A program made the translations under genes and the position numbers. A stretch of 64,000 nt of DNA, from NCBI GenBank assembly GCA_963752285.1, contig CAVVXN010000005.1, positions 1,184,001 to 1,248,000 of the forward strand. The letters run 5' to 3'. The stretch comes from an uncultured Planctomycetota bacterium (lineage in GTDB: Bacteria > Planctomycetota > PLA2 > JAEUHO01). Shown here piece by piece: positions 1-64,000 of this stretch (within the stretch, counting starts at the first letter, position 1; each line of letters begins with the position of its first letter). The notes below the pieces were generated by a model. It worked only from the letters and a program-made list of their open reading frames with translations. It had not been told where the DNA came from and ran no database searches.

Positions 1-256
1 CGACGCTGCCGTACGCGGTCATCACGATGACGGGGGTCTCGGGCTGCCGCGCCTTCACCTGCTCGAGGAGGTCGAGGCCGTCGAGCTCGCCGGGCAGCAC
101 GACGTCCGTCAGCACGAGGTCCACCGGTCGTTCCTCGACGACCGTGAGCGCCGACTCGGCGTCCTCGGTCAGCTCGACGGCGTGCGCGGGCGAGAACACC
201 TCTCCCAGGGCCTCGCGCGCGTGCTTCTCGTCCTCCACGATCAGGATCCGCGCCAC
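1..256 (-). CDS. Response regulator receiver domain, 3'-truncated by window edge (probably NtrC-family)
   Basis: Read by hand from GTG at 256: MARILIVEDEKHAREALGEVF...VDLVLTDVVLPGELDGLDLLEQVKARQPETPVIVMTAYGSV. It shows the acidic pocket, phospho-Asp and TAYG motifs. GGAGG lies upstream and the gene directly follows the kinase. Not in the ORF track. Confidence 0.9.
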   Translation of the reverse strand, partial: MARILIVEDEKHAREALGEVFSPAHAVELTEDAESALTVVEERPVDLVLTDVVLPGELDGLDLLEQVKARQPETPVIVMTAYGSV

Positions 257-257
257 G

Positions 258-1394
258 CTACCTCCCGAAGGGACCCGACTCGCCCGCCCCGCCGTCCGGC
301 GGCAGGTGGATCACGAACCGCGACCCGCCCCCCGGACGGGCGAGGACCTCCAGCTCGCCTCCGTGCCGCTCGACGGCCCGGCGCGCGAGCGGCAGGCCGA
401 GCCCGGTGCCGCCCCGCTTGCTGGTCCAGAACAGCTCGAACACGCGTTCCCGCGACTCCGCGGGGATCCCGGGCCCGTCGTCGTCCACGACCACGACGGT
501 ACTGTGCGGGTCGTCACGCGTGGCGATCCAGACGTTGCCGGCCTGGCCCGCGGCGTCGATCGCGTTCGAGACGATGTTCGTGAGCGCCCGGTCCATCCCC
601 GTGTGGTCGAGGGGCACGCGGCGGCGGCTCGCGAGGTGCATGTGGATGCGCACGCCCCCCGTGTCGGCCATCTCGCGCAGGCGACCGACTGCCTCCTGGA
701 CGATCGCGTCCACGCTCTCCTCACGCGTCACGGTCGGCCCGCCCCGGCTCACCTCGAGGAGGTTCTGGACGAGCGTGTTCATCCGCTTCACCTCGGCGAT
801 CATCTGGTCGATGCGCGACGTGGGCGGCTCGGGGGACGGCTCCGGCCCGGAGAGGCTCTCGCGCAGGAGCTGCAGGTTCAGCGAGAGCGAGTTGAGGGGG
901 TTTCGGATCTCGTGGGCGATCCCGGCGCCGAGCGCCGCGATCGCCATTCCGCGCACCTTGAGGCGCTTCCGCTCCTCCTCCTTCGCGCCGAGCGTGATGT
1001 CCTCGAAGCAGAGGACGCTGCCCAGCACCTCGTCCCGGCCCCCCCGCATCGGCGCGATCGTCGCCCGGACGACCCGCAGGCCGAGCGGATGCCGCGGGAA
1101 GGTCCGCGCCTCTCCGCCCGCGAGGACCGCGGCGATCAGGGTCGCCCAGTCCACGTTCGGGTCCTCCACGAGCCAGGGCACGGCGTCGAGCAGGGGCCGG
1201 CCGATGGCCTCGGATCGCGGACCGGCCACCTCGGCGAGCGCCGGGTTCCACACGATCACCCGTCCGGCGGCGTCGGTCGCGGCCACCTCGAGGGGGAGCG
1301 CGTCCGCGAGCGCCTCCAGGCGCAGCGCGTAGTCCTGCTCCGGCAGGATGCGGAGGAGGATCTCGCTGTAGTGGAGGAAACGCCCGCTGGCCAC
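258..1394 (-). CDS. PAS-domain sensor histidine kinase
   Basis: PAS-like N-terminus (DAAGRVIVWNPA...AIGRPL), H-box AHEIRNPL, N-box NIVSNAIDA, G1 DDGPGIP, G2 GGTGLGL. Confidence 0.93.
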   Translation of the reverse strand: MASGRFLHYSEILLRILPEQDYALRLEALADALPLEVAATDAAGRVIVWNPALAEVAGPRSEAIGRPLLDAVPWLVEDPNVDWATLIAAVLAGGEARTFPRHPLGLRVVRATIAPMRGGRDEVLGSVLCFEDITLGAKEEERKRLKVRGMAIAALGAGIAHEIRNPLNSLSLNLQLLRESLSGPEPSPEPPTSRIDQMIAEVKRMNTLVQNLLEVSRGGPTVTREESVDAIVQEAVGRLREMADTGGVRIHMHLASRRRVPLDHTGMDRALTNIVSNAIDAAGQAGNVWIATRDDPHSTVVVVDDDGPGIPAESRERVFELFWTSKRGGTGLGLPLARRAVERHGGELEVLARPGGGSRFVIHLPPDGGAGESGPFGR

Positions 1395-1441
1395 GGACGG
1401 ATCCTACCCGTCCGATCCGCGGCCCCCGGCGCCCTCGTCGC

Positions 1442-2134
1442 CTATCCTTCGCCGCCGTCGTCGGCCTCGGCCCGCCGGTGGCCCTCGGAGCGCCACCACT
1501 GGCGCCACCGGTCGCGGGCCTCGGCGCGCGCCATGGCATCGCCCAGCGCGCGGTAGCCGAACTCGCGCATCGCGAGGCGCCTCAGCGCGCGGGACGCGGC
1601 GAGGCGCACCCCGACGTCGTCGTCGTCGAGACGCTCGATCAGGCTCGGCACGGCGCGGAGACGGCCCCGGTGGCCCAGGTCGTCCGCCGCCTCGCGGCGC
1701 ACCGCCGCCCACGGCCCGGAGAGCCACGCGGTGACCCCCTTCGCCGGTAGCACGGCGAGGATCGAGCGAACGACGGGCGCGGTCGTGGACACGGGGGTGC
1801 CTCCCGGGCCGGACACGGTCTGGTCTCCCGCGCGCCCGAGCGCGTCCAGCGCCGGCGGGCCCGCCGCCACCAGACGTTCCGCGGCGTGCTGGCGCGCCAC
1901 GAAGTCGGACGACGCGAGCCTCGCGACGTCGGCCGCGAGCGTCGCGTCTGCGGGGCGGTCCGCCGCGGGGCCATCCGAGGTCGCGACCCAGGTCGCCGCC
2001 ACGGGAGGCCCGGAGGGGGCCGCCGCGCGGCCCCCGGCTGGGCCGAGCGGACGGCTCGCGCAGGCGGGGAGCAGACACGCGGCCGAGAGGGCCACGAGCC
2101 AGCTCGCGCGGGTCGGGATCGGGGTGGCCGCCAT
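1442..2134 (-). CDS. HEAT-repeat lipoprotein
   Basis: Start reassigned to ATG 2134: MAATPIPTRASWLVALSAACLLPAC (lipobox-like). HEAT/PBS-like repeats ARQHAAERL, VRREAADDLG, LIERLDDDDVGVRLAASRAL. Confidence 0.72.
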   Translation of the reverse strand: MAATPIPTRASWLVALSAACLLPACASRPLGPAGGRAAAPSGPPVAATWVATSDGPAADRPADATLAADVARLASSDFVARQHAAERLVAAGPPALDALGRAGDQTVSGPGGTPVSTTAPVVRSILAVLPAKGVTAWLSGPWAAVRREAADDLGHRGRLRAVPSLIERLDDDDVGVRLAASRALRRLAMREFGYRALGDAMARAEARDRWRQWWRSEGHRRAEADDGGEG

Positions 2135-2224
2135 CGGGAAGCTCGAGACCCAGGCCGGAGCCCGCCACGCCGGGTCGGCGCACGGGCCCCGAGCGGGGCT
2201 CCGCCTTCTATCATCGGCCCATCC

Positions 2225-2587
2225 GTGCAGCGAGGCACCTCCCATCCCAAGTCCGCCCGCCTCCTCGACCGGAGGGACTTTCGTCACGTTCTCGACCACG
2301 GGGAGGTGCATCCGGGCCGGGAGGCGCTCGTCCGGAGAGTCGCCAACGGCCGCGGCCGGCCGCGTCTCGGCCTCTCCACGCCCCGTCGCTACGGGGGCGC
2401 CGTCGCCCGGAACCGCTTTCGGCGGCTCGTCCGGGAAGCGTTTCGTCAGGCCCAACACGATCTCGGCGCGTACGACTACCTCGTGTCCCCGCGACGTCAC
2501 CTGGCGCGTCCGACGCTCCCGGGGATCGCGCGGGACCTCGCCGCGAGCGCCGACCCGACCCGGGCCTCGCACCGGCCGTCACGGTGA
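2225..2587 (+). CDS. rnpA: Ribonuclease P protein component
   Basis: C-terminal part of ORF 1886..2587 from GTG 2225: RLLDRRDF, PRLGLSTPRRYGGAVARNRFRRLVREAFR (RNR motif). Followed by yidD. Confidence 0.92.
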   Translation: MQRGTSHPKSARLLDRRDFRHVLDHGEVHPGREALVRRVANGRGRPRLGLSTPRRYGGAVARNRFRRLVREAFRQAQHDLGAYDYLVSPRRHLARPTLPGIARDLAASADPTRASHRPSR

Positions 2588-2823
2588 TCCGCGCGCTCCT
2601 CCTCCTCCTCGTGCGCGCCTACCGGCTCTTCGTCTCGCCGTGGGTGCCCCCGGTCTGTCGGTTCACGCCCACGTGCGCCCGCTACGCCGAGGAGGCTCTA
2701 CGGCGCCACGGCGCGCTCCGGGGGTCGTGGCTCGCGCTCCGGCGTCTGCTCCGGTGCCGACCCGGGGGGGGCGCGGGCTACGACCCGGTCCCGGAGCGCG
2801 AAGTCAGCGCCCCTCGGCCCTGA
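2584..2823 (+). CDS. yidD: Membrane protein insertion efficiency factor YidD
   Basis: YRLFVSP...CRFTPTCARYAEEAL...LRRLLRCRP...GYDPVP motif. GTGA overlap with rnpA. Confidence 0.95.
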   Translation: MIRALLLLLVRAYRLFVSPWVPPVCRFTPTCARYAEEALRRHGALRGSWLALRRLLRCRPGGGAGYDPVPEREVSAPRP

Positions 2824-5794
2824 GGTCGATCGTGGTCTCGAGGTCCGACTTCATGCCGAGCCAGGACGAGTCCAGGTACAGGTGCGAGAGGTTCTCCCCC
2901 AATCGCGCCCGCATCACGTCCATCAGCTCGAGCGCGTACCGCGCGGGCGTCAGCGCCTGCGGCGGCGGGAACGCCTGGTCCTTCACGCGCACGAGGAACG
3001 CGGCGTCGGTGCCGTCCGCGCGGTCGTCCCGGAGCATGGTGCGCCCGAGCGTCCCGACCTCGATGCCGTCCTCGCCCTCGCTCTCTTCCTTCGCGGGGCG
3101 CACGACCTCGTAGCCCTGCTGGCGCACGTAGTCCTTGAGCTTCGCCGCGATCTGGGCCTCCTCGGACTCCCCCCCGGGCACGGGAGGGCTCTTCGGCGGG
3201 CTCGGTCCCACGAAGAGGCCCGTCGTGCCCTTCACGTACGGGATGTCCTTCTCCTTGCTCCAGCGCTCGAGCGTCTCGTCCCAGATCGCTTCCCGGTCCG
3301 GCGCCGCCGGCGCCGCCGCGGGCGCCGCGCCGCCCGCCGGCGGGTTCCCCCCGGGGGGCGGTGCGCCCGGCGCGGCCCCGGGCACCGCGCCCGGTGCCCC
3401 TCCCGGTGCCCCTCCCGGTGCGCCCCCCGGCGGAGGCGGGGTCTCGCTGCCGGAGGAGGTCGCCTTCGTGAACGCCGTCTCGTACTCCTTCTTCAGGCTC
3501 TCGAGCGCGTCCACGGCGAGGTCCCGCGCGCGCCGCACGAGGTAGCGCTCGAAGACCGCGTCCCGAACGTCGGCGAGCGGGGGCTCGCGCTCGCCCAGGA
3601 GCTCGATGTTCTGGAGGATCGCCTTCGTGTTGGCGTCGTGGAGGTTCGTCGGCACCGCGGCGAGCTCGCCGGGGTCGTCGAGACCCTGGAAGCCGCCTCC
3701 GGACGTCAGGTTCGGATCGCTTCCGAGATCGGGGAGCGCTTCCCACTGATCGCGCGTCAGGGGCTCCGCGGTCTCGTAGTAGCCGAGATAGCGCGCGTCG
3801 CCGGATCCGGGGAGGAACGGCCCGAGCGGGTCGTCGAGGAGCGACTTCATCGTGACGAGCGCCGGCTCCGCGCCGGGGTCCGGTCCGCCCTTCTCGGCCG
3901 CCTTCTTCGCCTTCTCCCAGTCGTCGTGCGCGGTCTTCGAACGACGCACGCGCTCGAGGAGGTCGTCGAAGACCTTCTCGAAGAACTGCTCGCGGAGCAG
4001 GATCTCGCGCCAGCCCTTCTCGAGGTAGGGCACGCGGTCGGGGCTGGTCTCGGGCACGAGGTCGGGGGGCGGCGGACCGAAGATGTCCTTGTCCGGAACG
4101 AGCACGGCCGGGTGGTCGGGCGCGATCCGCTTCGCGAGCTCGGCCCCGTGGCCGTGCTCCGGGTCCGCCGGGTCCGCCGCCTTGTAGTACGTGTCGGGGT
4201 GGTAGGTCCGCCAGCGCTGGAACGCCTCGGCCTCGTCCGGGTGGTCGTCGGGGAACGCCGCCCACATGCGCCGGAGCACGTCGTTCGGGACGAGCGGGAG
4301 GTGCGCGAAGAGCGCCCGGAACTTGCGCTGCACCGGCAGGCGGAAGTCGTCGCGTACGCCCGGGTCCTGATAGTACTTCTCGAGGTCGCCCTCGTTCCCG
4401 GACTGGAGATCGTCGTCCGTGTCGAGCGCCTCGTCGGGGCCCGCGCTCACGACGGCGAAGCCTCGCGTCAGGGGTTCGACGAGACGTACGCGCAGCGGGT
4501 GCTTCCAGGCGTCCTCGGGGATTTCGCCGAGGGCCGCAAGGACCCGCGGCCCCGGAGCGACCGACGCCTTCGGCCGGCTCGCCTCGGCGGAGAGGTCGTC
4601 ACCGCCGCCGTTCGCGCCGTCCGGTCCGTCCGAGGTGACCACGGCCGTCTCGCCCTCCGCCGGCGGCGCGTACCGGAGCGGGTGGTCCCAGCCGTCGTTC
4701 GGTAGCGAGGTCAGCGGAGCGATCGTCCCGGCCTTGGGCGAGGTGAGCAGTCGCTCGAGCTTCTCGGGCCAGGCGTTCACCGCGTTGTGCCAGCGCGCGA
4801 GCGCGTCCTGGACGCTTCCGAGCGCGGCGAGGGTCTTGACCTCCGCCAGCGTCGACGCGTCCAGGTCGTCGGCGGTCCCGGCCTCGCCGTCCGCGCCCCG
4901 GCTCGAGAGTCTCTCGCCGTCCGAGACGTACTCGAGATCGTGCTTCCAGCCGTCCTGGACGGGCTTCGCGGCGGCGGCGGGCAGGTCCGAGAGCTTCGCC
5001 GGCGCCTTGCCGTCGTGCGCCTTCTTCCAGGCGTCGATCTCGACCTGGACGCGCTCGAACGCGCGGAGCGTGAAGTCGATCGCGGCCAGCCGGTCGCGCA
5101 CCTGCTGGATGCGGGTCCGCGTGGTCTCGATCTGGCGGGCCTTCAGCTGGAAGTCCCGGCCACGAAGCGCGACGTACGCGAGGTCCACCTGCTCGTGCGC
5201 CTTCCGCCACGTCGCGTAGGCGTCGTCGAAGGTCAGGCCGTAGCGGGTCGTGTCCACGAGCGGACGGGCGAACTCGTCCTTCATGACTACGTCGCGCACC
5301 ACGTCCTGGAACTGCGTGGCCGAGCCGCGGAAGTACTCCTGGAGGAACTTGTCGTAGAGCGCGTCGTTGAACTGGAGCCCGTGCATCGCGCCGGAAACGG
5401 CCTCGCGCACCCCGACGGGGAGCTGGAACTCCTCCCCGACGGCGTATCCGGCCTCCCGGGCGGAGCCGGCGAGCATCAGGTGGCTCCAGGTCGTCGGGAT
5501 CCAAGGCTGGCGCGCGCGCAGGCCCTGGAAGTAGACGGAGTACCGGATGGACGGGGACCCGTAGTACTGCAGGAACGCCGTGTACGGCTGGCGGTGGTTC
5601 ACGAAGTCGAGGTCGGAGATGGTGACCCGCTCGGTCGGCGTCGCCGCGAAGGAGCCCGAGTAGTCGCGGCCGCCGACCATCTGCTGCCCGCACTTCACGG
5701 CGCCCACCACCGAGAAGGACACGAGGAGCAGGATCACGAGCCCCAGGAGGATGTGGCGCTCGTACTTCTTCATTCGCTTCGAGAAGCGGCTCAC
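2804..5794 (-). CDS. PpiD/SurA-like membrane-anchored periplasmic chaperone with three inserted GspG-like modules
   Basis: N-terminal TM (ILLGLVILLLVSFSV) and SurA_N-like segment (FNDALYDKFL...FQDVVRD...EQVDLAYVAL). The PpiD-like pattern resumes at DLEKYY...FRLPVQRK after three D(G/A)W...S.G.D...DDL modules. Confidence 0.65.
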   Translation of the reverse strand: MSRFSKRMKKYERHILLGLVILLLVSFSVVGAVKCGQQMVGGRDYSGSFAATPTERVTISDLDFVNHRQPYTAFLQYYGSPSIRYSVYFQGLRARQPWIPTTWSHLMLAGSAREAGYAVGEEFQLPVGVREAVSGAMHGLQFNDALYDKFLQEYFRGSATQFQDVVRDVVMKDEFARPLVDTTRYGLTFDDAYATWRKAHEQVDLAYVALRGRDFQLKARQIETTRTRIQQVRDRLAAIDFTLRAFERVQVEIDAWKKAHDGKAPAKLSDLPAAAAKPVQDGWKHDLEYVSDGERLSSRGADGEAGTADDLDASTLAEVKTLAALGSVQDALARWHNAVNAWPEKLERLLTSPKAGTIAPLTSLPNDGWDHPLRYAPPAEGETAVVTSDGPDGANGGGDDLSAEASRPKASVAPGPRVLAALGEIPEDAWKHPLRVRLVEPLTRGFAVVSAGPDEALDTDDDLQSGNEGDLEKYYQDPGVRDDFRLPVQRKFRALFAHLPLVPNDVLRRMWAAFPDDHPDEAEAFQRWRTYHPDTYYKAADPADPEHGHGAELAKRIAPDHPAVLVPDKDIFGPPPPDLVPETSPDRVPYLEKGWREILLREQFFEKVFDDLLERVRRSKTAHDDWEKAKKAAEKGGPDPGAEPALVTMKSLLDDPLGPFLPGSGDARYLGYYETAEPLTRDQWEALPDLGSDPNLTSGGGFQGLDDPGELAAVPTNLHDANTKAILQNIELLGEREPPLADVRDAVFERYLVRRARDLAVDALESLKKEYETAFTKATSSGSETPPPPGGAPGGAPGGAPGAVPGAAPGAPPPGGNPPAGGAAPAAAPAAPDREAIWDETLERWSKEKDIPYVKGTTGLFVGPSPPKSPPVPGGESEEAQIAAKLKDYVRQQGYEVVRPAKEESEGEDGIEVGTLGRTMLRDDRADGTDAAFLVRVKDQAFPPPQALTPARYALELMDVMRARLGENLSHLYLDSSWLGMKSDLETTIDLRAEGR
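3390..3425. repeat. 12-bp tandem repeat x3 (cccggtgcccct) encoding GGAP repeats
   Basis: cccggtgcccct cccggtgcccct cccggtgcgccc, within a Pro/Gly/Ala linker of the 996-aa protein. Confidence 0.8.
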
Positions 5795-6200
5795 GTCGGA
5801 CTCCGTCGGAACGCGGTTCGAGTCGGACGAGGATACCGGCCGTCGGGCGGGATCCGGCGTACTGCTCGGGCTCGGCGGGGCGCAGGCGGTCGGCGCGGAC
5901 TATCGGTGCCGCCGCCCCTCGTCCGGGGCCGCGTGCCCCGCGGGCCACGGTCCCGCGCGCGGCCCGGCGGACGCCAGGAGCCCGAATCCGGCGCCGATGC
6001 CCGTCGGTCGCCCCGCCCCGCGGCGCCCCGCGGAGTCGCGGCCCCGTCGCGCCGCGGACACGCCGTGTGCGAGCGCGCCACGGGAACGAGTCCGAGCGGC
6101 CGGCGTAAGCTCCCGAACGGCGGGATCTTGCATCCGACGCGTCGCGCGCTCCACGGCCTCGCGGGCCAGCGCCGCCCAACCTCGGTAGGCTTGGCGCGCC

Positions 6201-7034
6201 ATGGAAGAGGAACGCGCCCCCGAGAGCCCGAGCCAAGCCGCGCCCGGCCGCGCCGCTCCGGTCGGGGGCGGACCGGATGCCGGGGAGGCGGCCCGACCGT
6301 CCGACGAGGCGGCGCCGCCCGAGGCGGCCCCCGCAGGCCCCCGTCCGACGGCGATGCGCGCGACCGAGGACGAGTCCGCGAAGGGCGGGGCGGGATCGGA
6401 GGACGACGCGGCCGAGGACGGGGACGGGGACGAGGACGGGAACGGGGCCGACGAGGCCGCCGCCGGCGCGCGTCCGGCCCGGAAGAAGACGAAGCGCGCG
6501 TTCTCGCCGGTACCGCCGGAACGGCTCGTCGGCGCGGTCGAGGCCATGCTCCTCGCCGCAGGGGACGTGCTGACCCCCGAGCGGCTCCGCGAGCTGCTGG
6601 CGCTCCCGTCCGTGATCCCCGTCCGGGAGGCGGTCGAGGAGGTCGAGCGCCGCTTTCGGGCGGCCGACCTCGCGGTCGAGATCCGCGAGCTCGCCGGCGG
6701 CTGGCGCGTCACGACGCGCCCCGAGTACGCGGAGTACGTCGCGCGCCTGCGGCGCCGGGGCGCGAGCGACCGCCTGAGCCCGAGCCTCCTCGAGACGCTC
6801 TCGATCGTGGCGTACCGCCAGCCCGTGCCGCGCGTGGAGGTCGAGCGGATCCGCGGCGTCGCCTCGGGCGACGCGCTCCGTGCGCTGCTCGACCGACGGC
6901 TCCTCAAGGTCGTCGGCCGGAGCGACCAGCCGGGGCGCCCGCTCCTCTACGGAACCACGCGCCGGTTCCTCGAGGTGTTCGGCCTGTCGAGCCTCTCCGA
7001 CCTCCCGGCGAAGGGCGACCTCCGGGGCCTGTGA
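6201..7034 (+). CDS. scpB: SMC-Scp complex subunit ScpB with disordered N-terminal extension
   Basis: VEAMLLA, ELAGGWRVTTRPEY, LSPSLLETLSIVAYRQPV.R.EVERIRGV, PGRPLLYGTT..FL..FGL.SL.DLP. Confidence 0.95.
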   Translation: MEEERAPESPSQAAPGRAAPVGGGPDAGEAARPSDEAAPPEAAPAGPRPTAMRATEDESAKGGAGSEDDAAEDGDGDEDGNGADEAAAGARPARKKTKRAFSPVPPERLVGAVEAMLLAAGDVLTPERLRELLALPSVIPVREAVEEVERRFRAADLAVEIRELAGGWRVTTRPEYAEYVARLRRRGASDRLSPSLLETLSIVAYRQPVPRVEVERIRGVASGDALRALLDRRLLKVVGRSDQPGRPLLYGTTRRFLEVFGLSSLSDLPAKGDLRGL

Positions 7035-7053
7035 GCGACGGCGCGCGGGCGCC

Positions 7054-7974
7054 TCAGCGCGGCTCCGCGAGCAAACGCCCCTCGGGGTCGAACACCCGGA
7101 CGGCGAAGTCGCGGCGCATGCGCTGGCGCCACCGCTCGAACTCCGGTCGCTCGAGCGGGTGCCGACGCAGGTCCTCCTCGAGGCGCGCGACGAGCTCGCC
7201 GCGGGTGCCGGTCCACGGCGCGGTCCGGCCGACGACCTCGTAGACGTGCCACGTCGTGCGGCCCTCTTCGTCCACCCGCAGCGGGCCCACGAGGTCTCCG
7301 TCCGCCGCGGCGAAGAGCCGAGCCTCGACGTCCGGCCACGCGAGATCCCCCCGCGCCACCGAAGGCAGGACGCCGCCGGACTTGCCGGTGGGGTCGATCG
7401 ACTCCTGGAGCGCGGTCAACGCGAAGTCGGCGCCCTGACGCAGCCGCGCGAGCACACGGTCCGCGCGGTCCCGGTCGCCGAGCACGATCACGCGGACGTC
7501 CAGGCGCGGCCGACGGCGCGTGTCGAGTCGGACGATCCGCATCAGGAGGAGCTGCCTGCGAAGTCGGGGCGCGAGGACGTCCCGTTTCCAGCCCTCCACC
7601 GTCGTCTCGTACGCGCGCCGGATCTCGGACGCGAGGTCCACGTCCTCGCCGAACGTCCGGTGGAGCTCGGCCTCGCGCGAAGCCGCCTCCTTCTCCACGG
7701 CTTCCCGCACCGCGTCTCCGGGGACCCGGATCCCCAGCCGATCGGCCTCGCGGACGACGATCGTCTCGTCCACCAGGTCGTCCACCGCGCGGAGCCAGCT
7801 CTCACGCTGGCGGCGGAAGAGGAACGCGGCCAGCTCCGCCGGGGTGACGGGCTGCCCCCCGACGACCGCGACCGCGGACGAGGGCCCCTCCCCCTTGGCC
7901 GCGCCCGGCGTGCCCGCGAGCCCCACGACGGCGACCAACACACCGGCCGCGCAGAGGGCGCGGGCGGCGTTCAC
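7054..7974 (-). CDS. Parvulin-type peptidyl-prolyl isomerase / SurA-PrsA-like exported protein
   Basis: GTG 7974 overlaps the upstream stop. Signal peptide, AVVGGQPVT..EL, GADFALTALQESID...SGGVL, LVGPL rotamase motifs. Confidence 0.82.
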   Translation of the reverse strand: MNAARALCAAGVLVAVVGLAGTPGAAKGEGPSSAVAVVGGQPVTPAELAAFLFRRQRESWLRAVDDLVDETIVVREADRLGIRVPGDAVREAVEKEAASREAELHRTFGEDVDLASEIRRAYETTVEGWKRDVLAPRLRRQLLLMRIVRLDTRRRPRLDVRVIVLGDRDRADRVLARLRQGADFALTALQESIDPTGKSGGVLPSVARGDLAWPDVEARLFAAADGDLVGPLRVDEEGRTTWHVYEVVGRTAPWTGTRGELVARLEEDLRRHPLERPEFERWRQRMRRDFAVRVFDPEGRLLAEPR

Positions 7975-8561
7975 CGGCTGACCGCCTTGTTCCAGGCGGC
8001 CTTCGCCTTCTGGACGTCGCGGCTCGTGCAGTGCTCCGGGTTGAACATCCCGATGTCCGGGTCGTGTTCCGCGCCGCGGTACCACGTGTTCAGGATCTGG
8101 CTCACGAGGACGCGCGTCGTGACGTCGTCGTCTCCCAGGAGCTTGATCAGCTTGGTCTTGGCGAAGTACGCCCGCGGTTTGCGCCCGTTCGGCGCCTTCT
8201 CGGCGAGGTCGGGATCGGTGTTCCTCGCCCGGGACTCCATCAGCGCCTGCGCCGCCTTCTCCCGCAGGTCCTTCGGAGCGGTCTTGTCGGACACCATCTT
8301 GACGAGGTCCTCCGCCGTCACGCTGCCGCGCGCCTTGAACTCCTTCTCGCTGTACGACTTGTAGAGCTCGATCTCCCGGTATCGCTCGTCGCGGCGCGCG
8401 AGCTCGGCGACCTGGCCCAGCCGGAGGGCCGCCTCGTCGAGCGCCCGGGAGAGCGCATCCACGTCGGTCGGCTCGTCCGACGCCGACGGCCCACCGACGG
8501 CGGTCGTCGCCCCCACGAGGAAGACCAGGGCCAGGGGTAGCAGGAGGAGGCGGCGGGACAT
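7971..8561 (-). CDS. Exported helical (HEAT-like) hypothetical protein
   Basis: Signal peptide MSRRLLLLPLALVFLVG, coding-like composition, LIKLLGDDDVTTRV HEAT-like motif, GGAGG upstream. Confidence 0.75.
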   Translation of the reverse strand: MSRRLLLLPLALVFLVGATTAVGGPSASDEPTDVDALSRALDEAALRLGQVAELARRDERYREIELYKSYSEKEFKARGSVTAEDLVKMVSDKTAPKDLREKAAQALMESRARNTDPDLAEKAPNGRKPRAYFAKTKLIKLLGDDDVTTRVLVSQILNTWYRGAEHDPDIGMFNPEHCTSRDVQKAKAAWNKAVSR

Positions 8562-8680
8562 GGGAGGGACCTCCAGAGGCGTCCCATCCTATCGGCTCGG
8601 TCGCGCCCCGACGAGGCTCGCTGCGGTCGCAGGGCCCGCGGGCGGCGTCGGCGGGCGCGGTCGGCGCGGGCTCCCTCTCC

Positions 8681-10180
8681 TCAGCGGTACTTGACGATGA
8701 CGTCCTGCTGCGCGCCCCCGCACCGGGTGCAGAGGTATTCGACGGTCTCGCCGGTCTGGAACGTCTTGCTGAGCAGGCCCTCGCCGTGGCAGGTCGAGCA
8801 GGGCCGGAACTCGCGCTCACCCAGCTCGAACAGGTCGGAGTGCTCGATGAAGTACGCGAGGACCCAGTTGGAGCGCTCGTTGGGCTTGCTGGCCGCCCAC
8901 CATCCGTCCCGGGTCGGCGGCTTGGGGATGTCGATCGCGGGCGCGGCGCCCCCGCTCTTGCTCGAGGACTTGTGCGTGCCCCCGCCCCGGTTGCCCTTGC
9001 GCTGCGGCGGCTTGATCTTGGGCGGGTTCACGATGAACGTGCCCGCCCCGTAGCTCACGCGCGACCACGGCGCCTTGAAGCGCCCCTGGCGGCGCCCCTG
9101 CCAGAAGGTCTGGGCCTCGGCGGGCGTCACGTCCTCGTCGTAGCGCTTCATCTCGCGCTCGGCGAGACGGGCGAACGCGGCCTCCGGCAGCTTCTGGCGG
9201 GTCCACGAGGTGATGTCGTTGATCTGGACGTCCTTCTCGCGGACCTTGTCGTCGATCAGGTCGCCGACGATCTTCACGAAACGGCGTCCGGCGACGGTCT
9301 CGAAGTAGCTCGTCCGCTCCTGCTGGAGGTCCTTCTTCAGGTCCTCGAGCTTCTCCTTCACGGCGTCGCTGGCATCGGGGTGCTTCTCGCCGAAGCCGTC
9401 GAGGATCTCCTTCACGCGCTTGAAGAAGTGCATCTGCAGCTTCATCCGCGCGTCCTTCAGCGTTTCCAGCGCGGCCTGGTCCTGGAGCAGGCTCTCGATG
9501 CGGGCCAGGCGGTCCTTCGCGATGTCCTTGTTCAGGTACTCGTCGTCGGCCGCGCACGCCGCGTAGCTGTCGCGGGCCTCCTCCAGCGCGCCGGCCCACT
9601 CGGCGTACTGGGCGATGCGCCAGTGCTCGCGCGAGGTGAGGGCGCCCGGGTCGAGCCCCTTCTGCTCCATCTCCGACTTGAGCTGCTCCTTCATTCGCGT
9701 CATCAGCTGGTCGGGGCTCCAGATCTGGCGCGCGTCGAGCGGCTCTTCCTCGATGGTGAGGACCTTCCCCCGGGGGATCTCGACGATGTCGCCCCCGCGG
9801 CGGAGCTTGACCACCCGGTCGTCGCTCGACTCCACGAGCCCGAGCACCTCGTCGGTGTCGCCGCCGTCGAGCTGGATCGTGACCCGGTTCCCCGTCACGG
9901 GGCCCTGGTCGACGCTCTTGATCCCGATCTCCTCCTCGATCTTGTCGCGGTCTTCCGGATCGAGCGCATCCCACGCGAACGAGCGGTACGCGCCCGACAC
10001 GTAGTCCTCCACCGTGACCTGCTTCTCGTCGGTCCGCTCCTGGATCACACGGCCCTTGATCGCCTCGCCGGTCCGCAGGCGGATGACGTCGGCGCGTGCG
10101 AGGAGGGTGAGCGGCGCGAGCAGGAGGAACGCGCCGAGGAGGGGCAGGAGTGCGCGGCGCCGGTTCGAGCTCGGAGTCAT
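8681..10180 (-). CDS. Exported protein with N-terminal beta-rich modules, helical core and C-terminal CxxC..CxxC zinc finger
   Basis: Signal peptide ending ARA-D. DVIRLRTGEAIKGRVI module. C-terminal CSTCHGEG...CTRCGG. Confidence 0.8.
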   Translation of the reverse strand: MTPSSNRRRALLPLLGAFLLLAPLTLLARADVIRLRTGEAIKGRVIQERTDEKQVTVEDYVSGAYRSFAWDALDPEDRDKIEEEIGIKSVDQGPVTGNRVTIQLDGGDTDEVLGLVESSDDRVVKLRRGGDIVEIPRGKVLTIEEEPLDARQIWSPDQLMTRMKEQLKSEMEQKGLDPGALTSREHWRIAQYAEWAGALEEARDSYAACAADDEYLNKDIAKDRLARIESLLQDQAALETLKDARMKLQMHFFKRVKEILDGFGEKHPDASDAVKEKLEDLKKDLQQERTSYFETVAGRRFVKIVGDLIDDKVREKDVQINDITSWTRQKLPEAAFARLAEREMKRYDEDVTPAEAQTFWQGRRQGRFKAPWSRVSYGAGTFIVNPPKIKPPQRKGNRGGGTHKSSSKSGGAAPAIDIPKPPTRDGWWAASKPNERSNWVLAYFIEHSDLFELGEREFRPCSTCHGEGLLSKTFQTGETVEYLCTRCGGAQQDVIVKYR

Positions 10181-10223
10181 CGGGTCTTCCTTCCGGAGCG
10201 GGACGGGACGGGACGGGGCGCCG

Positions 10224-10637
10224 TCACGGCGACCCGCCCGACTGGGGATCGAACGTGGACCGGGTCAGCGGCAGCGGGACGAGCGCGCGCACGGCGGTGC
10301 CCTGGTACTTGATCGTCGCGAGCGCCACGATGCGGTCGCCACCGAACGGGCTCGGTACGAAGTCCGCGTCGAGGGTGAAGTCGGGTTGCGACAGGGGGAG
10401 GTCGCGGATCTTCGGAGGGACGCCGCCGGGCTTCAGCGCGTCGAACGCGTCCTGCAGCCGGACGTACGCCTCGCGGCGGACCTGCTGGAGCCGCGCCTCG
10501 ACCTTGCGGTCCACGAGCTCCCGGGTCCCCATCGCGAAGAGCGACAGGATGGCGACCGCGCCCACGAGGAGCATGCCCAGCGCGAGCAGCACCTCGAGGA
10601 ACGTGAAACCGGCCGTGGTCCGTCGCGCGAAGGTCAT
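10224..10637 (-). CDS. Prepilin-type protein (small, GspI/PilV-like)
   Basis: MTFARRTTAG|FTFLEVLLALGMLLVG class III signal peptide. ATGA-coupled to the upstream gene. Confidence 0.88.
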   Translation of the reverse strand: MTFARRTTAGFTFLEVLLALGMLLVGAVAILSLFAMGTRELVDRKVEARLQQVRREAYVRLQDAFDALKPGGVPPKIRDLPLSQPDFTLDADFVPSPFGGDRIVALATIKYQGTAVRALVPLPLTRSTFDPQSGGSP

Positions 10638-11893
10638 CGGCTCGCTCCGCGCGCGAAGCGGTCGTGGAAGAGCAGCTTGACCGTCGCGCTCGTCGAGAGA
10701 CCCACGTACACCTGGCTCGCCGCGTCGTGGTCCATCGCGGGGGTGCCGCGCTGCCCGCGCTCCACCGGGATCTTCCCGAGCGCGAGGTCCACGCGAAGCG
10801 GCCGGTACCGCATCCACTCGCCGTCTACCTTCAGCCATCGCTCGTCCGGACCGGGCCCGACGAGCGGGAGGGCGTCCTCGACCGTGATCGCGGTCGCGTC
10901 GCGCGCGATGTCGTCCACCAGGGCCGTGTCGCCGCGTCCGAGGCCGAGCGCCGTGGGCGCCACGAGCGTCGTCTCGAGGCGCACCCAGGCGGGGAACACG
11001 TCGTCGCTCGGGTCGCCGAGGCTCTCGGGCCCCGCGAAGAGCGGGAACTGGCGGTCGAGTCCGCGCGTGCTGTCCCAGATCGGCCCGACGTACGCCTCGG
11101 TCTCGCGCACCGGCCCACTCGTCGGCTCCCAGCTCCGGGCGAACACCCGGCGCCACGTCGCGCCGAGGTAGAGGACGCCCGTCGCGACCGCCGAGCACCG
11201 CTCGTGGATCTGCTCGCGCGAGTCCAGGTTCTTCGGGTCGAGCAGCGACCTCGGCCCGCCTACCGGCGAGCGCCAGCCGCGGTACACCGTGAGGAGCCCG
11301 GGGAACCGCTCGTCCTCGGGGACGGCCACGTAGCAAATCTCGCGGAGCCCGCCGGTCGGCCGGAACGCGGTGTCGAGCGTCGCCTTGTCGAGCTCGGCCG
11401 GCTCCAGGTCCTTCAGGTCCGGCCCCGAACGCTCCCCCGCGCGGCGGATCCACGGGTCGCTGCGGTCCTCGCTGATGTCCGTGGTCCAGGCCATGTACCA
11501 GGCGGGAAGGCTCTTCAGCGGGCCCTCCGGGACGTCGCGGAGCGTGATCCAGCAAGCCCGAAGGCGGACGTCTTCGGGTGGGGGCGGCGGGCGGTCGTGC
11601 CCCTGGAGCTTCTCCTCCTCGGTCGGCGGCGGGGGCGGCGGGTCGAAGGACGCTGGGATCGCGAGCCCCTCGAAGTCGCGCACGATGCGCGGGAGCATCG
11701 TCTCGGTCCGGTCCTGCAGCGACGACTCCGTCGTGCCGGTCGCGAAGATGCCGAGCCCCTGCCGCATCATGTAGACGACGAACGTGCCGAGGATCGAGAA
11801 CACGCTGATCGCGAGCAAGAGCTCCACCATCGTGAAGCCGCGCCGGGACGCGGCGCCCCGGGCGCTGGCGACGCGCAGCACGGGCCCGGTCAC
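10634..11893 (-). CDS. Prepilin-type protein (GspJ/PilW-like, large)
   Basis: RRG|FTMVELLLAISVFSILG. GTG 11893 overlaps the upstream stop. Confidence 0.87.
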   Translation of the reverse strand: MTGPVLRVASARGAASRRGFTMVELLLAISVFSILGTFVVYMMRQGLGIFATGTTESSLQDRTETMLPRIVRDFEGLAIPASFDPPPPPPTEEEKLQGHDRPPPPPEDVRLRACWITLRDVPEGPLKSLPAWYMAWTTDISEDRSDPWIRRAGERSGPDLKDLEPAELDKATLDTAFRPTGGLREICYVAVPEDERFPGLLTVYRGWRSPVGGPRSLLDPKNLDSREQIHERCSAVATGVLYLGATWRRVFARSWEPTSGPVRETEAYVGPIWDSTRGLDRQFPLFAGPESLGDPSDDVFPAWVRLETTLVAPTALGLGRGDTALVDDIARDATAITVEDALPLVGPGPDERWLKVDGEWMRYRPLRVDLALGKIPVERGQRGTPAMDHDAASQVYVGLSTSATVKLLFHDRFARGASR

Positions 11894-13110
11894 GGCGCAC
11901 CTCCCGTCGGGGGTCCCTGGACCATGCGCTCCTCCACGGTCCCGTAGAGGCCGAGTCTCAGCTCGATCACCGACCCCTCCACCTTGCCGCCCATCTCCTG
12001 GAAGAGCAGCACGACGTCGCTCGCGTGCACGTCGGGGTCGAGCCGACCGTTCCGGTACGTGACGCGGACCGGCGCCTTCGGCCGGAGGAGCGCCACACCG
12101 TCCACGAGGCGCTCCATCTCGGCGGCACGGAACACGCCCGAGAGCACGAACTCGTCCATGCGTCCGTTGAAGGGCGTCGCTCCGTCCGAGATCGACAGCG
12201 GCGCGGCGCCCGACTCGGGGACCGTGATGCGCTTCACGGGCGCGCTGGCGAGCTCTTCGGTCCCCTGCGGCCGCTTCCGGGCCATCTGGTAGCGCTCGAG
12301 CCCGTCCACGCGCATCGACACCTCGCTGCCGTCGAAGGTGACCGCGAGGTGCGTCCACGTCGTCCCGTCCGCCCGGATCGGCGAGCCCTTCGTCGAGAAC
12401 TCCTCCAGCACGCCGGGCGAGGGCCGATCCGAGACCGGTTCGAGCTGCATCTTGAGACGCACGTCGTATGCGGCGTCGTTTCCGTTGCGCACGAGATCGA
12501 GCGCCCAGGCGCCCTCGGCCTTCGCGATCGTCATGACCGGACCGCCCGCGTCCACGGCCAGCCAGACGGAGAGGCCGAGCCCCTCCGTCATCGCGAAGCT
12601 CGACTGCGGCTCGAAGAGGATGCTCGCGTTCCTCGTGAACCGCGCCGCCTGTCCGGTGTAGCCGTCCGGCACGATCTCCACGCCGGTGCTCGACCGGACG
12701 GGGTAGTCGCCGCTCGCGCCGTCGAGGCGCTCGAAGTTGTCGGTGAGGACGGGCGCGTTGACGGCCGCGCCGATCACGAGGCTCCCGTCGCGCGACCGCG
12801 TCCGGAGGTTCCAGATCGCACGCACGCCGCCGTTGCTGCTCTGGATGCAGGCGTACGCCGTCTCGCGGAGGATCGCCAGGGACTGCGCCGCGCGCGAGGC
12901 GTGGCCGGTGTTGGTCAGGAAGCCGACCCCGATCCCCATGATCATGCCCATGATCGCCATCACGAGCATCACCTCGAGGAGGGTGAACCCACGCGGGCGA
13001 GGCGAGCCCGCCGCGCGCCGACGACGGCGGGCGGCGCCGGGACCGGGGCCCCGGCGTGCGCGGGTCCGCACGACCGACGACGGCTCGGGGGTCGGGCGGG
13101 CTAGTCCCAC
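11890..13110 (-). CDS. Prepilin-type protein (GspH/FimT-like) with LamG/concanavalin-like domain
   Basis: PRG|FTLLEVMLVMAIMG. LamG-like motifs LSVWL, WTHLAVTFDG...VDG, FNGRMDEF. Exact start uncertain. Confidence 0.85.
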   Translation of the reverse strand: MGLARPTPEPSSVVRTRARRGPGPGAARRRRRAAGSPRPRGFTLLEVMLVMAIMGMIMGIGVGFLTNTGHASRAAQSLAILRETAYACIQSSNGGVRAIWNLRTRSRDGSLVIGAAVNAPVLTDNFERLDGASGDYPVRSSTGVEIVPDGYTGQAARFTRNASILFEPQSSFAMTEGLGLSVWLAVDAGGPVMTIAKAEGAWALDLVRNGNDAAYDVRLKMQLEPVSDRPSPGVLEEFSTKGSPIRADGTTWTHLAVTFDGSEVSMRVDGLERYQMARKRPQGTEELASAPVKRITVPESGAAPLSISDGATPFNGRMDEFVLSGVFRAAEMERLVDGVALLRPKAPVRVTYRNGRLDPDVHASDVVLLFQEMGGKVEGSVIELRLGLYGTVEERMVQGPPTGGAP

Positions 13111-13760
13111 GACTTGACGTCGTCCTGCGTGTTCGGGATGCCGTCCGGGCCCGCGCTGAAGATCTGGAAGCTATCGGGCTGCGCGAAGCCGGTCCGACCC
13201 TCCGCCTCGTACTTCCAGGGCTTCGGGGTCATCTCCTCGCCGCTCGCGGTCGTGTACGAGGGCGGGCTCTCGGTGGCGCGGGCGTACTCGGTGTGGGGGA
13301 AGTAGAAGAGCGGGTTGCCCCAGCCGTCCACGATCTCCCAGAGCTTCTTCCCCTGGCTCGTCACGGCCTCGGAGAGCTCGTCGTCGTCGGTGTTCACGAG
13401 GTCCTTGTCGCCCAGGTCCACCTTCACGCCCGCCGTCTCCCAGTAGAGCGCCTGGAAGAGGGACTCGATCCCCTCGTTGCTCGAGTTGGGGAGCGCCTTG
13501 ATCGACTTCGTGCCCCCGGCGCCGCTCTGGATGCGTCGGGCGTCGATCGGCGGGTAGCGCCCGAACCGCTGGTAGTACGCGTTCGTGGCGACGGAGAGCT
13601 TCCGGATGCGCGTCTCCGTCTCGAGCTGGGGCCGCTTCCTCGACCAGAGGGAGAGACCGACGAACGCGAGCCCCGCGAGCACGGAGAGGATGCCCATCAC
13701 CACGAGCACCTCGATGAACGTGAAGCCCCGCTCTCCTCGAGCCGGTCTCGTCGCTCGCAT
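13101..13760 (-). CDS. Prepilin-type protein (GspG-like pseudopilin)
   Basis: ERG|FTFIEVLVVMGIL, YYQRFGRYPP, DGWGNPLFY, FQIFSAGPDGIPNTQDDV (T2SSG-type C-terminus). GGAG upstream of ATG 13760. Confidence 0.88.
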   Translation of the reverse strand: MRATRPARGERGFTFIEVLVVMGILSVLAGLAFVGLSLWSRKRPQLETETRIRKLSVATNAYYQRFGRYPPIDARRIQSGAGGTKSIKALPNSSNEGIESLFQALYWETAGVKVDLGDKDLVNTDDDELSEAVTSQGKKLWEIVDGWGNPLFYFPHTEYARATESPPSYTTASGEEMTPKPWKYEAEGRTGFAQPDSFQIFSAGPDGIPNTQDDVKSWD

Positions 13761-13789
13761 GTCGGACCTCCCGACTCCCGGGCGGGGAG

Positions 13790-16786
13790 TCACTTTCGTC
13801 TCACGATGCGGATCTCGCCCACCTCGATCTTGAACGCCTGGGCCTGCGTGGACCAGCCGAGGATCGCGAGGCGCGCCTTGCCACGACCGCGGCCCTTGAA
13901 CACGCCGATGGTGTCCTCGGCGATCTTCATCCCCTCGAGCCCGTCGTCGAGGTTCGTGTCGAGGTACACGGCCAGCTTGCCGGCGTCCGCGTCCTCCCGG
14001 GTGATCCGGATCTCGACCCAGCCGTCGCTCGGCCACGCCGTCTCGGGCGAGACCCTGAGCATCTCGCCGCTCTTGTACGTGTCGTCGCGACCGCCCGCGA
14101 TGCGCACGGCGAGCTTGCCCCGGTCGTAGAAGATCCCGATCCCGGGGGGGAGCCCGCCGGTGCGCGCGCCGCCGCCGCCGGCCCGGTCGATCTCCACGCC
14201 GAACGTCACCAGGTTCATGCTCGCGCCGCGATCGTCGCGGAGCGGGATCCGCACGCGGACCCGGACGTCCTCCATGGTGCCGACCGTCATCAGGTCGTCG
14301 GCGCCGAACACGGCGACCGTGGGGTCGTCGTAGGTCCCGTCGTCCTTGGCGACGCCCTCGATCTCGACCTTCTCGTCCTCGACCCGCGCCCTGACGCCAT
14401 GGGACTCGGCCTGCTCCCACCCCGCGGGGAGGCTCGTTCCGTCGAACGTGACGACCTTCTCCTCGAGGCTCCGCCAGTGCTTGACGGCCTCCAGCGTGTC
14501 GGACGCGTAGTCCCGCCAGGGGCGCCACTCGCCCTCGTCGCCCTCGGGCACCTTGTCCTTCACGAGCTGGAAGTGCCGGATGCAGTCGTCGTACTCGCCG
14601 ATCTGATAGTCGCAGTACGCCCGGAGGGCGAGGGCGCCCGGCTGCTCGGCGTCGATCTTCTGGAGGACGTGGTCCGCCACCGCGCCCGCGGCGGTGAACC
14701 GGTGGCGCGCCGGCTGCCGCGCGTCGTGGAGCTTGATCCAGCACTCGCGCAGCTCCGAGCGGAAGGCCTTCGGGTCGCGCTTCGCCTCGGTGCTCGAGGC
14801 GCGCTCCGCGAACGCCACGGCCGCGTCGAAGTCCTTCGAGGTCTCCTCGAGGGGGGTCCCGGCCGCGAGGGCCTGGATCGCCACGTCGAGCCGGCTGCGC
14901 GCGAGCCACCCGTCGAGCTCGGGATAGACCTGCGCCTCCCCCAGCGCCCGACCGAACGAACGCACCGCGACGGCGGTGTTGCCGTCGCGCTGGGCCACCC
15001 AGCCCGCCAGGTAGTCGTGGTACGCGACACCGGGGGCCTCCTCCTTCGCGCGCTGCAGAGAGGCCAGCAGCTCCCCCGCGTTGCCGGTGGCCAGCGCGAT
15101 CAGCGCGAAGCCGAACGCCGGAGACACGCTCTCGTCGGCGAAGCGCCGCGGCGCCGCGCCGAAGCTCAGCGCGCGCTCCGCCGCCGTGAACGCGGCCCGC
15201 GCCGCGCCGCCCTGCCCCATCCGCCAACAGGCGAGGCCGAGGTCGTAGAGCGCCTGGGCGCGGTAGGTGAGCGCCTCCTCTCCGGTCGAAGTGGCGGCCC
15301 CGAGGAACGCGTCGCGGGCGGCCTGGAGGTCGCCCTTCGCGTACGAGATCGCGCCCTTCACGAGGAGTGCACGCGGCGAGGTCCCCGCGGAGGCCGCACC
15401 TTCGAACGCGGAGCCCGCGCCGGCCAGGTCGCCCAGCCGCAGCAGGGCCTCGGCGGTACGCACCTGGGCCCGCGGGTCGGGCGCGGCCTGCCGGTAGGCG
15501 GCGACCGCCTCGTCGTGCCGCCCGAGCGCCGCGAGCGCGTCCCCGAGCCCGATGCTCGCGTCCGCGTTCCGTCCGCGGTCGAGCGCCGCGCGGAAGTAGG
15601 GCACGGCCTCGGCGGGCAGCGACAGGCGATCGAGGTAGAGCTGCCCGAGCCAGAGCCACGGCTCGGGCCGGGTGGGAGACACCCGCGCGTACTCGGAGAG
15701 GGTGTGGAGCACCGCCTCCTCGTCCTGGAGCGCCGAGTACGCGTGCACGAGCTCCAGCAGGATGTCGGCGCGAAGCGCCGGGACGCCGCGCTCGCGGGCC
15801 ACCGTGAGCGCGCGTTCGAGGAGGTCCACGGCCCGCCGCCAGCCGGCGCGGTCTTCCTTGCCCGTCTTCCCGGTCGCCGCCATCTCCTCGGCGGCCTGCC
15901 GGAGCGCGGAGATATCGGTGGACTGCGAGAGGTCGGCCGAGAGGCCGTGTCGCCTGAGGGCTTCGGCGTACAGGTTGTCCACCGTGGAGCGGAGCACCCA
16001 CTCGTCGAAGCGCTTCGCCGACGACGTGGACACGTTCTCGCGGCGCTTCTTGATCACGTCGGTCGGAGTCAGCGCCTTCGACGCCGTCTCCTCGCCGCCG
16101 ACGAGCGCCCACTCCACCTCGAGGTCCTCCCACCCGGGCGCGTGCCGCGCCAGCTCCCACTTGAGCGGCTGGAAGTGCGCGTCGTCCTCGCGATAGAGCG
16201 TGCCGCCGTCCTTGATGCCCTTGATGTAGACGTAGACCTTGCGCCCGCTGCTGTCGACGGCGATGTCGTACACGTCCGCGGCCACGGGCTGGTAGTCCTG
16301 GAAGTGCGGGTCCTGGATCTCGGGGATCGACGATCCGTCGTCCACCTTGAGCTCGGGGAGCGGACCGCGGAGCAGGTACCGCGCGCCGGGCGCCGGACCC
16401 GGGATCGTGGGTGGCAGCGAGAAGGAGAGCGGCAGCCACGGCGGGTCGTCCAGCGTCACCGGCGGCAGGCCGTGCGTGTCGGAGTGCTTCTGGAAGGGGT
16501 TCCGCGCGTCCGGCCCGAGCCCGAGCGACGGACGCGCCAGCGGGTCACCCGACGGGTCGAGGATCTGCGACGCGACGACGCGGTCGGTCGAGGCGGAAGC
16601 GTGTCCGCTCCCCACCTTCTCGGGCGTGCACTGCCAGAGCGTGAAGAGGAAGAGGACGCCCGAGAAGAGGAGGAGCGCCTTCTCCTTCCCGAGGCTCTTG
16701 TCGAGGACGACGGTCGCCGCGATCGCGAGGAGCCCCGCGAAGAGGAAGCCGACGAACGTCAGGAACGCACCGGCGAGCACGATCAT
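13790..16786 (-). CDS. Membrane-anchored 998-aa TPR protein with C-terminal beta-rich domain (in the pilP position)
   Basis: ATG 16786 coupled to the pilO-like stop. Two N-terminal TMs, Pro-rich segment with RNPF, many TPRs (EPWLWLGQLY, ASIGLGDAL...EAVAAYRQA, ALYDLGL), beta-rich tail. Confidence 0.82.
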   Translation of the reverse strand: MIVLAGAFLTFVGFLFAGLLAIAATVVLDKSLGKEKALLLFSGVLFLFTLWQCTPEKVGSGHASASTDRVVASQILDPSGDPLARPSLGLGPDARNPFQKHSDTHGLPPVTLDDPPWLPLSFSLPPTIPGPAPGARYLLRGPLPELKVDDGSSIPEIQDPHFQDYQPVAADVYDIAVDSSGRKVYVYIKGIKDGGTLYREDDAHFQPLKWELARHAPGWEDLEVEWALVGGEETASKALTPTDVIKKRRENVSTSSAKRFDEWVLRSTVDNLYAEALRRHGLSADLSQSTDISALRQAAEEMAATGKTGKEDRAGWRRAVDLLERALTVARERGVPALRADILLELVHAYSALQDEEAVLHTLSEYARVSPTRPEPWLWLGQLYLDRLSLPAEAVPYFRAALDRGRNADASIGLGDALAALGRHDEAVAAYRQAAPDPRAQVRTAEALLRLGDLAGAGSAFEGAASAGTSPRALLVKGAISYAKGDLQAARDAFLGAATSTGEEALTYRAQALYDLGLACWRMGQGGAARAAFTAAERALSFGAAPRRFADESVSPAFGFALIALATGNAGELLASLQRAKEEAPGVAYHDYLAGWVAQRDGNTAVAVRSFGRALGEAQVYPELDGWLARSRLDVAIQALAAGTPLEETSKDFDAAVAFAERASSTEAKRDPKAFRSELRECWIKLHDARQPARHRFTAAGAVADHVLQKIDAEQPGALALRAYCDYQIGEYDDCIRHFQLVKDKVPEGDEGEWRPWRDYASDTLEAVKHWRSLEEKVVTFDGTSLPAGWEQAESHGVRARVEDEKVEIEGVAKDDGTYDDPTVAVFGADDLMTVGTMEDVRVRVRIPLRDDRGASMNLVTFGVEIDRAGGGGARTGGLPPGIGIFYDRGKLAVRIAGGRDDTYKSGEMLRVSPETAWPSDGWVEIRITREDADAGKLAVYLDTNLDDGLEGMKIAEDTIGVFKGRGRGKARLAILGWSTQAQAFKIEVGEIRIVRRK

Positions 16787-17760
16787 GGATGGGATTCCTC
16801 CGCCGCCTGGAGGCCGAGGGAGACCTCGGGCCGGACGAGGGTCGAGGCGGCGGTCACGCTGAGCTGTACGACACCGTCGAGCGGCGAGCCTTTCGGAGGC
16901 TGCTTGATGTCCACGGCGCTGAGCGGGACCGGTCGCGTGGGGTCGGTGAGTCGCGCGAGGATCGGCGCGACGGAGGCCGCGTCGCCCTTGATCGACATCG
17001 TGAAGGGCCACGTCCGGAGGAACGTGTCGGTGGACTCGACGGCCGGACGCGGGTCGATGCGCACCTCCTCGATGGAGCGCGCGCCGGACCGGATCGCGAG
17101 GTCCGCGAGCTCGGAGACGAGCGCCAGGTTGAGGAGCCGCTGCGGGAGATTCGGCCGGGTCACCGAGCTCACGCTGGAGAAGCCGAGGTAGTCGGGCTTG
17201 ATCTCCACGTCCGCGCGGTTCGCGCGGACCTTCATCTCCGACCACACGGCGCCGAGCAGCAGGGTGAACCCCACGTTCGGGTCGCCGGTGCGGAGCGAGG
17301 TGAGGAGATCGGCGCGCGCCTGCTCGTACCGGTGGACCGCCTGCGCGGCCGCCACGGCGTCGCCCTCGAACGCGGCCAGCACGGCCGGCGCACCCTCCCC
17401 GTCGGGCTTCGCGACCGCCTGGCGGATGGCGTCCGGAGACTGGCCCCTCAGGATCGCCGCGGTGAGGCAGGTCGTCACGGCCGAATCGAGCTCGTCCTGG
17501 CCGCCCGCCTGGTCGAGACGGCTCGCCCAGTCCGTCACGCGCTTGCGGAGGTCCTCCACGTTCTGCGGGACGTTGCGCTCTTCGTCGCGCGACGGCTCCA
17601 CGAGGTCCTCCACGATCCGCTTGTTGCCGACGACGGCCTTCGCGAGCACGTCGGGGTCCTCCGTCATCACGTGGACCACGATCAGCCCGACCAGGAAGGC
17701 CCCGAGGCCCACCAGGATGGGGATCCAGAACGACCGATATCTCTGCCAGAGCTCGTCCAC
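16783..17760 (-). CDS. PilO/GspM-like inner-membrane assembly protein
   Basis: Single N-terminal TM, coiled coil, ferredoxin-like C-terminus (WPFTMSIKGD..SV..IL). Follows pilM. Confidence 0.62.
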   Translation of the reverse strand: MDELWQRYRSFWIPILVGLGAFLVGLIVVHVMTEDPDVLAKAVVGNKRIVEDLVEPSRDEERNVPQNVEDLRKRVTDWASRLDQAGGQDELDSAVTTCLTAAILRGQSPDAIRQAVAKPDGEGAPAVLAAFEGDAVAAAQAVHRYEQARADLLTSLRTGDPNVGFTLLLGAVWSEMKVRANRADVEIKPDYLGFSSVSSVTRPNLPQRLLNLALVSELADLAIRSGARSIEEVRIDPRPAVESTDTFLRTWPFTMSIKGDAASVAPILARLTDPTRPVPLSAVDIKQPPKGSPLDGVVQLSVTAASTLVRPEVSLGLQAAEESHP

Positions 17761-17861
17761 GGCTCAGCTCCCGAGGTCGAGAGGCCCCGCCGTCGGCCCG
17801 GAGCCGGCGGGGGTCCTCGGACCGCCCGAGGGGTTCACGGAACGTGCGCGCGAGGCGGGGG

Positions 17862-19829
17862 TCACCGGGAGCCTCCCGCGGCGTTCCCGGACGTTCCACC
17901 GGTCGCGCCGCCCGCGGGGTTCGCGCCCGCCGCACGCTCCTTCAGCTGCTTCTCGAGGTCCCGCCGCTGCCGGCGCTCGATCCTGTCGAGGAGGATCTTC
18001 GTGCGGACGCCGTCCGACCGCCGGCCGAAGACGGCCGTCGGCGACTCCGCGTCGTCCAGGGCGAGGTCCGCGAGCACGATCGAGCCCGCGTCGCCTCCGC
18101 GGGGGTCGGCGGACACGAGGTGGATCTCGACCCCGGGCCGGAACAGGAGCTCGAACGAGCCGTCCTGGTCGCGGCCTCCCTTGCGGAAGATCTTCTCGGT
18201 CTCGACCAGGAGCCCCTGCCCGTTCGACTGGCAACGCTGCACGAAGTCCTGGAACACCGCCTCCGCGCGCTGGCTCGCGGCGACACGGCCGGTGACGAGG
18301 ATGCTCGGCTCGAGGGCGGGGTACTTCGTCTTCCGGCCCACGCTCTGGTACCCCGAACCGTTCTGGCTCCCCTTGGGCCGGTAGTACGTGATGTCCTGGG
18401 AGCTCTCCCCCACCTTGAGCTGGACCTCCTGCAGGTACACGTCCTTCGTGGACTCGAGGTTCTTCTGGAGCACCGCCAGCGTCTTCCCGAGGAGGGCGCC
18501 CGGCGCGGCGAGGTCGGCCAGCGCGGCGTGCTTGACCTCGAGGTCCTGCATGGTCTCGAGCGCGTGGCGGAAGCGTCCGTCCTTGTCCTTGGCCTCGTTC
18601 TTCGCCCGCTCCAGGTGGGTCAGCGTGGCGTGCGCGGTCTCCGCCGCGGAGGAGCGACCCACGTAGAGGACGCCGAGGATGCCGGCGGCCACCACGGCCG
18701 CGCCCGCGGCCCAGATGCCCTTCTCGACGAAGTCCCGACGAGTGCGGAGCGACTTCGGGAGCACGGCGATCGGGAACGCCTCGTCGGCCATGTACGCCTG
18801 CGCGAGGCCCACCGGGACCGCGAACTCGTGCGGCGCCCGCTCGAGCATCGTGCGTTCCTCGTCGGACAGCCCCGACAGGTCGCTGATCGCGAACGGGTTC
18901 ATGCGCTCCACGGGCACGCCCATCGCCTGCTTCAGGTAGAGGTCCAGCCCCTTCAGCGACGCGCCGCCGCCGGCGAGGAGCACCCGGTCCACGCGCAGGT
19001 CGGGGAGCTTCGTCTGCGCCCGCGCGATCATCAGCGTGGACTGGATCAGCGAGGCGAGCTGCCCCGCCACCCCGAGGATCGCGTTCGCGACCTTCTCGGC
19101 GGTGGCGTCGGGGTACCGCGCCTGGCCGCGCGGCGTCACGTCGGCCTTCGCGATCTTCATCTGCTCGGCCTTCCCGAAGGAAGTCGCGAACGCCTGCTGG
19201 ATGGCCTCCGTGAACACCTTCCCGCCGGGCGTCGCGTTCCGGGCGAACAGGAGCTGGCCGCCGCGCTGCAGCGCGAGGTCCAGGTCCTCCGCGCCCACGT
19301 TGACGAGGAGGGTCGTCTCGTCCTCGCGGTAGGTGGCGTTCACCGCGAACGCGTTGAAGAGCGCGATGCTGTTCGGGCACGCGCCGGCGGTGGGGACGCC
19401 GCCCGCCTGGAGCGCCTGGATCTGGCGGTCGAGGTACGTGTTCCGCGCGAGGGCGACCAGGATCGTCTCCTCGCCGCGCGTCCCCTCGGGGTCCGGGAGG
19501 TCGAGCTTGCGGTAGTCGGCGGAGACGTGTCCGCCCGACTGGCTCCCGACCTCGTCCACCTCGTACTTCATCAGGGTGCGCAGGCGCCACTCGGGGACCG
19601 GCGGTACCTGGCTGTACCGGATGATCACGTCGCGGCCCGTGAGGCCGACCGACGCGCCGGCGCCCTTGAAGCCGCGGGCGGCGAGCGCACGGCCCGCGAC
19701 GGGACGCGTCTCGTCGTTCAGGCGGTCCACGAAGGCGCGCTGGACGACGTAGCCCTGGCCCTTCGCGCGCATCTTCACCGCGCGGAGCGAATGGCTGCCG
19801 ATCGTGACGCCGAGGCCGACTCTCGCCAT
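17862..19829 (-). CDS. pilM: Type IV pilus assembly PilM-like protein fused to a PilN-like TM/periplasmic part
   Basis: VGLGVTIGSHSLRAV, LLVNVGAE..DL, GGKVFTEAI, VLLAGGGASLKGL..YL...G.PVE..NPF, FAVPVGLA. Then a TM (GIWAAGAAVVAAGILGVLYV) and a coiled coil. Confidence 0.87.
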   Translation of the reverse strand: MARVGLGVTIGSHSLRAVKMRAKGQGYVVQRAFVDRLNDETRPVAGRALAARGFKGAGASVGLTGRDVIIRYSQVPPVPEWRLRTLMKYEVDEVGSQSGGHVSADYRKLDLPDPEGTRGEETILVALARNTYLDRQIQALQAGGVPTAGACPNSIALFNAFAVNATYREDETTLLVNVGAEDLDLALQRGGQLLFARNATPGGKVFTEAIQQAFATSFGKAEQMKIAKADVTPRGQARYPDATAEKVANAILGVAGQLASLIQSTLMIARAQTKLPDLRVDRVLLAGGGASLKGLDLYLKQAMGVPVERMNPFAISDLSGLSDEERTMLERAPHEFAVPVGLAQAYMADEAFPIAVLPKSLRTRRDFVEKGIWAAGAAVVAAGILGVLYVGRSSAAETAHATLTHLERAKNEAKDKDGRFRHALETMQDLEVKHAALADLAAPGALLGKTLAVLQKNLESTKDVYLQEVQLKVGESSQDITYYRPKGSQNGSGYQSVGRKTKYPALEPSILVTGRVAASQRAEAVFQDFVQRCQSNGQGLLVETEKIFRKGGRDQDGSFELLFRPGVEIHLVSADPRGGDAGSIVLADLALDDAESPTAVFGRRSDGVRTKILLDRIERRQRRDLEKQLKERAAGANPAGGATGGTSGNAAGGSR

Positions 19830-19915
19830 GGGCGCTCTCTCTCATCTCGGGGCGCCGCGGCTCGGAGCCGGGCGCCGGGTGGGTAGGGGGTTCGTTTCCT
19901 GGCTCGGGCGGACGT

Positions 19916-22426
19916 TCACGGTTTGGGGGGAAGCGCGGCCTGGACCTCGGGCGTCGCCTCGAGCTTGTCCAGCTTCTGCTTCACGTCGGCCAGGCGCTTC
20001 GCGAGGTCCGGCGAGGACGCCGCGAGGTCCTGGTACCGCGCGAGGAGGGCCCGCGCGTAGACCGCCGCGACGGGACGGTACGCCACCTCCTCGCCGAGCA
20101 GGTCCACGAGGCGCTCGAGCCGGTCGAGCACGGGCGTCGCCCGGTCGAGCTCCCACGCGGTCTCCGCCTGCCCGACCTGGTCGGTGAACTCCTGGACGCG
20201 CTTGACGAGCGGCCGGTCGGCGGGGTCCGGTCCCCCGAGGAAGCGCTCGGTGAAGCGCTTCGCGCGCGCCTTCACGTCGGCCAGGGAGTCGGCGGAGCCG
20301 TACACGCGGAACCGCGCGAGGGAGGCCTCGCCCTCGGTCAGCTCGTCGCGCACCTTGCCCTCGAGCTCGCCCGCGATCTGGATGGCCTGGTCGCGGACCT
20401 CGGGGTTGAACGGGTTGGCCTGGGCGATCCGGCGGAGCTGGTCGAGGGCCTCGGCCGGGCGCCGGTCCCGCAGGAGCTTCGCCGCCTCGAGCTCCTTCCT
20501 CGCGACGTCGCGCTGCGAGGAGAAGTCGGTGGTGAGCGACAGGTCGCCGGAGGCGCCCGGGAGCCACGTGCGGACGACGAGGAGGGCGTCTTGGCCGTCC
20601 GGCGCGAGGAGCTCGAGCGTGGCCGACGACTGGTCGTCGGTCGTGGCGATCTGGACCAGGGTCGAGGGCTTCCCCGGGCCCTCGTCCGCCTCCCCGATCA
20701 GCGACCGCTGCACCTTTTCGAGGTGCTGGCCGGCCTCCGCCGGGAAGCGCTGGGGGACGAAGTCGCCGAGCGCGCTCACCGCGCCGCCCGTGTACGCCTC
20801 GGGCATCATCGCGTCGAGCCCGACGGCCGAGGCGCCCTCCACCTCGACGTGGGCGACCAGGCCCTCCTTCGCACGCGTCCAGGTGAGCTTCGCCGGCGCG
20901 CCGTCCTTCTCGCTGGCGGTTCCGAGCGTGCCCTCGACGCGGATGGTGCCGCCGTCCAACGCCACCGCGCCGCTCGGGACGAAGCGGTCGAGGATCGTGC
21001 CGTCGGCGGTCTTCGCGATCGGCGCCACGCCGGTCAGGAGGACCCGGCGGCCGGCCTGCAGGTCCATCCGGCCGGCCGTGTCCACGAACGCCTTCTTGAA
21101 CACCGGGACGTCCAGCGCGACCGCCTCGTGGCCCGCGGCGCGCTCGACGCGGACGTCGTCCACGCTGATGCGGGCGCCGGGCGCGAGGAGCACGCCGATC
21201 CGCGCGATCCGCGCCCACGCGGGCGGCGCGAGCGTCGCGTGGACGGGCGTCCAGGAGGTGCCCGGGGCGAGGATCGTGTCGGTCCGCGTGAGGGGGGTCA
21301 CGAGGCCGGTCCGCTCGTCGGACGACGGGTTCGAGTCCCAGACCACGACCAGGCGCGCGTCGGCGTCGCCGCTCTTCCGGGCCTTCGCCTCGATCGAGAG
21401 GGGGAGCTCCGGCGTCGCGTCGATCGGGGTGTCGTACGCGACGAGCGACGGCCCCTGGACCTGGTCGCTCACGGAGACGACGAGCCCCGTGCTCTTGTGG
21501 TCGCCCGCGCCCGCGCGGGCCGCGACGTCCACGCGCTCGGGGTCGTCGGTGGACCACGCGAGACCGCCGCCCTCGAAGTCGCCGTTGTCGAGGAGGCCGC
21601 CCGCCCCCGCGACCTGCTCGGAGGTGCCGCCGCCCTCGCGCTGGCTCAGGAGATAGCCCCCGGCCCCGGCGGCGAGGAACAGGACCAGGACGAGCAGGGG
21701 TCCCGCGCGGGAGCCCGGGGCGCGGGCGAGGTCGATCTCGCCCATCATCCCCCACCCCTCGTCCTCCTCGAACTGCGCCAGCTCCACCTCGACGTCCTTC
21801 ATCGAGGGGTCCTTGAACACGAACCGGCTGTTGCCCACCCGGAGACGGGTGCCGTGGGTCAGGAGGGCCTCGCTCACGAGCTCGCCGTTCACCAGCGTCC
21901 CGTTCGTCGAGCCGAGGTCCTTGACCGTGTAGCCGTTCATGTCCCGGTCGATCTCGCAGTGGTGGCCGGAGGCCATCCGGTCGTCGATCACCAGCACGTT
22001 GGTCTCGCGGCGGCCGATCGTGACGCGCCGCTCGGAGAGCATGACCTTCTCGCCGCGCCGGTCCTTGTTGGCCCACTCGAGGTAGCAGACCCCCTCCTTC
22101 TCCGCCTGGGCCGCGCGCCCGGCCTCGTCGGGGTCCTCGAACTTGAGGCGGGCGTGGCCGACCTCGACCACGTCGCCGTCCCCGAGCGCCCGGCGCGTGA
22201 TCGGGGCGCCGGCGACCCGGGTCTTGTTCGTGGAGCCGAGGTCCACGACCTCCCAGCCCCCGCCCCCGCTGTCGCGAGGTCCGATGCGGCAGTGCCGCCG
22301 CGACGCCTGGTTGTCGTCCGGCAGGGGGACGCGGTTCGTCGGATCCCGCCCGACCGTTACGACCTGGCCGGGTTCGAGCTCCACGACCTCCTCGCCGTGC
22401 GGGGTGGTGACCACGAGTCGTGCCAT
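19916..22426 (-). CDS. Bitopic membrane protein: two cytoplasmic FHA domains, TM, carbohydrate-binding-like domain, helical C-terminus
   Basis: FHA1 VGRD..ASRRHC..DLGSTN and FHA2 IGRR..ASGHHC..DLGSTNGT. TM LLVLVLFLAAGAGGYLL. LLDNGDFE (CBM-like start). Confidence 0.88.
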   Translation of the reverse strand: MARLVVTTPHGEEVVELEPGQVVTVGRDPTNRVPLPDDNQASRRHCRIGPRDSGGGGWEVVDLGSTNKTRVAGAPITRRALGDGDVVEVGHARLKFEDPDEAGRAAQAEKEGVCYLEWANKDRRGEKVMLSERRVTIGRRETNVLVIDDRMASGHHCEIDRDMNGYTVKDLGSTNGTLVNGELVSEALLTHGTRLRVGNSRFVFKDPSMKDVEVELAQFEEDEGWGMMGEIDLARAPGSRAGPLLVLVLFLAAGAGGYLLSQREGGGTSEQVAGAGGLLDNGDFEGGGLAWSTDDPERVDVAARAGAGDHKSTGLVVSVSDQVQGPSLVAYDTPIDATPELPLSIEAKARKSGDADARLVVVWDSNPSSDERTGLVTPLTRTDTILAPGTSWTPVHATLAPPAWARIARIGVLLAPGARISVDDVRVERAAGHEAVALDVPVFKKAFVDTAGRMDLQAGRRVLLTGVAPIAKTADGTILDRFVPSGAVALDGGTIRVEGTLGTASEKDGAPAKLTWTRAKEGLVAHVEVEGASAVGLDAMMPEAYTGGAVSALGDFVPQRFPAEAGQHLEKVQRSLIGEADEGPGKPSTLVQIATTDDQSSATLELLAPDGQDALLVVRTWLPGASGDLSLTTDFSSQRDVARKELEAAKLLRDRRPAEALDQLRRIAQANPFNPEVRDQAIQIAGELEGKVRDELTEGEASLARFRVYGSADSLADVKARAKRFTERFLGGPDPADRPLVKRVQEFTDQVGQAETAWELDRATPVLDRLERLVDLLGEEVAYRPVAAVYARALLARYQDLAASSPDLAKRLADVKQKLDKLEATPEVQAALPPKP

Positions 22427-22514
22427 GTGACGATCGCCCTCCGTCGCGCTTCACCCGCGGGTCATACGCCGAGCCATCGAGGACGCGACACCCTAACGGG
22501 GGCGTCTCGCACCC

Positions 22515-22530
22515 TGCAACGCGTATTCCA
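22515..22530 (-). promoter_or_regulatory. Sigma54 (-24/-12) promoter for the FHA-pilMN-pilin operon
   Basis: Minus strand TGGAAT-ACGCG-TTGCA has exact GG-N10-GC spacing. It lies about 90 bp upstream of ATG 22426 and just downstream of a sigma54 activator gene. Confidence 0.7.
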
Positions 22531-22646
22531 GCGCGGGCCGCCCGTGTCGCGACGGCGCGCCGACGGGGTTCTCGATCCGGGACGTCGCCCGGCGGCCCCG
22601 CGAAGTCGCGGCGGGCCGCCCGGCGACGCCGCCGGGACGAGGTGAT

Positions 22647-22700
22647 GGGGCTTCGCAGGATGCGGTAACGAGGTTGCCAGTTGGCGACCTGCGGAGCCCC
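22647..22700. other. Nested inverted repeats (terminator or activator-binding site candidate)
   Basis: ggggcttcgcagg / cctgcggagcccc (13 bp, 1 mismatch), overlapping the near-palindrome aggttgccagttggcgacct (22671-22690). Confidence 0.45.
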
Positions 22701-22729
22701 GCGCCGGGCCCCGTCCCGCGACCGCGGTG

Positions 22730-24703
22730 CTAACGCGGTTGCTCCGCGTCCAGGCCGTAGCGCTCCAGCTTCTTGCGGAGCCCCAGACGCGAGAGGCCGA
22801 GCTCGGCCGCGGCCCGGCTCTTGTTCCAGTCGTGGCGGAGGAGGGCGCCACGGAGGACGCGGCGCTCGAGGTCCTCCACGAGCCCCTTCAGGCCGTTCGT
22901 CGGCGCTCGGTCCGGGTCGGGCGCGTGCCAGCTCATGATGCGCCCGCTCACGTGCTCGGGACGGATCTCCCCGCCCACCCCGAGCGCGACCAGCCGCTGG
23001 ATCTCGTTCCGCAGCTCACGCACGTTGCCGGGCCACCCGTAGGCCTGGAGGAGCTCCATCGCCGCCGGGTCCACCCGGAGGTCCTTGTCGTCGCCGCCGA
23101 CCTCCTTGAGGAAGTGGGCGACCAGGGGCGGCACGTCCTCCTTCCGGTCGCGGAGCGGGGGGAGCTCGATCACGACGCCGGCGATCCGGTAGTAGAGGTC
23201 CTCCCGGAAGGCGCCCGAGCGGAGCAGGTCCGAGAGGTCCCGGTTCGTGGCGGTCACGAGGCGGACGTCCACCGGGATCGGGCGCTTGCCCCCGAGGCGG
23301 CGGACCTCCCCCTCCTCCAGAACGCGGAGGAACTTCTTCTGGAGCTCCGTCGTGAGCTCCCCCACCTCGTCGAGGAAGAGCGTGCCCTCGTGGGCCTGCT
23401 CGAAGAGGCCGGCGTGGTCGCGGGTGGCGCCCGTGAACGCGCCGCGCTCGTAGCCGAAGAACTCGCTCTCCATCAGGTTCGTCGGGATGGCGCCGCAGTT
23501 CTCCGTGATGAACCGCGCCCGGCGTCGCGGGCCGTTGAAGTGGATCGCCCGCGCGATCAGCTCCTTGCCGGTCCCGGACTCGCCCATCACGAGCACCGGG
23601 ATCTTCAGGTCCGTCACGCGGTCCACGAGCCGGAGCACGCGCTGCATGCCCGCGCTCCGGCCCACGATCCGCGCGTAGTCGTACCTCAGGCCCAGCTCGT
23701 CGGCCTGCTTCGCCAGCTCCTCGCGCGCGCGGCGCAGGGCGTTCGTTCGGACCCGGAGCGCGCGGCGCAGCCTCTCGTTCAGGCGCTCGATCCGGCGCGA
23801 CTGCCGGACCGCCTCGCGCCGCCGGAGCGCCATCTCCCGGCGCTGGCGGGCGTTGCGGATCGCGATCGCCGCGAGCGAGGCGAAGCCCTCGAGGATGCGC
23901 ACGTCGAAGCCGTCGAACGTGCCGCTCTCGATCGAGTTGTCGAGGTAGATCGCGCCGAACACGCCCTCCTCGCCCCGCATCGGCACGCACACGAGAGAAC
24001 GGAGCTGGAGGTTCGCGACGCTCGCCGCGCCCTCGAACCGCTCGTCCATCTGGGCGTTCTCGGCCAGGACGCTCTCGCTCTGCTCGATCACGCGTCGCGC
24101 GACGCTCACCGAGTACGACACGTCGGAGGTGGCGAGGTCGCGGCGCTCGGGCAGCCGCGCGCGGCGCACCGTGTAGTGGTCCTCCTGCTTCAGGAGGAGG
24201 AATCCGCGGCTCGCCCCGGTGAGCTCGATCGCGGCGTCGAGGATGCCGCCGAGCAGTCGATCCTCGTCGCGCAGGCCGCTGATCTTCTCGTTCAGCTCCA
24301 TCAGGTGCGTCAGCGCGCGGATCTCGCGCCGGCGCTCGCTCGTGCCGCGGCGCGGCCGCGAGCGCGGCGTGGGCACGATCGTCTGCGAGCCCGGCTCGTT
24401 CTCGGGCACGTGGCACACGGCGATGTGCGTCTCGCCGAGCTCGACCTGGTCGCCGTCCTCGATGCGCTCGTCGAGCACGAGCGCGCCGTTCACGAACGTG
24501 CCGTTCCGCGACCCGAGGTCGGTGATGCGCCACCCGTCCGGGCCGAAGTACACGCGGCAGTGGCGACGGGAGAGGGTGCGGTCCTGGAGCGGCACCTCCG
24601 CGGCCGGGTCGCGCCCGATGACCACGCCCCCCTCCTGGAGGTCGTACACGCGCTCGGGGTGGCCGGGGCTCTTCACGAAGAGTCGGATCGGAGGCGCCGG
24701 CAT
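22730..24703 (-). CDS. FHA-GAF-AAA+-HTH sigma54-dependent transcriptional activator
   Basis: FHA (IGRD..LSRRHC..DLGSRNGT), GAF (RSLVCVPM...GAIYLD), Walker A GESGTGKE, ESEFFG...GAFTGA, FREDLYYR, WPGNVREL, Fis-type HTH. Start could be 24703, 24715 or 24775. Confidence 0.94.
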   Translation of the reverse strand: MPAPPIRLFVKSPGHPERVYDLQEGGVVIGRDPAAEVPLQDRTLSRRHCRVYFGPDGWRITDLGSRNGTFVNGALVLDERIEDGDQVELGETHIAVCHVPENEPGSQTIVPTPRSRPRRGTSERRREIRALTHLMELNEKISGLRDEDRLLGGILDAAIELTGASRGFLLLKQEDHYTVRRARLPERRDLATSDVSYSVSVARRVIEQSESVLAENAQMDERFEGAASVANLQLRSLVCVPMRGEEGVFGAIYLDNSIESGTFDGFDVRILEGFASLAAIAIRNARQRREMALRRREAVRQSRRIERLNERLRRALRVRTNALRRAREELAKQADELGLRYDYARIVGRSAGMQRVLRLVDRVTDLKIPVLVMGESGTGKELIARAIHFNGPRRRARFITENCGAIPTNLMESEFFGYERGAFTGATRDHAGLFEQAHEGTLFLDEVGELTTELQKKFLRVLEEGEVRRLGGKRPIPVDVRLVTATNRDLSDLLRSGAFREDLYYRIAGVVIELPPLRDRKEDVPPLVAHFLKEVGGDDKDLRVDPAAMELLQAYGWPGNVRELRNEIQRLVALGVGGEIRPEHVSGRIMSWHAPDPDRAPTNGLKGLVEDLERRVLRGALLRHDWNKSRAAAELGLSRLGLRKKLERYGLDAEQPR

Positions 24704-24788
24704 GGCCTCTCGCATGCAAACCGCGCTCCGAGGCGGAGCGTGCTCCGGCGGGCACGAAACGGGCCTCGCCGTCACCGGATCGTCATGC

Positions 24789-25535
24789 TCACGACGCCGC
24801 GACGGCGAGCACCGCCGCGGCGGCGATCGCCGCGGTGTCCGTCCGGAGCGCGGTCGCTCCGAGGCGCGCCCGCCGGGCGCCCGCGGCCCGCGCGCCCTCC
24901 ACCTCGGCGTCGCTGAACCCGCCCTCGGGCCCGACCAGCACGATCGGGAGCGGACCCGCGGGCGGGAGGAGCGCCGGGAGCGGCGGGAGCGCCGCGTCGG
25001 GGTCGAGGACGACCGCGTCGGACGCCCGCGCGCTAACGAGGTCCGGGAAGCGGCGGGGCTCCAGCACTTCGAGGAACCGGCTCCGGCCGTTCACCTTCGC
25101 GGCCTCGCGCACGAGCCGGTCGAAGCGCGGACCGCGCCGGCGGACGCCCTCGCCGCGCCCGGCGGGCGTCCGCTCGGCGAGCAGCCAGACCAGGCGCCGG
25201 GCACCGAGCTCCGCCAGCGCGAGGACCACGTCGTCGGCGCGCGTGCCGTCCGGGGGGGAGACGGCGAGGTCGAACGCGCGCGCGGGCTCCCGATCGGGCT
25301 GCGGTCCCTCCACGAGGACGCGCGCCTCCGCGGGGTCCGCGCGGACGAGACGTCCGAGCGCGCTCCCACCGCGGCCGTCGAAGAGAGCCACCGGCGCGCC
25401 CTCCCGGAGACGCCGCGAGCGGACGAGATGGGCCGACTCCGCGGGTGCGAGGACGGCCTCCGCCCCCGGCGGCGGGATCTCGGGGAGCCAGGCGCGCTCC
25501 GGCCCGGGTCCGCGGCCCGCGCCCGCCGTCGCCAT
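24789..25535 (-). CDS. rsmE: 16S rRNA m3U1498 methyltransferase RsmE
   Basis: HLVRSRRL..G..V.LFDG.G, ELGA, VLVGPEGGFSDAE, LGATALRTDTAAI. Confidence 0.9.
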   Translation of the reverse strand: MATAGAGRGPGPERAWLPEIPPPGAEAVLAPAESAHLVRSRRLREGAPVALFDGRGGSALGRLVRADPAEARVLVEGPQPDREPARAFDLAVSPPDGTRADDVVLALAELGARRLVWLLAERTPAGRGEGVRRRGPRFDRLVREAAKVNGRSRFLEVLEPRRFPDLVSARASDAVVLDPDAALPPLPALLPPAGPLPIVLVGPEGGFSDAEVEGARAAGARRARLGATALRTDTAAIAAAAVLAVAAS

Positions 25536-28500
25536 CACGGCCCCCCGAGACCACGGAGGCGCTCCTCGACGAAGCGGAGGTTCGCGTCGTCCTCGCCGAC
25601 GCCGGCGCCCCGGGCCGCGTCCAGGTAGCGGCGGTACGCCCGCTCCGCCGCCACGCGCATGGCCTCGCTCTTCGAGCGACCGAGCAGGAGCTCGTTCAGG
25701 AGGCCCCGGTAGCGGTGCCGGTCGTAGAGGCGGTCCGTGCGGTCGAGCTGGTCGAGGGCCTGGAGCGACGCGAAGGCGGCGTTGATCCAGTGCGACTCGT
25801 CGCGCTCCGCCTCGTCGCCCGTCCCCGCGCCGACGCGGAGCAGGTCGTAGGCCGTCGCGACGAGGAGGTAGTGGGCGCGCGCGTGGTCGGGCCAGAGGTC
25901 GATCGCCCGTTCGAAGTCGGCGAGCGCGAGCGCGGGCTGGTGGACCTGCCGCTCTTCCTCGCCCTTGTCCACCGCGGCCTCCGCGTCGAACCACGCCTTC
26001 CTCCGCGCGTCGGGGTCCTGGTCCTCCAGGTTCGCGAGGCGGCTCCGGACGTCGTCCGACTCCTTCACGTGCGGCGCGAGGCGGAGGGCCGCCTCGAGGT
26101 CGGCCTTCTCCTCCTTCAAGTACGCGTCCTTGCGCGCCTTCGCCAACCGCCGCTTCGCCTCCCACGCCTTCGTCGCCGCGCCGAGCTCGTCGGCGGACAG
26201 CGGCGTCCCGTCGGGTCCCGTCGTCGGCGGCGGCGGAGGCTCGCGCTCGGCCATCGCGAGCAGCCGGAAGCGGAGCGCGCGGTCCCGGTGGATCTTCGCG
26301 AGCCCCTCGCCCACCTCGACCGACGCCGGCTCGAGCTCCCGCGCCGTGCGCCACGCCGTGAACGCGTCGTCCACCCGGTTCAGGCGCTGGTACACGTCGC
26401 CGCGGAGCATCCACGGCTCGGCGCGGCCCGAGGCCGCGGCCTCCGCGCGGTCGGCCTGGGCGAGCGCCGTCTTCGTGTCGCCGCGCTCGAGCGCCTGCCG
26501 CCCGATCGCGACCTGGAGGTCGGAGAGGGTCCGCGCCGCCGTGCCGTCCGGGACCCACTCGTACGCCCGCGCGCGCTCGGCGTGACGGATCGCCGACGCG
26601 AGGTCCCCCGCGACGCGCGCCACGCCCGAGGCGTCGAGCCACGTGCGCGGGTCGCGCGGGTCGAGGAGCAGCGCCTTCGTGAGCGTTCGCACGGCCTCGT
26701 CGAGCGCCTCGCGGGCGCGCGTCGAGAAGTACTCCGCCACGTACACGGCGGCCTGGCCGCGGAGGACGGCGGGCTCGCGCGGGTGCCGCTCCCGCAGGTC
26801 GTTCAGGCGCCGGAGCGCCTCGACCCACCGCTGCTGCTGCATCTCGGTCTCGGCGGCGAGGAGGCCGGCCGCGACGAGGTCGGGATGGTCGTCCGCGTGC
26901 TGGGAGAGCGCCCGGGCCGCGGTCTCCGCGGCCCGCTGGGCCAGGCGGAGACCCTTCGGGTCGTCCACCTGGCCCTCCGCGATCGAGAGGCGCGCCTTCG
27001 CGGCCCGCAGGTCGGCGGCGAGGAGGCGGAGGCGCACCAGCGGGTCGTCGGGGCGACGGTCCATGAGCAGGCGGTAGTCGCGTCCCGCGTCGTCCTGCCG
27101 TCCCGCGCGGTCCCGGAGCAGGGCGCGGAGCAGGATGGCGGCGTCGAACACCGCCGGCGCCGGCGTCCCGGTGGCGAGACGCTCCAGCACGGCGCCGTCG
27201 AGCTCGACGGCGCCCGACTCGTCGCCCACGACCGCGAGCGCCGCGGCGCGGCACAGCGCGTCCACCTCGGGCGCGCGCCGGGCGGTGCCCTCGTCGATCG
27301 CGGCGCGGAACCAGTCGAGCTCCTCGGCCAGCGGAAGCAGGCCGAGGTCGAGCCGCCCGGTGGCCTCGTGGATCGCGAGGCGCGCGAGGCGCGCGGCTTC
27401 GCGGTGGTCGTCGTCGCTCTTCGCGCCGCGCTCGCGCCACGCGGCCTCGAGCAGCGCGGCGTCGGCCACGAGGCGCCGGACCCAGGGCGGGCCGTCGGAC
27501 TCGTCGGCGGCGCGGGTGTACCGCGCGCGGGCCTCGTCGAACCGCGCGAGCTCGAGCAGCACGTCGCCGGCCCCGACCTCCGCCTCCCAACGGTGGGGCG
27601 TGACGGCGAGGGCCTGGTCGTAGCGGGCGAGCGCCTCGCGGAGCAGGGCCGTGTCGCGCCTCGCCTTGCCCCGCTCGTACGCCCCGTTCGCGTAGGCCAT
27701 GTGGATGTCGGAGAGGAGCCGCCGGCCCTTCGGGTGGTTCGGCCACCACTCGGTGAGGCGTTTCAGGATCTCCTGGGCCTTCTCGGCGTTCTTGGGGCCT
27801 GCGAGGTACACCTGCGCCTCCGCGAAGAGCAGGTCCGGGCTCGGACCCGTGCGCGCCTCGGCGCGACGGAGCTCGTTCAGCGCGTCCGGCACGCGCCCCT
27901 CGAGCGCGAGCACGTGCGCGAGCTGGAGGCGCGCGTCGAGGAAGTCGGGGTCGCAACGGACGGCGACGCGCAGGTGTCCCTCGGCGAGCGGGAGCGCGTC
28001 CTCGGCGTGCGTCTCGAGGAGCAGGGTGGCGAGGTCGTGGCGCGCCACCGCGGACTCGCCCCACGAACGGACGGCCTGCGCGTACGCGTCGAGCGCCCCC
28101 GCGGGGTCGTGCTGGAGCTCGAGCACCTGGCCGAGACGCACGTACGCCTCCGACACCACCTCGCGCGCGTCCTGGCGCACGATCGGCAGCTCGCGCAACG
28201 AGCGCGCGAGCTCGATCGTGTCGCGCGCGTGGCGTTCGAGCGTGGCGCGCGTGGTCGCGTCGGGCGCGGTCCCCGACGCGCCCACGCCGCCGAGCATCGC
28301 GTCGAGCTCGAGGAGTCTCGACTTGACGAGGATCTCGGGTCGGGGCGCGAGCGCGATCGCGTTCTCTGCGTCGGTCGTCGCGGCGGCCCACCGGCCGAGC
28401 GACGCCTCGGCGTGTCCCGACTGGAACCACGCGAGCGCGCTCTGGGGCTCCTTCGACGTCGCGTCCCGCCACACGGTCGCCGCGTCCCGGAAGGTCGCGG

Positions 28501-29737
28501 TGCGGACGCTCGCCAGCACGCCGAGGACGACGACCAGCGCGCCGAGCACGACCGCGCGGGACCGGAGACGGAGGAGGAGCACGGCGGCGAGCACGTACAC
28601 GCCGATCGCCGGCACGTAGAGGTAGCGGTCGGCCATCAGGATCGCCGTCCGCGGCCAGATCGCGTTCACCGGGAGCCAGCCGAGGATCCAGACGCCCGCG
28701 GCGACGGCGCCGGGCACGAAGCCGCGGCGGAGCGAGAGGACGAGGCCCACGACGGCGCCCGCCAGGGCGAGGAGGCCGAGCCACGGACCCGGCGAGAGCC
28801 ACGTCCCGGCGGGCGAGACCCCGTAGTCGAGCGCGAGGCGCACCGGCACGAGCACGTTCTCGAGGTAGTGGAGGTGGACGCCCATCGCCGCGGCGGCGAG
28901 CGCGCCGAGGGAGACCCCGTGCTCGACCGCGCCCGGGCCGTACGTGACCGCCATGTGGAGGTCGAGACCGACGCCGAGCACCGCGACCACGCCGATCGGG
29001 AGCCACCGCACGATCGCGGCGCGCCACGCCGCGGGTCGTCCCGCCGCACGCTCCCGGGCGCGGTGGAGCGCCTCGTCGAGGAGCAGAACGCCGGCCCAGA
29101 CCCACACGGTGCCCTTCGCGAGCCCGGCGAGGGCGAACAGGACCGCGGCGAGCAGGGCCACGCCTCCCCGCCGGCGCGTGCGGACGTACGCGAGGTGCGC
29201 GGCGAGGACGAGGACGAGCGAGAGGACGTCCTTCCGGCTCGCGATCCACGCGACGCTCTCCACGTGGACGGGGTGCGCGGCGAAGAGGAGGCCCGCCGCC
29301 GTGGCGAGCCACCGGGATCGGAGCCAGCCCTCCAGCACGAGCACGAGGAGGAGCGCGGCGAGCGCGTGGAGAAGGAGGTTCTGGACGTGGCCGACCGCGA
29401 CCGCCGCGTCGCCGAAGAGCGCGTCCACCTTCAGCGAGAGGAAGTAGACGGGCTTGTACGCGTACCAGACCGGCCCGGTCAGCAGCTCGCTGACCGGCGT
29501 CGTCCGGGCGAGGGCGAGCACCTGCGGGTCGTCGTAGTTGAGCGGCTCGAACGACCACACGCCGCCCGCGCCGATCCCGAGGTGCGCGACGATCGCGACG
29601 AGCACCACGAGCGCGAGGCGGCGTCGGCGCGCGCGCGGCGCCTCGGGCCCGGAGGCGCGCTCCGCCCGGGCCGGTCGCCCCGGCGGCGTCGCCGCGACGG
29701 CGGTCGGCTCGGGCGAGGTCCGTTCGCGGGAGGTCAT
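25535..29737 (-). CDS. TMTC-like GT-C glycosyltransferase with long TPR array (1400 aa)
   Basis: NYDDP, YKPV..LS, NLLLHAL, LFAAHPVHVESVAWIASRKDVL, MADRYLYVP in a polytopic N-terminal part, followed by about 950 aa of TPRs. Confidence 0.83.
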   Translation of the reverse strand: MTSRERTSPEPTAVAATPPGRPARAERASGPEAPRARRRRLALVVLVAIVAHLGIGAGGVWSFEPLNYDDPQVLALARTTPVSELLTGPVWYAYKPVYFLSLKVDALFGDAAVAVGHVQNLLLHALAALLLVLVLEGWLRSRWLATAAGLLFAAHPVHVESVAWIASRKDVLSLVLVLAAHLAYVRTRRRGGVALLAAVLFALAGLAKGTVWVWAGVLLLDEALHRARERAAGRPAAWRAAIVRWLPIGVVAVLGVGLDLHMAVTYGPGAVEHGVSLGALAAAAMGVHLHYLENVLVPVRLALDYGVSPAGTWLSPGPWLGLLALAGAVVGLVLSLRRGFVPGAVAAGVWILGWLPVNAIWPRTAILMADRYLYVPAIGVYVLAAVLLLRLRSRAVVLGALVVVLGVLASVRTATFRDAATVWRDATSKEPQSALAWFQSGHAEASLGRWAAATTDAENAIALAPRPEILVKSRLLELDAMLGGVGASGTAPDATTRATLERHARDTIELARSLRELPIVRQDAREVVSEAYVRLGQVLELQHDPAGALDAYAQAVRSWGESAVARHDLATLLLETHAEDALPLAEGHLRVAVRCDPDFLDARLQLAHVLALEGRVPDALNELRRAEARTGPSPDLLFAEAQVYLAGPKNAEKAQEILKRLTEWWPNHPKGRRLLSDIHMAYANGAYERGKARRDTALLREALARYDQALAVTPHRWEAEVGAGDVLLELARFDEARARYTRAADESDGPPWVRRLVADAALLEAAWRERGAKSDDDHREAARLARLAIHEATGRLDLGLLPLAEELDWFRAAIDEGTARRAPEVDALCRAAALAVVGDESGAVELDGAVLERLATGTPAPAVFDAAILLRALLRDRAGRQDDAGRDYRLLMDRRPDDPLVRLRLLAADLRAAKARLSIAEGQVDDPKGLRLAQRAAETAARALSQHADDHPDLVAAGLLAAETEMQQQRWVEALRRLNDLRERHPREPAVLRGQAAVYVAEYFSTRAREALDEAVRTLTKALLLDPRDPRTWLDASGVARVAGDLASAIRHAERARAYEWVPDGTAARTLSDLQVAIGRQALERGDTKTALAQADRAEAAASGRAEPWMLRGDVYQRLNRVDDAFTAWRTARELEPASVEVGEGLAKIHRDRALRFRLLAMAEREPPPPPTTGPDGTPLSADELGAATKAWEAKRRLAKARKDAYLKEEKADLEAALRLAPHVKESDDVRSRLANLEDQDPDARRKAWFDAEAAVDKGEEERQVHQPALALADFERAIDLWPDHARAHYLLVATAYDLLRVGAGTGDEAERDESHWINAAFASLQALDQLDRTDRLYDRHRYRGLLNELLLGRSKSEAMRVAAERAYRRYLDAARGAGVGEDDANLRFVEERLRGLGGP

Positions 29738-31653
29738 GCGGTCGGCTCGCTTCTCTCGAGGGGGAGGGGGGACGCCGCGCCGGACGCCCGGAGGGCGGGG
29801 CCGCCGTGCCGCTCGGGCCCGGCGTCGAGAAACGTGCGGGCCCAGAGCTCGAACAGCAGGAGGGCGTAGAGGGAGCGGTCGTAGAACGGTACCGGCGCGT
29901 CGAGCCGCCGTCGGACCGCCGCCACGTCCCACCAGCCCCGCTCGCGGAACGCGCGGTCCTCGAGCACCGCGCGGACGAGGCCACGGCCCGGCCCGGCCGC
30001 CGCGCGGGGAAACGGGGTGGGGAAGCCCCGCTTCCTCCGCGACGCCCGCACCGCCTCGGGCACGCGACCGGCGAGCGCGAGCCGGAGCGCGCGCTTCCCC
30101 TCGCCGTCGGGGCCGACGAGGCCCTCGGGCGGGACCCGCGCGGCCGCGCGCGGCACGTCGCCGAGGCAGAGCACCGGCCGGCCCTCGAGCCCGTTCGCCA
30201 TCAGCACCCGGTCCTCGACGTGGAGCAGCGTGGGGAGCGTCCTCTCGACCTCGTCCTCGACGAGCCGCTCGAGCGCGTCGTCCGCGCCGGCGCCGGAGGA
30301 CGGCGCGGGCGGGTCCGCCTCCGGCAGCGACGCGCGGAGCTCCGGCGCGAGGAGCGGGAAGAGGTCCTCTTCGCGGCCGTGCGCCGCGCGGCGGCGGGCG
30401 CCCGCGTCGAGGCCCGCGCGCTCGATCCGCCCCGCGAGCGCGTCGTAGCCCTCGGTCCAGACGCCGTGGCGGCCGAGCGCGAGCGCGGTCCGCGCGTAGC
30501 CGCCGAGGAGCTCGTCGCCGCCGGTGCCGGTGAGCACCACCTTCGTGACCGCCCGGGCGCGCCGCGCGAGGCGCCAGAGCGCGAGCGCCCCCGGGCCCGC
30601 GAGCGGCAGCTCGAGCGCCCCCACCACGGGAACGAGGTCCTCGACGAGGTCTCGGTCCTCGAGGTCCACGACCTCGTGCGCCCAGCCGCCGGCGTCGGCG
30701 GAGAGACGCGCGAGCCCGCTCTCGTCGAAGTCCCCGCCGGCCGGCGCGAAGCGCCCCGTGAACGCGGTGCCGCCGCGCCCCGCGAGGCACGCGACCGCGG
30801 CAGAGTCGAGCCCACCCGAGAGGAAGAGCGCGGGCACGGCGTCCGCGCGAGCCGCCTCCGCCGCCTCGCGCGCCGCGTCGGCGACGGCCTCTCCGAGCGC
30901 CCGGGTCGCGGTCGCGAGCGGCGCGCTCCGGTCGACGAGGTCGCGGACGCCCGTGCCGCCCGCCCAGCGCGTGACGCGCCCGCCACGGTCCACGCGCCAC
31001 GCGCCGCCCGGCCGAACCGTCTCGATCCCGCGAAACGGCGTCGCCACGCCCGGTCGCTGCTCGCGAAGGAGCGTCGCCAGGCCGTCGGCGTCCACGCGCC
31101 GCGCGCCGGGCACGGCGCGGAGCAGCGGTCGGATCTCGGAGGCGACGAACACCGTCTCCTCCGTCTCCGCCACGTGGAGCGGCTTCACCCCGAGCCGGTC
31201 CCGGACGAGCCACGCCTCGTCCCGTTCCAGGTCCCACGCGACGAACGCACCCATCGCCCCTTCGAGCAGCGCCATCGCCGCGGGCCCGTCGAGCGAGCCG
31301 TGGCGCGCGAGGGCCGCGAGGGCCTCGGCGAGGAGCGGTCCGTCGCCCGCGCCTCCGTCCGGCGGCGTCCCGCCGGCCGCGCGCACGAGCCGCTCGAGCC
31401 GCGCGCGCGGCGACCCGAGCACCTCGCCGTTCCACGCGAGCACGATGCGTCCGTCCCGACTGCGAAGGGGCGGGTCCGCGCGCCCGTCGCCCTGCACGGA
31501 GAGCCGCGCCGCGTACACCGCGCCGCGCGCAGTCTCGTAGCGGCCCTCCGCGTCGGGACCGCGGTGGCGGACGTCCGAGAGCATCGCCTCGAGAAGGGTT
31601 CGCGCGGGCGCCGGCGCGCCCCGCCTCCCGAAGGCGGCGACGAAGCCGCACAC
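29734..31653 (-). CDS. asnB: Asparagine synthase (glutamine-hydrolysing)-like amidotransferase
   Basis: MCG N-terminus, HRGPD, WNGE, RDRLGVKPL, LSGGLDS, TGTGGDELLGGY, KRGF. Confidence 0.88.
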   Translation of the reverse strand: MCGFVAAFGRRGAPAPARTLLEAMLSDVRHRGPDAEGRYETARGAVYAARLSVQGDGRADPPLRSRDGRIVLAWNGEVLGSPRARLERLVRAAGGTPPDGGAGDGPLLAEALAALARHGSLDGPAAMALLEGAMGAFVAWDLERDEAWLVRDRLGVKPLHVAETEETVFVASEIRPLLRAVPGARRVDADGLATLLREQRPGVATPFRGIETVRPGGAWRVDRGGRVTRWAGGTGVRDLVDRSAPLATATRALGEAVADAAREAAEAARADAVPALFLSGGLDSAAVACLAGRGGTAFTGRFAPAGGDFDESGLARLSADAGGWAHEVVDLEDRDLVEDLVPVVGALELPLAGPGALALWRLARRARAVTKVVLTGTGGDELLGGYARTALALGRHGVWTEGYDALAGRIERAGLDAGARRRAAHGREEDLFPLLAPELRASLPEADPPAPSSGAGADDALERLVEDEVERTLPTLLHVEDRVLMANGLEGRPVLCLGDVPRAAARVPPEGLVGPDGEGKRALRLALAGRVPEAVRASRRKRGFPTPFPRAAAGPGRGLVRAVLEDRAFRERGWWDVAAVRRRLDAPVPFYDRSLYALLLFELWARTFLDAGPERHGGPALRASGAASPLPLERSEPTA

Positions 31654-32454
31654 TCACGCGCTCCGCTCGCGCCGGGGGGCGCGGGGACCGGGCCCACGCC
31701 CTCCCGCACCGCACCGTCGCGGCACGAGCACCGCGGCCCAGCCGAGCGCGACGGGATCGAACGCGATCCCCGAGACGCGGCCGTTCGACGTGAGGAGCCG
31801 CCGCACGCGCCGGCGCGTGAAGCGGTGCAGGTGCCCCGGCGCGGGCGCGAGCGAGAGCCCGCGCACGAGGCTGCCGAGCCGGGACACCGCGAGCACGCGC
31901 TTCAGGAAGAGGATGGGCCCGTCGGCCGGGAGGTAGACGACCACGCGCCCGCCGGGTGCGAGCACGCGCGCCGCGGCCTCGAGGGCCTCGGACGGCCGCG
32001 GCAGGTGCTCGAGGAGCGCCGACAGGACCACCACGTCGAAGCGCTCCGCACCCACGGCCTCGAGGAGGCCCTCCGCGTCCGCCGCGTCGGCGACGACCCG
32101 CGCGACGCGGGGCGGTCCGAGCCGCGCCGTCTGGAGCACGCGCGGGTCCACGTCGGCGAGGACGACGCGCTCCGCATGGCCGGCATACCCCTCCGCGACC
32201 CAGCCGTCCTCCGCGCCCAGGTCGAGCACCCGCGCGTGCCGTCCCCGGAGCACGCGACCGACGACCAGCGCGCGGCGTCGGGCCTCGATCGCGCGGACGA
32301 TCCAACCGCCGCGCGCGCGCATCGCCGCCATCGCGTGCGTCTCGTTGAGCCGCCGGTTCCTCGCCGCGAGCGCGTCCCTCGCGGGGGAGGGCGCCGGCGC
32401 GGCGCGGGGAGCGAGAACGGACGTCACCCCGCGAGGGTCGAGCGGCGTGGTCAT
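31654..32454 (-). CDS. Class I SAM-dependent methyltransferase
   Basis: VLDLGAEDG, FDVVVLSALLEHL, LAPGG. ATG 32454. Confidence 0.85.
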   Translation of the reverse strand: MTTPLDPRGVTSVLAPRAAPAPSPARDALAARNRRLNETHAMAAMRARGGWIVRAIEARRRALVVGRVLRGRHARVLDLGAEDGWVAEGYAGHAERVVLADVDPRVLQTARLGPPRVARVVADAADAEGLLEAVGAERFDVVVLSALLEHLPRPSEALEAAARVLAPGGRVVVYLPADGPILFLKRVLAVSRLGSLVRGLSLAPAPGHLHRFTRRRVRRLLTSNGRVSGIAFDPVALGWAAVLVPRRCGAGGRGPGPRAPRRERSA

Positions 32455-32461
32455 CCGGAGG

Positions 32462-33196
32462 TCACTCGGTCGGCCCGCCCGTCCCGCGCCGTCGCGACCC
32501 CGCGCGGGCCCGCGCGAAGGCCGTGAGGACCCGGAGGTGCCCCGAGAGCGCGCGAAGGACACGCATCTTGCTCTCCCCCTCGGTCCGCCGACCGAGCCGC
32601 GCCGGGACCTCGACGACGCGGGCGCCGAGGAGGAGCGCGCGTCCGAGCATCTCGGCCGCGGCGGGGAAGCCGTCCTCCCGGGGGAGCAGACGTCGCGCCC
32701 AGGCGCGCCGATAGGCCCGGGTCGCGCACGTGAACGTCCTCGTGCCGTGGGACCGGGGGCCGAGGACCGCACGGTACGCGGCCGCCGCCGCGCGCGAGAG
32801 CGCCGCCCGGAAGGGCGTGACGTCCCCGGCCTCGGCCCCGGGCGTCCACGGGCTCGCCGTCGCGAGGTCCGCGCCCGCCCGGACCGACGCCACGAGGAGG
32901 TCGATGGTCTCGGGCGGGTAGGTGCGGTCCGCGTCGTACACGACGACGACGTCGCCCGTCGCGAGCGCGAGCCCGGTCCGCGTCGCGGCGCCCACGCCGC
33001 GGTTCGCGCCGTGCGTCGCGATCCGCACGCGCGGGTCCGCCGCGGCGAGGGCCGCGAGGGCCCGCGGCGTCGCGTCCGTGGACCCGTCGTCCACGAACAC
33101 CAGCTCGTCCGCGGCGAGGCGCGGGAGGAGGTCCCCCCAGGGACCGAGTGCGTCGGCCTCCTGGTAGCACGGGACCACCACCGAGATCGCCGGCAT
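32462..33196 (-). CDS. Glycosyltransferase family 2 (DPM1-like)
   Basis: ISVVVPCYQE, FVDDGSTDAT, NRGVGAA, YDAD, R..GESKM. Confidence 0.9.
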   Translation of the reverse strand: MPAISVVVPCYQEADALGPWGDLLPRLAADELVFVDDGSTDATPRALAALAAADPRVRIATHGANRGVGAATRTGLALATGDVVVVYDADRTYPPETIDLLVASVRAGADLATASPWTPGAEAGDVTPFRAALSRAAAAAYRAVLGPRSHGTRTFTCATRAYRRAWARRLLPREDGFPAAAEMLGRALLLGARVVEVPARLGRRTEGESKMRVLRALSGHLRVLTAFARARAGSRRRGTGGPTE

Positions 33197-33288
33197 CCGC
33201 TGCTCCCTCGCCGGACCGGGCACTCCGGCCTCCCGACCGCCCCGTTCCCCACAGACCGTACCGCCGCGGCGGCTGTCATGATGGGCGC

Positions 33289-33933
33289 GTGGGGTACGCC
33301 GCCCGCACGAAGTACGACGAGCCCGGCCGCGCCCGGCGCTACCGGGACCGGAGCCCGGAGCGCGACGCGGAGGAGTGGCGGCTCCTCGAACGGGTGATCC
33401 GGGAGCTCCCCGGCCGGCCGCGGTCGGCGCTCGACGTGCCGTGCGGCACCGGCCGCATCGCGGAGCGCCTGATCCAGATGGGCATCCCGACGCGCGGCGC
33501 CGACCTCTCCGCCGCGATGCGCGCCGAGACGATGCTCCGCCTCGGCGGCCGGCCGGGCTTCGCGGGCGCGGTCCACCTCGACCTCGAGGTCCCGACGCCG
33601 GACCCGCGCCTCCGTTCGGACCTCGTGGTGTGCTTCCGCCTCCTCCACCACCTCCCGGACGTGAAGACGCGAGCGCGGGTCCTCTCGACCCTGGCCGAGC
33701 TGACGGGGAGCGACCTCCTCCTGTCGTTCCACCACCCGGTCAGCGCGCACGCGCTCAAGCGCCTCGCGAAACGGGTCCTCTGGGGACGGCGGAGCGACCG
33801 CCACACGATGACGCGCACACGGCTCCGGCGGGAGGCGGAAGCGGCCGGGCTCGACCTCGTGCGCTGCCGCGGGCTCGGGCCGTTCCGGCGCGAGCTCTGG
33901 GTGGCCTGGCTGCGGCCGCGACCGCCGGGCTAG
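33289..33933 (+). CDS. Class I SAM-dependent methyltransferase
   Basis: ALDVPCGTGR, DLSAAM, DLVVCFRLLHH. Start placed at GTG 33289, 6 nt after a -10-like hexamer. Confidence 0.85.
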   Translation: MGYAARTKYDEPGRARRYRDRSPERDAEEWRLLERVIRELPGRPRSALDVPCGTGRIAERLIQMGIPTRGADLSAAMRAETMLRLGGRPGFAGAVHLDLEVPTPDPRLRSDLVVCFRLLHHLPDVKTRARVLSTLAELTGSDLLLSFHHPVSAHALKRLAKRVLWGRRSDRHTMTRTRLRREAEAAGLDLVRCRGLGPFRRELWVAWLRPRPPG

Positions 33934-33959
33934 GCGACGGCTCGACGCGGGCGGCGGCC

Positions 33960-34640
33960 TCAGCGGCCGGGGACCGGCTGTCCGAGCGCGCGCGCCACCT
34001 GCTTCAGGTCCTCCCAGGCCTCCCGCTTGGCCGAAGGGTTCCGGAGCAGGTACGCCGGGTGGTAGGTCGGCATCACACGCCAGCCCTCGGGCGTGGTCCT
34101 GAACCGGCCCCGGAGCCGCGTGATGCCGAGCTCCGTCCCGAGCAGGAGGCGCGCGGCGTGGCTCCCGAGCGCGAGGTACAGCGGGGCGGCGAGCGTCTCG
34201 AGCTGGGCCGAGAGCCAGGGACGGCAGGCGGCCGCCTCGTCGGGACGTGGCGAGCGGTTTCCCGGGGGCCGGCACTTGAGGACGTTCGCGATGAAGACCT
34301 CCTCGCGGGGGAGGCCGATCGCCTGGAGCATCCGCGTGAGGAGCTCGCCGGCGCGGCCCACGAAGGGGCGGCCCGTCCGGTCCTCCTCCTCCCCCGGCGC
34401 CTCTCCGACCACCACGAGCCGCGGCTCGGGGCTCCCCTCGCCGAACACGGTGCGCGCGCGCGTAGTCGCGAGCCGGCAGCGCGTACAGGCCTCGACCTCG
34501 AGGCGGAGGCGCGCGAGGGTCGCGAGCCGGGCCGCGTCGGGCCCGGGCGGCGGGGCCGGCCCGTCGGCGGGGCACCAGCGGCCCGCGGCGCCCCGCGCCC
34601 ACGCGAGATGGAGACGGACCTCGTCGGCGAGCGTCGGCAC
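33960..34640 (-). CDS. Uracil-DNA glycosylase family 4
   Basis: CTRC.L, VFGEG, VGEAPGEEED, PFVGRAG, NVLKCRPPGNR, TYHPAYLLR. Confidence 0.95.
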   Translation of the reverse strand: MPTLADEVRLHLAWARGAAGRWCPADGPAPPPGPDAARLATLARLRLEVEACTRCRLATTRARTVFGEGSPEPRLVVVGEAPGEEEDRTGRPFVGRAGELLTRMLQAIGLPREEVFIANVLKCRPPGNRSPRPDEAAACRPWLSAQLETLAAPLYLALGSHAARLLLGTELGITRLRGRFRTTPEGWRVMPTYHPAYLLRNPSAKREAWEDLKQVARALGQPVPGR

Positions 34641-35035
34641 CCTCGGATCGTACGCGTCCCCGCCGACGCTCGCGCGTCCGGGCGAGCGGTCGGCCGGGAC
34701 CGGTCCGGCGCGTCGCGCCCCGACCGCTCGCACGTCGTTCTCGAAACGGCCGAAACGCGTTCGGAGACGCGTCCGTGACGGGCCGCGCGATGGTCGGCCC
34801 GGGGACGCGTCGGCGCCCCCGGGGAGGCGAGTTTCCGGCGCGTCCGCGTGACGGGCACGTGACAGCGCACCCGTAACAGAGGTCGCGTTCCGGGTCCGAG
34901 CGGGACTCGAGGGCCCGGCGCCCGCCGTCGGAGGGACGGCGCGCGTCGGGGAGTCGGCGGAGGGACGCAGCGGCGGTCGCCGCGCGTGGCCTCCTCGGCG
35001 TCCTGCCGCTCGAAGCCGGAACGGTGGAGTCCGGG

Positions 35036-38000
35036 ATGAAGCGCAACGTCCTCGTCCTATTCGTCGTCACCCTCGGCCTCTCGATCGCGGCCTGTCGCGG
35101 ACGACGGAGCCTCGTCGTGGAGGAGGCCCAGGCGCCCGAGGCGGCGCCGACCTCCGGCATGAAGAACCCGAAGGCCGGCGACGTCGAGGTGATCTCGCGC
35201 CGGCCGGTGCCCGCGCCGAACGCGCCGGCCGAGTCCGACGTCGTGGTGATCCCCGATCAGACCGCGCCGTCGTCGGGCGACGTCGCGATGGTGCCGGACG
35301 GCGGGCCGGCCGCCCAGCCGGCCGCCGCCGGCGACACGGACGAAAACGAGGCGGGCGAGAACGAAGCGGGCGAGCATGACGCGGGCGAGCCGGAAGCGGG
35401 CGAGGACGACGCCGGCGAGGCCCCGCCCGCCGGCGCAGCGCCCGCCGCGCCTTCCGGGGACGACGCCCAGCGTCTCCTCGACGAGGCGAAGAAGCGCGCG
35501 GCCGTGGAGGCGCAGAAGCGCGACGCGCTCGTGCAGAGCTTCCTGGTCAAGGCGAAGCAAGCCGAGGGCGACGGCGACCTCGACGCCGCCCGCGATCTCT
35601 ACGGCAAGGCCTTCGACCTCGACCCGACGAACGTCCAGGCGCGCGAGGGCGTCGAGCGCCTGACCATGGAGCGCCCGAGCACCGTCGGCGAGTTCCTCGG
35701 CCGCACGCGCACCGCCGAGACCGTACGGCGCGAGCAGGCCGCCGCCGAGGTCCGCACGTACCTCGAGCAGGGCCGCACGATGGAGGCGCGCGAGGACTAC
35801 GCGGGCGCCATCGACCAGTACCAGCGGGCCCTGGCGATCGTGTCCTGGTACACGGACCAGCGCGACTTCGGCGTCACGGCGGACAAGGTCCGGGACCTCA
35901 TCGAGAACGCGAAGTACAAGCGCGACCTCGCCGCGCGCGTCTCCCGCCAAGACCAGATCAAGGCGGCCCAGGCGGAGCGCGAGCAGGAGCTCGTCTCGGA
36001 GCGCGAGCGCCGCATGGGCAAGATCCGCGCCTACTTCGAGGAGGCGCACCGCGCGTTCCAGCGCGGCGACTACGCGCTCGCTCGGGAGTACGCGAAGCAG
36101 ATCCAGAAGCTCGACCCGCAGAACAACGACGCCGAGCGACTCGTGTGCATCTCGTACGACGCGCAGCACCTCGACGACAGCGAGCGCGCGCGCATGATGT
36201 TCGCCGACCAGTGGAAGGCGGTCATGGAGGACATGGACCGGTCCCTCCTCCCGCAGGTCGAGACGGTCCAGTTCCCGAGCGACTGGCTCGACACGATCGC
36301 GCAGCGCGGTCCGCCGGTCATCGGCGACGAGCAGGCCGAGCAGGACTCGAGCGTCGCCCAGATCCTGACCACCCTCGAGTCGAAGCGCGTGAAGGGGCTC
36401 AGCTGGGAGAACGCGAACCTCGACCAGGTCGTCTCCTACCTCCGCACGATCACGGGCCTCAACTTCTTCATCACCCCCACCGTCCGCGCCGAGAAGTTCG
36501 ACGAGGTCTCGGTGACCTTGAGCCTCGACGACGTCTCCGTGAAGACGATCCTCGACCTCATCACGTCCCAGCACGAGCTGAAGTGGGAGCCGAAGGACGG
36601 CGTCGTGCGGATCGCCACGGGGGGCGAGGTCCGCGGGGACATGCTCCTCCGGTTCTTCGACGTGAAGGACTTGAACGTCCAGATCCGCAACTTCATCGGG
36701 CAGGAGATCAACCTCACGCCCTCGAACTTCACCCCGCCGGAGCCGCCCGAGCTGCCCGAGCCCACCGCCATCTACCCGGCGGACGGTCTCGTCGAGCTCA
36801 TCCGCGAGACGATCGGCAGCGAGGGGACCTGGGACGAGCCCGCGTCGATCGACACGAGGAACGGCGTGATCATCGCGCGCAACACCACCCCCATCCTCGA
36901 GCAGGTTCAGAAGCTCCTCGACGAGCTGCGCCGCAACAGCGGCATGCTGGTCAACCTCGAGGTCCGCTTCCTGACGGCGGAGGACAACTTCCTCCGCGAC
37001 GTCGGCGTAGACGTGCGCGGCCTGGGCGACAACTCGCAGGGCGTCGGTCAGCCGGGTCTCGGCACGCAGGTCGTCCAGGACGACATCTTCTTCGGCACGA
37101 GCGCACAGCCCTACGGCGTTCCGTTCGGCGTCTTCCCCGAGCCGTCCTCGGGCGGCACCTCGCACGACGCGGGCATCTTCTACAACGACGGCGCCGACGG
37201 CGCGTACAGCGGGCGCGTCGAGAACCTCTACGACCTGCTGCTCGGCAACCCCGACGTGCTGACCAGCACGGGCGGCCTGTCGTTCCAGAACACGTTCCTC
37301 GACGACACGCAGGTCGAGGTCATCCTCCGCGCGGTCGAGAAGAGCGAGCGCATCCAGCGCATCACCGCCTCGCGCATCACGGTGTACGACACGCAGCGCG
37401 CCACGATCTCGGTCCTGAACCAGGTCGCATACGTGGCCGACTACGAGGTCGAGATCGCGCAGGCGTCGAACATCGCGAACCCGGTGATCCAGACGATCCA
37501 GGACGGCATCGTCCTCGACGTCCGCCCCGTCGTGTCCTCGGACCGTCGGTTCATCCTCCTCGAGCTCCGCCCCACGGTGGCGCTCCTCACCCGCCCGATC
37601 GCGACGTTCAGCACGTCGCTGGCGTCCGGCCCCGGTCCGGTGTCCTCGTCCGCCCCGGTCATCATCCAGATCCCGGAGCTCCTCGTGAGCCGTGTCCGGA
37701 CGACCGTGGCGATGCCCGACGGCGGCACGCTGCTCCTCGGCGGCCTCAAGTTCTACGAGCAGGTCCACGAGGACACGGGCATCCCGTTCCTCTCGGACAT
37801 CCCCGTGGTGTCGCTCCTCTTCTCGCGGAAGGGGACGTACACGAACCGCCGCGACCTCCTGGTCCTCATCACCGCGCACATCGTCCCGCTCGAGGAGCTC
37901 GAGCCGAAGGACGACCTCGAGATCCCGGCGGCCCCCATCACGGAGTGGACACCCGTCCAACCGGTCGACGGCGCTCCCTCTGCGCCCCCCGCGCCCGCCC

Positions 38001-38098
38001 CGTGCGCCCCCTGCGCGGCGGGGAACGGGATGGGCGGCCCCGTCCTCATGCCGGCGACCGGCGCCCCCGCCGGCCCGCCGCCGGTCGTCCGCCGCTGA
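35036..38098 (+). CDS. Secretin-like lipoprotein 1 (TPR/coiled-coil N-terminus + secretin domain)
   Basis: Lipobox IAAC (Cys20), TPRs, EVRFL...DVGVD, DGIVLDVRPVVS.DRR, PDGGTLLLGGL, IPFLSDIPVVSLLFS, DLLVLITAHI. Confidence 0.88.
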   Translation: MKRNVLVLFVVTLGLSIAACRGRRSLVVEEAQAPEAAPTSGMKNPKAGDVEVISRRPVPAPNAPAESDVVVIPDQTAPSSGDVAMVPDGGPAAQPAAAGDTDENEAGENEAGEHDAGEPEAGEDDAGEAPPAGAAPAAPSGDDAQRLLDEAKKRAAVEAQKRDALVQSFLVKAKQAEGDGDLDAARDLYGKAFDLDPTNVQAREGVERLTMERPSTVGEFLGRTRTAETVRREQAAAEVRTYLEQGRTMEAREDYAGAIDQYQRALAIVSWYTDQRDFGVTADKVRDLIENAKYKRDLAARVSRQDQIKAAQAEREQELVSERERRMGKIRAYFEEAHRAFQRGDYALAREYAKQIQKLDPQNNDAERLVCISYDAQHLDDSERARMMFADQWKAVMEDMDRSLLPQVETVQFPSDWLDTIAQRGPPVIGDEQAEQDSSVAQILTTLESKRVKGLSWENANLDQVVSYLRTITGLNFFITPTVRAEKFDEVSVTLSLDDVSVKTILDLITSQHELKWEPKDGVVRIATGGEVRGDMLLRFFDVKDLNVQIRNFIGQEINLTPSNFTPPEPPELPEPTAIYPADGLVELIRETIGSEGTWDEPASIDTRNGVIIARNTTPILEQVQKLLDELRRNSGMLVNLEVRFLTAEDNFLRDVGVDVRGLGDNSQGVGQPGLGTQVVQDDIFFGTSAQPYGVPFGVFPEPSSGGTSHDAGIFYNDGADGAYSGRVENLYDLLLGNPDVLTSTGGLSFQNTFLDDTQVEVILRAVEKSERIQRITASRITVYDTQRATISVLNQVAYVADYEVEIAQASNIANPVIQTIQDGIVLDVRPVVSSDRRFILLELRPTVALLTRPIATFSTSLASGPGPVSSSAPVIIQIPELLVSRVRTTVAMPDGGTLLLGGLKFYEQVHEDTGIPFLSDIPVVSLLFSRKGTYTNRRDLLVLITAHIVPLEELEPKDDLEIPAAPITEWTPVQPVDGAPSAPPAPAPCAPCAAGNGMGGPVLMPATGAPAGPPPVVRR
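35342..35416 (+). repeat. Five 15-bp degenerate tandem units encoding E-x-[E/D]-A-G
   Basis: gaaaacgaggcgggc gagaacgaagcgggc gagcatgacgcgggc gagccggaagcgggc gaggacgacgccggc. Confidence 0.85.
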
Positions 38099-38114
38099 GC
38101 GACGACGACTCGTC

Positions 38115-38151
38115 GAACCGGCCGGTCGCGCGACGCGCGACCGGCCGGTTC
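38115..38151 (+). terminator. 37-bp palindrome downstream of secretin 1 (terminator-like)
   Basis: gaaccggccggtcgcgcg-a-cgcgcgaccggccggttc has perfect 18-bp arms and is followed by cgtttcgtc. Confidence 0.7.
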
Positions 38152-38213
38152 CGTTTCGTCGGCGGAGCTCGGGGTCCATCCCGCCCGGCGCCGGCGCCGT
38201 TCGCATCCGCCCC

Positions 38214-38242
38214 TTGCGTGCGTTCCCCCGGGGGGCTACACT
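38214..38242 (+). promoter_or_regulatory. Sigma70-type promoter P1
   Basis: TTGCGT-N17-TACACT. Confidence 0.6.
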
Positions 38243-38420
38243 CCCGAGTGAGCCCATTCGTCCGACCCACGTGTGGCCTCGTCCCCCATCTGGCGCGCGT
38301 CCGGACCTCGAGGAGGGACCGGAGTTGCCGGTGCCGATGGCCGCCACGTACCGACGGGATGCATCCGCTCGACGCGTGTCCGATCGCGGCGGCGCCGAGT
38401 CGCAGGGCTTCCCGGTCGCG

Positions 38421-38449
38421 TTGACCACCGTGACGCCGGTCCCTAGAAT
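38421..38449 (+). promoter_or_regulatory. Sigma70-type promoter P2 for the TPR-exbBD genes
   Basis: TTGACC-N17-TAGAAT, 5/6 match at both hexamers, which is notable in GC-rich DNA. Confidence 0.75.
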
Positions 38450-38722
38450 CCAGCGCCCGCGGGCCCGGCATCCCTCGAAGGACCCGATCGGAACCGCGTC
38501 CTGGTCTCGCTACGCGCCCTGGGCGCGGAACCGGGGACCAGGTCGCACGACCCGATGCCGGACCCTCGGCCCAGTCCGGGTGCCCCGTCGGCGGAGGCCC
38601 GCCCTGGGGCGCCGTTCGCCCTCCGCCTCGGATTCCCCCCGCCGCCCCCGACCTCCCCTCGCACGCCTCCCCTCCTCTCGTACGCACCCGGTCCCAGGAA
38701 CCCCTCCGGAGGACGTCTCGTC

Positions 38723-41700
38723 ATGACCGACCCCCTCTCGACCGCCCCGCGCCGGGGACGCCGCCGGATCTCGCTCGCGCTGCTCCTCCTGCTCGCTGGC
38801 CTCCCGCTCCTGCCCGCCCGCGCGGGCCCGGACGACTTCGAGTTCGGCAAGGAGCTCGCGAAGGCACGCTACTTCGACTACGCGCGGGAGGTCTTCGACT
38901 CCATCCTGTCGAGCTCGAAGTCGAGCGACGAGTCGAAGGACGAGGCTCGGTACGGCATAGCGCTCCTGAAGCGCGAGGAGGCGATCGCGGCGACCGCGCG
39001 CCAGGACGCGAAGCAGGAGGAGATCCAGTCGCTCTTCGAGTCGGCCGCACAGGACATCGAGCAGTTCGTCAAGAAGAACCCGAGCAACAAGAACGCGGAC
39101 GCGGCCCGCCTCGACGTCGGCCAGACCCGCCTCGCGTTCGTCCAGTGGGCGCGCGAGATGCTCGAGGACCCGGGCGAGATCGCCGATCGGGGGTACGACG
39201 CCGACAAGCTCCGGGCCGCGGCCGCGGACAGCGTCAAGAGGGCCATCGAGTACTTCGGGGGGCTGAAGCCCGCCGATACCGCGTCGAACCCGACCCCCCT
39301 CCAGGAGCTGGCGAACTACTACTACGTCATCTCCCAGTACTACGCCGCGCTGGTCGAGCCGCCCTGCTCGCCGAGCGCGGTGAGCAGCTTCACGAATGCC
39401 TCGGAGCTGCTCGACAACTACATCATGCTGCACGAAGGTCAGCTCCTCGCCGTGTACGCGATGGACATCCTCGGCCTCGTCTGGTGGGAGCGGGCCCGCT
39501 GCGAGCCCAACGACGAGGAGAAGACGAAGGACTACAACCAGGCCTACGAGTGGTTCGAGGCGTGCATCAACACGCCCGACGATGGCCCCGAGTACCTGCA
39601 GGTCATCGCGAGCGGCTACTACCACCTCGGGGAAGCCGGCCTCGACGCCGGCCCGCGGCCCCGCGGCCCCGGCGGCGGGAACTTCGCCCGCGATGCGCTG
39701 ACCGAGCTCGAGAAGATGAACACGCAGCACCCGACGGTGTGGCGCACCGACAGCGGGCTCCGCGCGATGCTCGAGTGGGCGAAGCTCGAGTGCCAGCGCG
39801 GGAACGCCCGGAACGCCGTCGCCATTGCGAACGACGCCGGCGCGCGCGCGCGCCAGGCGAGCAAGCCCTTCATCGAGCGCACGGCGAACCGCCAGCTCAC
39901 GGAGTTCGTCTCCGGCGGGTGCGGCGGCTCGGTGACCGGCCTCGACCCCGAGGTGCTCGGCCGCGTCGCGCAGGACTTCATGGCGCGGAGCAAGTACCCC
40001 GAGGCGATCCGCGCGTACCGCGGCGTCATCGCCTCCACGCCCAACACCCCGGAGGCGTTCGTCGCCTACCGCTGGGACGCCTGGCTGGAGATCGCGCGCG
40101 CGTACCTCAAGATGGACGACTCCCTCGGCTACGCCCTCGCGCTGGAGGCCATCCACGAGGCCTGGATCGACCGCCGGATCCCCCACGACCCCGAGAGCGG
40201 TCCCGCCTATCCGAACGAGGAGAAGGCCGCGGGCGCGCGCAAGCGGTCCGCGCAAGCGATGGATCAGATCGCCCAGGCGACGGGCAGCGTCACCTTCCAG
40301 AACGAGGCGAAGGCGATGCTCGAGTCGCTCGGCCCGAGCTATCCCCACTCCGGCATCGTGGACACGGTCAACTGGAACCTGGGACTCCAGAAGTTCACGG
40401 CCGCGCAGCAGATGAAGAACGGCGGGCAGACGGGGTGGGAGAAGCCCCTCGACGAGGCGCGCCAGCGCTTCCGCGCCGTCGCCGTGGACGACAAGTCCGA
40501 GCACCAGGACGAGGCGTGGGTGATGCTCGTCCGGGTCGAGAGCCTGGCCGACATGTACGAGGACGAGATCAAGATCGCTGAGGAGGCGGAGGCGTTCTGG
40601 GAGACGCCCGGGCACAAGGCGCAGGAGGACCGGTTCCCGACGATTCGTGCGCGGCGCGAGAAGGCCCGGTCGGAGGTCACCTACTTCCGGGGCGACGCGC
40701 TGAGCAAGCTGAAGCGGCCCGAGGAGGTCGTGAAGACCCTCGACGGATACCTGGAGAGGTACCCCACGGCGGCGCGGCCCTTCCCCTCCACGTACGTGCT
40801 CTCGACCCTGATCTCGGCCTACCTCGACCTGGGGAACGTCGAGAAGGCCGACACGCTGTACCGGACCCTTCTGCGTCGCGACCCGGACTTCCCGTACCTG
40901 AGCGGGGTCACCTTCAAGTTCGCCGACCGCTACAACGAGGCGCGGAAGAAGATCGAGACGGACCTGAGGGACGTGAAGGTCCAGTTGAACAAGCTCGGGC
41001 CGAAGCTCCGCGGCGAGGTGCAGACCGTCCAGACCCTGAGCCTCAACATCGCGGACGTGAGGAACCGGGTCACGAAGCTCGAGAACGCCCTCGCCCTCCA
41101 CAAGCACAACAAGGAGCTCGAGAAGCGGGGCGAGCAGATCACGCAGGGCGTGAGCCCGGAGCTCCTCACCGCCGCGCTCGAGGAGGAGAAGACCCAGGCC
41201 CAGCACAAGGAGCTGGAGAGCCTCAAGGTGCAGGTCCAGAAGGCGACGGAGCAGCGCGACGCCGACCAGAAGAGCATCGACGAGCTCGGGACGCGTCGCC
41301 ACGACCTCGAGCAGCAGATCTACGAGCCCCTCACGAAGGCCGCCGGCTACTACAAGGCGTGGGACGACACCCTGAAGACGCTCAAGGCCGACCGCGACCC
41401 CGACAACCTCGCGGTCTTCGGCTACATGTTCTACACGGCGGCGAAGCTGCGCCCCGCCGTCGCCGACAACTGGGTGAACGCGCGCGCGTTCTACGAGGAC
41501 TACCTCGCGAGCCCGAAGATCAAGGCCAAGCCCGGGACGGACGACGACAAGCGCGCCGCCGAGGCCCGCCTCGGCGACATCCTGGTGAACCTCGCCGAGT
41601 CCGAGACGAACGCGACGAAGCGCCAGCAGGACGTCACGCGCGCCGTGGACCTCCTCCAGGGCTCGATCGCCAACGCGCCCGAGGACAACGACCTCGTGGT

Positions 41701-42529
41701 CAGCATGCTCGCCAACAAGGTGCTGGTCCTGGTGTTCAAGGACACCGCCGGCACCGAACAGAGGGTCTGGCGCTTTGCGATCCCGCTCCCCTCCGACGTC
41801 AAGGGCGTCCGGGACGCCGTCGCGAAGATCGACAACAAGCAGGCGAACCCCTACTACCCGAACTTCTCCGCGGGGCAGTCCCAGGAGGAGAGCCAGTGGA
41901 AGACCGCCGTGAGTCGCTTCAAGACCCGACTGACGGCGACGAACGACCGGGTGCTCGCCGGGTTCATCCCCCAGCCGGGGCAGACGCCGTTCGACCCCTC
42001 GCTCTATCGCTCTCTCGCCAACTCCGCTTCGGAGTTCCGCATGGCGCTCGCGTGGGCGCTCGCGAGGACGGGACGGAACGAGGACGTGCCGAAGGCCGTC
42101 AACCTCTTCAACACGTTCCTCAAGGCGCCCCTCGCGGCCGAGGAGGACAGCGAGGACTTCTGGCGCGCCAGCTACGGGTTGATGCGCGTCTACGTGGACT
42201 TTGCCGAGCGGGGCCTGGCGGCCGGCCAGCCGGGTCCGGAGGTCAAGGAAGCCCTGGACAGCGCCGGGAAACTGATCGTCCAGCGCCACGCCTTCTATCC
42301 GAGCTTCGGAGACTCGGTGCTGGACGACAGCTCCACCCGGTGGAAGGAGATGCTGACGCGTCTGAACGACCTTCGGCGCAAGGTCCGGCTCGACCCGGTC
42401 ACCCTCGTGAAGGCGGCCGCCCTGGACACCGCCCCCCCCAGCGACGGAGGCGAGAAGCCGTCCGGCGCGTCCGCCCCCGAGCCGGGTGCGTCCTCGACCG
42501 GCGAGACGCCCAGCGACGGGAACAAGTGA
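38723..42529 (+). CDS. Exported 1268-aa TPR/alpha-solenoid protein with internal long coiled coil
   Basis: GGAGG + ATG 38723, signal peptide ending ARA-G, TPR-like helices (KYPEAIRAYR, GNVEKADTLY), heptad-rich segment at about 40930-41330. Confidence 0.85.
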   Translation: MTDPLSTAPRRGRRRISLALLLLLAGLPLLPARAGPDDFEFGKELAKARYFDYAREVFDSILSSSKSSDESKDEARYGIALLKREEAIAATARQDAKQEEIQSLFESAAQDIEQFVKKNPSNKNADAARLDVGQTRLAFVQWAREMLEDPGEIADRGYDADKLRAAAADSVKRAIEYFGGLKPADTASNPTPLQELANYYYVISQYYAALVEPPCSPSAVSSFTNASELLDNYIMLHEGQLLAVYAMDILGLVWWERARCEPNDEEKTKDYNQAYEWFEACINTPDDGPEYLQVIASGYYHLGEAGLDAGPRPRGPGGGNFARDALTELEKMNTQHPTVWRTDSGLRAMLEWAKLECQRGNARNAVAIANDAGARARQASKPFIERTANRQLTEFVSGGCGGSVTGLDPEVLGRVAQDFMARSKYPEAIRAYRGVIASTPNTPEAFVAYRWDAWLEIARAYLKMDDSLGYALALEAIHEAWIDRRIPHDPESGPAYPNEEKAAGARKRSAQAMDQIAQATGSVTFQNEAKAMLESLGPSYPHSGIVDTVNWNLGLQKFTAAQQMKNGGQTGWEKPLDEARQRFRAVAVDDKSEHQDEAWVMLVRVESLADMYEDEIKIAEEAEAFWETPGHKAQEDRFPTIRARREKARSEVTYFRGDALSKLKRPEEVVKTLDGYLERYPTAARPFPSTYVLSTLISAYLDLGNVEKADTLYRTLLRRDPDFPYLSGVTFKFADRYNEARKKIETDLRDVKVQLNKLGPKLRGEVQTVQTLSLNIADVRNRVTKLENALALHKHNKELEKRGEQITQGVSPELLTAALEEEKTQAQHKELESLKVQVQKATEQRDADQKSIDELGTRRHDLEQQIYEPLTKAAGYYKAWDDTLKTLKADRDPDNLAVFGYMFYTAAKLRPAVADNWVNARAFYEDYLASPKIKAKPGTDDDKRAAEARLGDILVNLAESETNATKRQQDVTRAVDLLQGSIANAPEDNDLVVSMLANKVLVLVFKDTAGTEQRVWRFAIPLPSDVKGVRDAVAKIDNKQANPYYPNFSAGQSQEESQWKTAVSRFKTRLTATNDRVLAGFIPQPGQTPFDPSLYRSLANSASEFRMALAWALARTGRNEDVPKAVNLFNTFLKAPLAAEEDSEDFWRASYGLMRVYVDFAERGLAAGQPGPEVKEALDSAGKLIVQRHAFYPSFGDSVLDDSSTRWKEMLTRLNDLRRKVRLDPVTLVKAAALDTAPPSDGGEKPSGASAPEPGASSTGETPSDGNK

Positions 42530-42551
42530 CGGACCCTTGGAGCAGCCTCAA

Positions 42552-43901
42552 ATGACCCGCCTCGTCCTCTCGAGAGCCCTCCTCGGGGCCGGCCTCCTCG
42601 GCCTCTCGCTCGCGTCCGCCCGCCTCGCGCGCGCCGACGAGATCGTCTACCGGGACCCCGCGACCTGCGCCGAGAAGACGGCGAAGGGCGTGGAGGTCAC
42701 GTCGGAGACGTGGACGGAGATCCGCTACAAGGAGAAGTCGCGCGGTCCGGAGCTGTCGGTGCCGACCTCGCTGGTCGTGGACATCCAGCACGCGGACACG
42801 TCGCCCCAGGTGCAGAGCCTCCTGTCGGCGATCGCCGACGTGGAGCGCGCGCCGACGATCGAGACGGTGAACACCCTTCACGCGCTGTCCGGAGGCGGCT
42901 TCGAGCAGGACCTGAGCACCGGCGCCATGGTCTACAAGCCGTTCGGGGAGTCGGAGGGTTCGAAGCACCGTCCGCCGTGGCCCACCGAGTACGCGCACTT
43001 CTACTACGCGAAGGCCCTGTACCTCGTCGGCACCAAGACGAAGGACCCCGAGCTCCTCAAGCAGGCCTACCTGGCCCTCGTGGACCAGAAGGTGAAGGGG
43101 GCGGGAGGCAAGGACGTCCAGACCGGCGGGTTCCTCACCCGCTTCGAGGGCGGGAACAGCCGGTGGTACGCGGAGGCGACGACGATCGCCGCCAAGTGTC
43201 TCATCGGCCTCCAGCGCTACGACGAGGCGACGGCCCTCTTCAAGCAGCTCGAGGACAAGACCCTCGCCCTCGACATCGGCCCGGAGTGGGCCTACGAGGC
43301 GAAGATCGGACCGGCCGAGATCGCCGAGGCGCAGGGGAACGCCCAGAGCGCCATCAACGCCGCCATCGCGGCGACCAACTTCATGCAGCTCATGCTCAAG
43401 AACGAGGTGCGCGAGTGCGTGCGGCGCGAGCTGGGTCGGTACTACAGCCGGGCGCGCATGCGCGCCGCGTCGGTCATGCTCCGCGAGGCGGAGCGCAACA
43501 AGAACCCCTCGCAGTTCGCCGACCTGAGGAACTTCATCCAGGAGAGCACGCCCGAGGCGCTGCGCAAGCAGTTCTCCACCTTCACCCCCGAACAGATCGA
43601 CGCCATCGTCCAGGGCGCCATGGACCCCTACGTCCAGGCCGTGCTGAAGAACGGGCTCGGCTTCGCCTACCTCTCCGAGAAGCGGTACGACGACGCCGTC
43701 CTCGCGTTCCGGGCGGTGGCCGTGAAGTACTTCGAGGAGCCGGAGGAGCACGCCCGGGCGCTCCACTACCTGGCCCAGGCCGCCGACGAGGCCGCGAAGG
43801 CGGCCACCCGACCGGAGGCCAAGAAGCTCTACGAGGCGTGGCGGGACGCGGCGCGGGAGAGCCTCCGGAAGGAGCATCCCGGCTCCCCGTGGGTGAAATG
43901 A
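42552..43901 (+). CDS. Exported TPR protein
   Basis: Signal peptide ending ARA-D, RYDEATALF, GLGFAYL..KRYDDAVLAF..V.V.Y, ALHYLAQ, L..EHPGSPW (BamD/CpoB-like TPR ending). Confidence 0.85.
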   Translation: MTRLVLSRALLGAGLLGLSLASARLARADEIVYRDPATCAEKTAKGVEVTSETWTEIRYKEKSRGPELSVPTSLVVDIQHADTSPQVQSLLSAIADVERAPTIETVNTLHALSGGGFEQDLSTGAMVYKPFGESEGSKHRPPWPTEYAHFYYAKALYLVGTKTKDPELLKQAYLALVDQKVKGAGGKDVQTGGFLTRFEGGNSRWYAEATTIAAKCLIGLQRYDEATALFKQLEDKTLALDIGPEWAYEAKIGPAEIAEAQGNAQSAINAAIAATNFMQLMLKNEVRECVRRELGRYYSRARMRAASVMLREAERNKNPSQFADLRNFIQESTPEALRKQFSTFTPEQIDAIVQGAMDPYVQAVLKNGLGFAYLSEKRYDDAVLAFRAVAVKYFEEPEEHARALHYLAQAADEAAKAATRPEAKKLYEAWRDAARESLRKEHPGSPWVK

Positions 43902-43952
43902 GGCCGATGCGCCGGCGCCCCACCCCCCACCGTCCCGAAGCCCCGGAACATG

Positions 43953-43981
43953 TGGCACCGGACTCCGTCCGGCGGTACCCT
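43953..43981 (+). promoter_or_regulatory. Possible sigma70-type promoter for exbB
   Basis: TGGCAC-N17-TACCCT. AGGAG precedes ATG 44060. Confidence 0.35.
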
Positions 43982-44059
43982 TCCCGACTCGAAAACCAGC
44001 CCGTCCGAGCCCAGTCGCGGGAGGCCGGCGGGTTCCTTCTCTAGGAGCGGTCGCGCATC

Positions 44060-44767
44060 ATGACCAAGTCGCGCATCTTCACCCTCGCCTTGCTCGCGCT
44101 GGGGGGCGCCCTACTCCTCGCTTCACCGGCCCTGGCGCAGGAGGAGGAGAGCAGGAACGCCTTCTCTCACATCATCCAAGACGGCGGCCCCATCGGGATC
44201 GTCATCATCGTCCTCTCGGTCGCGACGCTCGCCCTGGTGATCGAGTACGGCGTCAACGTGCGCCGCGACAAGATCTGCCCCCCCGAGCTCGTGGACGAGC
44301 TCGAGGCGCTCCTCGAGGAGGAGGAGTACCAGGAGGCGCTCGAGCTCTGCGAGTCGGAGCCCAACTTCCTGACCAACTCCCTCGCCGCCGGCCTGCCCCG
44401 ACTGAACGAGGGGTACGCCAAGATGAAGGAGGCCATGGAGGCGCAAGCCGGGATCGAGGCGGTGAAGCTCCAGCAGAAGGTGGGCTGGATGCTCTTCCTC
44501 TCGAACGTGGCCCCCATGCTCGGCCTCTTCGGGACCGTGACCGGTATGATCTCGGCGTTCGACAAGATCGTCTCCCTCGGCGCGAAGGTCACGCCGAAGG
44601 ATCTCGCGGGCGGCATCTCGGCCGCGTTGATCACGACGTTCCTCGGTCTTCTCGTCGCGATCCCCGCCCTCTTTGCCTACCAGTACTTCCGCAACAAGGC
44701 GACCCGCATCTCGATCGACTTCGCGGGGATCCTGGAGGACATGACGGAACGATTCCGAAACCGCTAG
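44060..44767 (+). CDS. exbB: MotA/TolQ/ExbB proton channel protein
   Basis: APMLGLFGTVTGMISAF, LAGGISAALITTFLGLLVAIP. Confidence 0.93.
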   Translation: MTKSRIFTLALLALGGALLLASPALAQEEESRNAFSHIIQDGGPIGIVIIVLSVATLALVIEYGVNVRRDKICPPELVDELEALLEEEEYQEALELCESEPNFLTNSLAAGLPRLNEGYAKMKEAMEAQAGIEAVKLQQKVGWMLFLSNVAPMLGLFGTVTGMISAFDKIVSLGAKVTPKDLAGGISAALITTFLGLLVAIPALFAYQYFRNKATRISIDFAGILEDMTERFRNR

Positions 44768-44839
44768 CCGAACGCGGCCGCGGGTCCCGACCCCGATTCA
44801 CGTGCGCTGCTCGTCCGACCCGATGACCGGAGCCCCCCC

Positions 44840-45346
44840 ATGGCCTGGAAACGCCCGCGCGATGAGGACACCAAGCCCAACCTCACGCCGATGATCGACA
44901 TGACCTTCCTCCTGGTCGTGTTCTTCATGATCGCGATCGACCTGTCCCAGAAGGAGTTCCAGCCGGTCGAGCTGCCCTACGCCAAGAACGCGATACCGGA
45001 CAAGGAAGACCCCGACGTCAAGCGGCTCGTCATCAACCTGCTCGAGAGCGGCGACATCGTGTTCAAGAACTACGTCGGCAAGCTCGCCACGGGCTCGCCG
45101 GCGGAGCAGGCGGACGCGCTCGTCAATCTGAAGAAAGAGCTCGAGATCCTGACCGCCGACATCAAGCTGAAGGAGCCGGACGGCGCCAGCAAGGTCCCGG
45201 TGATGATCCACGGCGACCGCTCCGCGCGCTGGCAGTTCGTACAGTGGATCATGCAGGTGTGTGCCGATCCCCGCGTGCAGATCTACAAGATCCAGTTCGC
45301 GGTGAAGGGCCCGACGCCGAAGGAGAAGGCGGAGGGAGGGGGCTAG
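44840..45346 (+). CDS. exbD: ExbD/TolR family protein 1
   Basis: NLTPMIDMTFLLVVFFMI, V.LP.A, VMIHGDRSA.W. Confidence 0.92.
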   Translation: MAWKRPRDEDTKPNLTPMIDMTFLLVVFFMIAIDLSQKEFQPVELPYAKNAIPDKEDPDVKRLVINLLESGDIVFKNYVGKLATGSPAEQADALVNLKKELEILTADIKLKEPDGASKVPVMIHGDRSARWQFVQWIMQVCADPRVQIYKIQFAVKGPTPKEKAEGGG

Positions 45347-45461
45347 TGCGTCGCCCCCCCACCCCGCGCGGTGGTCTCGATTCCGGGCCGGGCTCCTCGC
45401 AGCCGGCCGTACGTGCCCGTCCGCGCCGCGCCGGCGGCGCCCCGTTCCGCTGGAGTCTCCG

Positions 45462-46037
45462 ATGGCGATGAAGATCCCCGAGTCCGACGAGACGGAAATG
45501 AACATGACGCCGATGATCGACGTCGTGTTCCAGCTGATCGTGTTCTTCATGCTCGTGCTCAAGTTCAAGAGCGTGGACCTGAGGATCCAGAGCGAGCTCC
45601 CGAAGAACAAGGGCATCCAGGCCACGAACCAGTTCGTGGACGAGAAGCCGATGATCACGGTGAAGCTCTTCAACCACGACACCGAGACGGACCACGCGTA
45701 CACGAAGATCCGCATCGGGAACAACTACGAGGTCAACCTGCCGAAGGGCAAGTGGTCGGGCATCGGCCAGGAAGACGAGAGACGCCTGGAGGAATACAAG
45801 CAGGCGAAGCAGCAGGTCGTTGCCGCGATCAAGGGGATGTGGACCCAGCTCGGTCAGAAGGACGAGACCCAGGGCGAGATCAAGACCCCGCCCCCCTTCG
45901 GACAGGGCGTGCCGAACGGCGACGTGATCATGGTGCTCGACGCGTTCCTCGAGGCCGGAGTGAAGAGCGTCGAGTTCGAGGGCGCGATGCCCCCGAACTT
46001 CCACGCCGGCCAGGGCGGCGTGATCGAGCGCAACTGA
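45462..46037 (+). CDS. exbD: ExbD/TolR family protein 2
   Basis: NMTPMIDVVFQLIVFFML, VIMVLDAFLEAGVKSVEF. Confidence 0.9.
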   Translation: MAMKIPESDETEMNMTPMIDVVFQLIVFFMLVLKFKSVDLRIQSELPKNKGIQATNQFVDEKPMITVKLFNHDTETDHAYTKIRIGNNYEVNLPKGKWSGIGQEDERRLEEYKQAKQQVVAAIKGMWTQLGQKDETQGEIKTPPPFGQGVPNGDVIMVLDAFLEAGVKSVEFEGAMPPNFHAGQGGVIERN

Positions 46038-46198
46038 GCGGTCGGGCCGCCTGACGGCCCGCGGCGGGGGCGCGACGTGCGTGCGCCTTCGTCGTCGGCT
46101 CCGTCCTCCGGACGGGGCCTCCCGACGACCGGCGCGTCGCGCCGGTGGGATCCGACCCGGAGAGCGACCCGGCGCGCGTCGGGCCGGGAGGTCGGACC

Positions 46199-46729
46199 AT
46201 GACCGCCTCACGCTTCGAGGAAGAGAACGCGAATCCCGGGGACTTCCTCACCCCGATGATCGACGTCGTCTTCCAGCTGATCGTCTTCTTCCTCTTCACG
46301 CTCCGGTTCCGCTCGCTCGACCGTCGCATCGAGAGCGAGCTGCCGCGCGACGGTCCGTGCCCGTCGCCGGTCTTCGTGAACGAGCCCCCGACGGTGAAGG
46401 TGGCCTGCTTCCGCGTGGACCCCGCCGGACCGCGACCCTTCACGCGCCTCCGCCTCGGCGCGCGGACCGTGGACCTGCCCCCCGTCCCCGAGTTCGATCG
46501 CGGCGCCCGGGCGGACGTCGTCCAGGCGGTTCGTGACCTGGAGGCGCGACTCGGCGATCCGCCGGCCGTGAAGGGCGAGATCCGGACCCCGCCGCCGTTC
46601 GGGCCGGCCGTGCCGCACGGCGACGTCGTCTTCGTGCTCGACGCGCTGCTCGAGGCCGGGATCGCGGACGTGACCTTCGAGGGATCCCCCTTGCCCCTGC
46701 CCGCTCCGCCGCCGCCCGCCCGGAGGTGA
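46199..46729 (+). CDS. exbD: ExbD/TolR family protein 3 (paralog of ExbD2)
   Basis: LTPMIDVVFQLIVFFLF, VVFVLDALLEAGIADVTF. GGAGG before ATG 46199. Confidence 0.88.
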   Translation: MTASRFEEENANPGDFLTPMIDVVFQLIVFFLFTLRFRSLDRRIESELPRDGPCPSPVFVNEPPTVKVACFRVDPAGPRPFTRLRLGARTVDLPPVPEFDRGARADVVQAVRDLEARLGDPPAVKGEIRTPPPFGPAVPHGDVVFVLDALLEAGIADVTFEGSPLPLPAPPPPARR

Positions 46730-48627
46730 GCGCCCTCCTTGCCTCGGGCCCCTCCCGGGGCGAGGCTCGGGGCCTCGTGCGAACCCGCGTCCTACTCGTC
46801 CTGGCGGTCGCCGCCGCGGCGGCCTCCCTCGTCCTCTGGCGACCGTGGGCCCGATCGCGGGCCCCCGGCGTCCGGACCCTCGTGCTGGTCACGCTCGACA
46901 CGACGCGCCGAGACCACGTGGGCACGTACGCCCCGACCGACCGGGCGACGGGCGTTCCGGACGCCTCGACGCCGAACCTCGACCGTCTCGCCGCCTCGGG
47001 CGTTCGCTTCGACGACGCGATGACGCCGGTCCCGCTGACCCTCCCCGCGCACACCGCGATGCTCTCGGGTCTGCCGCCCGCCGCGACCGGGGTCCGCGTG
47101 AACGCGTACGGCCGGATCCCCGACGCCTCGGTCCGCGGCTTCGCGCTCCTTCCCGAGTCGCTCGCGGCCGCGGGCTGGAAGACGGGCGCGTTCGTCTCGG
47201 CCAGCCCACTCGCCCGCCGCTACGGCCTCGACCACGGGTTCGGGACCTACGACGACGGCGATCTCGAGGACCCGCACGGCCTCGAGTGCGCGGAACGGGC
47301 GGGCGCCGTAACCGTGGACCGCGCGCTCGCCTGGCTCGCCCTGCGCACCGGGACGGAGCGCGTGTTCCTCTGGGTGCACCTCTTCGAGCCGCACGCGCCG
47401 TACGCGCCCGAGGCGCCGGCGGGCCTCCCCGCGGACACGCGCTACCGCCTCGACGTCGCCCGGGCGGACGCGGCGGTCGGCCGTCTCCTCGAGGGTCTCG
47501 CGGCGCGGGGACGCGGCGACGCCGCGGTGCTGGTGGTCGCCGACCACGGCGAGGCGCTCGACGAGCTCGGCGAGAAGACCCACGGCATCCTGCTCGGAGA
47601 CGCCGTCCTCCGGGTGCCGATGCTCCTCCGCGCCCCGGGGCTCCTACCGGGCGTTCGGACCGACCCCGCCGACCTCGCGGACGTGGCCCCGACGCTCGCG
47701 CACCTCGCGAACCTCCCGTGGGACCCGCACGCCGAGGTCGTCGGTCACGGCCAGGACCTCCTCCGCGCGCCGGCACCCGCCGACCGGGTCCGCGTGGCGG
47801 AGTCGCTGTACGCAAACCAGCTCCACGGGTGGGCCCAGCTCCTCGCCGCGACGGGCCCGGACGGCGGGACGCTCGTGGACGCGGGCGCCGACCGCCTCCG
47901 GTGGCTCGTCCGCGCCCCCTTCGGCGACCCGCAGGCCGCGCCCGGTCCCCCGGGCCACCCCGAGGGCCTCGCGCGTCTCGGCGACGCCCTTCGCCGCTAC
48001 CGGCAGGGCGAACGCGCGGACCGGATCCAGGCCGGCGACGTTCCCTCGGGGTACAGCGCGGCGGCGCGGGTCGCGCCCTTCCTGGACCCGGTCGAGAACG
48101 CGCGACGACCCGACCCCTACGCCTCGATCGACCGGCACTTCCTGCTCGACCGCGAGAAGGAGCGGCTCCTCGCGGGGGCGTCCCCCACGGACGTGGTGAA
48201 CGCGCTCGAGCGGCTGGCCGGCCAGGACCCGCACGACATGGAGGTCCGGTTCTGGATCGGGAACGCCTGGGCCCGGGAGGCCGCCCGGCGCGACGGAAGC
48301 GGGGCCGGGCCGGCCGAGGTGCGCGAGGCCCTCGGGCAGGCGGAGGCGTCGTACGTCCGGGCGCTCGAGAACGGACGGCGCGACCCGACCACCCTCGTCC
48401 TCGCCGCGGGCACCAACGCCAGGGACCGCGAGGCGGAGATGCTCGACCGGCTCGACCGGTGGGCGCCGGAGGTCGAGCCGGACTACCGGGTCCCGGCGCT
48501 CCGCGCGCGCCTGCTCGAGAGCCTCGGCCGGACCGCCGACGCCGGGCGTGCCTGGGGGAAGGCGGAGACGCTCACCCGCTCCCCTTCCGAGCGACGCGCG
48601 CTCGAGCGACTCCGCCATCCCCGTTGA
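46726..48627 (+). CDS. Sulfatase-like (alkaline phosphatase superfamily) hydrolase with C-terminal TPR-like region
   Basis: N-terminal TM, VTLDTTRRDH, TPNLDRLA..G, LTLPAHTAMLSG, WVHLFEPHAPY, ADHGE, THG. Confidence 0.87.
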   Translation: MSALLASGPSRGEARGLVRTRVLLVLAVAAAAASLVLWRPWARSRAPGVRTLVLVTLDTTRRDHVGTYAPTDRATGVPDASTPNLDRLAASGVRFDDAMTPVPLTLPAHTAMLSGLPPAATGVRVNAYGRIPDASVRGFALLPESLAAAGWKTGAFVSASPLARRYGLDHGFGTYDDGDLEDPHGLECAERAGAVTVDRALAWLALRTGTERVFLWVHLFEPHAPYAPEAPAGLPADTRYRLDVARADAAVGRLLEGLAARGRGDAAVLVVADHGEALDELGEKTHGILLGDAVLRVPMLLRAPGLLPGVRTDPADLADVAPTLAHLANLPWDPHAEVVGHGQDLLRAPAPADRVRVAESLYANQLHGWAQLLAATGPDGGTLVDAGADRLRWLVRAPFGDPQAAPGPPGHPEGLARLGDALRRYRQGERADRIQAGDVPSGYSAAARVAPFLDPVENARRPDPYASIDRHFLLDREKERLLAGASPTDVVNALERLAGQDPHDMEVRFWIGNAWAREAARRDGSGAGPAEVREALGQAEASYVRALENGRRDPTTLVLAAGTNARDREAEMLDRLDRWAPEVEPDYRVPALRARLLESLGRTADAGRAWGKAETLTRSPSERRALERLRHPR

Positions 48628-48884
48628 CGCGGCGGTGACACTCCCGGCCCCGCGAACGCGCCGCGGAGCCTCGATTCGCCCGAAGTCGTTTTCAGGCCGG
48701 GACGTATGACCAAGCCATGACCGCTCTCGGGTGATCTACGCCGGTCCAGGGAGGAGGTTCTCGGCGTCGGCGAGTGGCGGGCGAGGGCCCGCGGTCGCGC
48801 CGTCGTCCGGTCCTCGCGACGAGGATCTCGTCCTCGCGCCAGGAGACCACCTCCCGCAGAGGCTTTGCAGAGCAGGAGATCGGC

Positions 48885-51776
48885 ATGCACAGGGACGTGC
48901 GTAGCTCGCTCGGTTCCGCGCTCGTGGTCGCGACGCTCGCCTTCACCGCCTGTCACGGTCGCCGACAGATCGCGGTGTCGCCTGCGGCGCCGATGGCCGC
49001 CCAGCCCGCGGCGACGCCGTCTTCGGGCGGTCCGACGCCCGGAGAGCTCGCCGCGAAGGCCGGCGACGTCGTGATCGTCTCGCGCCGTCCGGTCCCGACC
49101 GCCGCCGAGCCCGGCGCGGCCGCGCCGCCCGCGAGCCCGATGCCCGCGCCCGCCGCGGCCCCGTCGGGCGAGCCCGCGGCGCCGGCCGGAGAGGCGGGCC
49201 CGGAGGCGGGACCCGGCGCCCTGCTCGGCGACGTCCGACTCCGCTCCGCCGTCGAGCGCGACAAGGTGCAGTTCGTCGTCCAGCAGAAGCTGCAGTCCGC
49301 CAAGGACGAGGAGCTCAACGGCAACTACGCCGCCGCCGAGCGTCTGCTCCTCGACGCCCAGGAGCTCGACCCGACGAACACCGACGTGCGCACCGAGCTC
49401 CGACTCGTGCAGGCGTACCTCGGCCGCCGCTCCGCCACCGCGGGCGACTTCCTCGAGACCGTGCGCCAGGTGCAGAAGGTGCGGATCGACGAGCAGCGCA
49501 CCACCGCGAGCAAGCTGGTCAACCTCGCGCGTCAGAACCTCCAGGGTCGGCGGTACGACGACGCGATCGACAACTTCGAGCAGGCGCTCTTCATCATCAC
49601 CTCTTCGCCGTACGACGTGGACTGGGGCGGCCTCAAGGAGCAGGCCGAGCAGGGGCTCCGCAACGCGAAGCAGATGAAGCAGGAGGCCCAGCGCGCCGAG
49701 CACCGCGCGTCGGTCGAGAGCTCCCTCGAGAACATGGCCCAGGCCGAGGAGCAGCGCCTGCTCGCCGAGCAGCAGCAGCTCGAGCGTCTCATGGGCTCCG
49801 CGATCGAGGCCTTCGACCGCGACGACTTCGAGCACGCCGAGTTCTACGCCGGCAAGGTGCTCGACGTGCAGCCCGACAACACGAAGGCCCGCGACCTCCA
49901 GCTCGCCGCGCGCCGCGCCCACCACGACCAGGTCGAGGGCGACTACCTCATCGAGGAGAAGCGCCACTTCCGCGAGTGGATGGACGACATCGAGGCCACG
50001 CGCATCCCGCAGGACAAGATCCTCAAGTGGCCCAGCCAGTCGTTCTGGGACCACATCTCCGAGGTCCGGCGCGCCACGCGTGCCAGCTTCGGCGCGGTCG
50101 AGGTGGACCCCGAGGCCGACGCACTCCGCGCGAAGCTCCGCACGACGACCGTGAACCTCCAGGTCCAGGACCAGCCCTTCGAGGACGTGGTGAAGCTCCT
50201 CTCGATCCAGACGGGCATCAACCTCACGATCGACGCGCGGATCAAGAGCGACATCGGGCAGAACCCCGTCGCGAGCCTCCAGGCCGAGGACCTCCCGCTC
50301 TCGACCGTGCTCGACCTCCTCAAGCAGTCCGCCGGCGAGGACGCCGTGTGGACCGTCAAGGGAAACGTCGTCCTCTTCACGAACAAGACCCTCTTGAAGC
50401 CGCCCCTCACCGTGCAGCTGCACGACGCGGCGGACCTCACCACGGGCCTGCCCGACTTCATCCCGCCCAACATCCAGATCGTGAACCCCGACATGGTGTC
50501 CGACGAGGAGCACCCCCTCTTCGGCGCCGAGGGCGAGGAGCCGCGGCTCCCCTACGGCACGATCGACGAGCTCATCGAGCTCATCAAGGGCGCGGTCGAG
50601 CCCAAGTTCTGGGACGAGACCGAGGGCGCGGAGATCCGGGCCCAGGGCGAGCACACGCTGGTCGTGAAGGCGACCGACCCGATCCAGGAGAAGGTCGAGA
50701 GCTTCCTGAACGACCTGAGGGCGTTCGCCGGGATCGTCGTGACGATCGAGACCCGGTTCCTCGAGGTCGGCGACTACTTCCTCCGCGACGTCGGCGTCGA
50801 CTGGCGCGGGCTCGGCGGCCAGACGCCCGGTCCGCTCGTCAACCTCGACGACGTGACGAACGGGCTCGTGAACGGCGCGTCGGCCGGCTACGACAACGGC
50901 GGCGGCGGCCTCACCACGGGCGCCGCGCTGAACCCGTCTTCGGGCGTGTACTTCAGCGACGGCCACGAAGGTGACATCCGGGCCCGGACGGAGAACATCT
51001 TCAACAACAGCCTCGGGACGGTGCTCTCGTCCCTCGGCGGCGCGAGCTTCACGTTCTCGTACCTCGACGACACCGACATCTCGATGATCTTGAGGGCCAC
51101 GCAGAAGTCCGCCCTCGCGAAGTCGCTGACCGCCCCGAAGATCACCGTCTTCAACACGCAGCGCGCGAACCTGACGGTGGTGAACCAGCTCTCCTACATC
51201 CAGGACTTCGACGTCGAGGTCGCGCAGACCTCCTTCATCGCGGACCCGATCGTCGGCATCATCCAGGACGGCCTTACGCTCGACGTCCGGCCGACCGTCT
51301 CGAACGACCGGCGGTACATCACGCTCGAGCTCCAGCCCACCGTCGCGAAGCTCTCCCAGCCCATCCCGACGTTCGCCACCACCCTGGCGTCGTCGTTCAC
51401 CCCCGTCATCATCCAGCTGCCCGAGCTGAGGCTCCAGCAGGCCCGCGTGACCGTGCGGATCCCGGACCGCGGCTCGATCCTGATCGGCGGCCTCAAGAAC
51501 ATCACCACGGTGGACCGCCAGTCCTCGACGCCCTGGCTCGCGAACGTACCGATCCTCTCGTTCTTCTTCAGCCGCAAGGGCCGGAGCGACGAGGTCACGC
51601 ACCTGATGATCATCGTTCGCGCCGAGATCACGGACCTGCACGAGCAGGAGCAGTCGGTCATGGGGACGACCGGCGGACCGGGCGAGCGCGTGGCGCTCCC
51701 CCCCACGCCCTTCCACATGGACGCGTTGCCGCCGAACCCCTGCGAGGTCACGACGCCTCCGCCGCCGGTGAAGTGA
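48885..51776 (+). CDS. Secretin-like lipoprotein 2 (paralog of secretin 1)
   Basis: AGGAG + ATG 48885, lipobox FTAC (Cys23), TPRs, ETRFL...DVGVD, DGLTLDVRPTVS.DRRY, PDRGSILIGGL, PWLANVPILSFFFS. Confidence 0.88.
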   Translation: MHRDVRSSLGSALVVATLAFTACHGRRQIAVSPAAPMAAQPAATPSSGGPTPGELAAKAGDVVIVSRRPVPTAAEPGAAAPPASPMPAPAAAPSGEPAAPAGEAGPEAGPGALLGDVRLRSAVERDKVQFVVQQKLQSAKDEELNGNYAAAERLLLDAQELDPTNTDVRTELRLVQAYLGRRSATAGDFLETVRQVQKVRIDEQRTTASKLVNLARQNLQGRRYDDAIDNFEQALFIITSSPYDVDWGGLKEQAEQGLRNAKQMKQEAQRAEHRASVESSLENMAQAEEQRLLAEQQQLERLMGSAIEAFDRDDFEHAEFYAGKVLDVQPDNTKARDLQLAARRAHHDQVEGDYLIEEKRHFREWMDDIEATRIPQDKILKWPSQSFWDHISEVRRATRASFGAVEVDPEADALRAKLRTTTVNLQVQDQPFEDVVKLLSIQTGINLTIDARIKSDIGQNPVASLQAEDLPLSTVLDLLKQSAGEDAVWTVKGNVVLFTNKTLLKPPLTVQLHDAADLTTGLPDFIPPNIQIVNPDMVSDEEHPLFGAEGEEPRLPYGTIDELIELIKGAVEPKFWDETEGAEIRAQGEHTLVVKATDPIQEKVESFLNDLRAFAGIVVTIETRFLEVGDYFLRDVGVDWRGLGGQTPGPLVNLDDVTNGLVNGASAGYDNGGGGLTTGAALNPSSGVYFSDGHEGDIRARTENIFNNSLGTVLSSLGGASFTFSYLDDTDISMILRATQKSALAKSLTAPKITVFNTQRANLTVVNQLSYIQDFDVEVAQTSFIADPIVGIIQDGLTLDVRPTVSNDRRYITLELQPTVAKLSQPIPTFATTLASSFTPVIIQLPELRLQQARVTVRIPDRGSILIGGLKNITTVDRQSSTPWLANVPILSFFFSRKGRSDEVTHLMIIVRAEITDLHEQEQSVMGTTGGPGERVALPPTPFHMDALPPNPCEVTTPPPPVK

Positions 51777-51800
51777 CCGCGGCACACCCGAGAAGCTCCT

Positions 51801-51826
51801 CGAGGCCCGGCGAAAGCCGGGCCTCG
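51801..51826 (+). terminator. GAAA-tetraloop hairpin after secretin 2
   Basis: cgaggcccggc-gaaa-gccgggcctcg, an 11-bp perfect stem with no U tract. Confidence 0.6.
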
Positions 51827-51889
51827 TCGTAGACGGGCGCGTCGTCCCCCGTCGCACGGCCCGGGTCGCGGGGCTGGTACATTCGCGCC

Positions 51890-52627
51890 GTGGAGCCCGG
51901 CGGTCCCCTTCTCGACGTCGTCCTCTTCGACGTGGACGACACGCTCTACAGCACGACGGAGTTCGCGGAGAAGGCGCGCCGCTGGGCGGTGCGCGCGATG
52001 ATCGAGAAGGGGCTCGACATCGGCGAGGACGAGGCCTACCAGGAGCTCACGGAGGTCGTCCAGGAGTTCTCGAGCAACTATGAGCACCACCTGGACCGGC
52101 TGCTCGACCGGCTCGGCCCGGCGCGCCTCTCGGGCCGGAACCCCGCGATCCTCGTCGCCGCGGGGGTCGTCGCGTACCACCGCACCAAGCAGGCCGAGAT
52201 GGAGGCCCTCCCCGACGCACGGGCGCTGCTGGAGGCCCTCCGGCGGGCGGGCGTCGCCTGCGGAGTCGTCAGCGCGGGGCTCCAGGTGAAACAGGCTGAG
52301 AAGCTGATCCGGCTGCGGCTCCTTCCCCTGCTCGAGCCGCGCGCCATCTTCTTCTCGGATCAGATGGGCGTCTCGAAGCCGAACCCCAAGATCTACGCGA
52401 AGGCGTGCGCGGCGCTTGGCGTGGCGCCCGCGCGCGCGATGTACGTGGGCGACCGACCGAGCCACGACGTGGTCCCGGCCGCGCGCATCGGCATGCGGAC
52501 GGTCCTCTACCGCGGCGCGGGCGGGAAGTACGCCCGCGAGACGCCCGAGGTCCCGCCGGACCACGACGTCACCGACCTGAGGGCCCTCATCCCGGTCCTG
52601 AGGACGCGCTACGCCCTCCGGGTCTGA
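51890..52627 (+). CDS. HAD superfamily hydrolase (subfamily IA)
   Basis: FDVDDTLY (motif I), KPNP, YVGDR..HDV. Confidence 0.92.
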   Translation: MEPGGPLLDVVLFDVDDTLYSTTEFAEKARRWAVRAMIEKGLDIGEDEAYQELTEVVQEFSSNYEHHLDRLLDRLGPARLSGRNPAILVAAGVVAYHRTKQAEMEALPDARALLEALRRAGVACGVVSAGLQVKQAEKLIRLRLLPLLEPRAIFFSDQMGVSKPNPKIYAKACAALGVAPARAMYVGDRPSHDVVPAARIGMRTVLYRGAGGKYARETPEVPPDHDVTDLRALIPVLRTRYALRV

Positions 52628-52647
52628 GGCCGTGTCACGCGGCGACC

Positions 52648-53037
52648 CTACGCGAGCACGGCGATCGCGGCGATCTCGACGCGCACGTCGCGCGGGAGCT
52701 TCGACGCCTCGACCGTGACGCGCGCCGGCGCCGCCGCGGGGAAGTGCCGGGCGTACGCCTCGTTCATGCGGGCGAAGTCGCCGAGGTCCCGGAGGAAGAC
52801 GTCGCAGCGGACCACGTGGGCGAGGTCGGTTCCCGCCGCCTCGAGGACCGCGGCGAGGTTCTGGAGGACCCGGTCCGTCTCGGTCGCGACGTCGCCCCCG
52901 CCGACGCGCTCGCCCGTCTGCGGGTCGAGCGCGATCTGACCGGAGGCGAAGACGAAGCCCCCGGCGACGACGGCCTGGCTGTAGGGCCCGATGGCCTGCG
53001 GCGCCTTCGTGGACTGGACGATCCGGCGCGTGCTCAT
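52648..53037 (-). CDS. ridA: RidA/YjgF family enamine deaminase
   Basis: APQAIGPYSQAV, SGQIALDP, NEAY..F...PAR, LP.D..VEI. Confidence 0.95.
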   Translation of the reverse strand: MSTRRIVQSTKAPQAIGPYSQAVVAGGFVFASGQIALDPQTGERVGGGDVATETDRVLQNLAAVLEAAGTDLAHVVRCDVFLRDLGDFARMNEAYARHFPAAAPARVTVEASKLPRDVRVEIAAIAVLA

Positions 53038-53999
53038 GCGTTCTCCTCGGCGAGGTGACAGGCCGCGTCGTGCCCCGGGCGGTGCGGGAGGAGACGCGGC
53101 TCCTCCTCCCGGCAGCGCTTCGCCGCCAGCGGACAGCCCGGCGTGAAGGGACACGCGGGCGCGAGACCCGCCGCCGGCCTCAGCCCCGTCGGACGGGACG
53201 CGCGACGGCGGGCTTCCGCCTCGGGGTCCGGGATGGGCGCAGCGGCGAGCAACGCCCGCGTGTACGGATGCAGGGGACGCTCGTACACGTCGTCCCGCGG
53301 CCCGGACTCCACGATGCGGCCGCCGGCCATGACGGCGACCCGGTCCGAGACCCGGCGCACGACGGCCAGGTCGTGCGCGATGAAGAGGAGGGTCAGGTCG
53401 CGGCGACGGCGGAGATCGAGCAGCAGGTCGAGCGCGAGGGCCTGGACGGAGACGTCGAGGGCCGAGACCGGCTCGTCGAGGATCAGCACCTCGGGCTCGA
53501 GCACGAGGGCACGGGCGAGTCCCACGCGCTGGCGCTGCCCCCCCGAGAGCTCGTGCGGACGGCGGCGACACTCGGCGGGGTCGAGGCCGACCTCCGCGAG
53601 GGCCCGGTCCACGATCGGGGCCACCTCCGCCCGCCGCGCGAGGCCGTGCACGCGGATCGGCTCGGCCACGGCGTCGGCCACCGAGAGTCGGGGGTCGAGG
53701 CTCCCGTAGGGGTCCTGGAACACGAGCTGGAGGCGGCGGCAGAGTGCGCGCCGCGCCTTCGGCGGCAGCCCGACGACGGACCGGCCCGCGAGGCGGACGT
53801 CGCCCGAGAGCGGGCGGACGAGGCCCACGATCGTTCGCGCGAGCGTGGACTTCCCCGAGCCGGACTCGCCCACGAGCCCGAGCGCCTCGCCGCGACAGAG
53901 CGTCAGCGAGACCCCGTCCACGGCCGGGGCGGGCGCGTCGTCGCCGTAGCGGACGACGAGGTCCTCGACCTCGAGAAGGGGGTCGTCCGCGCGGTTCAC
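53034..53999 (-). CDS. oppF: Oligopeptide/dipeptide ABC transporter ATP-binding protein (OppF-like)
   Basis: GESGSGKST, FQDPYGSLDPR, LSGGQRQR, LDEPVSALDVSVQA, HPYTRAL, C-terminal Cys cluster. Confidence 0.93.
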   Translation of the reverse strand: MNRADDPLLEVEDLVVRYGDDAPAPAVDGVSLTLCRGEALGLVGESGSGKSTLARTIVGLVRPLSGDVRLAGRSVVGLPPKARRALCRRLQLVFQDPYGSLDPRLSVADAVAEPIRVHGLARRAEVAPIVDRALAEVGLDPAECRRRPHELSGGQRQRVGLARALVLEPEVLILDEPVSALDVSVQALALDLLLDLRRRRDLTLLFIAHDLAVVRRVSDRVAVMAGGRIVESGPRDDVYERPLHPYTRALLAAAPIPDPEAEARRRASRPTGLRPAAGLAPACPFTPGCPLAAKRCREEEPRLLPHRPGHDAACHLAEENA

Positions 54000-54982
54000 G
54001 CCTCGTCCTCGACCAGGAAGCAGCGCGCGAGGCGTCCCCGACCCGCCGGGACGAGGCGCGGGGCCTCGGCGCGGCAGCGCTCGATCGCCGAGGAACAGCG
54101 CGGCCAGAAGGCGCACGTCCCCTCGGCGCCGCGATCGAGGAGGCTCCCCGGCGCGGGCGCGCGCGGGGCCTCGGGCGTCTTGCCGTCCACGCGCGGGACG
54201 CTTCGGAGCAGCGCCTGGGTGTAGGGGTGGCGGGGCGCCCCGAAGAGGGCGTGGACGCCCGCCTCCTCCACGACGCGCCCGGCGTACATCACGAGCACGC
54301 GGTCGGCGGCTCCGGCCACGACGCCCAGGTCGTGCGTCACGAGGAGCATCGCCATCCCCCGCGACTCCCGGTGCCGCCGGAGCAGGTCGAGCACCTCGGC
54401 CTGGACCGTCACGTCGAGCGCCGTCGTCGGCTCGTCCGCGAGGAGCAGGTCGGGGTCGCCGAGGAGTGCCATCGCGACGAGAACGCGTTGCCGCATCCCG
54501 CCCGAGAGCTGGTGAGGCCACCCGCGCGCGCGGCGGGCGGCGTCGGCGATCCCCACGTGCTCGAGGATCTCGACCGCGCGGCGCCGTGCCTCGCGCCGGG
54601 AGAGGCCCGCGTGGCGGGCGACCTCCTCGAGCTGCGTGCCGACCCGGAGGTACGGGTTCAGCGCCGACATCGGGTCCTGGAACACGACGGCGATGCGGCG
54701 GCCCCGGATCCGCCGGAGCACGCGCTCCGGACGGCCGACGAGGTCCTCCCCGTCGAAGACGATCCGCCCACTCGCCACGCGGCCCGCCGGACGGGGCAAG
54801 AGGCCCAGGAGGGCGAGGTTCGTGGCCGTCTTGCCGGAGCCCGACTCCCCCACCAAGCCCACGACCTCGCCGCGCGCGACCCGGAACGAGACGTGGTCCA
54901 CCGCGCGTACCTCGCCCGCGTCGGTGCGGAAGACGACGGACAGGTCTTCCACCTCGAGGAGCGTCGGCTCCGCCCGGGTCAT
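53996..54982 (-). CDS. oppD: Oligopeptide/dipeptide ABC transporter ATP-binding protein (OppD-like)
   Basis: GESGSGKT, FQDPMSALNP, LSGGMRQR, ADEPTTALDVTVQA. Confidence 0.93.
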   Translation of the reverse strand: MTRAEPTLLEVEDLSVVFRTDAGEVRAVDHVSFRVARGEVVGLVGESGSGKTATNLALLGLLPRPAGRVASGRIVFDGEDLVGRPERVLRRIRGRRIAVVFQDPMSALNPYLRVGTQLEEVARHAGLSRREARRRAVEILEHVGIADAARRARGWPHQLSGGMRQRVLVAMALLGDPDLLLADEPTTALDVTVQAEVLDLLRRHRESRGMAMLLVTHDLGVVAGAADRVLVMYAGRVVEEAGVHALFGAPRHPYTQALLRSVPRVDGKTPEAPRAPAPGSLLDRGAEGTCAFWPRCSSAIERCRAEAPRLVPAGRGRLARCFLVEDEA

Positions 54983-55884
54983 CGGTCCCCCGATCTCGGA
55001 TCGAGCACGTCTCGGAGGCCGTCGCCGAGGAAGTTCAGCGAGAGGAGCGTCACGGCGAGGAACACGCTCGGCCAGACCAGCAGCCAGGCGTACGAGCGCA
55101 CGGGGTTCACGACGTTCACCGCCTCGGACACGAGCTGGCCCCAGGAGAGCGACAGCCCCAGACCGAGGTACGAGAGGAACGACTCCAGCAGAATGACGGC
55201 CGGCACCGACAGGGTCGCGTAGACGAGGACCACGCCGAGGACGTTCGGAACCACGTGCCGGAGGAGGATCCGCGCGTCGCTCGCGCCGAGCACCCGCGCC
55301 GCCAGCACGAACTCGCGGTCCCGGAGCGAGAGGACGTGTCCCCGGACGATGCGCGCCATCGTCAGCCACTGGACGAGGCCGAGGGCCACGAACACGGGGA
55401 CCGGGTTGCCACGCGCCGTGTCCTCGAACATCAGCATCACCAGGATCGCCAGGAAGACGAACGGGATGCCGTAGAGGAAGTCCACGAAGCGCATCATGAC
55501 CTCGTCGAGGCGGCCGCCGTAGTAGCCCGCGACGGCACCGTACGCGGTGCCCACGACGACGGTCACGAACGTCGCGGCGAGACCGACGAGCAACGATGTC
55601 CGACCGCCCGCGAGCACGCGCACGAGGTACGAACGGCCGAGGTCGTCGCGTCCGAAGGGCTCGGACCAGCTCGGCGCCTCGAGGGCGAGGTCCACGTGCT
55701 GGGTCTCGGCGTCCTTGCCGACGAGGAGGTGGAGGAGCGGCGGACCGACGAACGCGAGGAGGAAGACAACGAGGAGCAGCACGGCGCCCGCGGCCGCCGC
55801 GCGGTTCGCGAACAGCCTCCGAAGCACGCGCCGGCCGGGCGGGAGGACGGCGCGGATCGGGGTCGGGTCGGCGGCGGGTCTCAC
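54979..55884 (-). CDS. oppC: Oligopeptide ABC transporter permease (OppC-like)
   Basis: FGRDDLGR, GGRTSL, EFVLAARVLGAS..RI..RH..PN, ESFLSYLGLG, NFLGDGLRD.LDPR. Confidence 0.93.
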   Translation of the reverse strand: MRPAADPTPIRAVLPPGRRVLRRLFANRAAAAGAVLLLVVFLLAFVGPPLLHLLVGKDAETQHVDLALEAPSWSEPFGRDDLGRSYLVRVLAGGRTSLLVGLAATFVTVVVGTAYGAVAGYYGGRLDEVMMRFVDFLYGIPFVFLAILVMLMFEDTARGNPVPVFVALGLVQWLTMARIVRGHVLSLRDREFVLAARVLGASDARILLRHVVPNVLGVVLVYATLSVPAVILLESFLSYLGLGLSLSWGQLVSEAVNVVNPVRSYAWLLVWPSVFLAVTLLSLNFLGDGLRDVLDPRSGDR

Positions 55885-57065
55885 GCCCCCTCCCGCACGC
55901 GGGGGTCGAGCCACGCGTACGCGAGATCCACGACCAGGTTGAAGACCGTCAGCATGGCGAAGTACACGATCGCCGTGCCGAGCACGACGGCGTAGTCGCG
56001 CCCCGTGGCGCTCCGGACGAACCACTGTCCGAGCCCGGGGATCCCGAAGAGCTGCTCGACCACGAACGACCCCGTGAGGATCCCGGCGGCGGCCGGGCCC
56101 AGGAACGAGACCACGGGGAGGACCGCGCCGCGGATCGCGTGCCGCCACACGACCTCGCGCTCGGAGAGGCCCTTCGCGCGTGCGGTGCGGATGAAGTCCT
56201 GCTGCATCACCTCGAGCGTGCCGGCGCGCGCGAGGCGGGCGACGTACGCGGCATACGGCAGCCCCAGCGTGAGCGCGGGGAGCACGAGGTGTCGCCAGGT
56301 CCCCCATCCCGCAACGGGGAACCACCCGAGCCGGAACGAGAAGAGCAGGATCAGGCCCGCGCCGATCACGAAGTTGGGGATCGAGATCCCGATCGTGGCG
56401 AGCGCCATGCCGCCGTGGTCGCTCGCGGACCCGGGCCGGAGCCCCGCTCGGACGCCGAGCGCGAGGCCCAGGCCGACTGCGAGGAGGAGGGCGAGGAGGC
56501 CCAGGCTCGCGCTGACCGGCAGCGCGGGCAGCAGGAGGTCGAGGACCGACCGACCCTGCACCTTGATCGAGGGCCCGAGCGAGCCGGTCGTGGCCAGGCG
56601 CCCCACGTATCCCGCGAAGAAACCGAGCGGCGTGTCGGCCACGCCGAACCGGGCGCGCTCGGCGGCCTCGACGGCGCGACTCGTGCCCCGCTCCGAGTCG
56701 AAGGGGCTGCCCGGCGCGAGGTAGAGGAGGACCGAGACCACGAACACCAGCAGCACCATCAGCGGCACCGCGAATGCGACCCGCCGACTCACGCGCCGCG
56801 GGAAGAGCCACCAGGTCGCGAGGCCGGTCGCGGTCGCGACGGCGGCGCCCCACGCGTCCCCGAGCCCGAGACGTGCCGCCCCGCCGGCGAGGAGGGCGAG
56901 GTAGACCGCGGCCAGCAGGCCGGTCGCGCGGCGGGGGAGCCAGGCCGTCCCCACCACCCAGAGGACGAGCCCCGAGAGGACGGCCGCCTCCGCGAACCCC
57001 ACGCCCACGCCGACGCCGGCGAAGAGGAGGACCAGGACGAGGGCCGGCGCGACGAGCCGCCTCAT
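55881..57065 (-). CDS. oppB: Oligopeptide ABC transporter permease (OppB-like) with extra N-terminal TM helices
   Basis: APGSPF, SIPNFV, QDFIRTARAKGL, VVEQLFGIPGLG, NLVVDLAYAWLDPRV. Confidence 0.92.
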   Translation of the reverse strand: MRRLVAPALVLVLLFAGVGVGVGFAEAAVLSGLVLWVVGTAWLPRRATGLLAAVYLALLAGGAARLGLGDAWGAAVATATGLATWWLFPRRVSRRVAFAVPLMVLLVFVVSVLLYLAPGSPFDSERGTSRAVEAAERARFGVADTPLGFFAGYVGRLATTGSLGPSIKVQGRSVLDLLLPALPVSASLGLLALLLAVGLGLALGVRAGLRPGSASDHGGMALATIGISIPNFVIGAGLILLFSFRLGWFPVAGWGTWRHLVLPALTLGLPYAAYVARLARAGTLEVMQQDFIRTARAKGLSEREVVWRHAIRGAVLPVVSFLGPAAAGILTGSFVVEQLFGIPGLGQWFVRSATGRDYAVVLGTAIVYFAMLTVFNLVVDLAYAWLDPRVREGA

Positions 57066-59104
57066 CGCGCCGTCTCCCCGTCCCGTACGTACAGGTCGCG
57101 AAGCGGCACCACGTCGAGCAGGTCGGGCCGCGCGGCCGCCTCCGACCCGGCGGGCGGCATCGGGAAGCCGCCGACGCGGGGGCTCACGAGGCCGCTCCAG
57201 ACGTACACGTAGAGCGGAAGCACCGGGAACGCCTCGCCGACGAGGATCGCCTCCGCCTCGGAGAGGAGGTCGAGGCGCAGCGCGGCCAGGGCCTCGATCC
57301 GCGCGCGGCCCGGCGGCGCCTCGCGGCAGCGGTCGAGGAGCCGGTGCGCCCTCGCGGGGTCCGAGAGCCCATCGATCCACGGTTCGGGCTGGGCGACGAA
57401 CGACCCGACGTCGGCGGCGAATCGGATCAACCGGTCGTAGCGCGCGTCGGACCACCCGGTTCGGTTGTTGCCGCCGTTGGTGACGAAGCAGTCGAGGAAG
57501 GTCGAGGGATCGACGGTGTCCGCCACCCACGACGCGCGGGCGAGGTCGTAGTCGAGGTCCCGCACGCTCTGCTGGTACGTCTGCCACTCCTGGTTGTAGG
57601 CCTCCACGTCGAGGCCCAGGTTCTGCCGCAGCTGGTACGCCACGTTCTCGGCGATCTTCCGGTGCGCCTCGGACGAGTTGTAGAGCAGCCCGATCTTTTC
57701 CATGCCGCGTCCGCCCGGATGGCCGGCGGCCGCGAGCAGGTCGCGGGCGCGCGCCGGGTCGAACGCGATCGCCGTCGCGGGCGACCGGTAGCCGGGGATC
57801 CCCGGCGGCACGAACGTCCGCGCGGGCGCGTTCCCGAGGCGGATCAGGTGATCGACGATCCGCTGCCGGTTCACGGCCAGGCACAAGGCCTCGCGCACGC
57901 GCGCGTCGTCGAACGGAGGCCGCGTGCAGTTGAACCGGTAGAAGTACACGCCGAGCCCCGGGCACCGGTAGAAGTCGCTCCGCCGGGCGAGGTCGTCCAC
58001 GAGGTCGTGCGGGTAGGAGCCCGAGATCCAGTCGAGCTCGCCCGTCAGGTAGAGGCCGAGCTGCGTGGCCGCGTTGTCGGTCGGGATCGCGTCCACGACC
58101 CCGAGGCGGATCCGGTCGCGGTCCCAGTACGTCTCGCTCCGCACCAGCCGGATCCGGTCGTTCACGCGCCACGACGCGAGGCGGAACGGGCCGTTCGACA
58201 CGATCGTCTCGGGGAGGAACCAGTCCGTCGCGCGCCCGGGCGCCTCGACGACGCGTCTCGGCACCGGGTACGTGGAGCGAAACGACGTGAGCTCGAGGAA
58301 CCCCGGCGTCACCGCCCGGAGCTCGACCACGAGGGTCCGGTCGTCTCGCGCGTACACCCCCGCGCTCACCCCGAAGACCCGCGCCGCCTCCCGCGCCGCC
58401 TCCCGCCGCCGGCGTCCCTCCGCACGGAGCGCCGGGACGAGGTCCTCGAGGCGGCGCGCCTCGAGCGTCCCGGCTCCCCACGCGAGGGCCTCGACCAGCC
58501 GCGGGTCGTCCGCCCCGGCGAGGGCCTCGGGCAGGCGCGCGTCTCGCACGAACTGCCGCCAGGCCGCGGCGGAGAGGCCCGCGGAGCTCGTGCGGGCCAG
58601 CGCCTCGAGCGCCCGAGCGGCGCCCCCCCCGCCTGCCGGGCCGCCGAGGAGCAGGTCCGCGCACGCGCCGTACGTGTGGAAGGCCTCCGCGTACCGGACC
58701 GGGTGGAGGAGGTACGCGTACCGGGAGGCGGTGTCGGGGTCGAGGAGGCGACGCCACGACCAGGCGAAGTCCCCGGCCGTGACGGGCCGGCCGTCGCTCC
58801 ACCGCGCCTCGGGCCTCAGGTGAAACGTCCAGACGAGGCCGTCGTCCGAGACGTTCCAGGACGACGCCACGCCGGGCGCGGGCGCGAACGACCTCGGGTC
58901 CAGGTGGGTGAGGCCCTCGAAGAGCGCGTCCTCGATCCGCCCCTCGGGCTCGCCGGTCCCGAGCGCGGGGTCGAGCGTCTGCGGCTCCGCCGCGTTCGCG
59001 AACACGAAGTCGGCGCGCCGGCGCGCGGTCGGAGAGAACGTGAGGGCGACCAGGCCGAGTGCGAGGCCGAACGCGGCCAGGAGGCAGAGCAGCGGTCGGA
59101 GCAT
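57062..59104 (-). CDS. oppA: Peptide ABC transporter substrate-binding protein 1 (OppA-like)
   Basis: EPQTLDP, LFEGL, WTFHLR..ARWSDG.PVTA.DF, SNGPFRL, PFDDARVR.AL. Confidence 0.92.
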   Translation of the reverse strand: MLRPLLCLLAAFGLALGLVALTFSPTARRRADFVFANAAEPQTLDPALGTGEPEGRIEDALFEGLTHLDPRSFAPAPGVASSWNVSDDGLVWTFHLRPEARWSDGRPVTAGDFAWSWRRLLDPDTASRYAYLLHPVRYAEAFHTYGACADLLLGGPAGGGGAARALEALARTSSAGLSAAAWRQFVRDARLPEALAGADDPRLVEALAWGAGTLEARRLEDLVPALRAEGRRRREAAREAARVFGVSAGVYARDDRTLVVELRAVTPGFLELTSFRSTYPVPRRVVEAPGRATDWFLPETIVSNGPFRLASWRVNDRIRLVRSETYWDRDRIRLGVVDAIPTDNAATQLGLYLTGELDWISGSYPHDLVDDLARRSDFYRCPGLGVYFYRFNCTRPPFDDARVREALCLAVNRQRIVDHLIRLGNAPARTFVPPGIPGYRSPATAIAFDPARARDLLAAAGHPGGRGMEKIGLLYNSSEAHRKIAENVAYQLRQNLGLDVEAYNQEWQTYQQSVRDLDYDLARASWVADTVDPSTFLDCFVTNGGNNRTGWSDARYDRLIRFAADVGSFVAQPEPWIDGLSDPARAHRLLDRCREAPPGRARIEALAALRLDLLSEAEAILVGEAFPVLPLYVYVWSGLVSPRVGGFPMPPAGSEAAARPDLLDVVPLRDLYVRDGETAR

Positions 59105-59170
59105 GCCTCCTCCCCGGCGCGCCGAGCCCGAGTGACGGCGCCGGACGGGCGGACCGGAACGGGGGATCTC

Positions 59171-61156
59171 TCAGTGCGTAGCGTTCGGGATCGAGCCCAC
59201 GTAGCCCGGCTGCTTCCAGGCGGCGTCCGAGCCGAGGCCCTTCGCGCCCCCCACGAGGTACGCGCGCTGGGGGATCACCAGCGGCACGACGACCGCCTCG
59301 TCGAGGAGACGACGTTCGGCCGACTCGAGGAGCGCCAGGCGGAGCGACTCCCGCTCGGCTTCGTTCCCGTGCGAGGCGGTCTGCGCCATCGTCCTGAGCG
59401 TCGCCTCCTCCGGCAGGCCCTTCGAACGCGCCTCGGCGTCGGCGACGAACGCGTCCACGTCGAGCGCCGCCTCGACGAGGCGCTCGTACTGGTCGTCGTG
59501 CCATCCCAGGCCCGACTGCGGGTGCTTCGGCAGGAAGAGCCCCACGTACGCGGAGGGGTCGGGCACGAGGCCTTCGATCTCGCCGAGGGCGACCTGGAAC
59601 GCCCCGGCGCGCCGCAGTCCGTCCATCTGCTCGGCGGTGTCGATGCGCAGGCCGAGGTCCAGGCCGAACGCCTTCTTCCAGCTCGCGAGGACCCGGTCGG
59701 CCACCTCATCCATGTACGGGCTCTCGAGGTAGTGGAGGTCCACCCACGGGAACTTCGTCGTGTCCACGCCCGCCGACTTCAAGGCCGCGATCGCCTGGGC
59801 CGCCGTCCCCGCCGGCGCGCAGGGCGGCGATCCCGTCGGCCGGACGAGCACCGGCGGGATCACGCGGGTCGCCGGGAGGGCCGTCGGCCAGAAGAGCTTC
59901 GCGATGCCGGCGCGGTCGATCGCCATCGCGAACGCACGGCGTACCTCGCGACGGTCGAAGGGAGGCCGGTCGCAACGGAACCGGAGGAGGATCACCCGGC
60001 CGGACGGAACGGCCTGGAACCCGTTCGCCTTCTCGGCCTGGGTCTTCAGCTCCTTCGGCGCGCTCGTCCATCCCTCGGCGAGGTCGGCGGCCCAGTCCGT
60101 CTGTCCCAGCGAGAGGCGCCGCAGGTGCTCCGCGGGCTTCTCGCCGGTGGTGCACTTGACCTCCTCCGACTGCCCGCGTCGGGGACCGTCGTACGTCTTG
60201 CTGCGCACGAGCTCGACGACCGTCAGGGGGTTCGGCGTGTCCCGTCCCTGCCGCACGACGCGCCCCGTGCGGACGTAGGGACCGTTCGTCGGGAGCGCGG
60301 CGGGGTCGAACGCGTCCTGACCGCCTTGGAGCGTCTTCGGGTGGAGCGGCACGAACGGCGCGCGCGCGAGGAGCGCGGGGAGCCACGGGGCGCGCCCCGT
60401 CAGGTGGATCTCGAGCGTCTGGTCGTCCTTCGGGATCACGCCCATCGTCGTCCCGAACGCGTCGAACGCGTCCCGCGCCTGCCTCTTGTACTTGTCGCGG
60501 ACGCTCTTCAGCGCACGGAGCACGTTCTCGACCTTGTCCTTGGGGAACACGTCCGAACCCCAACGCAGGAAGCGCTTCACGTCGGGGTCGCTCTCGTCCT
60601 CGAGGTACGGTCGCACGCCCGTCTCCTCGAGAACCGTCTGCACTTCCTTGCCCTCGACCCCCTTGTCCGACACGTCGTCCTTGAGGCGCCGGGTGGTCTC
60701 GAAGAGGACGCTCACGGCGAGCTGTCCGTCCGCGATCGTCGCGGCACCCTCCATCGACCGGAACGCCCACGACCACGAAGAGGGGGCGTAGGGATCGAGC
60801 ATGCGCCGCCACGCCGCGACGAAGTCGGAGGCCTTGACCGGGCTCCCGTCGCTCCACTTCGCGCCGGCCCGGAGCTGGAAGGTCCAGGTCTTGCCGTCGG
60901 GGGACACCTGCCAGGACCGCGCCGCCGCCGGCACGACCTCTCCCGTGGTGGGGTCGTACGCCGTGAGCGGGTCGAAGAGGGCGAGGATCAACCGTTCGTC
61001 GTTCGGGTGGACCGCGTCGTGCGGATCTACGACGCTGAAGAACGGCGCGGAGTAGGAGAAGGGCCGGGTCTCGTCCGCGGCGGGACCGATCGTCCCGATC
61101 GAGGCGAGCGCGACCTGGGCTACGGCCAGCGCGAACCAGCGGCGGAACCGGCGCAT
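59171..61156 (-). CDS. oppA: Peptide ABC transporter substrate-binding protein 2 (OppA-like)
   Basis: ATG 61156 after GGGAGG, signal peptide, WTFQLR..AKWSDG.PV.A.DF, TNGPY, PPFD..EVRRAF. Confidence 0.88.
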   Translation of the reverse strand: MRRFRRWFALAVAQVALASIGTIGPAADETRPFSYSAPFFSVVDPHDAVHPNDERLILALFDPLTAYDPTTGEVVPAAARSWQVSPDGKTWTFQLRAGAKWSDGSPVKASDFVAAWRRMLDPYAPSSWSWAFRSMEGAATIADGQLAVSVLFETTRRLKDDVSDKGVEGKEVQTVLEETGVRPYLEDESDPDVKRFLRWGSDVFPKDKVENVLRALKSVRDKYKRQARDAFDAFGTTMGVIPKDDQTLEIHLTGRAPWLPALLARAPFVPLHPKTLQGGQDAFDPAALPTNGPYVRTGRVVRQGRDTPNPLTVVELVRSKTYDGPRRGQSEEVKCTTGEKPAEHLRRLSLGQTDWAADLAEGWTSAPKELKTQAEKANGFQAVPSGRVILLRFRCDRPPFDRREVRRAFAMAIDRAGIAKLFWPTALPATRVIPPVLVRPTGSPPCAPAGTAAQAIAALKSAGVDTTKFPWVDLHYLESPYMDEVADRVLASWKKAFGLDLGLRIDTAEQMDGLRRAGAFQVALGEIEGLVPDPSAYVGLFLPKHPQSGLGWHDDQYERLVEAALDVDAFVADAEARSKGLPEEATLRTMAQTASHGNEAERESLRLALLESAERRLLDEAVVVPLVIPQRAYLVGGAKGLGSDAAWKQPGYVGSIPNATH

Positions 61157-61290
61157 CGTCGTCCTCCCTTTCCGGTGCGGCCCCTCGCGCCGACCGGGGG
61201 ACGCGCCGGGCCCGGCCAGAACGGCGGGCCACGGGCGCGGCCCGCGGGACGACGTCCTCGGGCACGCGGGGCTCTTGTCGGCGCCGGGGC

Positions 61291-61779
61291 TCAGGGCCGC
61301 CTCGACGCCCGTCTCGTGAGGGCCTCGAGCACGGAGGGCGGCACCCAGGCCGAGACGTCTCCGCCCAGGGACGCCACCTCGCGCACGAGCGTGGACGATA
61401 CCATGGCCGTCTCGGGAGAGGGCGCCATGAGCAGCGTCTCCACGCCCGGCGCCAGTCGACCGTTCGCGACCGCCATCTCGAGCTCGTACTCGTAGTCGCG
61501 CACCGTGCGCACGCCGCGGAGGAGCACGGTCGCGCCGCGTCTCCTCGCGTGCTCGACCAGGAGTCCGTCGAACGGCTCCACCGTCACGGTCGCCAGGTCG
61601 GCCACGAGCGGACGGATCAGTGCCGCGCGCTCGTCCTGCGCGAGCCAGGTGCCCGGGCGCGACGAGCCCACGCACACGATCAGCGCGTCGAACAGCCGCG
61701 CGCCGCGCCGGACGAGGTCCAGGTGTCCGTACGTCACCGGGTCGAACGTGCCCGGGAGGAGGGCGGTGATCGGTCTCAC
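61291..61779 (-). CDS. coaD: Phosphopantetheine adenylyltransferase
   Basis: PGTFDPVTYGHLD, LRGVR...DYEYE, VSSTLVREVA..GGDV. Confidence 0.96.
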   Translation of the reverse strand: MRPITALLPGTFDPVTYGHLDLVRRGARLFDALIVCVGSSRPGTWLAQDERAALIRPLVADLATVTVEPFDGLLVEHARRRGATVLLRGVRTVRDYEYELEMAVANGRLAPGVETLLMAPSPETAMVSSTLVREVASLGGDVSAWVPPSVLEALTRRASRRP

Positions 61780-64000
61780 GGGAAGACTCCCCAGGCCGCG
61801 GGGTCGGGCTCGTCGTTGAAGGTGCGCCGCGCCTCCAGCCCCCCGCCGCCGACGGTGGTGACCACGTTGAGCTGCACGCCGACGTCCTCGCCGCGCACGC
61901 TCGCGCCGAAGAGGATCGCGTGGTCCTTGCTGTAGCGTCCGAACACCACCCTCAGGTGGTTCTCGTCGGACCGGAAGTCGTACTGCTCGCGTACGCGCAC
62001 CCCGTACTTCTCGCTCCAACGCCACGAGACGTCCACGATCGGCGCGACGGCCTCGTCGCGCACGTAGCGCAGGCCCGCGCCCACCGCCCACGCGTCGGAG
62101 CACGAGAACCCGCCGCCGAGGAAGGCCTCGTCGAACCCGCGGCGACCGAGGTCGATGTGTCCCTCGCCCGAGACGTACAGCCGCTCCCGCGGGCGCCCCC
62201 GGAGCCGGAGGTCGATCGCCCCCGGCGAGGTCTCGAGGTACGGCCCGCGGTCGTCCACGTAGCGGTGGTACGCCACGTCGAGGTCGAGCACGTCCCGCAC
62301 GCCGCCCCGCGCGGCGCGCGTCTGGAGGCGGTTCTCCACCTGCACGAAGGCGTTGCTCCGGTCGCGCTCCAGGTCCCAGACGTCGAAGGCCGGCGACTCC
62401 AGCGGCTCGTCGCCTCCGAACCAGCGCCCCGAGAACCCGGCGTCCAGGTCGATGACGTGGCGCAGCCGGTCGAGCTGGAACCAGCCTCCCCGGACCTCCC
62501 ACGTCCGGTGGAGCTGGAGGTGCGCGCGCGCGCCGGCGACCAGCGCCGCGCTCTCGAGACGCGAGGGCCGCCCGGTCCGCGCCAGGTCCTCCGTCGCGTC
62601 CGTTCCCGCGTAGGCCGAGATCCGCACGTCGCCCGCGTCGAACCCCAGCCCGAGCTCCGTCCGGGTCGCGAGCCGCGCGGTCTCGGGCTCGGGGAGCGTC
62701 AGCCCGTCGGCCACGCGCCGGCGGAGCCAGCCCGCGCGTGAGTGGGTCAGCAGGTCGATCGAGGGCGCCCCCTTCCGGCCCGGGACGACCAGCGGGACCG
62801 CGGAGCTCCAGAGGTCCACCTGGGGCAGCTCCTCGGTCTCCGTCACGAACGACCGCTGGTGCCACTTCGCGTCGAGCGTCGCCACCCAGAGCTGCTGCTC
62901 CCACCGCGTGCGGACGTACGACTCGCGGTCCTGCTCCGTCAACGCGTCGTTCTCGAAGTACTCGAGGTTCACGCCGGCGTCCGAGAAGTCGTTCACGAAC
63001 GCGTCGAAGGTCGTGTGCGGGAGGACGTGGCTCCGGCTCTCCAGCTCCGCGAGCCACCGGAACGGATGCGGCGCGAAGAACCCCGACGCGTCGTCCCTCC
63101 GGCCGAACTCGTAGATGCCCCAGAGCTGGGCCGATCCCCGCGTCTGGTCGTGATCCCACTCGATGTCGGCCCCGGCCGCGGGACCGCGCTTCGAGTAGCC
63201 GCCGACGAGCACGCCCCAGTCGAACCAGGGCCGGCCGGCGGGACCCGCCCGGCCCCCCAGGGTGACGTTCGCGTAGCGGCCCTGGGACGAGCGGTTCCCG
63301 TACGTGACCCGGCGGACGCGGACCGGGAGGTTCGCCTCGAAAGGGTAGGAGAAGGTCGCAGACCCCCAGTAGGCGAGCGGGACGCGCTCGCCCCGGAGCT
63401 CGACGCCCTCGGCGTGGTAGCGCTGGTCCGGGACGCGTCGGAACCCGAGCAGTGTCGGCACGCGGCCGAGCTCGCCGTCCGCGGCCTCCCCCGGCGCGGG
63501 CTGCTCCTCTTCCACGACGAGACGGCCCACCTCGAGGGCCAGTCGGTCGTCCGCACGGCTCACGGACACTTCGGAGTCGTCGAACACGGCCACGCCTTTT
63601 CCGACGAGCCGGGCCCACCGTGCGCGAACGTAGAGCGGGAGACCCTCGAGGGGCGACGTCTTCGTCATGCCCTGCGCCCCCGCGCCGCGCAGCGCGTCCT
63701 CGTGCGCGGCGCCCGGTGAACGCGGCGGGGTGCCCTTCGCGGTGAAGCGGGGCTCGAGCAGGAGCGCCTTGTACGTGGGCGGCTCGAGATAGAGGCGCTC
63801 GGAACGAAACGCGAGGTCGCCGTAGGTCAGCTCGACCGCGCCCTCCGCGTAGAGCCCGAGGACGGCCTCCTGGAGGACGGACGCGTCGGTCCGGCTCCCA
63901 GGAGGCGACCGCCCGGGTGGCGCGGGCTCGGGAGTCGAGGTCTCGGGAGGCGCGGCCTCGGGAGGCGCCGTGCCGTCCGGGGAAGCGGCCTTGCGGTCCA
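61776..64000 (-). CDS. LptD-like outer-membrane beta-barrel protein, 5'-truncated by window edge
   Basis: The frame stays open from the window edge through 63668 (...GLYAEGAVELTYGDL...AQGMTKT). SDAGVNLEYFE, ELPQV and LRHVI LptD-like motifs, alternating beta-strand pattern. Confidence 0.68.
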   Translation of the reverse strand, partial: DRKAASPDGTAPPEAAPPETSTPEPAPPGRSPPGSRTDASVLQEAVLGLYAEGAVELTYGDLAFRSERLYLEPPTYKALLLEPRFTAKGTPPRSPGAAHEDALRGAGAQGMTKTSPLEGLPLYVRARWARLVGKGVAVFDDSEVSVSRADDRLALEVGRLVVEEEQPAPGEAADGELGRVPTLLGFRRVPDQRYHAEGVELRGERVPLAYWGSATFSYPFEANLPVRVRRVTYGNRSSQGRYANVTLGGRAGPAGRPWFDWGVLVGGYSKRGPAAGADIEWDHDQTRGSAQLWGIYEFGRRDDASGFFAPHPFRWLAELESRSHVLPHTTFDAFVNDFSDAGVNLEYFENDALTEQDRESYVRTRWEQQLWVATLDAKWHQRSFVTETEELPQVDLWSSAVPLVVPGRKGAPSIDLLTHSRAGWLRRRVADGLTLPEPETARLATRTELGLGFDAGDVRISAYAGTDATEDLARTGRPSRLESAALVAGARAHLQLHRTWEVRGGWFQLDRLRHVIDLDAGFSGRWFGGDEPLESPAFDVWDLERDRSNAFVQVENRLQTRAARGGVRDVLDLDVAYHRYVDDRGPYLETSPGAIDLRLRGRPRERLYVSGEGHIDLGRRGFDEAFLGGGFSCSDAWAVGAGLRYVRDEAVAPIVDVSWRWSEKYGVRVREQYDFRSDENHLRVVFGRYSKDHAILFGASVRGEDVGVQLNVVTTVGGGGLEARRTFNDEPDPAAWGVFP

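Follow-up and report, generated by a model that had tools for sequence, protein, structure and literature searches.

Predicted pseudopilin-head modules inserted in a membrane-anchored PpiD-type chaperone of a Planctomycetota family

PpiD is the chaperone nearest the Sec exit, and the basis on which it chooses its clients is poorly understood. Pseudopilin heads, to our knowledge, are known only as building blocks of filaments. In one bacterial lineage the two meet; three heads were placed inside a PpiD-type protein and became fixed there, with their predicted calcium sites kept. A question arises, what would filament heads do on an anchored chaperone? We address it with a gene in a window of 64,000 nucleotides, the whole stretch of DNA analysed, from an uncultured Planctomycetota bacterium, together with its relatives in the module-bearing Planctomycetota family (f1) and its orthologs in the sister family (f2). 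At a probability of roughly 0.6, we read the product as an anchored PpiD-type chaperone that carries a Ca2+-stabilised three-head satellite for docking or positioning near Sec. In the literature we found no description of T2SSG heads in a PpiD-type chaperone.

The PpiD-type scaffold and the position of the block

The gene occupies 2804..5794 on the (-) strand, as do all of its features below, and runs from a GTG start to a stop at 2804-2806, encoding 996 aa; it is single-copy in its own genome and has a GC3 of 0.94. Hydropathy places a sole transmembrane anchor at aa 15-33 (5696..5752), the top 19-residue window reaching 2.89 at residue 15 and the runner-up anywhere in the protein 0.82. Given that the 14-residue tail ahead of the anchor holds six K/R and one D/E, the sequence implies an N-in topology with the bulk of the protein in the periplasm; in all 22 f1 members, hydropathy and charge counts reveal one anchor preceded by a positively charged tail. 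Directly past the anchor lies Cys35 (5690..5692), which is invariant in f1 (22 of 22 proteins, in 12 of them the only cysteine) and present in none of six f2 orthologs, and is thus specific to the module-bearing family. A lipobox at this cysteine was ruled out, position -1 being K, Q, D, S, R, T, F or G where G, A or S is required.

An N-terminal periplasmic domain, assigned by profiles to the SurA_N_3 or PpiD NC-domain type, follows at aa 36-215 (5150..5689). The C-terminal periplasmic part, assigned by profile alignment to PpiD-type proteins, covers aa 464-996 (2807..4405), with an unconserved Pro/Gly/Ala-rich low-complexity linker at aa 781-835 (3290..3454; majority fraction 0.09). An earlier note on this DNA had claimed three modules resembling the GspG head, inserted between two motifs of a PpiD/SurA-like chaperone at 4390-5150. 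This span corresponds to residues 216-469 of the reading frame, and all three modules quoted are present in it.

What are the flanks? In hhalign, the profile of 16 PpiD-type representatives (A4) aligns with that of the f1 family (A2) at probability 100 and E 4.5e-41 over 585 columns, with one gap of ~255 columns, a clean insertion between residues 192 and 193 of P0146, a SurA_N_3+Rotamase_2 protein. The block is this single gap, and PpiD-type proteins have the two flanking motifs side by side, as had been proposed. The profile alignment reaches residue 975 of 996 against A4 and residue 980 against the f2 orthologs (A3), and A3 and A4 align with each other at E 6.5e-47. SurA_N_3 is matched by 8 of 22 f1 members (best 1.2e-6) and 5 of 6 f2 orthologs (best 2.4e-10); the 996-aa protein itself, scanned with Pfam by segments, has no SurA_N match even at E<=10. 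The SurA_N_3 matches and the hhalign result bear out, at the level of sequence profiles, that the flanks are a SurA_N_3/PpiD-type chaperone scaffold. Among the Pfam domains that the earlier note had suggested, T2SSG and, in relatives, SurA_N_3 were recovered and Rotamase was not: Pfam finds it in 0 of 22 f1 and 0 of 6 f2 proteins, and sequence searches detect no parvulin. The Rotamase_2 region of P0146 (242-414) is aligned by hhalign with about aa 515-745. NCBIfam NF008054 (PRK10788), which we take to be PpiD, is matched by 7 of the 16 A4 members (best 9.5e-18) with at most 64 bits, the equivalog threshold being 493 bits, and by none of the four f1 and six f2 proteins scanned at E<=0.01. Against PDB sequences, A4 matches only 3rgc_A (4.5e-4) and SurA chains (0.13-0.3), and A3 retrieves no solved chaperone, only acidic low-complexity matches.

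Pseudopilin-head modules and their predicted calcium loops

The sole Pfam match in the whole protein is T2SSG (PF08334), in two stretches, with E 1.1e-13 and 51.6 bits (cut-off 21), and all 22 f1 members match it. Scanned alone, aa 221-312 cover profile positions 11-100 of 108 (E 8.9e-4), aa 313-395 positions 13-95 (E 6.4e-6) and aa 396-467 positions 63-100 only (E 0.054). Given this coverage, module 1 (M1, aa 216-311, 4862..5149) and module 2 (M2, aa 312-401, 4592..4861), both also supported by PDB profile matches and the model, are complete T2SSG heads, and module 3 (M3, aa 402-463, 4406..4591), supported by Pfam, hhalign and the model, is a partial head. The claim of three GspG-head-like modules therefore stands in full for the first two and in part for the third. 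M1 comprises a 43-residue helix, a beta-hairpin and an acidic loop; M3 has no long helix and keeps the beta-sheet and acidic loop, and hhalign joins it to M1 with probability 98.1 over 36 columns. Among PDB sequences the f1 family profile matches GspG chains only (n=8, E 1.4e-6 to 7.2e-4), among them 29jd_A (E 3.8e-6) at M1 and 2kep_A (E 1.4e-6) at M2.

Each module HMM scores 69-101 bits at its own position and 18-48 at the other positions. On the canonical GspG of the genome, encoded 53 kb beyond the window, the M1 and M2 HMMs reach 49 bits and that of M3 reaches 33. The likeness on which the earlier note had drawn, to a GspG-like pilin 8 kb away, turned out to be weak, involving only the last 25-41 residues of that pilin at 7.5-17 bits. 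Pairwise identity averages 0.36-0.38 for the modules, compared with 0.33-0.43 for the scaffold; by this sequence measure the head block is conserved to the same degree as the scaffold. The only NCBIfam match of the protein is TIGR01710, at 29.4 bits where the cut-off is 88.85. The Pfam scan finds no N_methyl match in the protein, the G|F(T/S)LxE N-methylation motif is absent from the modules, and in the window a search for this motif finds true pilin genes only. Given that the modules have neither a prepilin leader nor the hydrophobic alpha1N helix, they can be neither processed nor polymerised into a filament. One variant, P0128, carries a PDZ domain within the alpha-beta loop of M2. A homolog search for longer proteins with M1 and M2 returned four family members only.

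The block was modelled with a pLDDT of 90.9 and a pTM of 0.88, and the three heads are predicted with high confidence to be one compact unit. Comparison by VIA-align gives M2 a Z of 11.2 with EpsG 3fu1_B (rmsd 2.5 A, 98 of 112 residues) and of 10.7 with PulG 1t92_A (2.2 A, 93 of 108 residues). The best 14 Foldseek matches listed are all T2SS major pseudopilins, none at E<=1e-3. The model, and the fit of M2 to 3fu1_B, bear out the predicted pseudopilin-head fold of the insert. In the ESM Atlas the block lies nearest small T2SSG proteins at 0.77 and the whole protein nearest SurA_N_3/Rotamase_2 clusters at 0.85, neither value being high enough to be more than a lead.

The acidic loops present D302, T307, D309 and D310 in M1, D392, G397, D399 and D400 in M2, and D454, T459, D461 and D462 in M3. 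The module positions D+0, T+5, D+7 and D+8 match D117, T122, D124 and D125 of OutG, which the literature on PulG and OutG gives as Ca2+ ligands, position 122 being T or S across the two. D+0 occurs in 21 of the 22 M1 sequences, 21 of the 22 M2 sequences and all 22 M3 sequences; the DD pair, counted by hand on the alignment, is found in 22 of 22 for every module, one M3 having a longer loop. Each module retains the Ca2+-ligating aspartate and threonine positions of PulG/OutG, the site itself being predicted, and the calcium-loop reading of the sequence agrees at equivalent positions with the published ligands.

Would such a block need to have anything to do with pili? It may be a generic Ca2+-stabilised rigid spacer or scaffold, unrelated to pili, that lengthens or stiffens the chaperone or serves as a Ca2+-dependent stability switch. 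The pTM of the model suggests a rigid unit, and the conserved module residues are mostly fold-determining ones. T2SSG also ends other long open reading frames of the genome, namely a TIR+WD40 protein (1777 aa), an unknown protein (736 aa) and an open frame of 928 aa, and long T2SSG-bearing frames (696-769 aa, the ortholog itself excluded) occur in each of three other f1 genomes and in neither of two f2 genomes. The presence of T2SSG on unrelated long proteins, including the TIR+WD40 frame, which may be cytoplasmic, argues for a general-purpose module and not a pilus-specific one. However, the three copies have stayed in register throughout the history of the family with position-specific HMM scores, which suggests more than a spacer, and the invariant cysteine co-occurs with the block. 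We consider the generic spacer quite unlikely.

Gain of the block and its neighbourhood

The T2SSG-bearing PpiD-type gene is present in 27 of 28 sampled f1 genomes. Its positional orthologs in f2 are 684-756 aa long, stand in the same synteny as in f1 and lack the block; when A2 is aligned with A3 (probability 99.9, E 2.1e-31) the block is nearly without counterpart, apart from a few spurious columns, and T2SSG is matched by none of six f2 orthologs and none of 36 further PpiD-type representatives. Given that the f2 ortholog has the same neighbours and no block, these sequence comparisons indicate a single gain of the block, in the f1 ancestor. The tree gathers the M2 copies in a single clan (99/93) and sets M1+M2 apart from canonical GspG (also 99/93); on this phylogeny the M1/M2 duplication is older than the f1 radiation. 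A gene-fusion or assembly artefact was ruled out because 22 aligned sequences from independent assemblies conserve the architecture.

In the window, scpB (6201..7034, (+)) is divergent from the gene, and in 7 of 8 loci showing both genes it directly precedes the ortholog in the same orientation. The pilin operon ends with a gene for a secreted SurA-like PPIase with SurA_N_3 and Rotamase (7054..7974, start approximate, (-)). The pilin to which the earlier note had compared the modules, a prepilin-type protein whose C-terminus carries a GspG-like motif (13104..13760, (-)), has an N_methyl match and no T2SSG match at E<=1e-4. The order of pilins, an unknown 499-aa protein, an unknown 196-aa protein, scpB, the T2SSG-bearing PpiD-type gene, a HEAT protein, a histidine kinase and a sigma-54 activator holds in 9 of 9 f1 and 5 of 5 f2 loci, as far as the contigs reach. 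A scan of 2500-7100 for promoters and terminators found none, and matches to the sigma-54 -24/-12 pattern in the window (21, with 28.5 expected) do not exceed chance. Among the sequencing runs listed for the gene none is RNA, and the DNA runs have small shares only.

This constancy of gene order, together with the other SurA-like paralogs of the genome, could be taken to mean that the protein is a dedicated part of the neighbouring pilus-like system and no general PpiD counterpart, its resemblance to PpiD being merely ancestral. We hold this to be very improbable: the housekeeping gene scpB separates the gene from the operon, the homology to PpiD-type proteins runs over the full length, and its product is the only membrane-anchored SurA_N-type protein when set beside the three PF13624 matches of the genome. 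The co-occurrence with the pilin operon, to which the earlier note had pointed, is conserved in f1 but equally so in f2 without the modules, and is therefore uninformative on what the modules do. An expansion of pilin genes as the reason for the block was ruled out, N_methyl (prepilin-type) matches per genome numbering 14, 14 and 12 in f1 versus 17 and 18 in f2.

The same data bear on a second pilus-centred explanation, along the lines of the earlier note, in which the block is a pilin-specific device near the Sec exit that templates or holds the heads of pseudopilins or pilins just after their export, in Ca2+-dependent folding, or docks the chaperone on the pilus or T2SS platform, and so couples pilin export to assembly. 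The modules are closest to the canonical GspG of the genome, the calcium-ligand positions are conserved, the periplasmic, membrane-proximal site is where pilins are handled, and the neighbourhood shared with the pilin operon is conserved. In addition, the PDZ domain of P0128 sits in an alpha-beta loop whose counterpart in the major pseudopilin is linked to secretion specificity, according to PMC13081927. Yet f2 has equal synteny without modules, the likeness to the operon's own pilin is weak, pilin genes are not expanded in f1, the domains are heads only, without the helix that makes most filament contacts, and T2SSG is also carried by unrelated long frames of the genome, including the TIR+WD40 one. 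We regard such a device as possible, though on the unlikely side.

A proposed satellite on the chaperone, compared with known systems

E. coli PpiD associates with SecYEG and YfgM and has chaperone activity, as described in PMC9643414. By analogy, the f1 protein would stand beside SecYEG and take up emerging polypeptides. The head block, stabilised by Ca2+, would be a satellite on the chaperone, as the parvulin satellites are on SurA and PpiD, and would add a binding or positioning surface; a satellite domain for docking or positioning is the role we infer. The likeliest partners would be proteins that normally touch pseudopilin heads, namely pseudopilins, pilins and the assembly platform, and this is the least certain step. 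A pilus-related role of the block would be plausible.

A bolder version, which we think unlikely, is that the block turns PpiD into a dedicated connection from the Sec translocon to type IV filament machines, three tethered, Ca2+-loaded heads mimicking a pseudopilus surface and capturing freshly exported pilin-like proteins or the assembly platform. If so, pilin export, Ca2+-dependent folding and hand-over to the machine would be physically coupled, and the lineage's remaining T2SSG-tagged proteins would reach the same machine by the same tag. Regardless, f2 offers a natural control, the same gene in the same place with no heads, which makes it testable whether satellite domains can retarget a Sec-associated chaperone and what pilin heads bind outside filaments.

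How does the proposed anchored chaperone with its satellite compare with known systems? SurA is soluble, with a signal peptide, and holds two parvulin satellites between the N- and C-terminal segments of its core. Like SurA, the f1 protein has a core of two segments, N- and C-terminal, that enclose tandem satellite domains; unlike SurA, with its cleavable signal peptide and parvulins, it has a membrane anchor, no Rotamase matches and pilin-head satellites, and by sequence the relation is weak (A4 with SurA chains, E 0.13-0.3). With E. coli PpiD it shares a single N-terminal anchor, a large periplasmic domain and an N-terminal domain of the SurA_N_3 type, and with PpiD-type proteins profile homology over the full length. 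The nested plan is also that of PpiD, in which extra domains lie in loops after the NC domain, in the account of PMC9643414. Unlike E. coli PpiD, the protein has no detectable parvulin, ~255 extra residues that make up the three predicted pseudopilin heads, an invariant cysteine past the anchor and a score far under the NF008054 equivalog level. From GspG it differs in lacking a prepilin leader, an N-methylation motif, a hydrophobic alpha1N and, in M3, the helix, in its TIGR01710 score below the cut-off, and in that the heads are internal, in tandem and within a chaperone. With GspG, PulG, EpsG and XcpT (PDB 3fu1, 1t92, 4lw9, 3gn9, 2kep, 5o2y) it shares the predicted head fold, and with GspG the DPWG...Y...S-G-D-G...DD signature and the spacing of the calcium ligands.

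Pseudopilin heads within a PpiD-type protein

The PpiD-type gene (2804..5794, minus strand, GTG start) encodes 996 amino acids and contains the whole finding; its codon-position GC (GC3 0.94) is that of a real gene, and residues 216-469 correspond to window span 4390-5150. T2SSG (PF08334) is the sole Pfam family in the whole protein, matched in two stretches (E 1.1e-13; 51.6 bits, cut-off 21), and is likewise found in 22/22 aligned members of the window's own Planctomycetota family, f1, bearing out the T2SSG head modules that the earlier note had placed here. A scan of the whole protein with NCBIfam returns only the GspG equivalog, at 29.4 bits far under its cut-off of 88.85. Scanned alone, module 1 (aa 221-312) matches T2SSG at E 8.9e-4 over profile positions 11-100 of 108, module 2 (aa 313-395) at E 6.4e-6 over 13-95, and module 3 (aa 396-467) at E 0.054 over 63-100 only. 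Against all PDB sequences the family profile finds major pseudopilins only (8 distinct chains, E 1.4e-6 to 7.2e-4), whose alignments with modules 1 and 2 take in nearly the whole soluble domain. In profile-profile comparison modules 1 and 2 share helix and sheet (probability 99.1, E 1.4e-18, 68 columns), and modules 1 and 3 share sheet and acidic loop over just 36 columns (probability 98.1). Therefore, of the three heads originally claimed, two are complete and the third lacks its helix.

A model of the block (aa 216-470), built from 13 family sequences, has a mean pLDDT of 90.9 and a pTM of 0.88. Both complete modules in it pair a beta-hairpin with one long and one short helix, and the third consists of a short helix and a hairpin. 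T2SS major pseudopilins fill the best 14 places among the Foldseek matches listed from the PDB (target TM-scores 0.46-0.68), and the first ten of these have probability 1.00; no match reaches E<=1e-3, the best being 7.4e-3. VIA-align superposes model residues 96-201 (aa 311-416, module 2) on EpsG 3fu1_B with Z 11.2 and rmsd 2.5 A over 98/112 residues, and module 2 on PulG 1t92_A with Z 10.7 and rmsd 2.2 A over 93/108; the type IV pilin PilA1 comes next at Z about 6. Module 2 fills this list, so that the superposition figures concern module 2. Module 1 is a predicted pseudopilin head by its Pfam match, its PDB profile match (29jd_A, E 3.8e-6) and its similarity to module 2. The inserted segments are thus modelled with the pseudopilin-head fold that had been proposed for them.

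According to PMC13081927, the Ca2+ ligands in OutG/PulG are the side chains of D117, T/S122, D125 and possibly D124, together with two backbone carbonyls. This ligand spacing (D, +5, +7, +8) recurs in each of the three modules, at the putative positions D302, T307, D309 and D310 in module 1, D392, G397, D399 and D400 in module 2, and D454, T459, D461 and D462 in module 3. By hand count on the alignment, the first Asp is kept in 21/22, 21/22 and 22/22 members, respectively, and the DD pair in 22/22 for each module; the loop is four residues longer in one third module of 22. The block preserves the GspG calcium site as a predicted site. A Pfam and motif search detected no prepilin leader, N-methylation motif or hydrophobic alpha1N ahead of any module, and because these are absent the heads cannot be cleaved by prepilin peptidase or join a filament core. 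The block itself accepts further insertions, as seen in a family variant of 1089 aa (P0128), where a PDZ domain (aa 387-465) is nested in module 2 between helix and beta-sheet.

The chaperone scaffold and its anchor

Neither flank of the window's protein (residues 1-230 and 468-996) matches anything credible in Pfam even at E<=10, and no SurA_N or Rotamase match is found in this protein alone. Among the 22 f1 members SurA_N_3 is detected in eight (best 1.2e-6) and SurA_N_2 in two; among six proteins of the sister family, f2, the counts are five (best 2.4e-10) and four, with T2SSG or Rotamase in 0/6. The alignments of the two families match each other with hhalign at probability 99.9 (E 2.1e-31, 651 columns, residues 1-980), and the module region has essentially no f2 counterpart, bar a few spurious columns.

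Searching 1.84 billion representatives with the f2 profile yielded 933 proteins at E<=1e-3, of which 150 reached <=1e-10 and 50 reached <=1e-30. The Pfam scan took 61 of the 150 listed, namely all of at least 494 aa from P0065 to P0150 plus P0156, with seven further long rows, the best-ranked f2-type rows and short fragments left aside. T2SSG is present in 23/24 scanned proteins of at least 950 aa, the sole exception (P0138) having no Pfam match, and in one protein of 722 aa; it is found in 0/36 of the remainder (494-797 aa). Sixteen of these 36 carry SurA_N_3 or SurA_N_2 and five carry Rotamase_2 (two of them also SurA_N); one matches an unrelated membrane-protein family alone, and a further 16 have no match. 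The canonical plan of SurA_N_3 plus Rotamase_2 is seen in P0146 (567 aa). Sixteen PpiD-type representatives align to f2 with probability 100 (E 6.5e-47, 570 columns) and to the window's family with probability 100 (E 4.5e-41, 585 columns, residues 6-975). In the latter alignment the three modules form a single unbroken gap of about 255 columns, between P0146 residues 192 and 193, after SurA_N_3 (6-149) and before Rotamase_2 (242-414). Seven of the 16 representatives also match NF008054 (best 9.5e-18), a 626-position NCBIfam 'peptidylprolyl isomerase' model which we take to be PRK10788, the model for PpiD; among the six f2 and four f1 proteins scanned there is no such match. The scaffold profiles find nothing convincing among PDB sequences, and therefore the flanks, earlier described as SurA/PpiD-like, are PpiD-type by profile homology, not by solved or modelled structure.

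A strongly hydrophobic 19-residue window begins at residue 12-15 in 22/22 members (Kyte-Doolittle mean 2.07-3.01; next-best segment <=1.72), behind a short N-terminal tail with 3-6 K/R and 1 D/E. This is a predicted single-pass N-in anchor as in PpiD, which would place scaffold and heads in the periplasm. Instead of an anchor, the other SurA_N-type genes detected in the genome carry a signal peptide or lipoprotein signal. Cys35 (window 5690-5692) lies 1-4 residues past the anchor and is invariant in 22/22 module-bearing proteins, the sole Cys in 12 of them, and absent from 6/6 f2 orthologs; a lipobox reading was considered and rejected.

A single gain and a shared neighbourhood

The PpiD-type gene is single-copy in the 4.64-Mb genome. 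These organisms are known from metagenome-assembled genomes, one homolog being labelled Planctomycetota. When the N-flank alone was searched against 40 genomes of the order, the gene turned up in 27/28 other f1 genomes and 7/11 f2 genomes, the f2 ORFs (684-756 aa) being about 250 aa shorter. A full-protein search of 401 genomes across the phylum at E<=1e-10, a stricter first look that misses weak matches, retrieved 16/16 other f1 genomes (9 genera including the window's own), 0/6 f2 genomes and none of the remainder.

At nine f1 loci from eight genera, as far as each contig reaches (tblastn, rows >45 bits), the order is prepilin with LamG, prepilin, 499-aa protein, 196-aa protein, scpB, PpiD-type gene, HEAT protein, histidine kinase and sigma-54 activator, and the same order surrounds the shorter ortholog in five f2 loci. 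Because gene order is the same around both, the two forms are positional orthologs. The block is missing from more distant PpiD-type proteins too, which places its single gain in the f1 stem. In 7/8 f1 loci showing both genes, scpB points the same way as the PpiD-type gene; in the window (6201-7034, plus strand) it is inverted, as in one other locus of the genus.

In a tree of 22 first modules, 22 second modules, four canonical GspG heads and two non-pilin modules (92 columns), all second modules fall in one clan (99/93) and a 99/93 branch splits first and second modules from canonical GspG; first modules are not resolved as a group. Each module HMM scores its own position at 79.5, 100.7 and 68.8 bits versus 18-48 on the others. 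Mean pairwise identity within the family is 0.36-0.38 for the modules and 0.33-0.43 for the scaffold parts, and judged by this conservation the block is as constrained as the chaperone.

The earlier note had matched the modules to a pilin 8 kb away. This tie is weak: the pilin in question, a prepilin-type protein at 13104-13760 (minus strand), has an N_methyl match and no Pfam T2SSG at E<=1e-4, and the module HMMs reach only its final 25-41 residues, scoring 7.5-17 bits. It shows a GspG-like C-terminal motif and a long insert between helix and DGWG strand. The genome's canonical GspG, lying 53 kb ahead of the window at contig position 1,131,011, reaches 49 bits with the HMMs of modules 1 and 2 and 33 with that of module 3. 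The pilin operon also encodes a conserved 499-aa secreted protein (8681-10180, minus strand) with no Pfam match, whose C-terminal CxxCxGxG...CxxCGG resembles a DnaJ-type zinc finger; the protein is conserved across f1 and less strongly in f2. A PilM-like protein of 655 aa (17862-19829, minus strand) is spanned by PilM_2 only at aa 7-343, with about 300 aa further at its C-terminus. A triple ExbB/ExbD cluster (44045-46729) and a sulfatase separate two large secretins of ~1,000 aa (34877-38098 and 48735-51776, both plus strand, the first with TPR matches); neither PilB/GspE nor PilC/GspF was detected in the window.

Possible role and relation to known proteins

A strictly pilus-related role is disfavoured, given that the neighbourhood is identical in f2, which lacks the block, and that prepilin-gene numbers are no different (14, 14 and 12 in f1, 17 and 18 in f2). 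Moreover, T2SSG modules also terminate other long ORFs of the window's genome, and T2SSG ORFs of 696-769 aa other than the ortholog occur in 3/3 other f1 genomes examined (G391, G167, G279) and 0/2 f2 genomes. One such protein in the window's genome (L057:365-2572, contig C5, ~704.7-706.9 kb; 736 aa, no known family) ends in T2SSG (aa 656-730) behind a hydrophobic segment. A 1777-aa open frame with putative gene boundaries (L058:487-5817, contig C4, ~201.9-207.2 kb) combines TIR (aa 635-734), WD40 (1241-1385) and a C-terminal T2SSG (1693-1774); if this is a single protein it might reside in the cytoplasm, which would be an odd place for a Ca2+-dependent pilin head.

According to PMC9643414, the anchor of E. 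coli PpiD lies at the SecY lateral gate and its NC domain above the channel; PpiD contacts emerging chains, and its remaining domains, set within loops, are thought to shift as rigid bodies. In the window's protein the inserted block follows directly on the NC-type domain. Because of this placement and the PpiD domain plan, we infer that the block would be an extra satellite domain of a Sec-proximal chaperone, predicted to form a compact, Ca2+-stabilised unit, whose most natural partners might be proteins that normally touch pseudopilin heads.

A full-text literature search found no description of this architecture; it already sits unremarked in domain databases, since the database protein P0165 carries a precomputed PF13624 and PF08334 pair. 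Both parts, the PpiD-type scaffold and the GspG head, were already known. New, so far as our searches reach, are the host, a PpiD-type chaperone; the triple tandem block placed inside a loop and not appended; the retention of the predicted GspG calcium site; and fixation throughout a family whose sister family has a block-free ortholog.

Follow-up and report, generated by a model that had tools for sequence, protein, structure and literature searches.

The described systems closest to the locus analyzed here are the pilus-like Amuc_1098-1102 locus of Akkermansia muciniphila, the canonical machinery for type II secretion (T2SS; Gsp/Xcp/Eps), the type IVa pilus (PilMNOPQ, PilB/T/C and minor pilins) and the crateriform structures of planctomycetes. 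In the portions of the reports available to us, the TPR-secretin Amuc_1098 is more abundant than any other outer-membrane protein (PMC4960237), MUL2 corresponds to amuc_1099-1102, glycan accumulation requires the mul genes (PMC13174399), and Akkermansia mul mutants show a growth defect on mucin (PMC13174399, PMC12570417). Likewise, the available part of Boedeker et al. (2017; PMC5394234) describes large crateriform structures with 12-nm fibres in Planctopirus limnophila and Gemmata obscuriglobus; dextran binds the fibres and its uptake is CCCP-sensitive, with the machinery being uncharacterised. Our literature search retrieved no gene assigned to these structures.

Gene content and conservation of the operon

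We analyzed a stretch of 64,000 nucleotides from an uncultured planctomycete (henceforth the window), in which genes were called from the GC3 frame plot and open reading frames. Eleven genes, A to K, were found at positions 7054-22426, all on the minus strand (Table 1). The order proposed in the first-pass annotation, namely an FHA-FHA-TM protein, a PilM-like fusion, a PilO-fold protein, a TPR protein, four prepilin-type genes and a PPIase, was confirmed, together with a Zn-finger protein (I), while the "HEAT-like" label of J was withdrawn because J gave no family match. Stop and start codons overlap at C/D, E/F, F/G, G/H and J/K, which fits translational coupling, as had been claimed for several of the prepilin-type genes.

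Synteny of the operon extends over 57 related loci, and this conservation of gene order places it far beyond chance. Counting only those of the 57 loci with sufficient flanking sequence, tblastn detected A in 50/50, the activator gene immediately upstream of A in 42/43, E downstream of B in 44/44, F in 29/39, G in 25/38, H in 21/37 and I in 19/32. A gene of similar size to D occupies the D position in 39 loci, and J orthologues occur in the closer loci. The 2xCxxC motif of I is retained in 21 of 24 orthologues, the remaining three being cut by locus ends. K combines a SurA-like N-terminal domain with a rotamase domain, and I, J and K are periplasmic. A homologue of B (E<=1e-10) was found in 231 of the 301 sampled Planctomycetota genomes; what had been regarded as a local hybrid is instead a lineage conserved across the phylum. 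What the operon supplies are the inner-membrane and fibre components of an envelope machine of pilus-like type, common to most sampled planctomycetes.

Table 1. Features of the window discussed in the text (positions within the window).
Feature	Position	Strand	Basis
996-aa membrane protein, internal GspG-type domain, possible accessory	2804..5794	-	T2SSG 1.1e-13
K: SurA-like PPIase/chaperone	7054..7974	-	Rotamase 5.9e-6, SurA_N_3 2e-5
J: secreted 196-aa protein	7971..8561	-	no known family
I: secreted 499-aa protein, conserved C-terminal 2xCxxC zinc ribbon	8681..10180	-	signal peptide, motif
H: small prepilin-type protein, GspI-sized	10224..10637	-	G|FTFLE motif
G: GspJ-like minor pseudopilin, inserted beta domain aa ~311-401	10634..11893	-	AF2, Foldseek
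F: prepilin with LamG/ConA-like lectin domain	11890..13110	-	N_methyl, Laminin_G_3
E: GspG-like major pseudopilin with insertions	13101..13760	-	profile against PDB
D: membrane-anchored 998-aa TPR protein, C-terminal beta-rich domain	13790..16786	-	TPR families, N-terminal TM
C: PilO-fold protein, bitopic, homologous in structure to Amuc_1100	16783..17760	-	AF2 model, Foldseek
B: PilM-like ATPase-fold domain, TM helix, coiled coil, periplasmic domain; GspL-like architecture	17862..19829	-	PilM_2 70.9 bits
A: FHA-FHA, TM, periplasmic CBM-like domain, beta-rich region, C-terminal helical region	19916..22426	-	Pfam, TM prediction, profile
Sigma-54 type -24/-12 promoter GGAATACGCGTTGCA	22515..22529	-	89 nt upstream of A start codon
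FHA-GAF-sigma54 AAA-HTH enhancer-binding protein	22730..24715	-	Pfam Sigma54_activat 1.8e-66, FHA, GAF_2, HTH_8
Sec1: TPR-secretin, candidate outer-membrane conduit	35024..38098	+	Secretin 3.6e-26, TPR
1268-aa TPR protein and 449-aa protein (no family) within secretin unit	38723..43901	+	
ExbB/TolQ-like and three ExbD/TolR-like proteins	44060..46729	+	MotA_ExbB 4.9e-28; ExbD 1.2e-14, 6.8e-11, 1.4e-7
Sulfatase between ExbD genes and Sec2	46777..48627	+	Sulfatase 3.3e-29
Sec2: second TPR-secretin	48774..51776	+	32-33% identical to Sec1

Prepilin-type proteins and the B-C pair

All four prepilin-type proteins carry the expected G|F-x-x-x-E motif (E, G|FTFIE; F, G|FTLLE; G, G|FTMVE; H, G|FTFLE), and E, F and G match N_methyl/TIGR02532; H gave weak matches only. 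The E profile retrieved GspG from the PDB (5wda, 1.1e-13), the C-terminal GPDG..DD motif included. The AF2 model of G (pLDDT 86.8) retrieved XcpW by Foldseek (9a1f_S, 5.7e-4) and was superposed on 5vtm_W with a VIA Z of 11.9 and an rmsd of 3.2 over 153 residues. F also matches neurexin LNS and other LamG domains, and H showed only weak N-terminal matches, to ComGE, GspJ and GspI. From the pseudopilin order G-H-J-I suggested previously, the G (E) and J (G) positions were supported; the H-like (F) and I-like (H) assignments are tentative, coming from position and weak N-terminal matches only. The combination of a PilM-type alignment protein with T2SS-type pseudopilins was borne out, E matching GspG by sequence and G matching GspJ/XcpW by fold.

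In B, PilM_2 was found at aa 7-343 (70.9 bits, cut-off 27), followed by a TM helix at 372-390 and a periplasmic part of ~260 aa. The best NCBIfam match was Amuc_1101_fam (7.5e-39; 134 bits against a cut-off of 650), and judged by this match B is a distant relative of Amuc_1101. C bears an N-terminal TM, and its sequence matches no family. When the AF2 model of C (pLDDT 94.8) was searched against the PDB with Foldseek, the top 10 hits were all Amuc_1100, followed by PilO (6kny_A of Amuc_1100: E 9e-7, TM 0.72, rmsd 2.8 over 154 residues), and hhalign aligned C with an Akkermansia Amuc_1100-family protein with an E value of 2.5e-5. B and C are predicted to form a PilN/PilO-like heterodimer: the modeled complex reached an ipSAE of 0.83 in three runs (best of 3 controls, 0.00), a value reached by 116/157 solved complexes and 2/215 mismatched pairs, these counts being approximate as our own alignments were used. 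Contacts were shared at >=91% between runs, with a partner pLDDT of >=83. The high score may reflect likeness to known complexes, since PilN/PilO-like complexes have already been solved.

The PilM domain above the Pfam cut-off, the PilO fold, the secretin, PilB-like and PilT-like ATPases and the dependence on a prepilin peptidase are shared with the type IVa pilus, although PilM is here fused to a TM and a periplasmic part and the subunits are pseudopilin-like; no PilP counterpart was found for the planctomycete system. The T2SS shares the GspG-like major subunit with C-terminal GPDG..DD, the GspJ-like minor subunit, the GspL-like domain order of B and the GspM/PilO-like fold of C. In contrast to the T2SS, no GspK, GspC or GspD-type N0-N3 secretin was found in the operon, the cytoplasmic domain of B scores as PilM, the candidate ATPases score under the GspE cut-off and do not group with the GspE clade, the motor locus includes a PilT-type ATPase, and nothing in the T2SS corresponds to the FHA, CBM, LamG, TPR and ExbBD parts.

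Probable motor and peptidase encoded elsewhere in the genome

As noted in the first-pass annotation, the window contains no PilB/GspE, PilC/GspF, PilD or GspK-like gene: no T2SSE, T2SSF, A24 peptidase or T2SSK domain was detected in the 41 window proteins scanned. Contrary to what had been supposed, the system itself does not lack an ATPase, a platform or a peptidase, for all are encoded elsewhere in the genome. The T2SSE genes closest to the window lie ~55 kb ahead of it and ~48 kb beyond it, a tandem-ATPase/PilT/platform (E-T-E-F) locus lies ~278 kb away (C5:1484231-1490062), and a PilD gene was found at C5:2117432-2118559. Among the four full-length ATPases of the genome, one scores above the GspE cut-off and neighbours gspD-F-G-H, one scores above the PilB cut-off and neighbours pilT-pilC-pilin, and both ATPases of the E-T-E-F locus fall below the two cut-offs. 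The genome also holds a separate canonical set, pilM-(253 aa)-(506 aa)-pilQ and pilT-pilB-pilC-pilin.

The operon's motor is likely the E-T-E-F locus, a choice that rests on orthology and elimination, as no ATPase, platform or peptidase gene was found within 10 kb of B in the 57 loci. The MAGs of Akkermansia sp. (G306) and Akkermansiaceae (G308) each possess only two full-length ATPases, encoded as a tandem that precedes a platform gene; they pair one-to-one with E561 and E575, the two ATPases of the E-T-E-F locus, with moderate tree support (83/83 and 82/91), and together they group outside the GspE+PilB clade. In Luteolibacter, the tandem-ATPase locus is followed by a GspG-like gene, of which the best match in the present genome is E, albeit by a small margin (58.9 bits vs 48.9 and 45.4). 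The E-T-E signature was also found in most of the 27 genomes in which B is absent or weak, so phylogenetic profiling does not tie it to the operon.

Twin TPR-secretins and the Akkermansia locus

The first-pass annotation proposed that two nearby secretins supply the pore of a split system, and both their family matches and their conserved proximity agree with this proposal. Amuc_1098_fam is the best NCBIfam match of Sec1 (8.2e-32, below the cut-off) and the second-best of Sec2. The unit encoding them lies 5-25 kb from the operon in the window and in four of five relatives (G301, G302, G303 and G305), and 592 kb away in G304. Its gene order is the same in L104-L106, with the sulfatase in the identical position in L104, L105 and L106, and the ExbB/ExbD genes are conserved within it. 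In L073, L075, L076 and L105, the unit is immediately upstream of the operon and co-oriented. Being conserved and beside the operon in several rearranged forms, the unit supports the idea of a split system. For the operon's pore, the unit's two TPR-secretins are the strongest candidates.

Distant kinship links B to Amuc_1101, C to Amuc_1100 and the two TPR-secretins to Amuc_1098. Shared with the Akkermansia locus are a long PilM-like fusion with a bitopic PilO-fold protein next in order, a secretin bearing TPRs at its N-terminus, and a tandem pair of full-length ATPases with a platform encoded elsewhere; Amuc_1102-1101-1100-1099-1098 form one block in the Akkermansia sp. MAG and Luteolibacter. 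However, all matches are far below the family cut-offs (134 vs 650 bits, 110 vs 750), and no counterparts of Amuc_1099 and Amuc_1102 were found when looked for. The FHA-CBM protein A, the TPR protein D, the GspG/GspJ-type pseudopilins, the LamG pilin, I-J-K and the sigma-54 activator are extras of the planctomycete system, in which the secretins are duplicated and placed in a distant ExbB/ExbD/sulfatase unit.

Regulation and protein A

The FHA-GAF-sigma54 protein is the probable activator of the operon. A GGAAT-N5..TTGC element upstream of A scored >=18.5 (maximum 20.5) in 30 of the 50 orthologous loci scored, and rpoN was found in the genome. A possesses two cytoplasmic FHA domains (Pfam 2.6e-34) and a single TM (aa 242-260); the profile built from its family retrieved the CBM22 domain from xylanase Y (2w5f, E 4e-7), and CBM_4_9 was matched in 9 of 44 A orthologues.

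Proposed function and alternative explanations

On balance, we favor the view that the operon encodes the core, under its own regulation, of a machine of the type IV filament class that is typical of the PVC superphylum, with remote motor and pores, probably for polysaccharide import. In the proposed scheme, PilD would process E-H, and the tandem-ATPase/PilT/platform locus would polymerise E on a tip of F, G and H and possibly retract the resulting fibre, which would cross the outer membrane via the twin TPR-secretins of the neighbouring unit. ExbB/ExbD would supply proton-motive force to the outer-membrane side, and A may link the machine to Ser/Thr-phosphorylation signalling and periplasmic glycan. 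From the CBM-like domain of A, the LamG pilin F and the sulfatase, we infer glycan capture or uptake by the candidate machine; by analogy with the crateriform fibres and the mul-dependent mucin uptake of Akkermansia, its role would most likely be polysaccharide capture and import into the periplasm. A complex spanning the outer and cytoplasmic membranes, a polysaccharide-binding fibre and energy-dependent periplasmic uptake, as described for the crateriform structures in the available part of their report, are what one would expect of a machine that combines a secretin, ExbBD and a filament and has lectin-like parts. The crateriform structures are known by morphology only, and the operon is put forward as a candidate for encoding the uncharacterised fibres with which planctomycetes capture polysaccharide.

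It seems unlikely that the same machine works outwards, a short T2SS-like pseudopilus pushing folded glycan-degrading enzymes (e.g., sulfatases) through the TPR-secretins. The T2SS-type subunits E and G, the GspL domain order of B and the sulfatase encoded inside the secretin unit would suit such a machine, and the mucin growth defect of mul mutants, as far as the accessible accounts go, could equally stem from failed enzyme export. The genome, however, already holds a gspD-E-F-G-H cluster with an ATPase above the GspE cut-off, a PilT-type ATPase for retraction is encoded at the candidate motor locus, and F and A bear lectin-like domains. ExbB/ExbD motors energise import or outer-membrane processes and, to our knowledge, do not serve T2SS export, which also argues against export. 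That gspDEFGH cluster, 70 kb upstream with two prepilins and no GspL/GspM, raises a further reading, in which B and C act as its L and M in an ordinary split T2SS. The GspL-like architecture of B and the fold of C would fit; nevertheless, the cluster comes with a G, an H and two further prepilins of its own, it could be served by another long PilM-like gene that precedes a 210-aa gene elsewhere in the genome, B and C are related to Amuc_1101 and Amuc_1100, the searched Akkermansia sp./Akkermansiaceae MAGs hold only tandem ATPases of the E561/E575 group, and the operon adjoins gspD/E/F in 0/57 loci. We thus regard this reading as very improbable.

Somewhat less improbable, but still doubtful, is that the twin-secretin/ExbBD/sulfatase unit is a separate system (e.g., for TonB-like uptake or surface assembly) that neighbours the operon by inherited synteny, the operon using another secretin. 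Consistent with such independence, the unit runs opposite to the operon in the window and is remote in G304, no sigma-54 promoter shared with the operon was found (none of similar score upstream of either the secretin unit or the ATPase locus; <=17 vs 20.5), and the genome holds at least six further secretin-domain genes. These further secretins, on the other hand, adjoin gspE/F, pilMNO or Tad-type genes, or are short; in Verrucomicrobiota, the homologues of B and C share one block with an Amuc_1098-family secretin; and the linkage outlasts several rearrangements in lineages whose B is only 33-46% identical.

Possible accessory protein

A homologue of the 996-aa membrane protein adjoins the operon downstream in G301, G302 and G303, and none was found with the window query in G304 and G305. 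This protein, the FHA-GAF-sigma54 activator and the sigma-54 promoter are additions to the first-pass annotation.

Gene content and conservation of the operon

Genes were called from the G+C content at third codon positions together with a codon model that had been trained on the genome (4.64 Mb in 5 contigs). Eleven minus-strand genes, A to K, were thereby placed between positions 22426 and 7054 of the window, of which the G+C content is about 73%. The gene ends agreed with those of the first-pass annotation, which had described a hybrid type IV filament operon, and overlaps of 4-10 bases were found at five gene junctions. As that annotation had claimed, no T2SSE, T2SSF, A24 or T2SSK domain was detected in the 41 window proteins scanned, and the observation of the operon was thus borne out, while its label of J as 'HEAT-like' was left without support. 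Three features had been absent from it, namely the sigma-54 activator, a -24/-12 element, and a 996-aa protein with a GspG domain.

Features of the operon, its surroundings and related loci in the genome (C1, C2 and C5 are contigs)
Feature	Location	Strand	Length (aa)	Description
Operon A-K	window 7054-22426	-		eleven genes
A		-	836	two FHA domains, one membrane helix, periplasmic part of ~575 aa
B		-	655	complete PilM domain, membrane helix, coiled coil, periplasmic domain
C		-	325	bitopic
D		-	998	membrane-anchored, TPRs
E, F, G, H		-		four prepilin-type proteins, each with G|F-x-x-x-E
I		-	499	secreted; two CxxC pairs at the end
J		-	196	secreted
K		-		SurA-like PPIase
Activator	window 22730-24715			FHA-GAF-sigma54 protein directly upstream of A
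Secretin unit	window 35024-51776	+		contains Sec1 and Sec2
GspG-domain protein	window 2804-5794	-	996	N-terminal membrane helix; internal GspG-type domain, aa 321-400
TPR protein	window 25535-29737	-	1400	~7 membrane helices, many TPRs; RsmE-type methyltransferase gene follows
Further sigma-54 activator	window 1-1394 (left edge)			with PAS histidine kinase
Orphan locus	C5:1484231-1490062		561, 359, 575, 390	ATPase (E561), PilT-like protein, ATPase (E575), platform (F390)
gspD-E-F-G-H cluster	genome			with two further prepilins
pilM-...-pilQ set	genome			canonical
pilT-pilB-pilC-pilin	genome			with PilD
Tad-like locus	genome
Second long PilM-like protein	C1:243966-246373 (L021:7966-10373)		591	Amuc_1101_fam, 3.5e-27
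GspG-like gene	C5:1052341-1052691			outside known clusters
GspG-like gene	C5:1320574-1321269		231	outside known clusters; N-terminal 75 residues 36% identical to E
Giant prepilin-type protein	C2:340690-345832		1376	prepilin-type N-terminus; a 341-aa prepilin follows
Paralogue of I	C5:2149922-2150650		242	C-terminal half of I, zinc ribbon included, 34% identity
FHA-GAF-sigma54 activator	C2:436328-438394			40% identical to that of the operon
FHA-GAF-sigma54 activator	C2:236830-238767			52% identical to that of the operon

The relatives of B came from Planctomycetota MAGs, and the order activator-A-B-C-D-E-F-G-H-I-J was maintained across the 57 loci fetched. (A Bacteroidales contig, L035, with a 27-residue match at an E-value of 4e-4 was excluded from every count.) Where the flanks were long enough, tblastn recovered A in 50/50 loci, the activator in 42/43 and E in 44/44, followed by F (29/39), G (25/38), H (21/37) and I (19/32). 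By sequence, C was recognised in 32/53 loci and D in 22/44; size-matched genes were present at the two positions in 49 and 39 loci, respectively. The most distant loci possess a protein of at least 1200 aa after F instead of G-H-I; such giants were seen in the operon versions L062-L071, L075 and L078-L080. At an E-value of 1e-10 or lower, the B profile matched 231 of the 301 Planctomycetota genomes sampled (141 of the 191 high-quality ones), with scores grading across the phylum from 1130 to about 170 bits, and the lowest-scoring of them may represent ordinary PilM. That the operon is the real, conserved core of a type IV filament machine of the PVC type, with its genes spread over three or more loci, is well supported.

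The homologue of the 996-aa protein lies directly 3' of the operon in three of the relatives' whole genomes (G301, G302 and G303); in the window, scpB on the opposite strand separates the two.

Identity of the operon proteins

The PilM domain of B (aa 7-343) matched PF11104 with 70.9 bits (cut-off of 27), and B scored 112 bits on TIGR01175, under the cut-off of 133. The best NCBIfam match of B was the family of Amuc_1101, a protein of the Akkermansia pilus-like locus Amuc_1098-1102 (134 bits, E-value of 7.5e-39, aa 48-478; below the 650-bit cut-off). C had no NCBIfam match by sequence. The AF2 model of C (pLDDT of 94.8) retrieved Amuc_1100 of Akkermansia muciniphila as all of its ten best PDB matches and then PilO, with an E-value of only 1.5e-3 for the latter fold, and the profile comparison by hhalign with an Akkermansia Amuc_1100-family protein gave an E-value of 2.5e-5 and a probability of 75%. 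The complex of B (residues 355-655) and C was predicted with an ipSAE of 0.83 in three runs, whereas the best of three controls gave 0.00; this mark was reached by 116/157 solved complexes and 2/215 mismatches, counts that are approximate since our own alignments were used. The predicted contacts (agreement of at least 91%, partner pLDDT of at least 83) follow the membrane helices and the coiled coil and include a strand pairing. As similar PilN/PilO-type complexes have already been solved, we regard this prediction as a likeness rather than proof of binding.

Among the prepilins, the family profile of E matched GspG (5wda) with 1.1e-13, both in the N-terminal helix and in the C-terminal GPDG..DD motif, while E itself scored 32.9 bits on TIGR01710, under the cut-off of 88.85. 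Sequence-only PDB searches with G and H matched the prepilin helix alone. The model of G (pLDDT of 86.8), which contains an inserted beta domain, matched XcpW/GspJ by Foldseek at 5.7e-4, and GspJ/EpsJ entries ranked at the top in VIA-align (Z of 11.9, rmsd of 3.2 over 153/161 residues). F is a prepilin with a LamG domain and the prepilin helix is the sole recognisable part of H; as regards the GspH-I-J-K set, both gave only weak N-terminal matches in NCBIfam. The profile of A matched the CBM22 module of a xylanase with an E-value of 4e-7, and Pfam CBM_4_9 was matched in 9 of 44 A orthologues.

The secretins

Two TPR-secretins of 1000 aa each, Sec1 and Sec2, are encoded on the opposite strand, 15 and 29 kb from the operon. 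The Amuc_1098 family was the best NCBIfam match of Sec1 (110 bits) and the second best of Sec2 (70.7 bits), with a cut-off of 750; both show TPR, and neither matched Secretin_N or N0 domains. The unit UDG-Sec1-TPR-(449 aa)-ExbB-ExbD(x2-4)-sulfatase-Sec2-HAD is kept in distant planctomycetes. Among the five whole genomes examined, its distance from the operon is 5-25 kb in four and 592 kb in the other, and it lies directly upstream of the operon, co-oriented, in four loci (L073, L075, L076 and L105). The conservation of the unit, its nearness and its co-oriented upstream position support the idea, raised in the first-pass annotation, that the operon and the separate secretins form one split system, and the assignment of Sec1 and Sec2 as the secretins of the machine is fairly well supported.

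According to PMC4960237, Amuc_1098 is a TPR-secretin of 907 aa and more abundant than any other protein in the outer membrane of A. muciniphila. In Verrucomicrobiota, Amuc_1098 is contiguous with Amuc_1099-1102. No ExbB/D was found among the 9 proteins scanned around a second Amuc_1098-family secretin in the Akkermansia sp. MAG. ExbBD may be a member of Akkermansia MUL1, on which we make no claim.

The candidate motor

Among the full-length ATPases of the genome, one was above the GspE cut-off and one above the PilB cut-off, and E561 and E575 of the orphan locus were above neither. On GspE, the candidate ATPases reached 598 and 563 bits (cut-off of 630.25), and in the tree both fell outside the GspE clade. 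Against the PilB cut-off of 675.65, E575 and E561 scored 633 and 585 bits, respectively, while the L019 ATPase passed with 679.9. The ATPase/PilT-like/ATPase arrangement was kept in five relatives and was never near the operon.

The tie between E561/E575 and the operon comes from the sister phylum. In both the Akkermansia sp. and the Akkermansiaceae MAG, full-length ATPases occur solely as one tandem pair, with a platform gene after it. The members of the pair correspond one-to-one to the 561-aa and 575-aa proteins and group with them in a tree (supports of 83/83 and 82/91). In Luteolibacter, a GspG-like gene follows the tandem-ATPase locus and finds its best match in our genome in E, by a modest margin. 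The assignment of the tandem-ATPase locus as the motor of the machine is moderately supported. Phylogenetic profiling was rejected as a test of this link, as the same arrangement occurred in most of the 27 genomes in which B was absent or weak and profiling is therefore non-discriminating; these B-'negative' genomes may hold B homologues too divergent for the threshold of 1e-10.

Tandem pairs of paralogous, full-length extension-type ATPases are conserved from Planctomycetota to Verrucomicrobiota (the orphan locus, L107 and L108), with the PilT-like gene between them in planctomycetes, and all carry an N-terminal MshEN-type c-di-GMP-binding motif. Separately, the gene of the 591-aa PilM-like protein is followed by a 210-aa gene and adjoined by an ECF sigma factor; the PilM-like gene and the 210-aa gene may serve as the L/M-like pair that is missing from the gspDEFGH cluster.

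Comparison with known systems

The planctomycete machine was compared with three known systems. The Amuc_1098-1102 system is matched by B and the secretins, but B and Sec1/Sec2 are below the respective family cut-offs and Sec1/Sec2 are not contiguous with the operon. No NCBIfam match to the Amuc_1099 or Amuc_1102 family was found among the operon proteins. D as the counterpart of Amuc_1099 and E as that of Amuc_1102 were rejected, as pairwise comparison gave no similarity (probabilities of 0.2% and 0.7%, respectively).

As for the T2SS, no operon protein matched GspC, GspL or GspM in Pfam or NCBIfam; B and C have a topology like that of GspL and GspM, and a PilO-like fold. The candidate ATPases and secretins include neither a GspE-clade ATPase nor a GspD secretin with N0-N3 domains. 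As for the type IVa pilus, B supplies PilM, while separate PilN, PilO and PilP and a same-operon PilQ are absent (no PilP or PilQ in the operon by Pfam and NCBIfam), the PilN-like part is fused into B, and neither E561 nor E575 reaches the PilB equivalog cut-off.

Predicted sigma-54 regulation

A -24/-12 element, GGAATACGCGTTGCA, lies 89 nt before A, and in 30 of the 50 orthologous loci scored the element upstream of A reached at least 18.5 of a possible 20.5. A GG-N10-GC promoter is present, the adjacent gene encodes an enhancer-binding protein and the genome has rpoN; from these sequence features the operon is predicted to be under sigma-54 control. A search with TGGCAC-N5-TTGC, allowing one mismatch, had given 0 matches in the window, the actual element being of the GGAAT type. 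The pattern GG[ACT]A[TC]-N5-TTGC[ATG] occurred 32 times genome-wide, 20 of these sites being intergenic with a same-strand gene at most 400 nt downstream; these 20 provide a first list of candidate sigma-54 promoters in this genome. Among the machine's loci, the sole one of the 20 is that before A. In relaxed scoring, A reached 20.5, and at most 17 was obtained before Sec1, the 1268-aa TPR gene, ExbB, Sec2 and the ATPase locus. Shared sigma-54 regulation of the operon, the secretin unit and the ATPase locus was rejected, no shared promoter of this kind having been found.

Proposed function

The lectin-type pilin, the periplasmic CBM-like module on A, the conserved sulfatase, and ExbB/ExbD beside the secretins are four features that point to glycan handling, and we infer by reasoning from these that the role of the machine is polysaccharide capture and uptake. 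Polysaccharide uptake in Verrucomicrobia is similar to that in planctomycetes. In the passages of Boedeker et al. (2017; PMC5394234) cited here, gold-dextran was bound by 12-nm fibres on large crateriform structures, whole polysaccharides entered the enlarged planctomycete periplasm, and this uptake was CCCP-sensitive, with the uptake system 'still to be characterized'. Likewise, the cited passages of PMC13174399 define MUL2 as amuc_1099-1102 and state that periplasmic glycan accumulation in A. muciniphila requires mul genes. Our literature search found no paper tying planctomycete genes to the crateriform structures or their fibres.

One further proposal, which we hold as tentative and on balance rather unlikely, is that the operon, the twin TPR-secretin/ExbBD/sulfatase unit and the tandem-ATPase/PilT/platform locus are the genetic basis of the crateriform structures and the 12-nm fibres. 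Together they would make up a PVC-wide class of type IV filament machine in its own right, one that works inwards. Polysaccharide would be caught by a retractile, GspG-like fibre with a lectin tip and reeled into the enlarged periplasm via giant secretins gated by proton-motive force; phospho-threonine signalling and sigma-54 would turn the machine on, and the MUL2 pili of Akkermansia would be a reduced verrucomicrobial form of it.

The main text of the 2019 survey of the type IV filament superfamily contains 0 occurrences of Planctomycet* or Verrucomicrob*, and the operon would define a lineage absent from that text for both phyla. Its unusual parts are the combination of FHA with CBM, a pilin that carries LamG, TPR-secretins that are duplicated and come with an ExbB/ExbD motor, and a pair of paralogous extension ATPases. 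The result is a concrete list of some 25 genes, distributed over three loci, with phylum-wide conservation and a homology link to the locus of Akkermansia. In the genetically tractable Planctopirus limnophila, knockouts of the gene set would be possible, provided that the orthologous operon is present.

The 1400-aa TPR protein was found upstream of the activator by tblastn in 25 of the 32 loci with room for it. Its gene is adjoined by AsnB, GT2 and methyltransferase genes, and the protein may be part of the operon's system or of envelope glycosylation.

Follow-up and report, generated by a model that had tools for sequence, protein, structure and literature searches.

A block of nine co-oriented genes in an uncultured member of the Planctomycetota places two predicted lipoprotein secretins on either side of two secreted TPR proteins and a TolQ/TolR-type proton motor, and one lineage of the phylum has retained this twin-secretin bracket. 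The motor and its TPR proteins may serve the secretins in assembly, positioning or gating, a reading to which we give a probability of about 0.4; nearly as likely is that secretins and motor are unrelated neighbours. A related PVC cluster has already been published (PMC12204202, sections consulted), and what differs here is the twin-liposecretin bracket together with a 1268-aa TPR protein.

All positions refer to the window, the whole stretch of 64,000 nucleotides that was analysed (contig CAVVXN010000005.1). An ORF scan combined with Pfam and NCBIfam profiles recovered all nine genes listed in the initial annotation, every one on the plus strand and in the GC3-supported frame (35036–51776). 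Next to sec1 lies a gene for a family-4 uracil-DNA glycosylase (UDG; 33963–34733, minus strand; Pfam UDG E 5.3e-41; NCBIfam UDG_fam4 201 bits, cut-off 125), a conserved neighbour of the block and probably not a working part, and sec2 is followed by a HAD-family hydrolase gene (51890–52627, plus strand; Pfam Hydrolase/HAD_2; NCBIfam TIGR02253 175 bits, cut-off 170). Genes for a GT2 glycosyltransferase, methyltransferases and an AsnB-type amidotransferase are found just upstream of the block.

The outermost genes, sec1 (35036–38098, plus strand; 1020 aa) and sec2 (48885–51776, plus strand; 963 aa), both encode members of the GspD/PilQ/InvG superfamily (Pfam Secretin, PF00263; E 3.6e-26 at residues 770–954 of sec1 and E 4.8e-23 for sec2), with the barrel domain and, in the sec2 model, N0- and N3-type domains. 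Liposecretins are distinguished by a lipobox cysteine and by lipid-dependent targeting to the outer membrane without a pilotin. The sec1 signal peptide ends in the lipobox SIAAC and that of sec2 in AFTAC, and both proteins, like all eight locus orthologues that were read, carry a lipobox-like L/A-x-x-C. From N to C terminus, sec1 comprises the signal peptide with its lipobox cysteine, a low-complexity tether, a helical/TPR region (Pfam TPR_2), an N0/STN-like domain (weak STN match), and the barrel. In the AF2 model of sec2, residues 24–111 are disordered and 111–371 helical, followed by N0-like (385–520) and N3-like (560–615) domains and the barrel (617–917); the top Foldseek matches are BfpB (9u5s, 2.9e-21) and PilQ (1.4e-20), then GspD. 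The two are predicted to be self-piloting secretins of the T4P/T2SS kind, anciently duplicated: in the tree, sec1 and sec2 form separate orthologue clades (each 100/100 support) with a shared inner topology, so that the pair appears to predate the split of these genomes and to have stayed in place.

An N-terminal lipobox is common to these proteins and the liposecretins HxcQ and BfpB, of which BfpB is the best structural match and HxcQ is cited as self-piloting (PMC12475490, sections consulted). The PVC pilus secretin family Amuc_1098 likewise has TPRs ahead of the secretin domain, and sec1 matches it weakly (NCBIfam 110 bits, far under the cut-off of 750), alongside PilQ, MshL, and GspD. In contrast to HxcQ, BfpB, and Amuc_1098, however, the present block holds two paralogues with a long disordered tether and long helices, and they stand next to a TolQR motor, not to pilus genes. 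At E<=1e-10, sec2 has 455 relatives.

Channel proteins of the MotA/TolQ/ExbB family are recognised by PF01618 with conserved threonine and proline residues in TM2/TM3. The ExbB-like protein (44060–44767, plus strand; 235 aa) begins with a signal-peptide-like segment and belongs to this family (Pfam MotA_ExbB E 4.9e-28; 97.9 bits, cut-off 22.9); its GLFGTV and TT..G....IPA motifs align with TolQ in columns that are invariant in 24 relatives. It scores better as TolQ than as ExbB, both in NCBIfam (83 bits, cut-off 221, versus 47, both under cut-off) and in a PDB profile search (56.7 versus 43.6 bits), and has more than 120 relatives at 62%–91% identity. Three ExbD/TolR-like genes (PF02472, cut-off 25.4 bits) follow on the plus strand: ExbD1 (44840–45346; 168 aa; E 1.2e-14, 54.9 bits), ExbD2 (45462–46037; 191 aa; E 6.8e-11, 42.8 bits), and ExbD3 (46199–46729; 176 aa; 32 bits, the match covering only the N-terminal TM part). 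The overlapping ORF at 46081–46536 was rejected as ExbD3, being in the wrong frame. The NCBIfam TolR score is 37 bits against a cut-off of 127.

As had been claimed, all three ExbDs keep the transmembrane aspartate, in each case in a TPMID context; residues 13–51 of ExbD1 align with residues 18–55 of Escherichia coli ExbD and place D20 on D25, which we take to be the transmembrane aspartate of that protein. ExbD2 has an insertion in its periplasmic domain; in the PDB profile search its TM part matched ExbD (2.7e-10) and its periplasmic part TolR (5.3e-5). ExbD3, 45% identical to ExbD2, is a lineage-specific duplicate of it; a third ExbD also starts at the contig end of the related locus L001, and none is present in loci L003–L005. 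Every PVC locus with two ExbD genes has a D1-type orthologue, and D1 and D2 are separate types, both conserved across PVC loci. The separation from canonical Ton/Tol systems on which the initial annotation depended was borne out, since the ExbB-like gene falls outside the single-ExbD Ton/Tol-type genes and within a PVC group that always has two ExbD paralogues. The motor is predicted to be a PVC-type, TonB-less 5:2 proton motor with one TolQ-like subunit and mutually different TolR/ExbD-like subunits, in which ExbD1 would form a heterodimer with ExbD2 or ExbD3.

Between sec1 and the motor genes lie two TPR genes. The product of bigTPR (38723–42529, plus strand; 1268 aa; TPR Pfam matches) is TPR-rich and secreted, with a cleavable signal peptide that is also present in its orthologues (found by HMM in L001–L006) and no TM helix with a histidine. 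Its atlas look-alikes, scoring 0.92–0.93, are TPR clusters of ~600–1100 aa from Planctomycetota, Verrucomicrobiota, and Kiritimatiellota. TPR2 (42552–43901, plus strand; 449 aa), also secreted, consists of a small N-terminal beta domain and a TPR solenoid (AF2 pLDDT 94.5, pTM 0.89); it has no Pfam match at E<=0.01, its Foldseek matches are generic TPR only, and it has 51 relatives at E<=1e-5. A TPR2 HMM match adjoins ExbB in 12 of the 25 Planctomycetota-clade loci. Ahead of sec2, a gene of the alkaline-phosphatase superfamily (46726–48627, start codon uncertain, plus strand; Pfam Sulfatase E 3.5e-29) encodes a sulfatase-fold protein with one N-terminal TM helix and a helical C-terminal part; missing from L003–L005 and with a GC content of 0.765 against 0.648 next door, it is a lineage-specific insert.

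Secretins and exbB-exbD proved to be syntenic in the nearest relatives, as the initial annotation would have it: all four loci with enough flank (L001, L003, L004, and L005) show the association, as does the rearranged L007. L003, L004, and L005 retain the order sec1-bigTPR-TPR2-ExbB-ExbD-ExbD-sec2, and so does L001 up to the end of its contig. The arrangement goes beyond chance because relatives whose ExbB is only 45%–49% identical repeat it; secretin identity across the L003, L004, and L005 block is ~36%. ExbB and sec2 relatives could further be paired by equal size on six contigs (14208, 26232, 28798, 47158, 61900, and 65500 bp), on the 26,232-bp member of which the TPR2 and sec2 locus tags are six genes apart, and, when the count starts from sec2, 7 of the 14 contigs of 10–100 kb in its clade equal an ExbB or TPR2 contig in size. 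In L007 (GC 38%, ExbB 43% identical), ExbB-ExbD-ExbD lies 2 kb from a divergently placed gene part that encodes the N terminus of a secretin of this family (HMM E 1.4e-39), the collinear alignment reaching into the N0 domain. The lineage that keeps the bracket thus comprises L001, L003–L005, the six contigs of 14–66 kb, and, rearranged, L007; for the six ExbB genes linked to secretins, the AU test does not reject a single origin (p 0.18).

Synteny alone is nevertheless weak proof of function, since the flanking genes are kept as well as the secretins—UDG adjoins sec1 in L001, L003, L004, and L005 (its orientation flipped between two groups) and the HAD gene follows sec2 in L003, L004, and L005—and the block may only reflect the collinear genomes of one lineage. 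Outside the stretch from UDG to HAD, L004 has different DNA. The bigTPR-TPR2-TolQ-TolR-TolR core is, moreover, a PVC-wide module, usually without an adjoining secretin: a secretin of this family is present in 6 of 25 Planctomycetota-clade ExbB loci (within the locus DNA examined) and absent from L006, which groups with L003–L005 (88/85). As a general rule, the motor is not dedicated to secretins, as 12 Planctomycetota loci, each 15 kb or longer, carry the TPR-TPR-TolQ-TolR-TolR module and no secretin, and secretins are likewise absent from the Verrucomicrobia loci (ExbB-ExbD-ExbD-bigTPR).

Signals in the DNA point both ways. A terminator-like hairpin stands right after the sec1 stop (38115–38151, plus strand; 17-bp GC stem with -51.5 kcal/mol and z -5.2, equalled by 0 of 200 shuffles), and one is found there in all five genomes (the window, L001 with z -4.4 and a T-run, and L005, L003, and L004 with z -5.3, -2.4, and -2.0). 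Before bigTPR is a sigma-70-like promoter match (38421–38449, plus strand; TTGACC-17-TAGAAT), the only one in 34000–53000 (shuffle mean 0.3), and L001 has identical hexamers and spacing at the equivalent place (4384–4412). The sec2 stop is followed by a hairpin in the window (51801–51826, plus strand; 11-bp stem, z -2.3) and, more strongly, in L003 (z -4.25), with none significant in L004 and L005. From the last motor gene to sec2 there is no terminator-like hairpin (window z +0.7; L003–L005 z -1.1, +0.5, and +0.5), and the gap of 260–470 nt leaves enough room for sec2 to have a promoter of its own. Cooperation is favoured by hairpins that follow sec1 and sec2 with none between motor and sec2, and disfavoured by the terminator that belongs to sec1, the conserved promoter-like site ahead of bigTPR and the room for a promoter before sec2.

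If the motor module and the secretin pair, inherited as one block in this Planctomycetota lineage, do work together, the absence of a TonB/TolA-type partner from the block means that the motor needs another output. The two secreted TPR proteins would be its periplasmic partners, and through these proteins and the ExbD periplasmic domains it would work on the secretin rings from their periplasmic side, the outcome being ring assembly, correct placement, or gating. We infer the output via TPR proteins, the secretin contact, and the pore cargo. In Campylobacter jejuni, periplasmic TPR proteins, presumably PflA and PflB, form a scaffold that holds 5:2 motors, the MotAB stators (PDB 9hmf); the fold likeness is generic TPR only (9hmf_K is rank 24 among the TPR2 matches, TMq 0.33), and the context there is flagellar. 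In mechanism this would recall, minus TonB, the placement of PilQ by PocAB-TonB3 in Pseudomonas aeruginosa, where an ExbB/ExbD-type motor in a non-nutrient role is needed to place the T4P secretin PilQ and PilO, PocA being required for the recruitment of both and a TonB3-N0 contact being suggested (PMC5285504, sections consulted). Poc differs, however, in having TonB3 and a single ExbD-like subunit, in not lying beside pilQ, and in having no TPR partners.

The strongest competitor holds that two unrelated neighbours are involved: the secretins would be pores of an ATP-driven pseudopilus or T4P-like machine, the motor the general envelope system of PVC bacteria (Tol-like or relying on a transducer encoded elsewhere), and the block inherited gene order. 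In line with the initial annotation, the window ORFs scanned gave no secretion ATPase (no T2SSE or T2SSF match, i.e., neither GspE/PilB ATPase nor GspF/PilC platform), but further machinery is present: a minus-strand cluster at 2807–22450, 15–30 kb upstream (Pfam T2SSG, N_methyl, PilM_2, FHA), encodes a T2SSG-containing 1031-aa protein, a GspG-like pseudopilin, and a 2xFHA-TM protein, with four or five prepilin-type genes (N-termini read as prepilin) and PilM-like and PilO-like genes within 2807–19841; further T2SSG and PilO matches are sub-threshold. The secretins may therefore belong to an ATP-driven pilus/T2SS-like machine, for which this candidate cluster would supply parts, with ATPase and platform genes elsewhere. 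The PilM-like gene weakly matches the Akkermansia pilus family Amuc_1101 (134 bits; pilM 112 bits), as sec1 does Amuc_1098, and the nearest solved secretin relatives are of T4P/T2SS type. The N-terminal module plus secretin also forms a large family in its own right (at E<=1e-3, 642 representatives; Pfam Secretin in 53 of 55 full-length representatives), most PVC loci with the motor module lack secretins, and both the conserved UDG/HAD flanks and the sec1 terminator fit mere adjacency. Against this, the secretins bracket the motor despite ExbB identities below 50% while the L004 DNA past UDG and HAD differs, the association recurs, differently arranged, in L007, L003–L005 have no pilus genes nearer than 10 kb to the block, and sec2 is not cut off from the motor genes by a hairpin.

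Other readings are less probable. A Ton system is marked by TonB (SHLS-type TM helix, Pro-rich linker, TonB_C) and TonB-dependent receptors. That the motor is instead a canonical energiser with an unlinked TonB-, TolA-, or vWA-type transducer, the TPR proteins CpoB-like accessories and the secretins uninvolved, is unlikely, although such a transducer may exist elsewhere in the genome, which would also count against cooperation. It draws on the preference for TolQ and on weak CpoB/YbgF likeness (bigTPR tol_pal_ybgF E 1.7e-7, its only NCBIfam matches being YbgF and PPR repeats; TPR2 profile against CpoB 6g5s E 0.0028), Tol-Pal with CpoB being another system with a TPR protein attached. PVC clusters of a gene for a TPR protein, a tolQ-like gene, two heterologous tolR-like genes, and a vWA transducer have been described (PMC12204202, sections consulted), and TPR2-ExbB-ExbD1-ExbD2 reproduces that row, with its TPR gene directly upstream and no TonB/TolA; vWA genes are seen in L010, L015, L024, and L030, and those of L010, L015, and L030 adjoin related modules. 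Yet the published vWA protein has an SHLS-type TM helix with a conserved His (same sections), whereas the TM-anchored protein after the window ExbDs has a sulfatase fold and a TM helix without His, and no VWA Pfam match occurs in the window, block included; the published cluster also lacks the second TPR protein and the bracketing liposecretins, and its text does not contain the word 'secretin'. In agreement with the absences first noted, some 43 gene-sized window ORFs (a scan not six-frame exhaustive) gave no match to TonB_C, TolA, TolB, Pal/OmpA, Plug/TBDT, or T2SSE, the 10 kb around the block in L001 and L003–L005 hold no TonB_C, TolA, TolB, Pal, or VWA match, and 236 ORFs of 34 related loci have no TonB_C or Plug/TBDT Pfam match. 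Unlike Tol-Pal, the locus has two or three TolR paralogues, and its TolQ/TolR scores are far under the equivalog cut-offs. TonB and its receptors are reported absent from most Planctomycetes examined (PMC3422733, sections consulted).

It is quite improbable that the motor forms a TonB-independent pmf gate, pulling or turning TPR struts docked on TPR/N0 vestibules and so opening two different liposecretin rings for two-way fibre or macromolecule traffic. Least credible is a Glt/Agl-like surface machine for gliding or polymer export, with secretins in place of the Glt outer-membrane barrels or as slime nozzles. GltD and GltE are mirrored in size by periplasmic TPR proteins of ~1200 and ~450 aa. 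The Myxococcus xanthus AglRQS-Glt/Nfs system has the same subunit count (one TolQ-like, two TolR-like) and large periplasmic TPR proteins, its core being aglRQS with gltD, E, G, and C (PMC3169522, sections consulted); secretins serve as slime nozzles in cyanobacteria and myxobacteria (PMC12475490, likewise), and the glycosyltransferase, methyltransferase, and amidotransferase genes upstream would suit polymer export. Glt differs, however, in its TonB-like GltG/GltJ and in outer-membrane beta-barrels instead of secretins, and its core is reported from Proteobacteria and Fibrobacteres in sections that do not contain 'Planctomycet' (PMC3169522). The block has no GltG/GltJ-type TM protein (the one match of the GltG model being to FHA domains in 19919–22450), TPR2 has no NCBIfam family at E<=0.01, and the atlas look-alikes are PVC only; neither they nor the NCBIfam family models searched gave a sequence-level link to Agl-Glt/Nfs.

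A phylum in which most members examined are without TonB and its receptors (PMC3422733, sections consulted) keeps a TolQ/TolR-type motor that is highly conserved and has TPR partners. Planctomycetes take whole polysaccharides into an enlarged periplasm by a crateriform-structure/fibre system whose players were called unknown in 2025 (PMC12673574, PMC5394234, sections consulted), and, were the pmf gate true, the block would be a molecular candidate for this uptake. If the link to the secretins is not functional, the conserved unit to study is bigTPR-TPR2-TolQ-TolR-TolR, which is found in genetically tractable Planctomycetia. If it is functional, this would be the first 5:2 proton motor connected to secretin pores with no TonB-like transducer in between, and would offer a handle on how large outer-membrane pores are placed or opened and, perhaps, on polymer import.

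The genes of the secretin block (35036–51776, + strand) were called by third-position GC frame and then compared with Pfam and NCBIfam, because the G+C content of the window is around 73%. These calls bear out the gene content described in the initial annotation, with one coordinate corrected. The block opens with liposecretin 1 (sec1, 1020 aa) and closes with liposecretin 2 (sec2, 963 aa); within it, on the same strand, lie the secreted tetratricopeptide repeat (TPR) proteins bigTPR (1268 aa) and TPR2 (449 aa), a TolQ/ExbB-like gene (235 aa), three ExbD/TolR-like genes (ExbD1, ExbD2, and ExbD3), and a gene for a sulfatase-fold protein with one transmembrane (TM) helix. The GC3-supported frame places ExbD3 at 46199–46729, and the open reading frame (ORF) at 46081 is rejected for this role. 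The TM aspartate that had been claimed for all three ExbD proteins is indeed present in each (3/3). Both bigTPR and TPR2 possess cleavable signal peptides and lack a TonB-like TM helix, as do their orthologues. Rfam and tRNA scans of the 64-kb window returned no match.

A profile search of genome contigs with an ExbB alignment yielded at least 80 related loci, a sample that was examined by tblastn, purpose-built HMMs, and Pfam. The order UDG-sec1-bigTPR-TPR2-ExbB-ExbD-ExbD-sec2-HAD, in which a family-4 uracil-DNA glycosylase (UDG) and a HAD-family hydrolase flank the block, is retained at three of these loci, L003, L004, and L005 (ExbB 45%–49% and secretins around 36% identical), and a closer relative, L001 (83%), has the same order as far as the third ExbD, where its contig ends. 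Secretins and exbBD, whose separation in relatives had been named as grounds for abandoning the proposed machine, are therefore syntenic in all four. The sec1 orthologues and the sec2 orthologues each group in a clade of their own (100/100), and the inner topology of the two clades is the same, which argues that the duplication behind the pair is old and that both copies have stayed put. L003–L005 lack both ExbD3 and the sulfatase-fold gene, and these two genes look, by sequence, like an insert of the window's sub-lineage, arising through duplication and insertion. The stretch that holds them (46038–48627) has a G+C content of 0.765, versus 0.648 in the adjoining motor genes.

Six contigs of 14–66 kb, recognised as contigs of equal size across three independent protein searches, carry relatives of both ExbB and sec2, and on one contig TPR2 and sec2 lie six genes apart by their locus tags. 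Among the matches listed, the sec2 side gives 7 matching contigs out of the 14 of 10–100 kb in the window's secretin clade, and the ExbB side gives 6 out of 15; as contigs end and the counts are confined to those matches, the non-matching contigs are uninformative about pairing. A distant low-GC Planctomycetota contig, L007, encodes ExbB-ExbD-ExbD with a divergently oriented member of the same secretin family 2 kb off, of which the N-terminal 476 residues alone are seen, since the gene is cut by the contig end.

In both secretins, an N-terminal signal peptide closing on a lipobox cysteine leads into a low-complexity tether. An AF2 model of sec2, built from an 80-sequence alignment (pLDDT 73.5), comprises a disordered tether (residues 24–111), a helical region with long helices (111–371), an N0-like domain (385–520), an N3-like domain (560–615), and the barrel (617–917); its best structural match is the T4b liposecretin BfpB, followed by PilQ and GspD. 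The N-terminal module of sec2 is the mark of a large family, with 642 representatives at E ≤ 1e-3, and the Pfam Secretin domain is present in 53 of the 55 full-length members scanned (the exceptions being P0319 and P0411). The tethers of sec1 (35180–35225) and sec2 (49060–49100), otherwise unrelated and of low complexity, share a strand-like KAGDVxVxSRRPVP element resembling a Ton box; this is rejected as a family feature because the corresponding regular expression matched just 3 of 80 members, one of these unrelated. Within the window's secretin clade, a run of the form C-[RHQ]-G-R-R-x-[IV]-[VA]-V is common past the lipobox cysteine.

TolQ scores best as the predicted identity of the channel subunit, both against NCBIfam (TolQ 83 bits and ExbB 47 bits, each far under its equivalog cut-off) and in a PDB profile search (56.7 versus 43.6 bits), and the channel motifs GLFGTV and TT...IPA are retained. 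TPR2 is predicted to fold into a small beta domain and a TPR solenoid (pLDDT 94.5). Fold searches return generic TPR matches only, headed by the LGN TPR (TMq 0.43), and PDB profile searches likewise, with CpoB at E 0.0028; the beta domain has no detected likeness to the 527-aa protein at 8684–10264. A link between the block's TPR proteins and the Glt proteins finds no support in NCBIfam or the Atlas.

The sec1 stop codon is followed by a strong hairpin in the window (z −5.2), L001, where a T-run accompanies it, and L005, and by a weaker one in L003 and L004. The sole sigma-70-like match in the region, TTGACC-17-TAGAAT, is found ahead of bigTPR in the window and L001 alike. No hairpin separates the last motor gene from sec2 in the window or in L003–L005, and one follows sec2 in the window and L003. 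The placement of these signals, all of them pattern matches only, fits three predicted transcription units: sec1, bigTPR to sec2, and HAD. The gaps ahead of sec2 measure 260–470 nt, leaving room for a separate sec2 promoter. The sigma-54 consensus has no matches at up to one mismatch, where chance would give 1.3 on average, and a search for common regulatory words in eight intergenic regions gave GC-rich 10-mers only, none of them usable.

Family membership predicts that the motor is a proton-driven 5:2 complex whose ExbD pair is heteromeric. Since the block encodes no TM transducer, its output must take one of two routes: either the ExbD periplasmic domains would act on the secreted TPR proteins, or the output would pass through an unlinked transducer. 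That the motor is functionally tied to the secretins—as an aid to ring assembly, an aid to their placement, or in gating—is given a probability of roughly 40%. This reading is favoured because the bracket is old and stable, because L007 has a comparable pairing, because no terminator precedes sec2, and because PocAB-TonB3, in passages of PMC5285504, offers a precedent for PilQ placement. Nearly as likely is that the motor module and the secretins are neighbours only. The ExbB tree has two halves: a PVC half, where every locus carries two ExbD genes, and a half of Proteobacteria and others, where each carries one. The window belongs to a Planctomycetota group within the PVC half. A secretin of this family is seen at only 6 loci in the 25-member Planctomycetota clade, 12 loci there with at least 15 kb of sequence have none, and L006, a locus with no secretin, groups with L003–L005 (88/85). 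Verrucomicrobia loci have ExbB-ExbD-ExbD and then a TPR protein of around 1000 aa, some Phycisphaerae-type loci have added vWA genes, and TonB_C/TolA domains have no match among the 236 ORFs scanned at related loci. Together, these results indicate that the conserved unit is, on sequence grounds, the TPR/TolQ/TolR/TolR module. Section 8 of PMC12204202 describes a form of this module with vWA transducers for the PVC group, leaving its function open. The UDG and HAD flanks are conserved to the same degree as the secretins, and an AU test (p 0.18) does not reject a single origin for the ExbB genes linked to secretins; for these reasons, the twin-secretin bracket may be a single inherited arrangement.

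DNA glycosylase genes adjoin TolQR modules across the PVC group: at 33963–34733 in the window, 123–1094 in L001, 226–1179 in L003, 1562–2485 in L004, and 1–531 in L005, and also at the related loci L026, L032, L040, L041, and L036. Within the window's lineage this is the family-4 UDG, its orientation flipped between the two groups; in L036 and four Verrucomicrobia loci it is Nth/HhH-GPD, immediately 5′ of ExbB. At L036, ExbB (2328–3347) bears an N-terminal TIG/IPT domain, and L006 holds four tandem ExbD paralogs (10682–13382), the fourth (304 aa) with a degenerate N terminus. A further motor beside a secretin, in a single-ExbD lineage, is seen in the Omnitrophota locus L045 (7364–20409), where an 855-aa TPR protein, ExbB, and ExbD lie directly upstream of PilM...PilQ-PilB-PilC-pilin. 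PilP-PilQ-aro genes close to vWA-ExbB-ExbD at L024 were set aside as what is presumably the well-known pilMNOPQ-aroKB neighbourhood.

The window also holds, on the minus strand at 2807–25090, a pseudopilus or type IV pilus (T4P)-like set overlooked in the initial annotation. It comprises a T2SSG-containing protein (1031 aa), minor pseudopilins (10224–~10560 and 10634–~11830), a prepilin+LamG gene (11893–13110), a GspG-like gene (13101–~13720), a TPR protein with three TM helices (1003 aa), PilO-like and PilM-like genes (the latter weakly matching the Amuc_1101 family of Akkermansia), a 2xFHA-TM protein, and a sigma-54 activator that carries both FHA and GAF domains. As this set has no secretin, ATPase, or platform gene of its own, sec1 and sec2 may be part of it. 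Between it and the block, 25538–33930 may be a surface-polymer locus, encoding a 1371-aa TPR protein (weak PrsT/PEP-CTERM TPR match, 76 bits), an AsnB-type amidotransferase (weak XrtA/PEP-CTERM amidotransferase match), two methyltransferases, and a GT2 glycosyltransferase. Beside Opp transporter genes lies an ORF of 740 aa (61779–63998, − strand) whose coding frame is good and which matches neither Pfam nor NCBIfam.

A literature search of main texts turned up no account of a planctomycete TolQR/ExbBD module with secretins next to it, and on crateriform structures with a secretin nothing relevant beyond a polysaccharide-degradation survey. Each part of the block belongs to a familiar kind, and some of the PVC motor/TPR module has already been published; the twin-liposecretin bracket around it is a new variant, whose functional meaning is putative.
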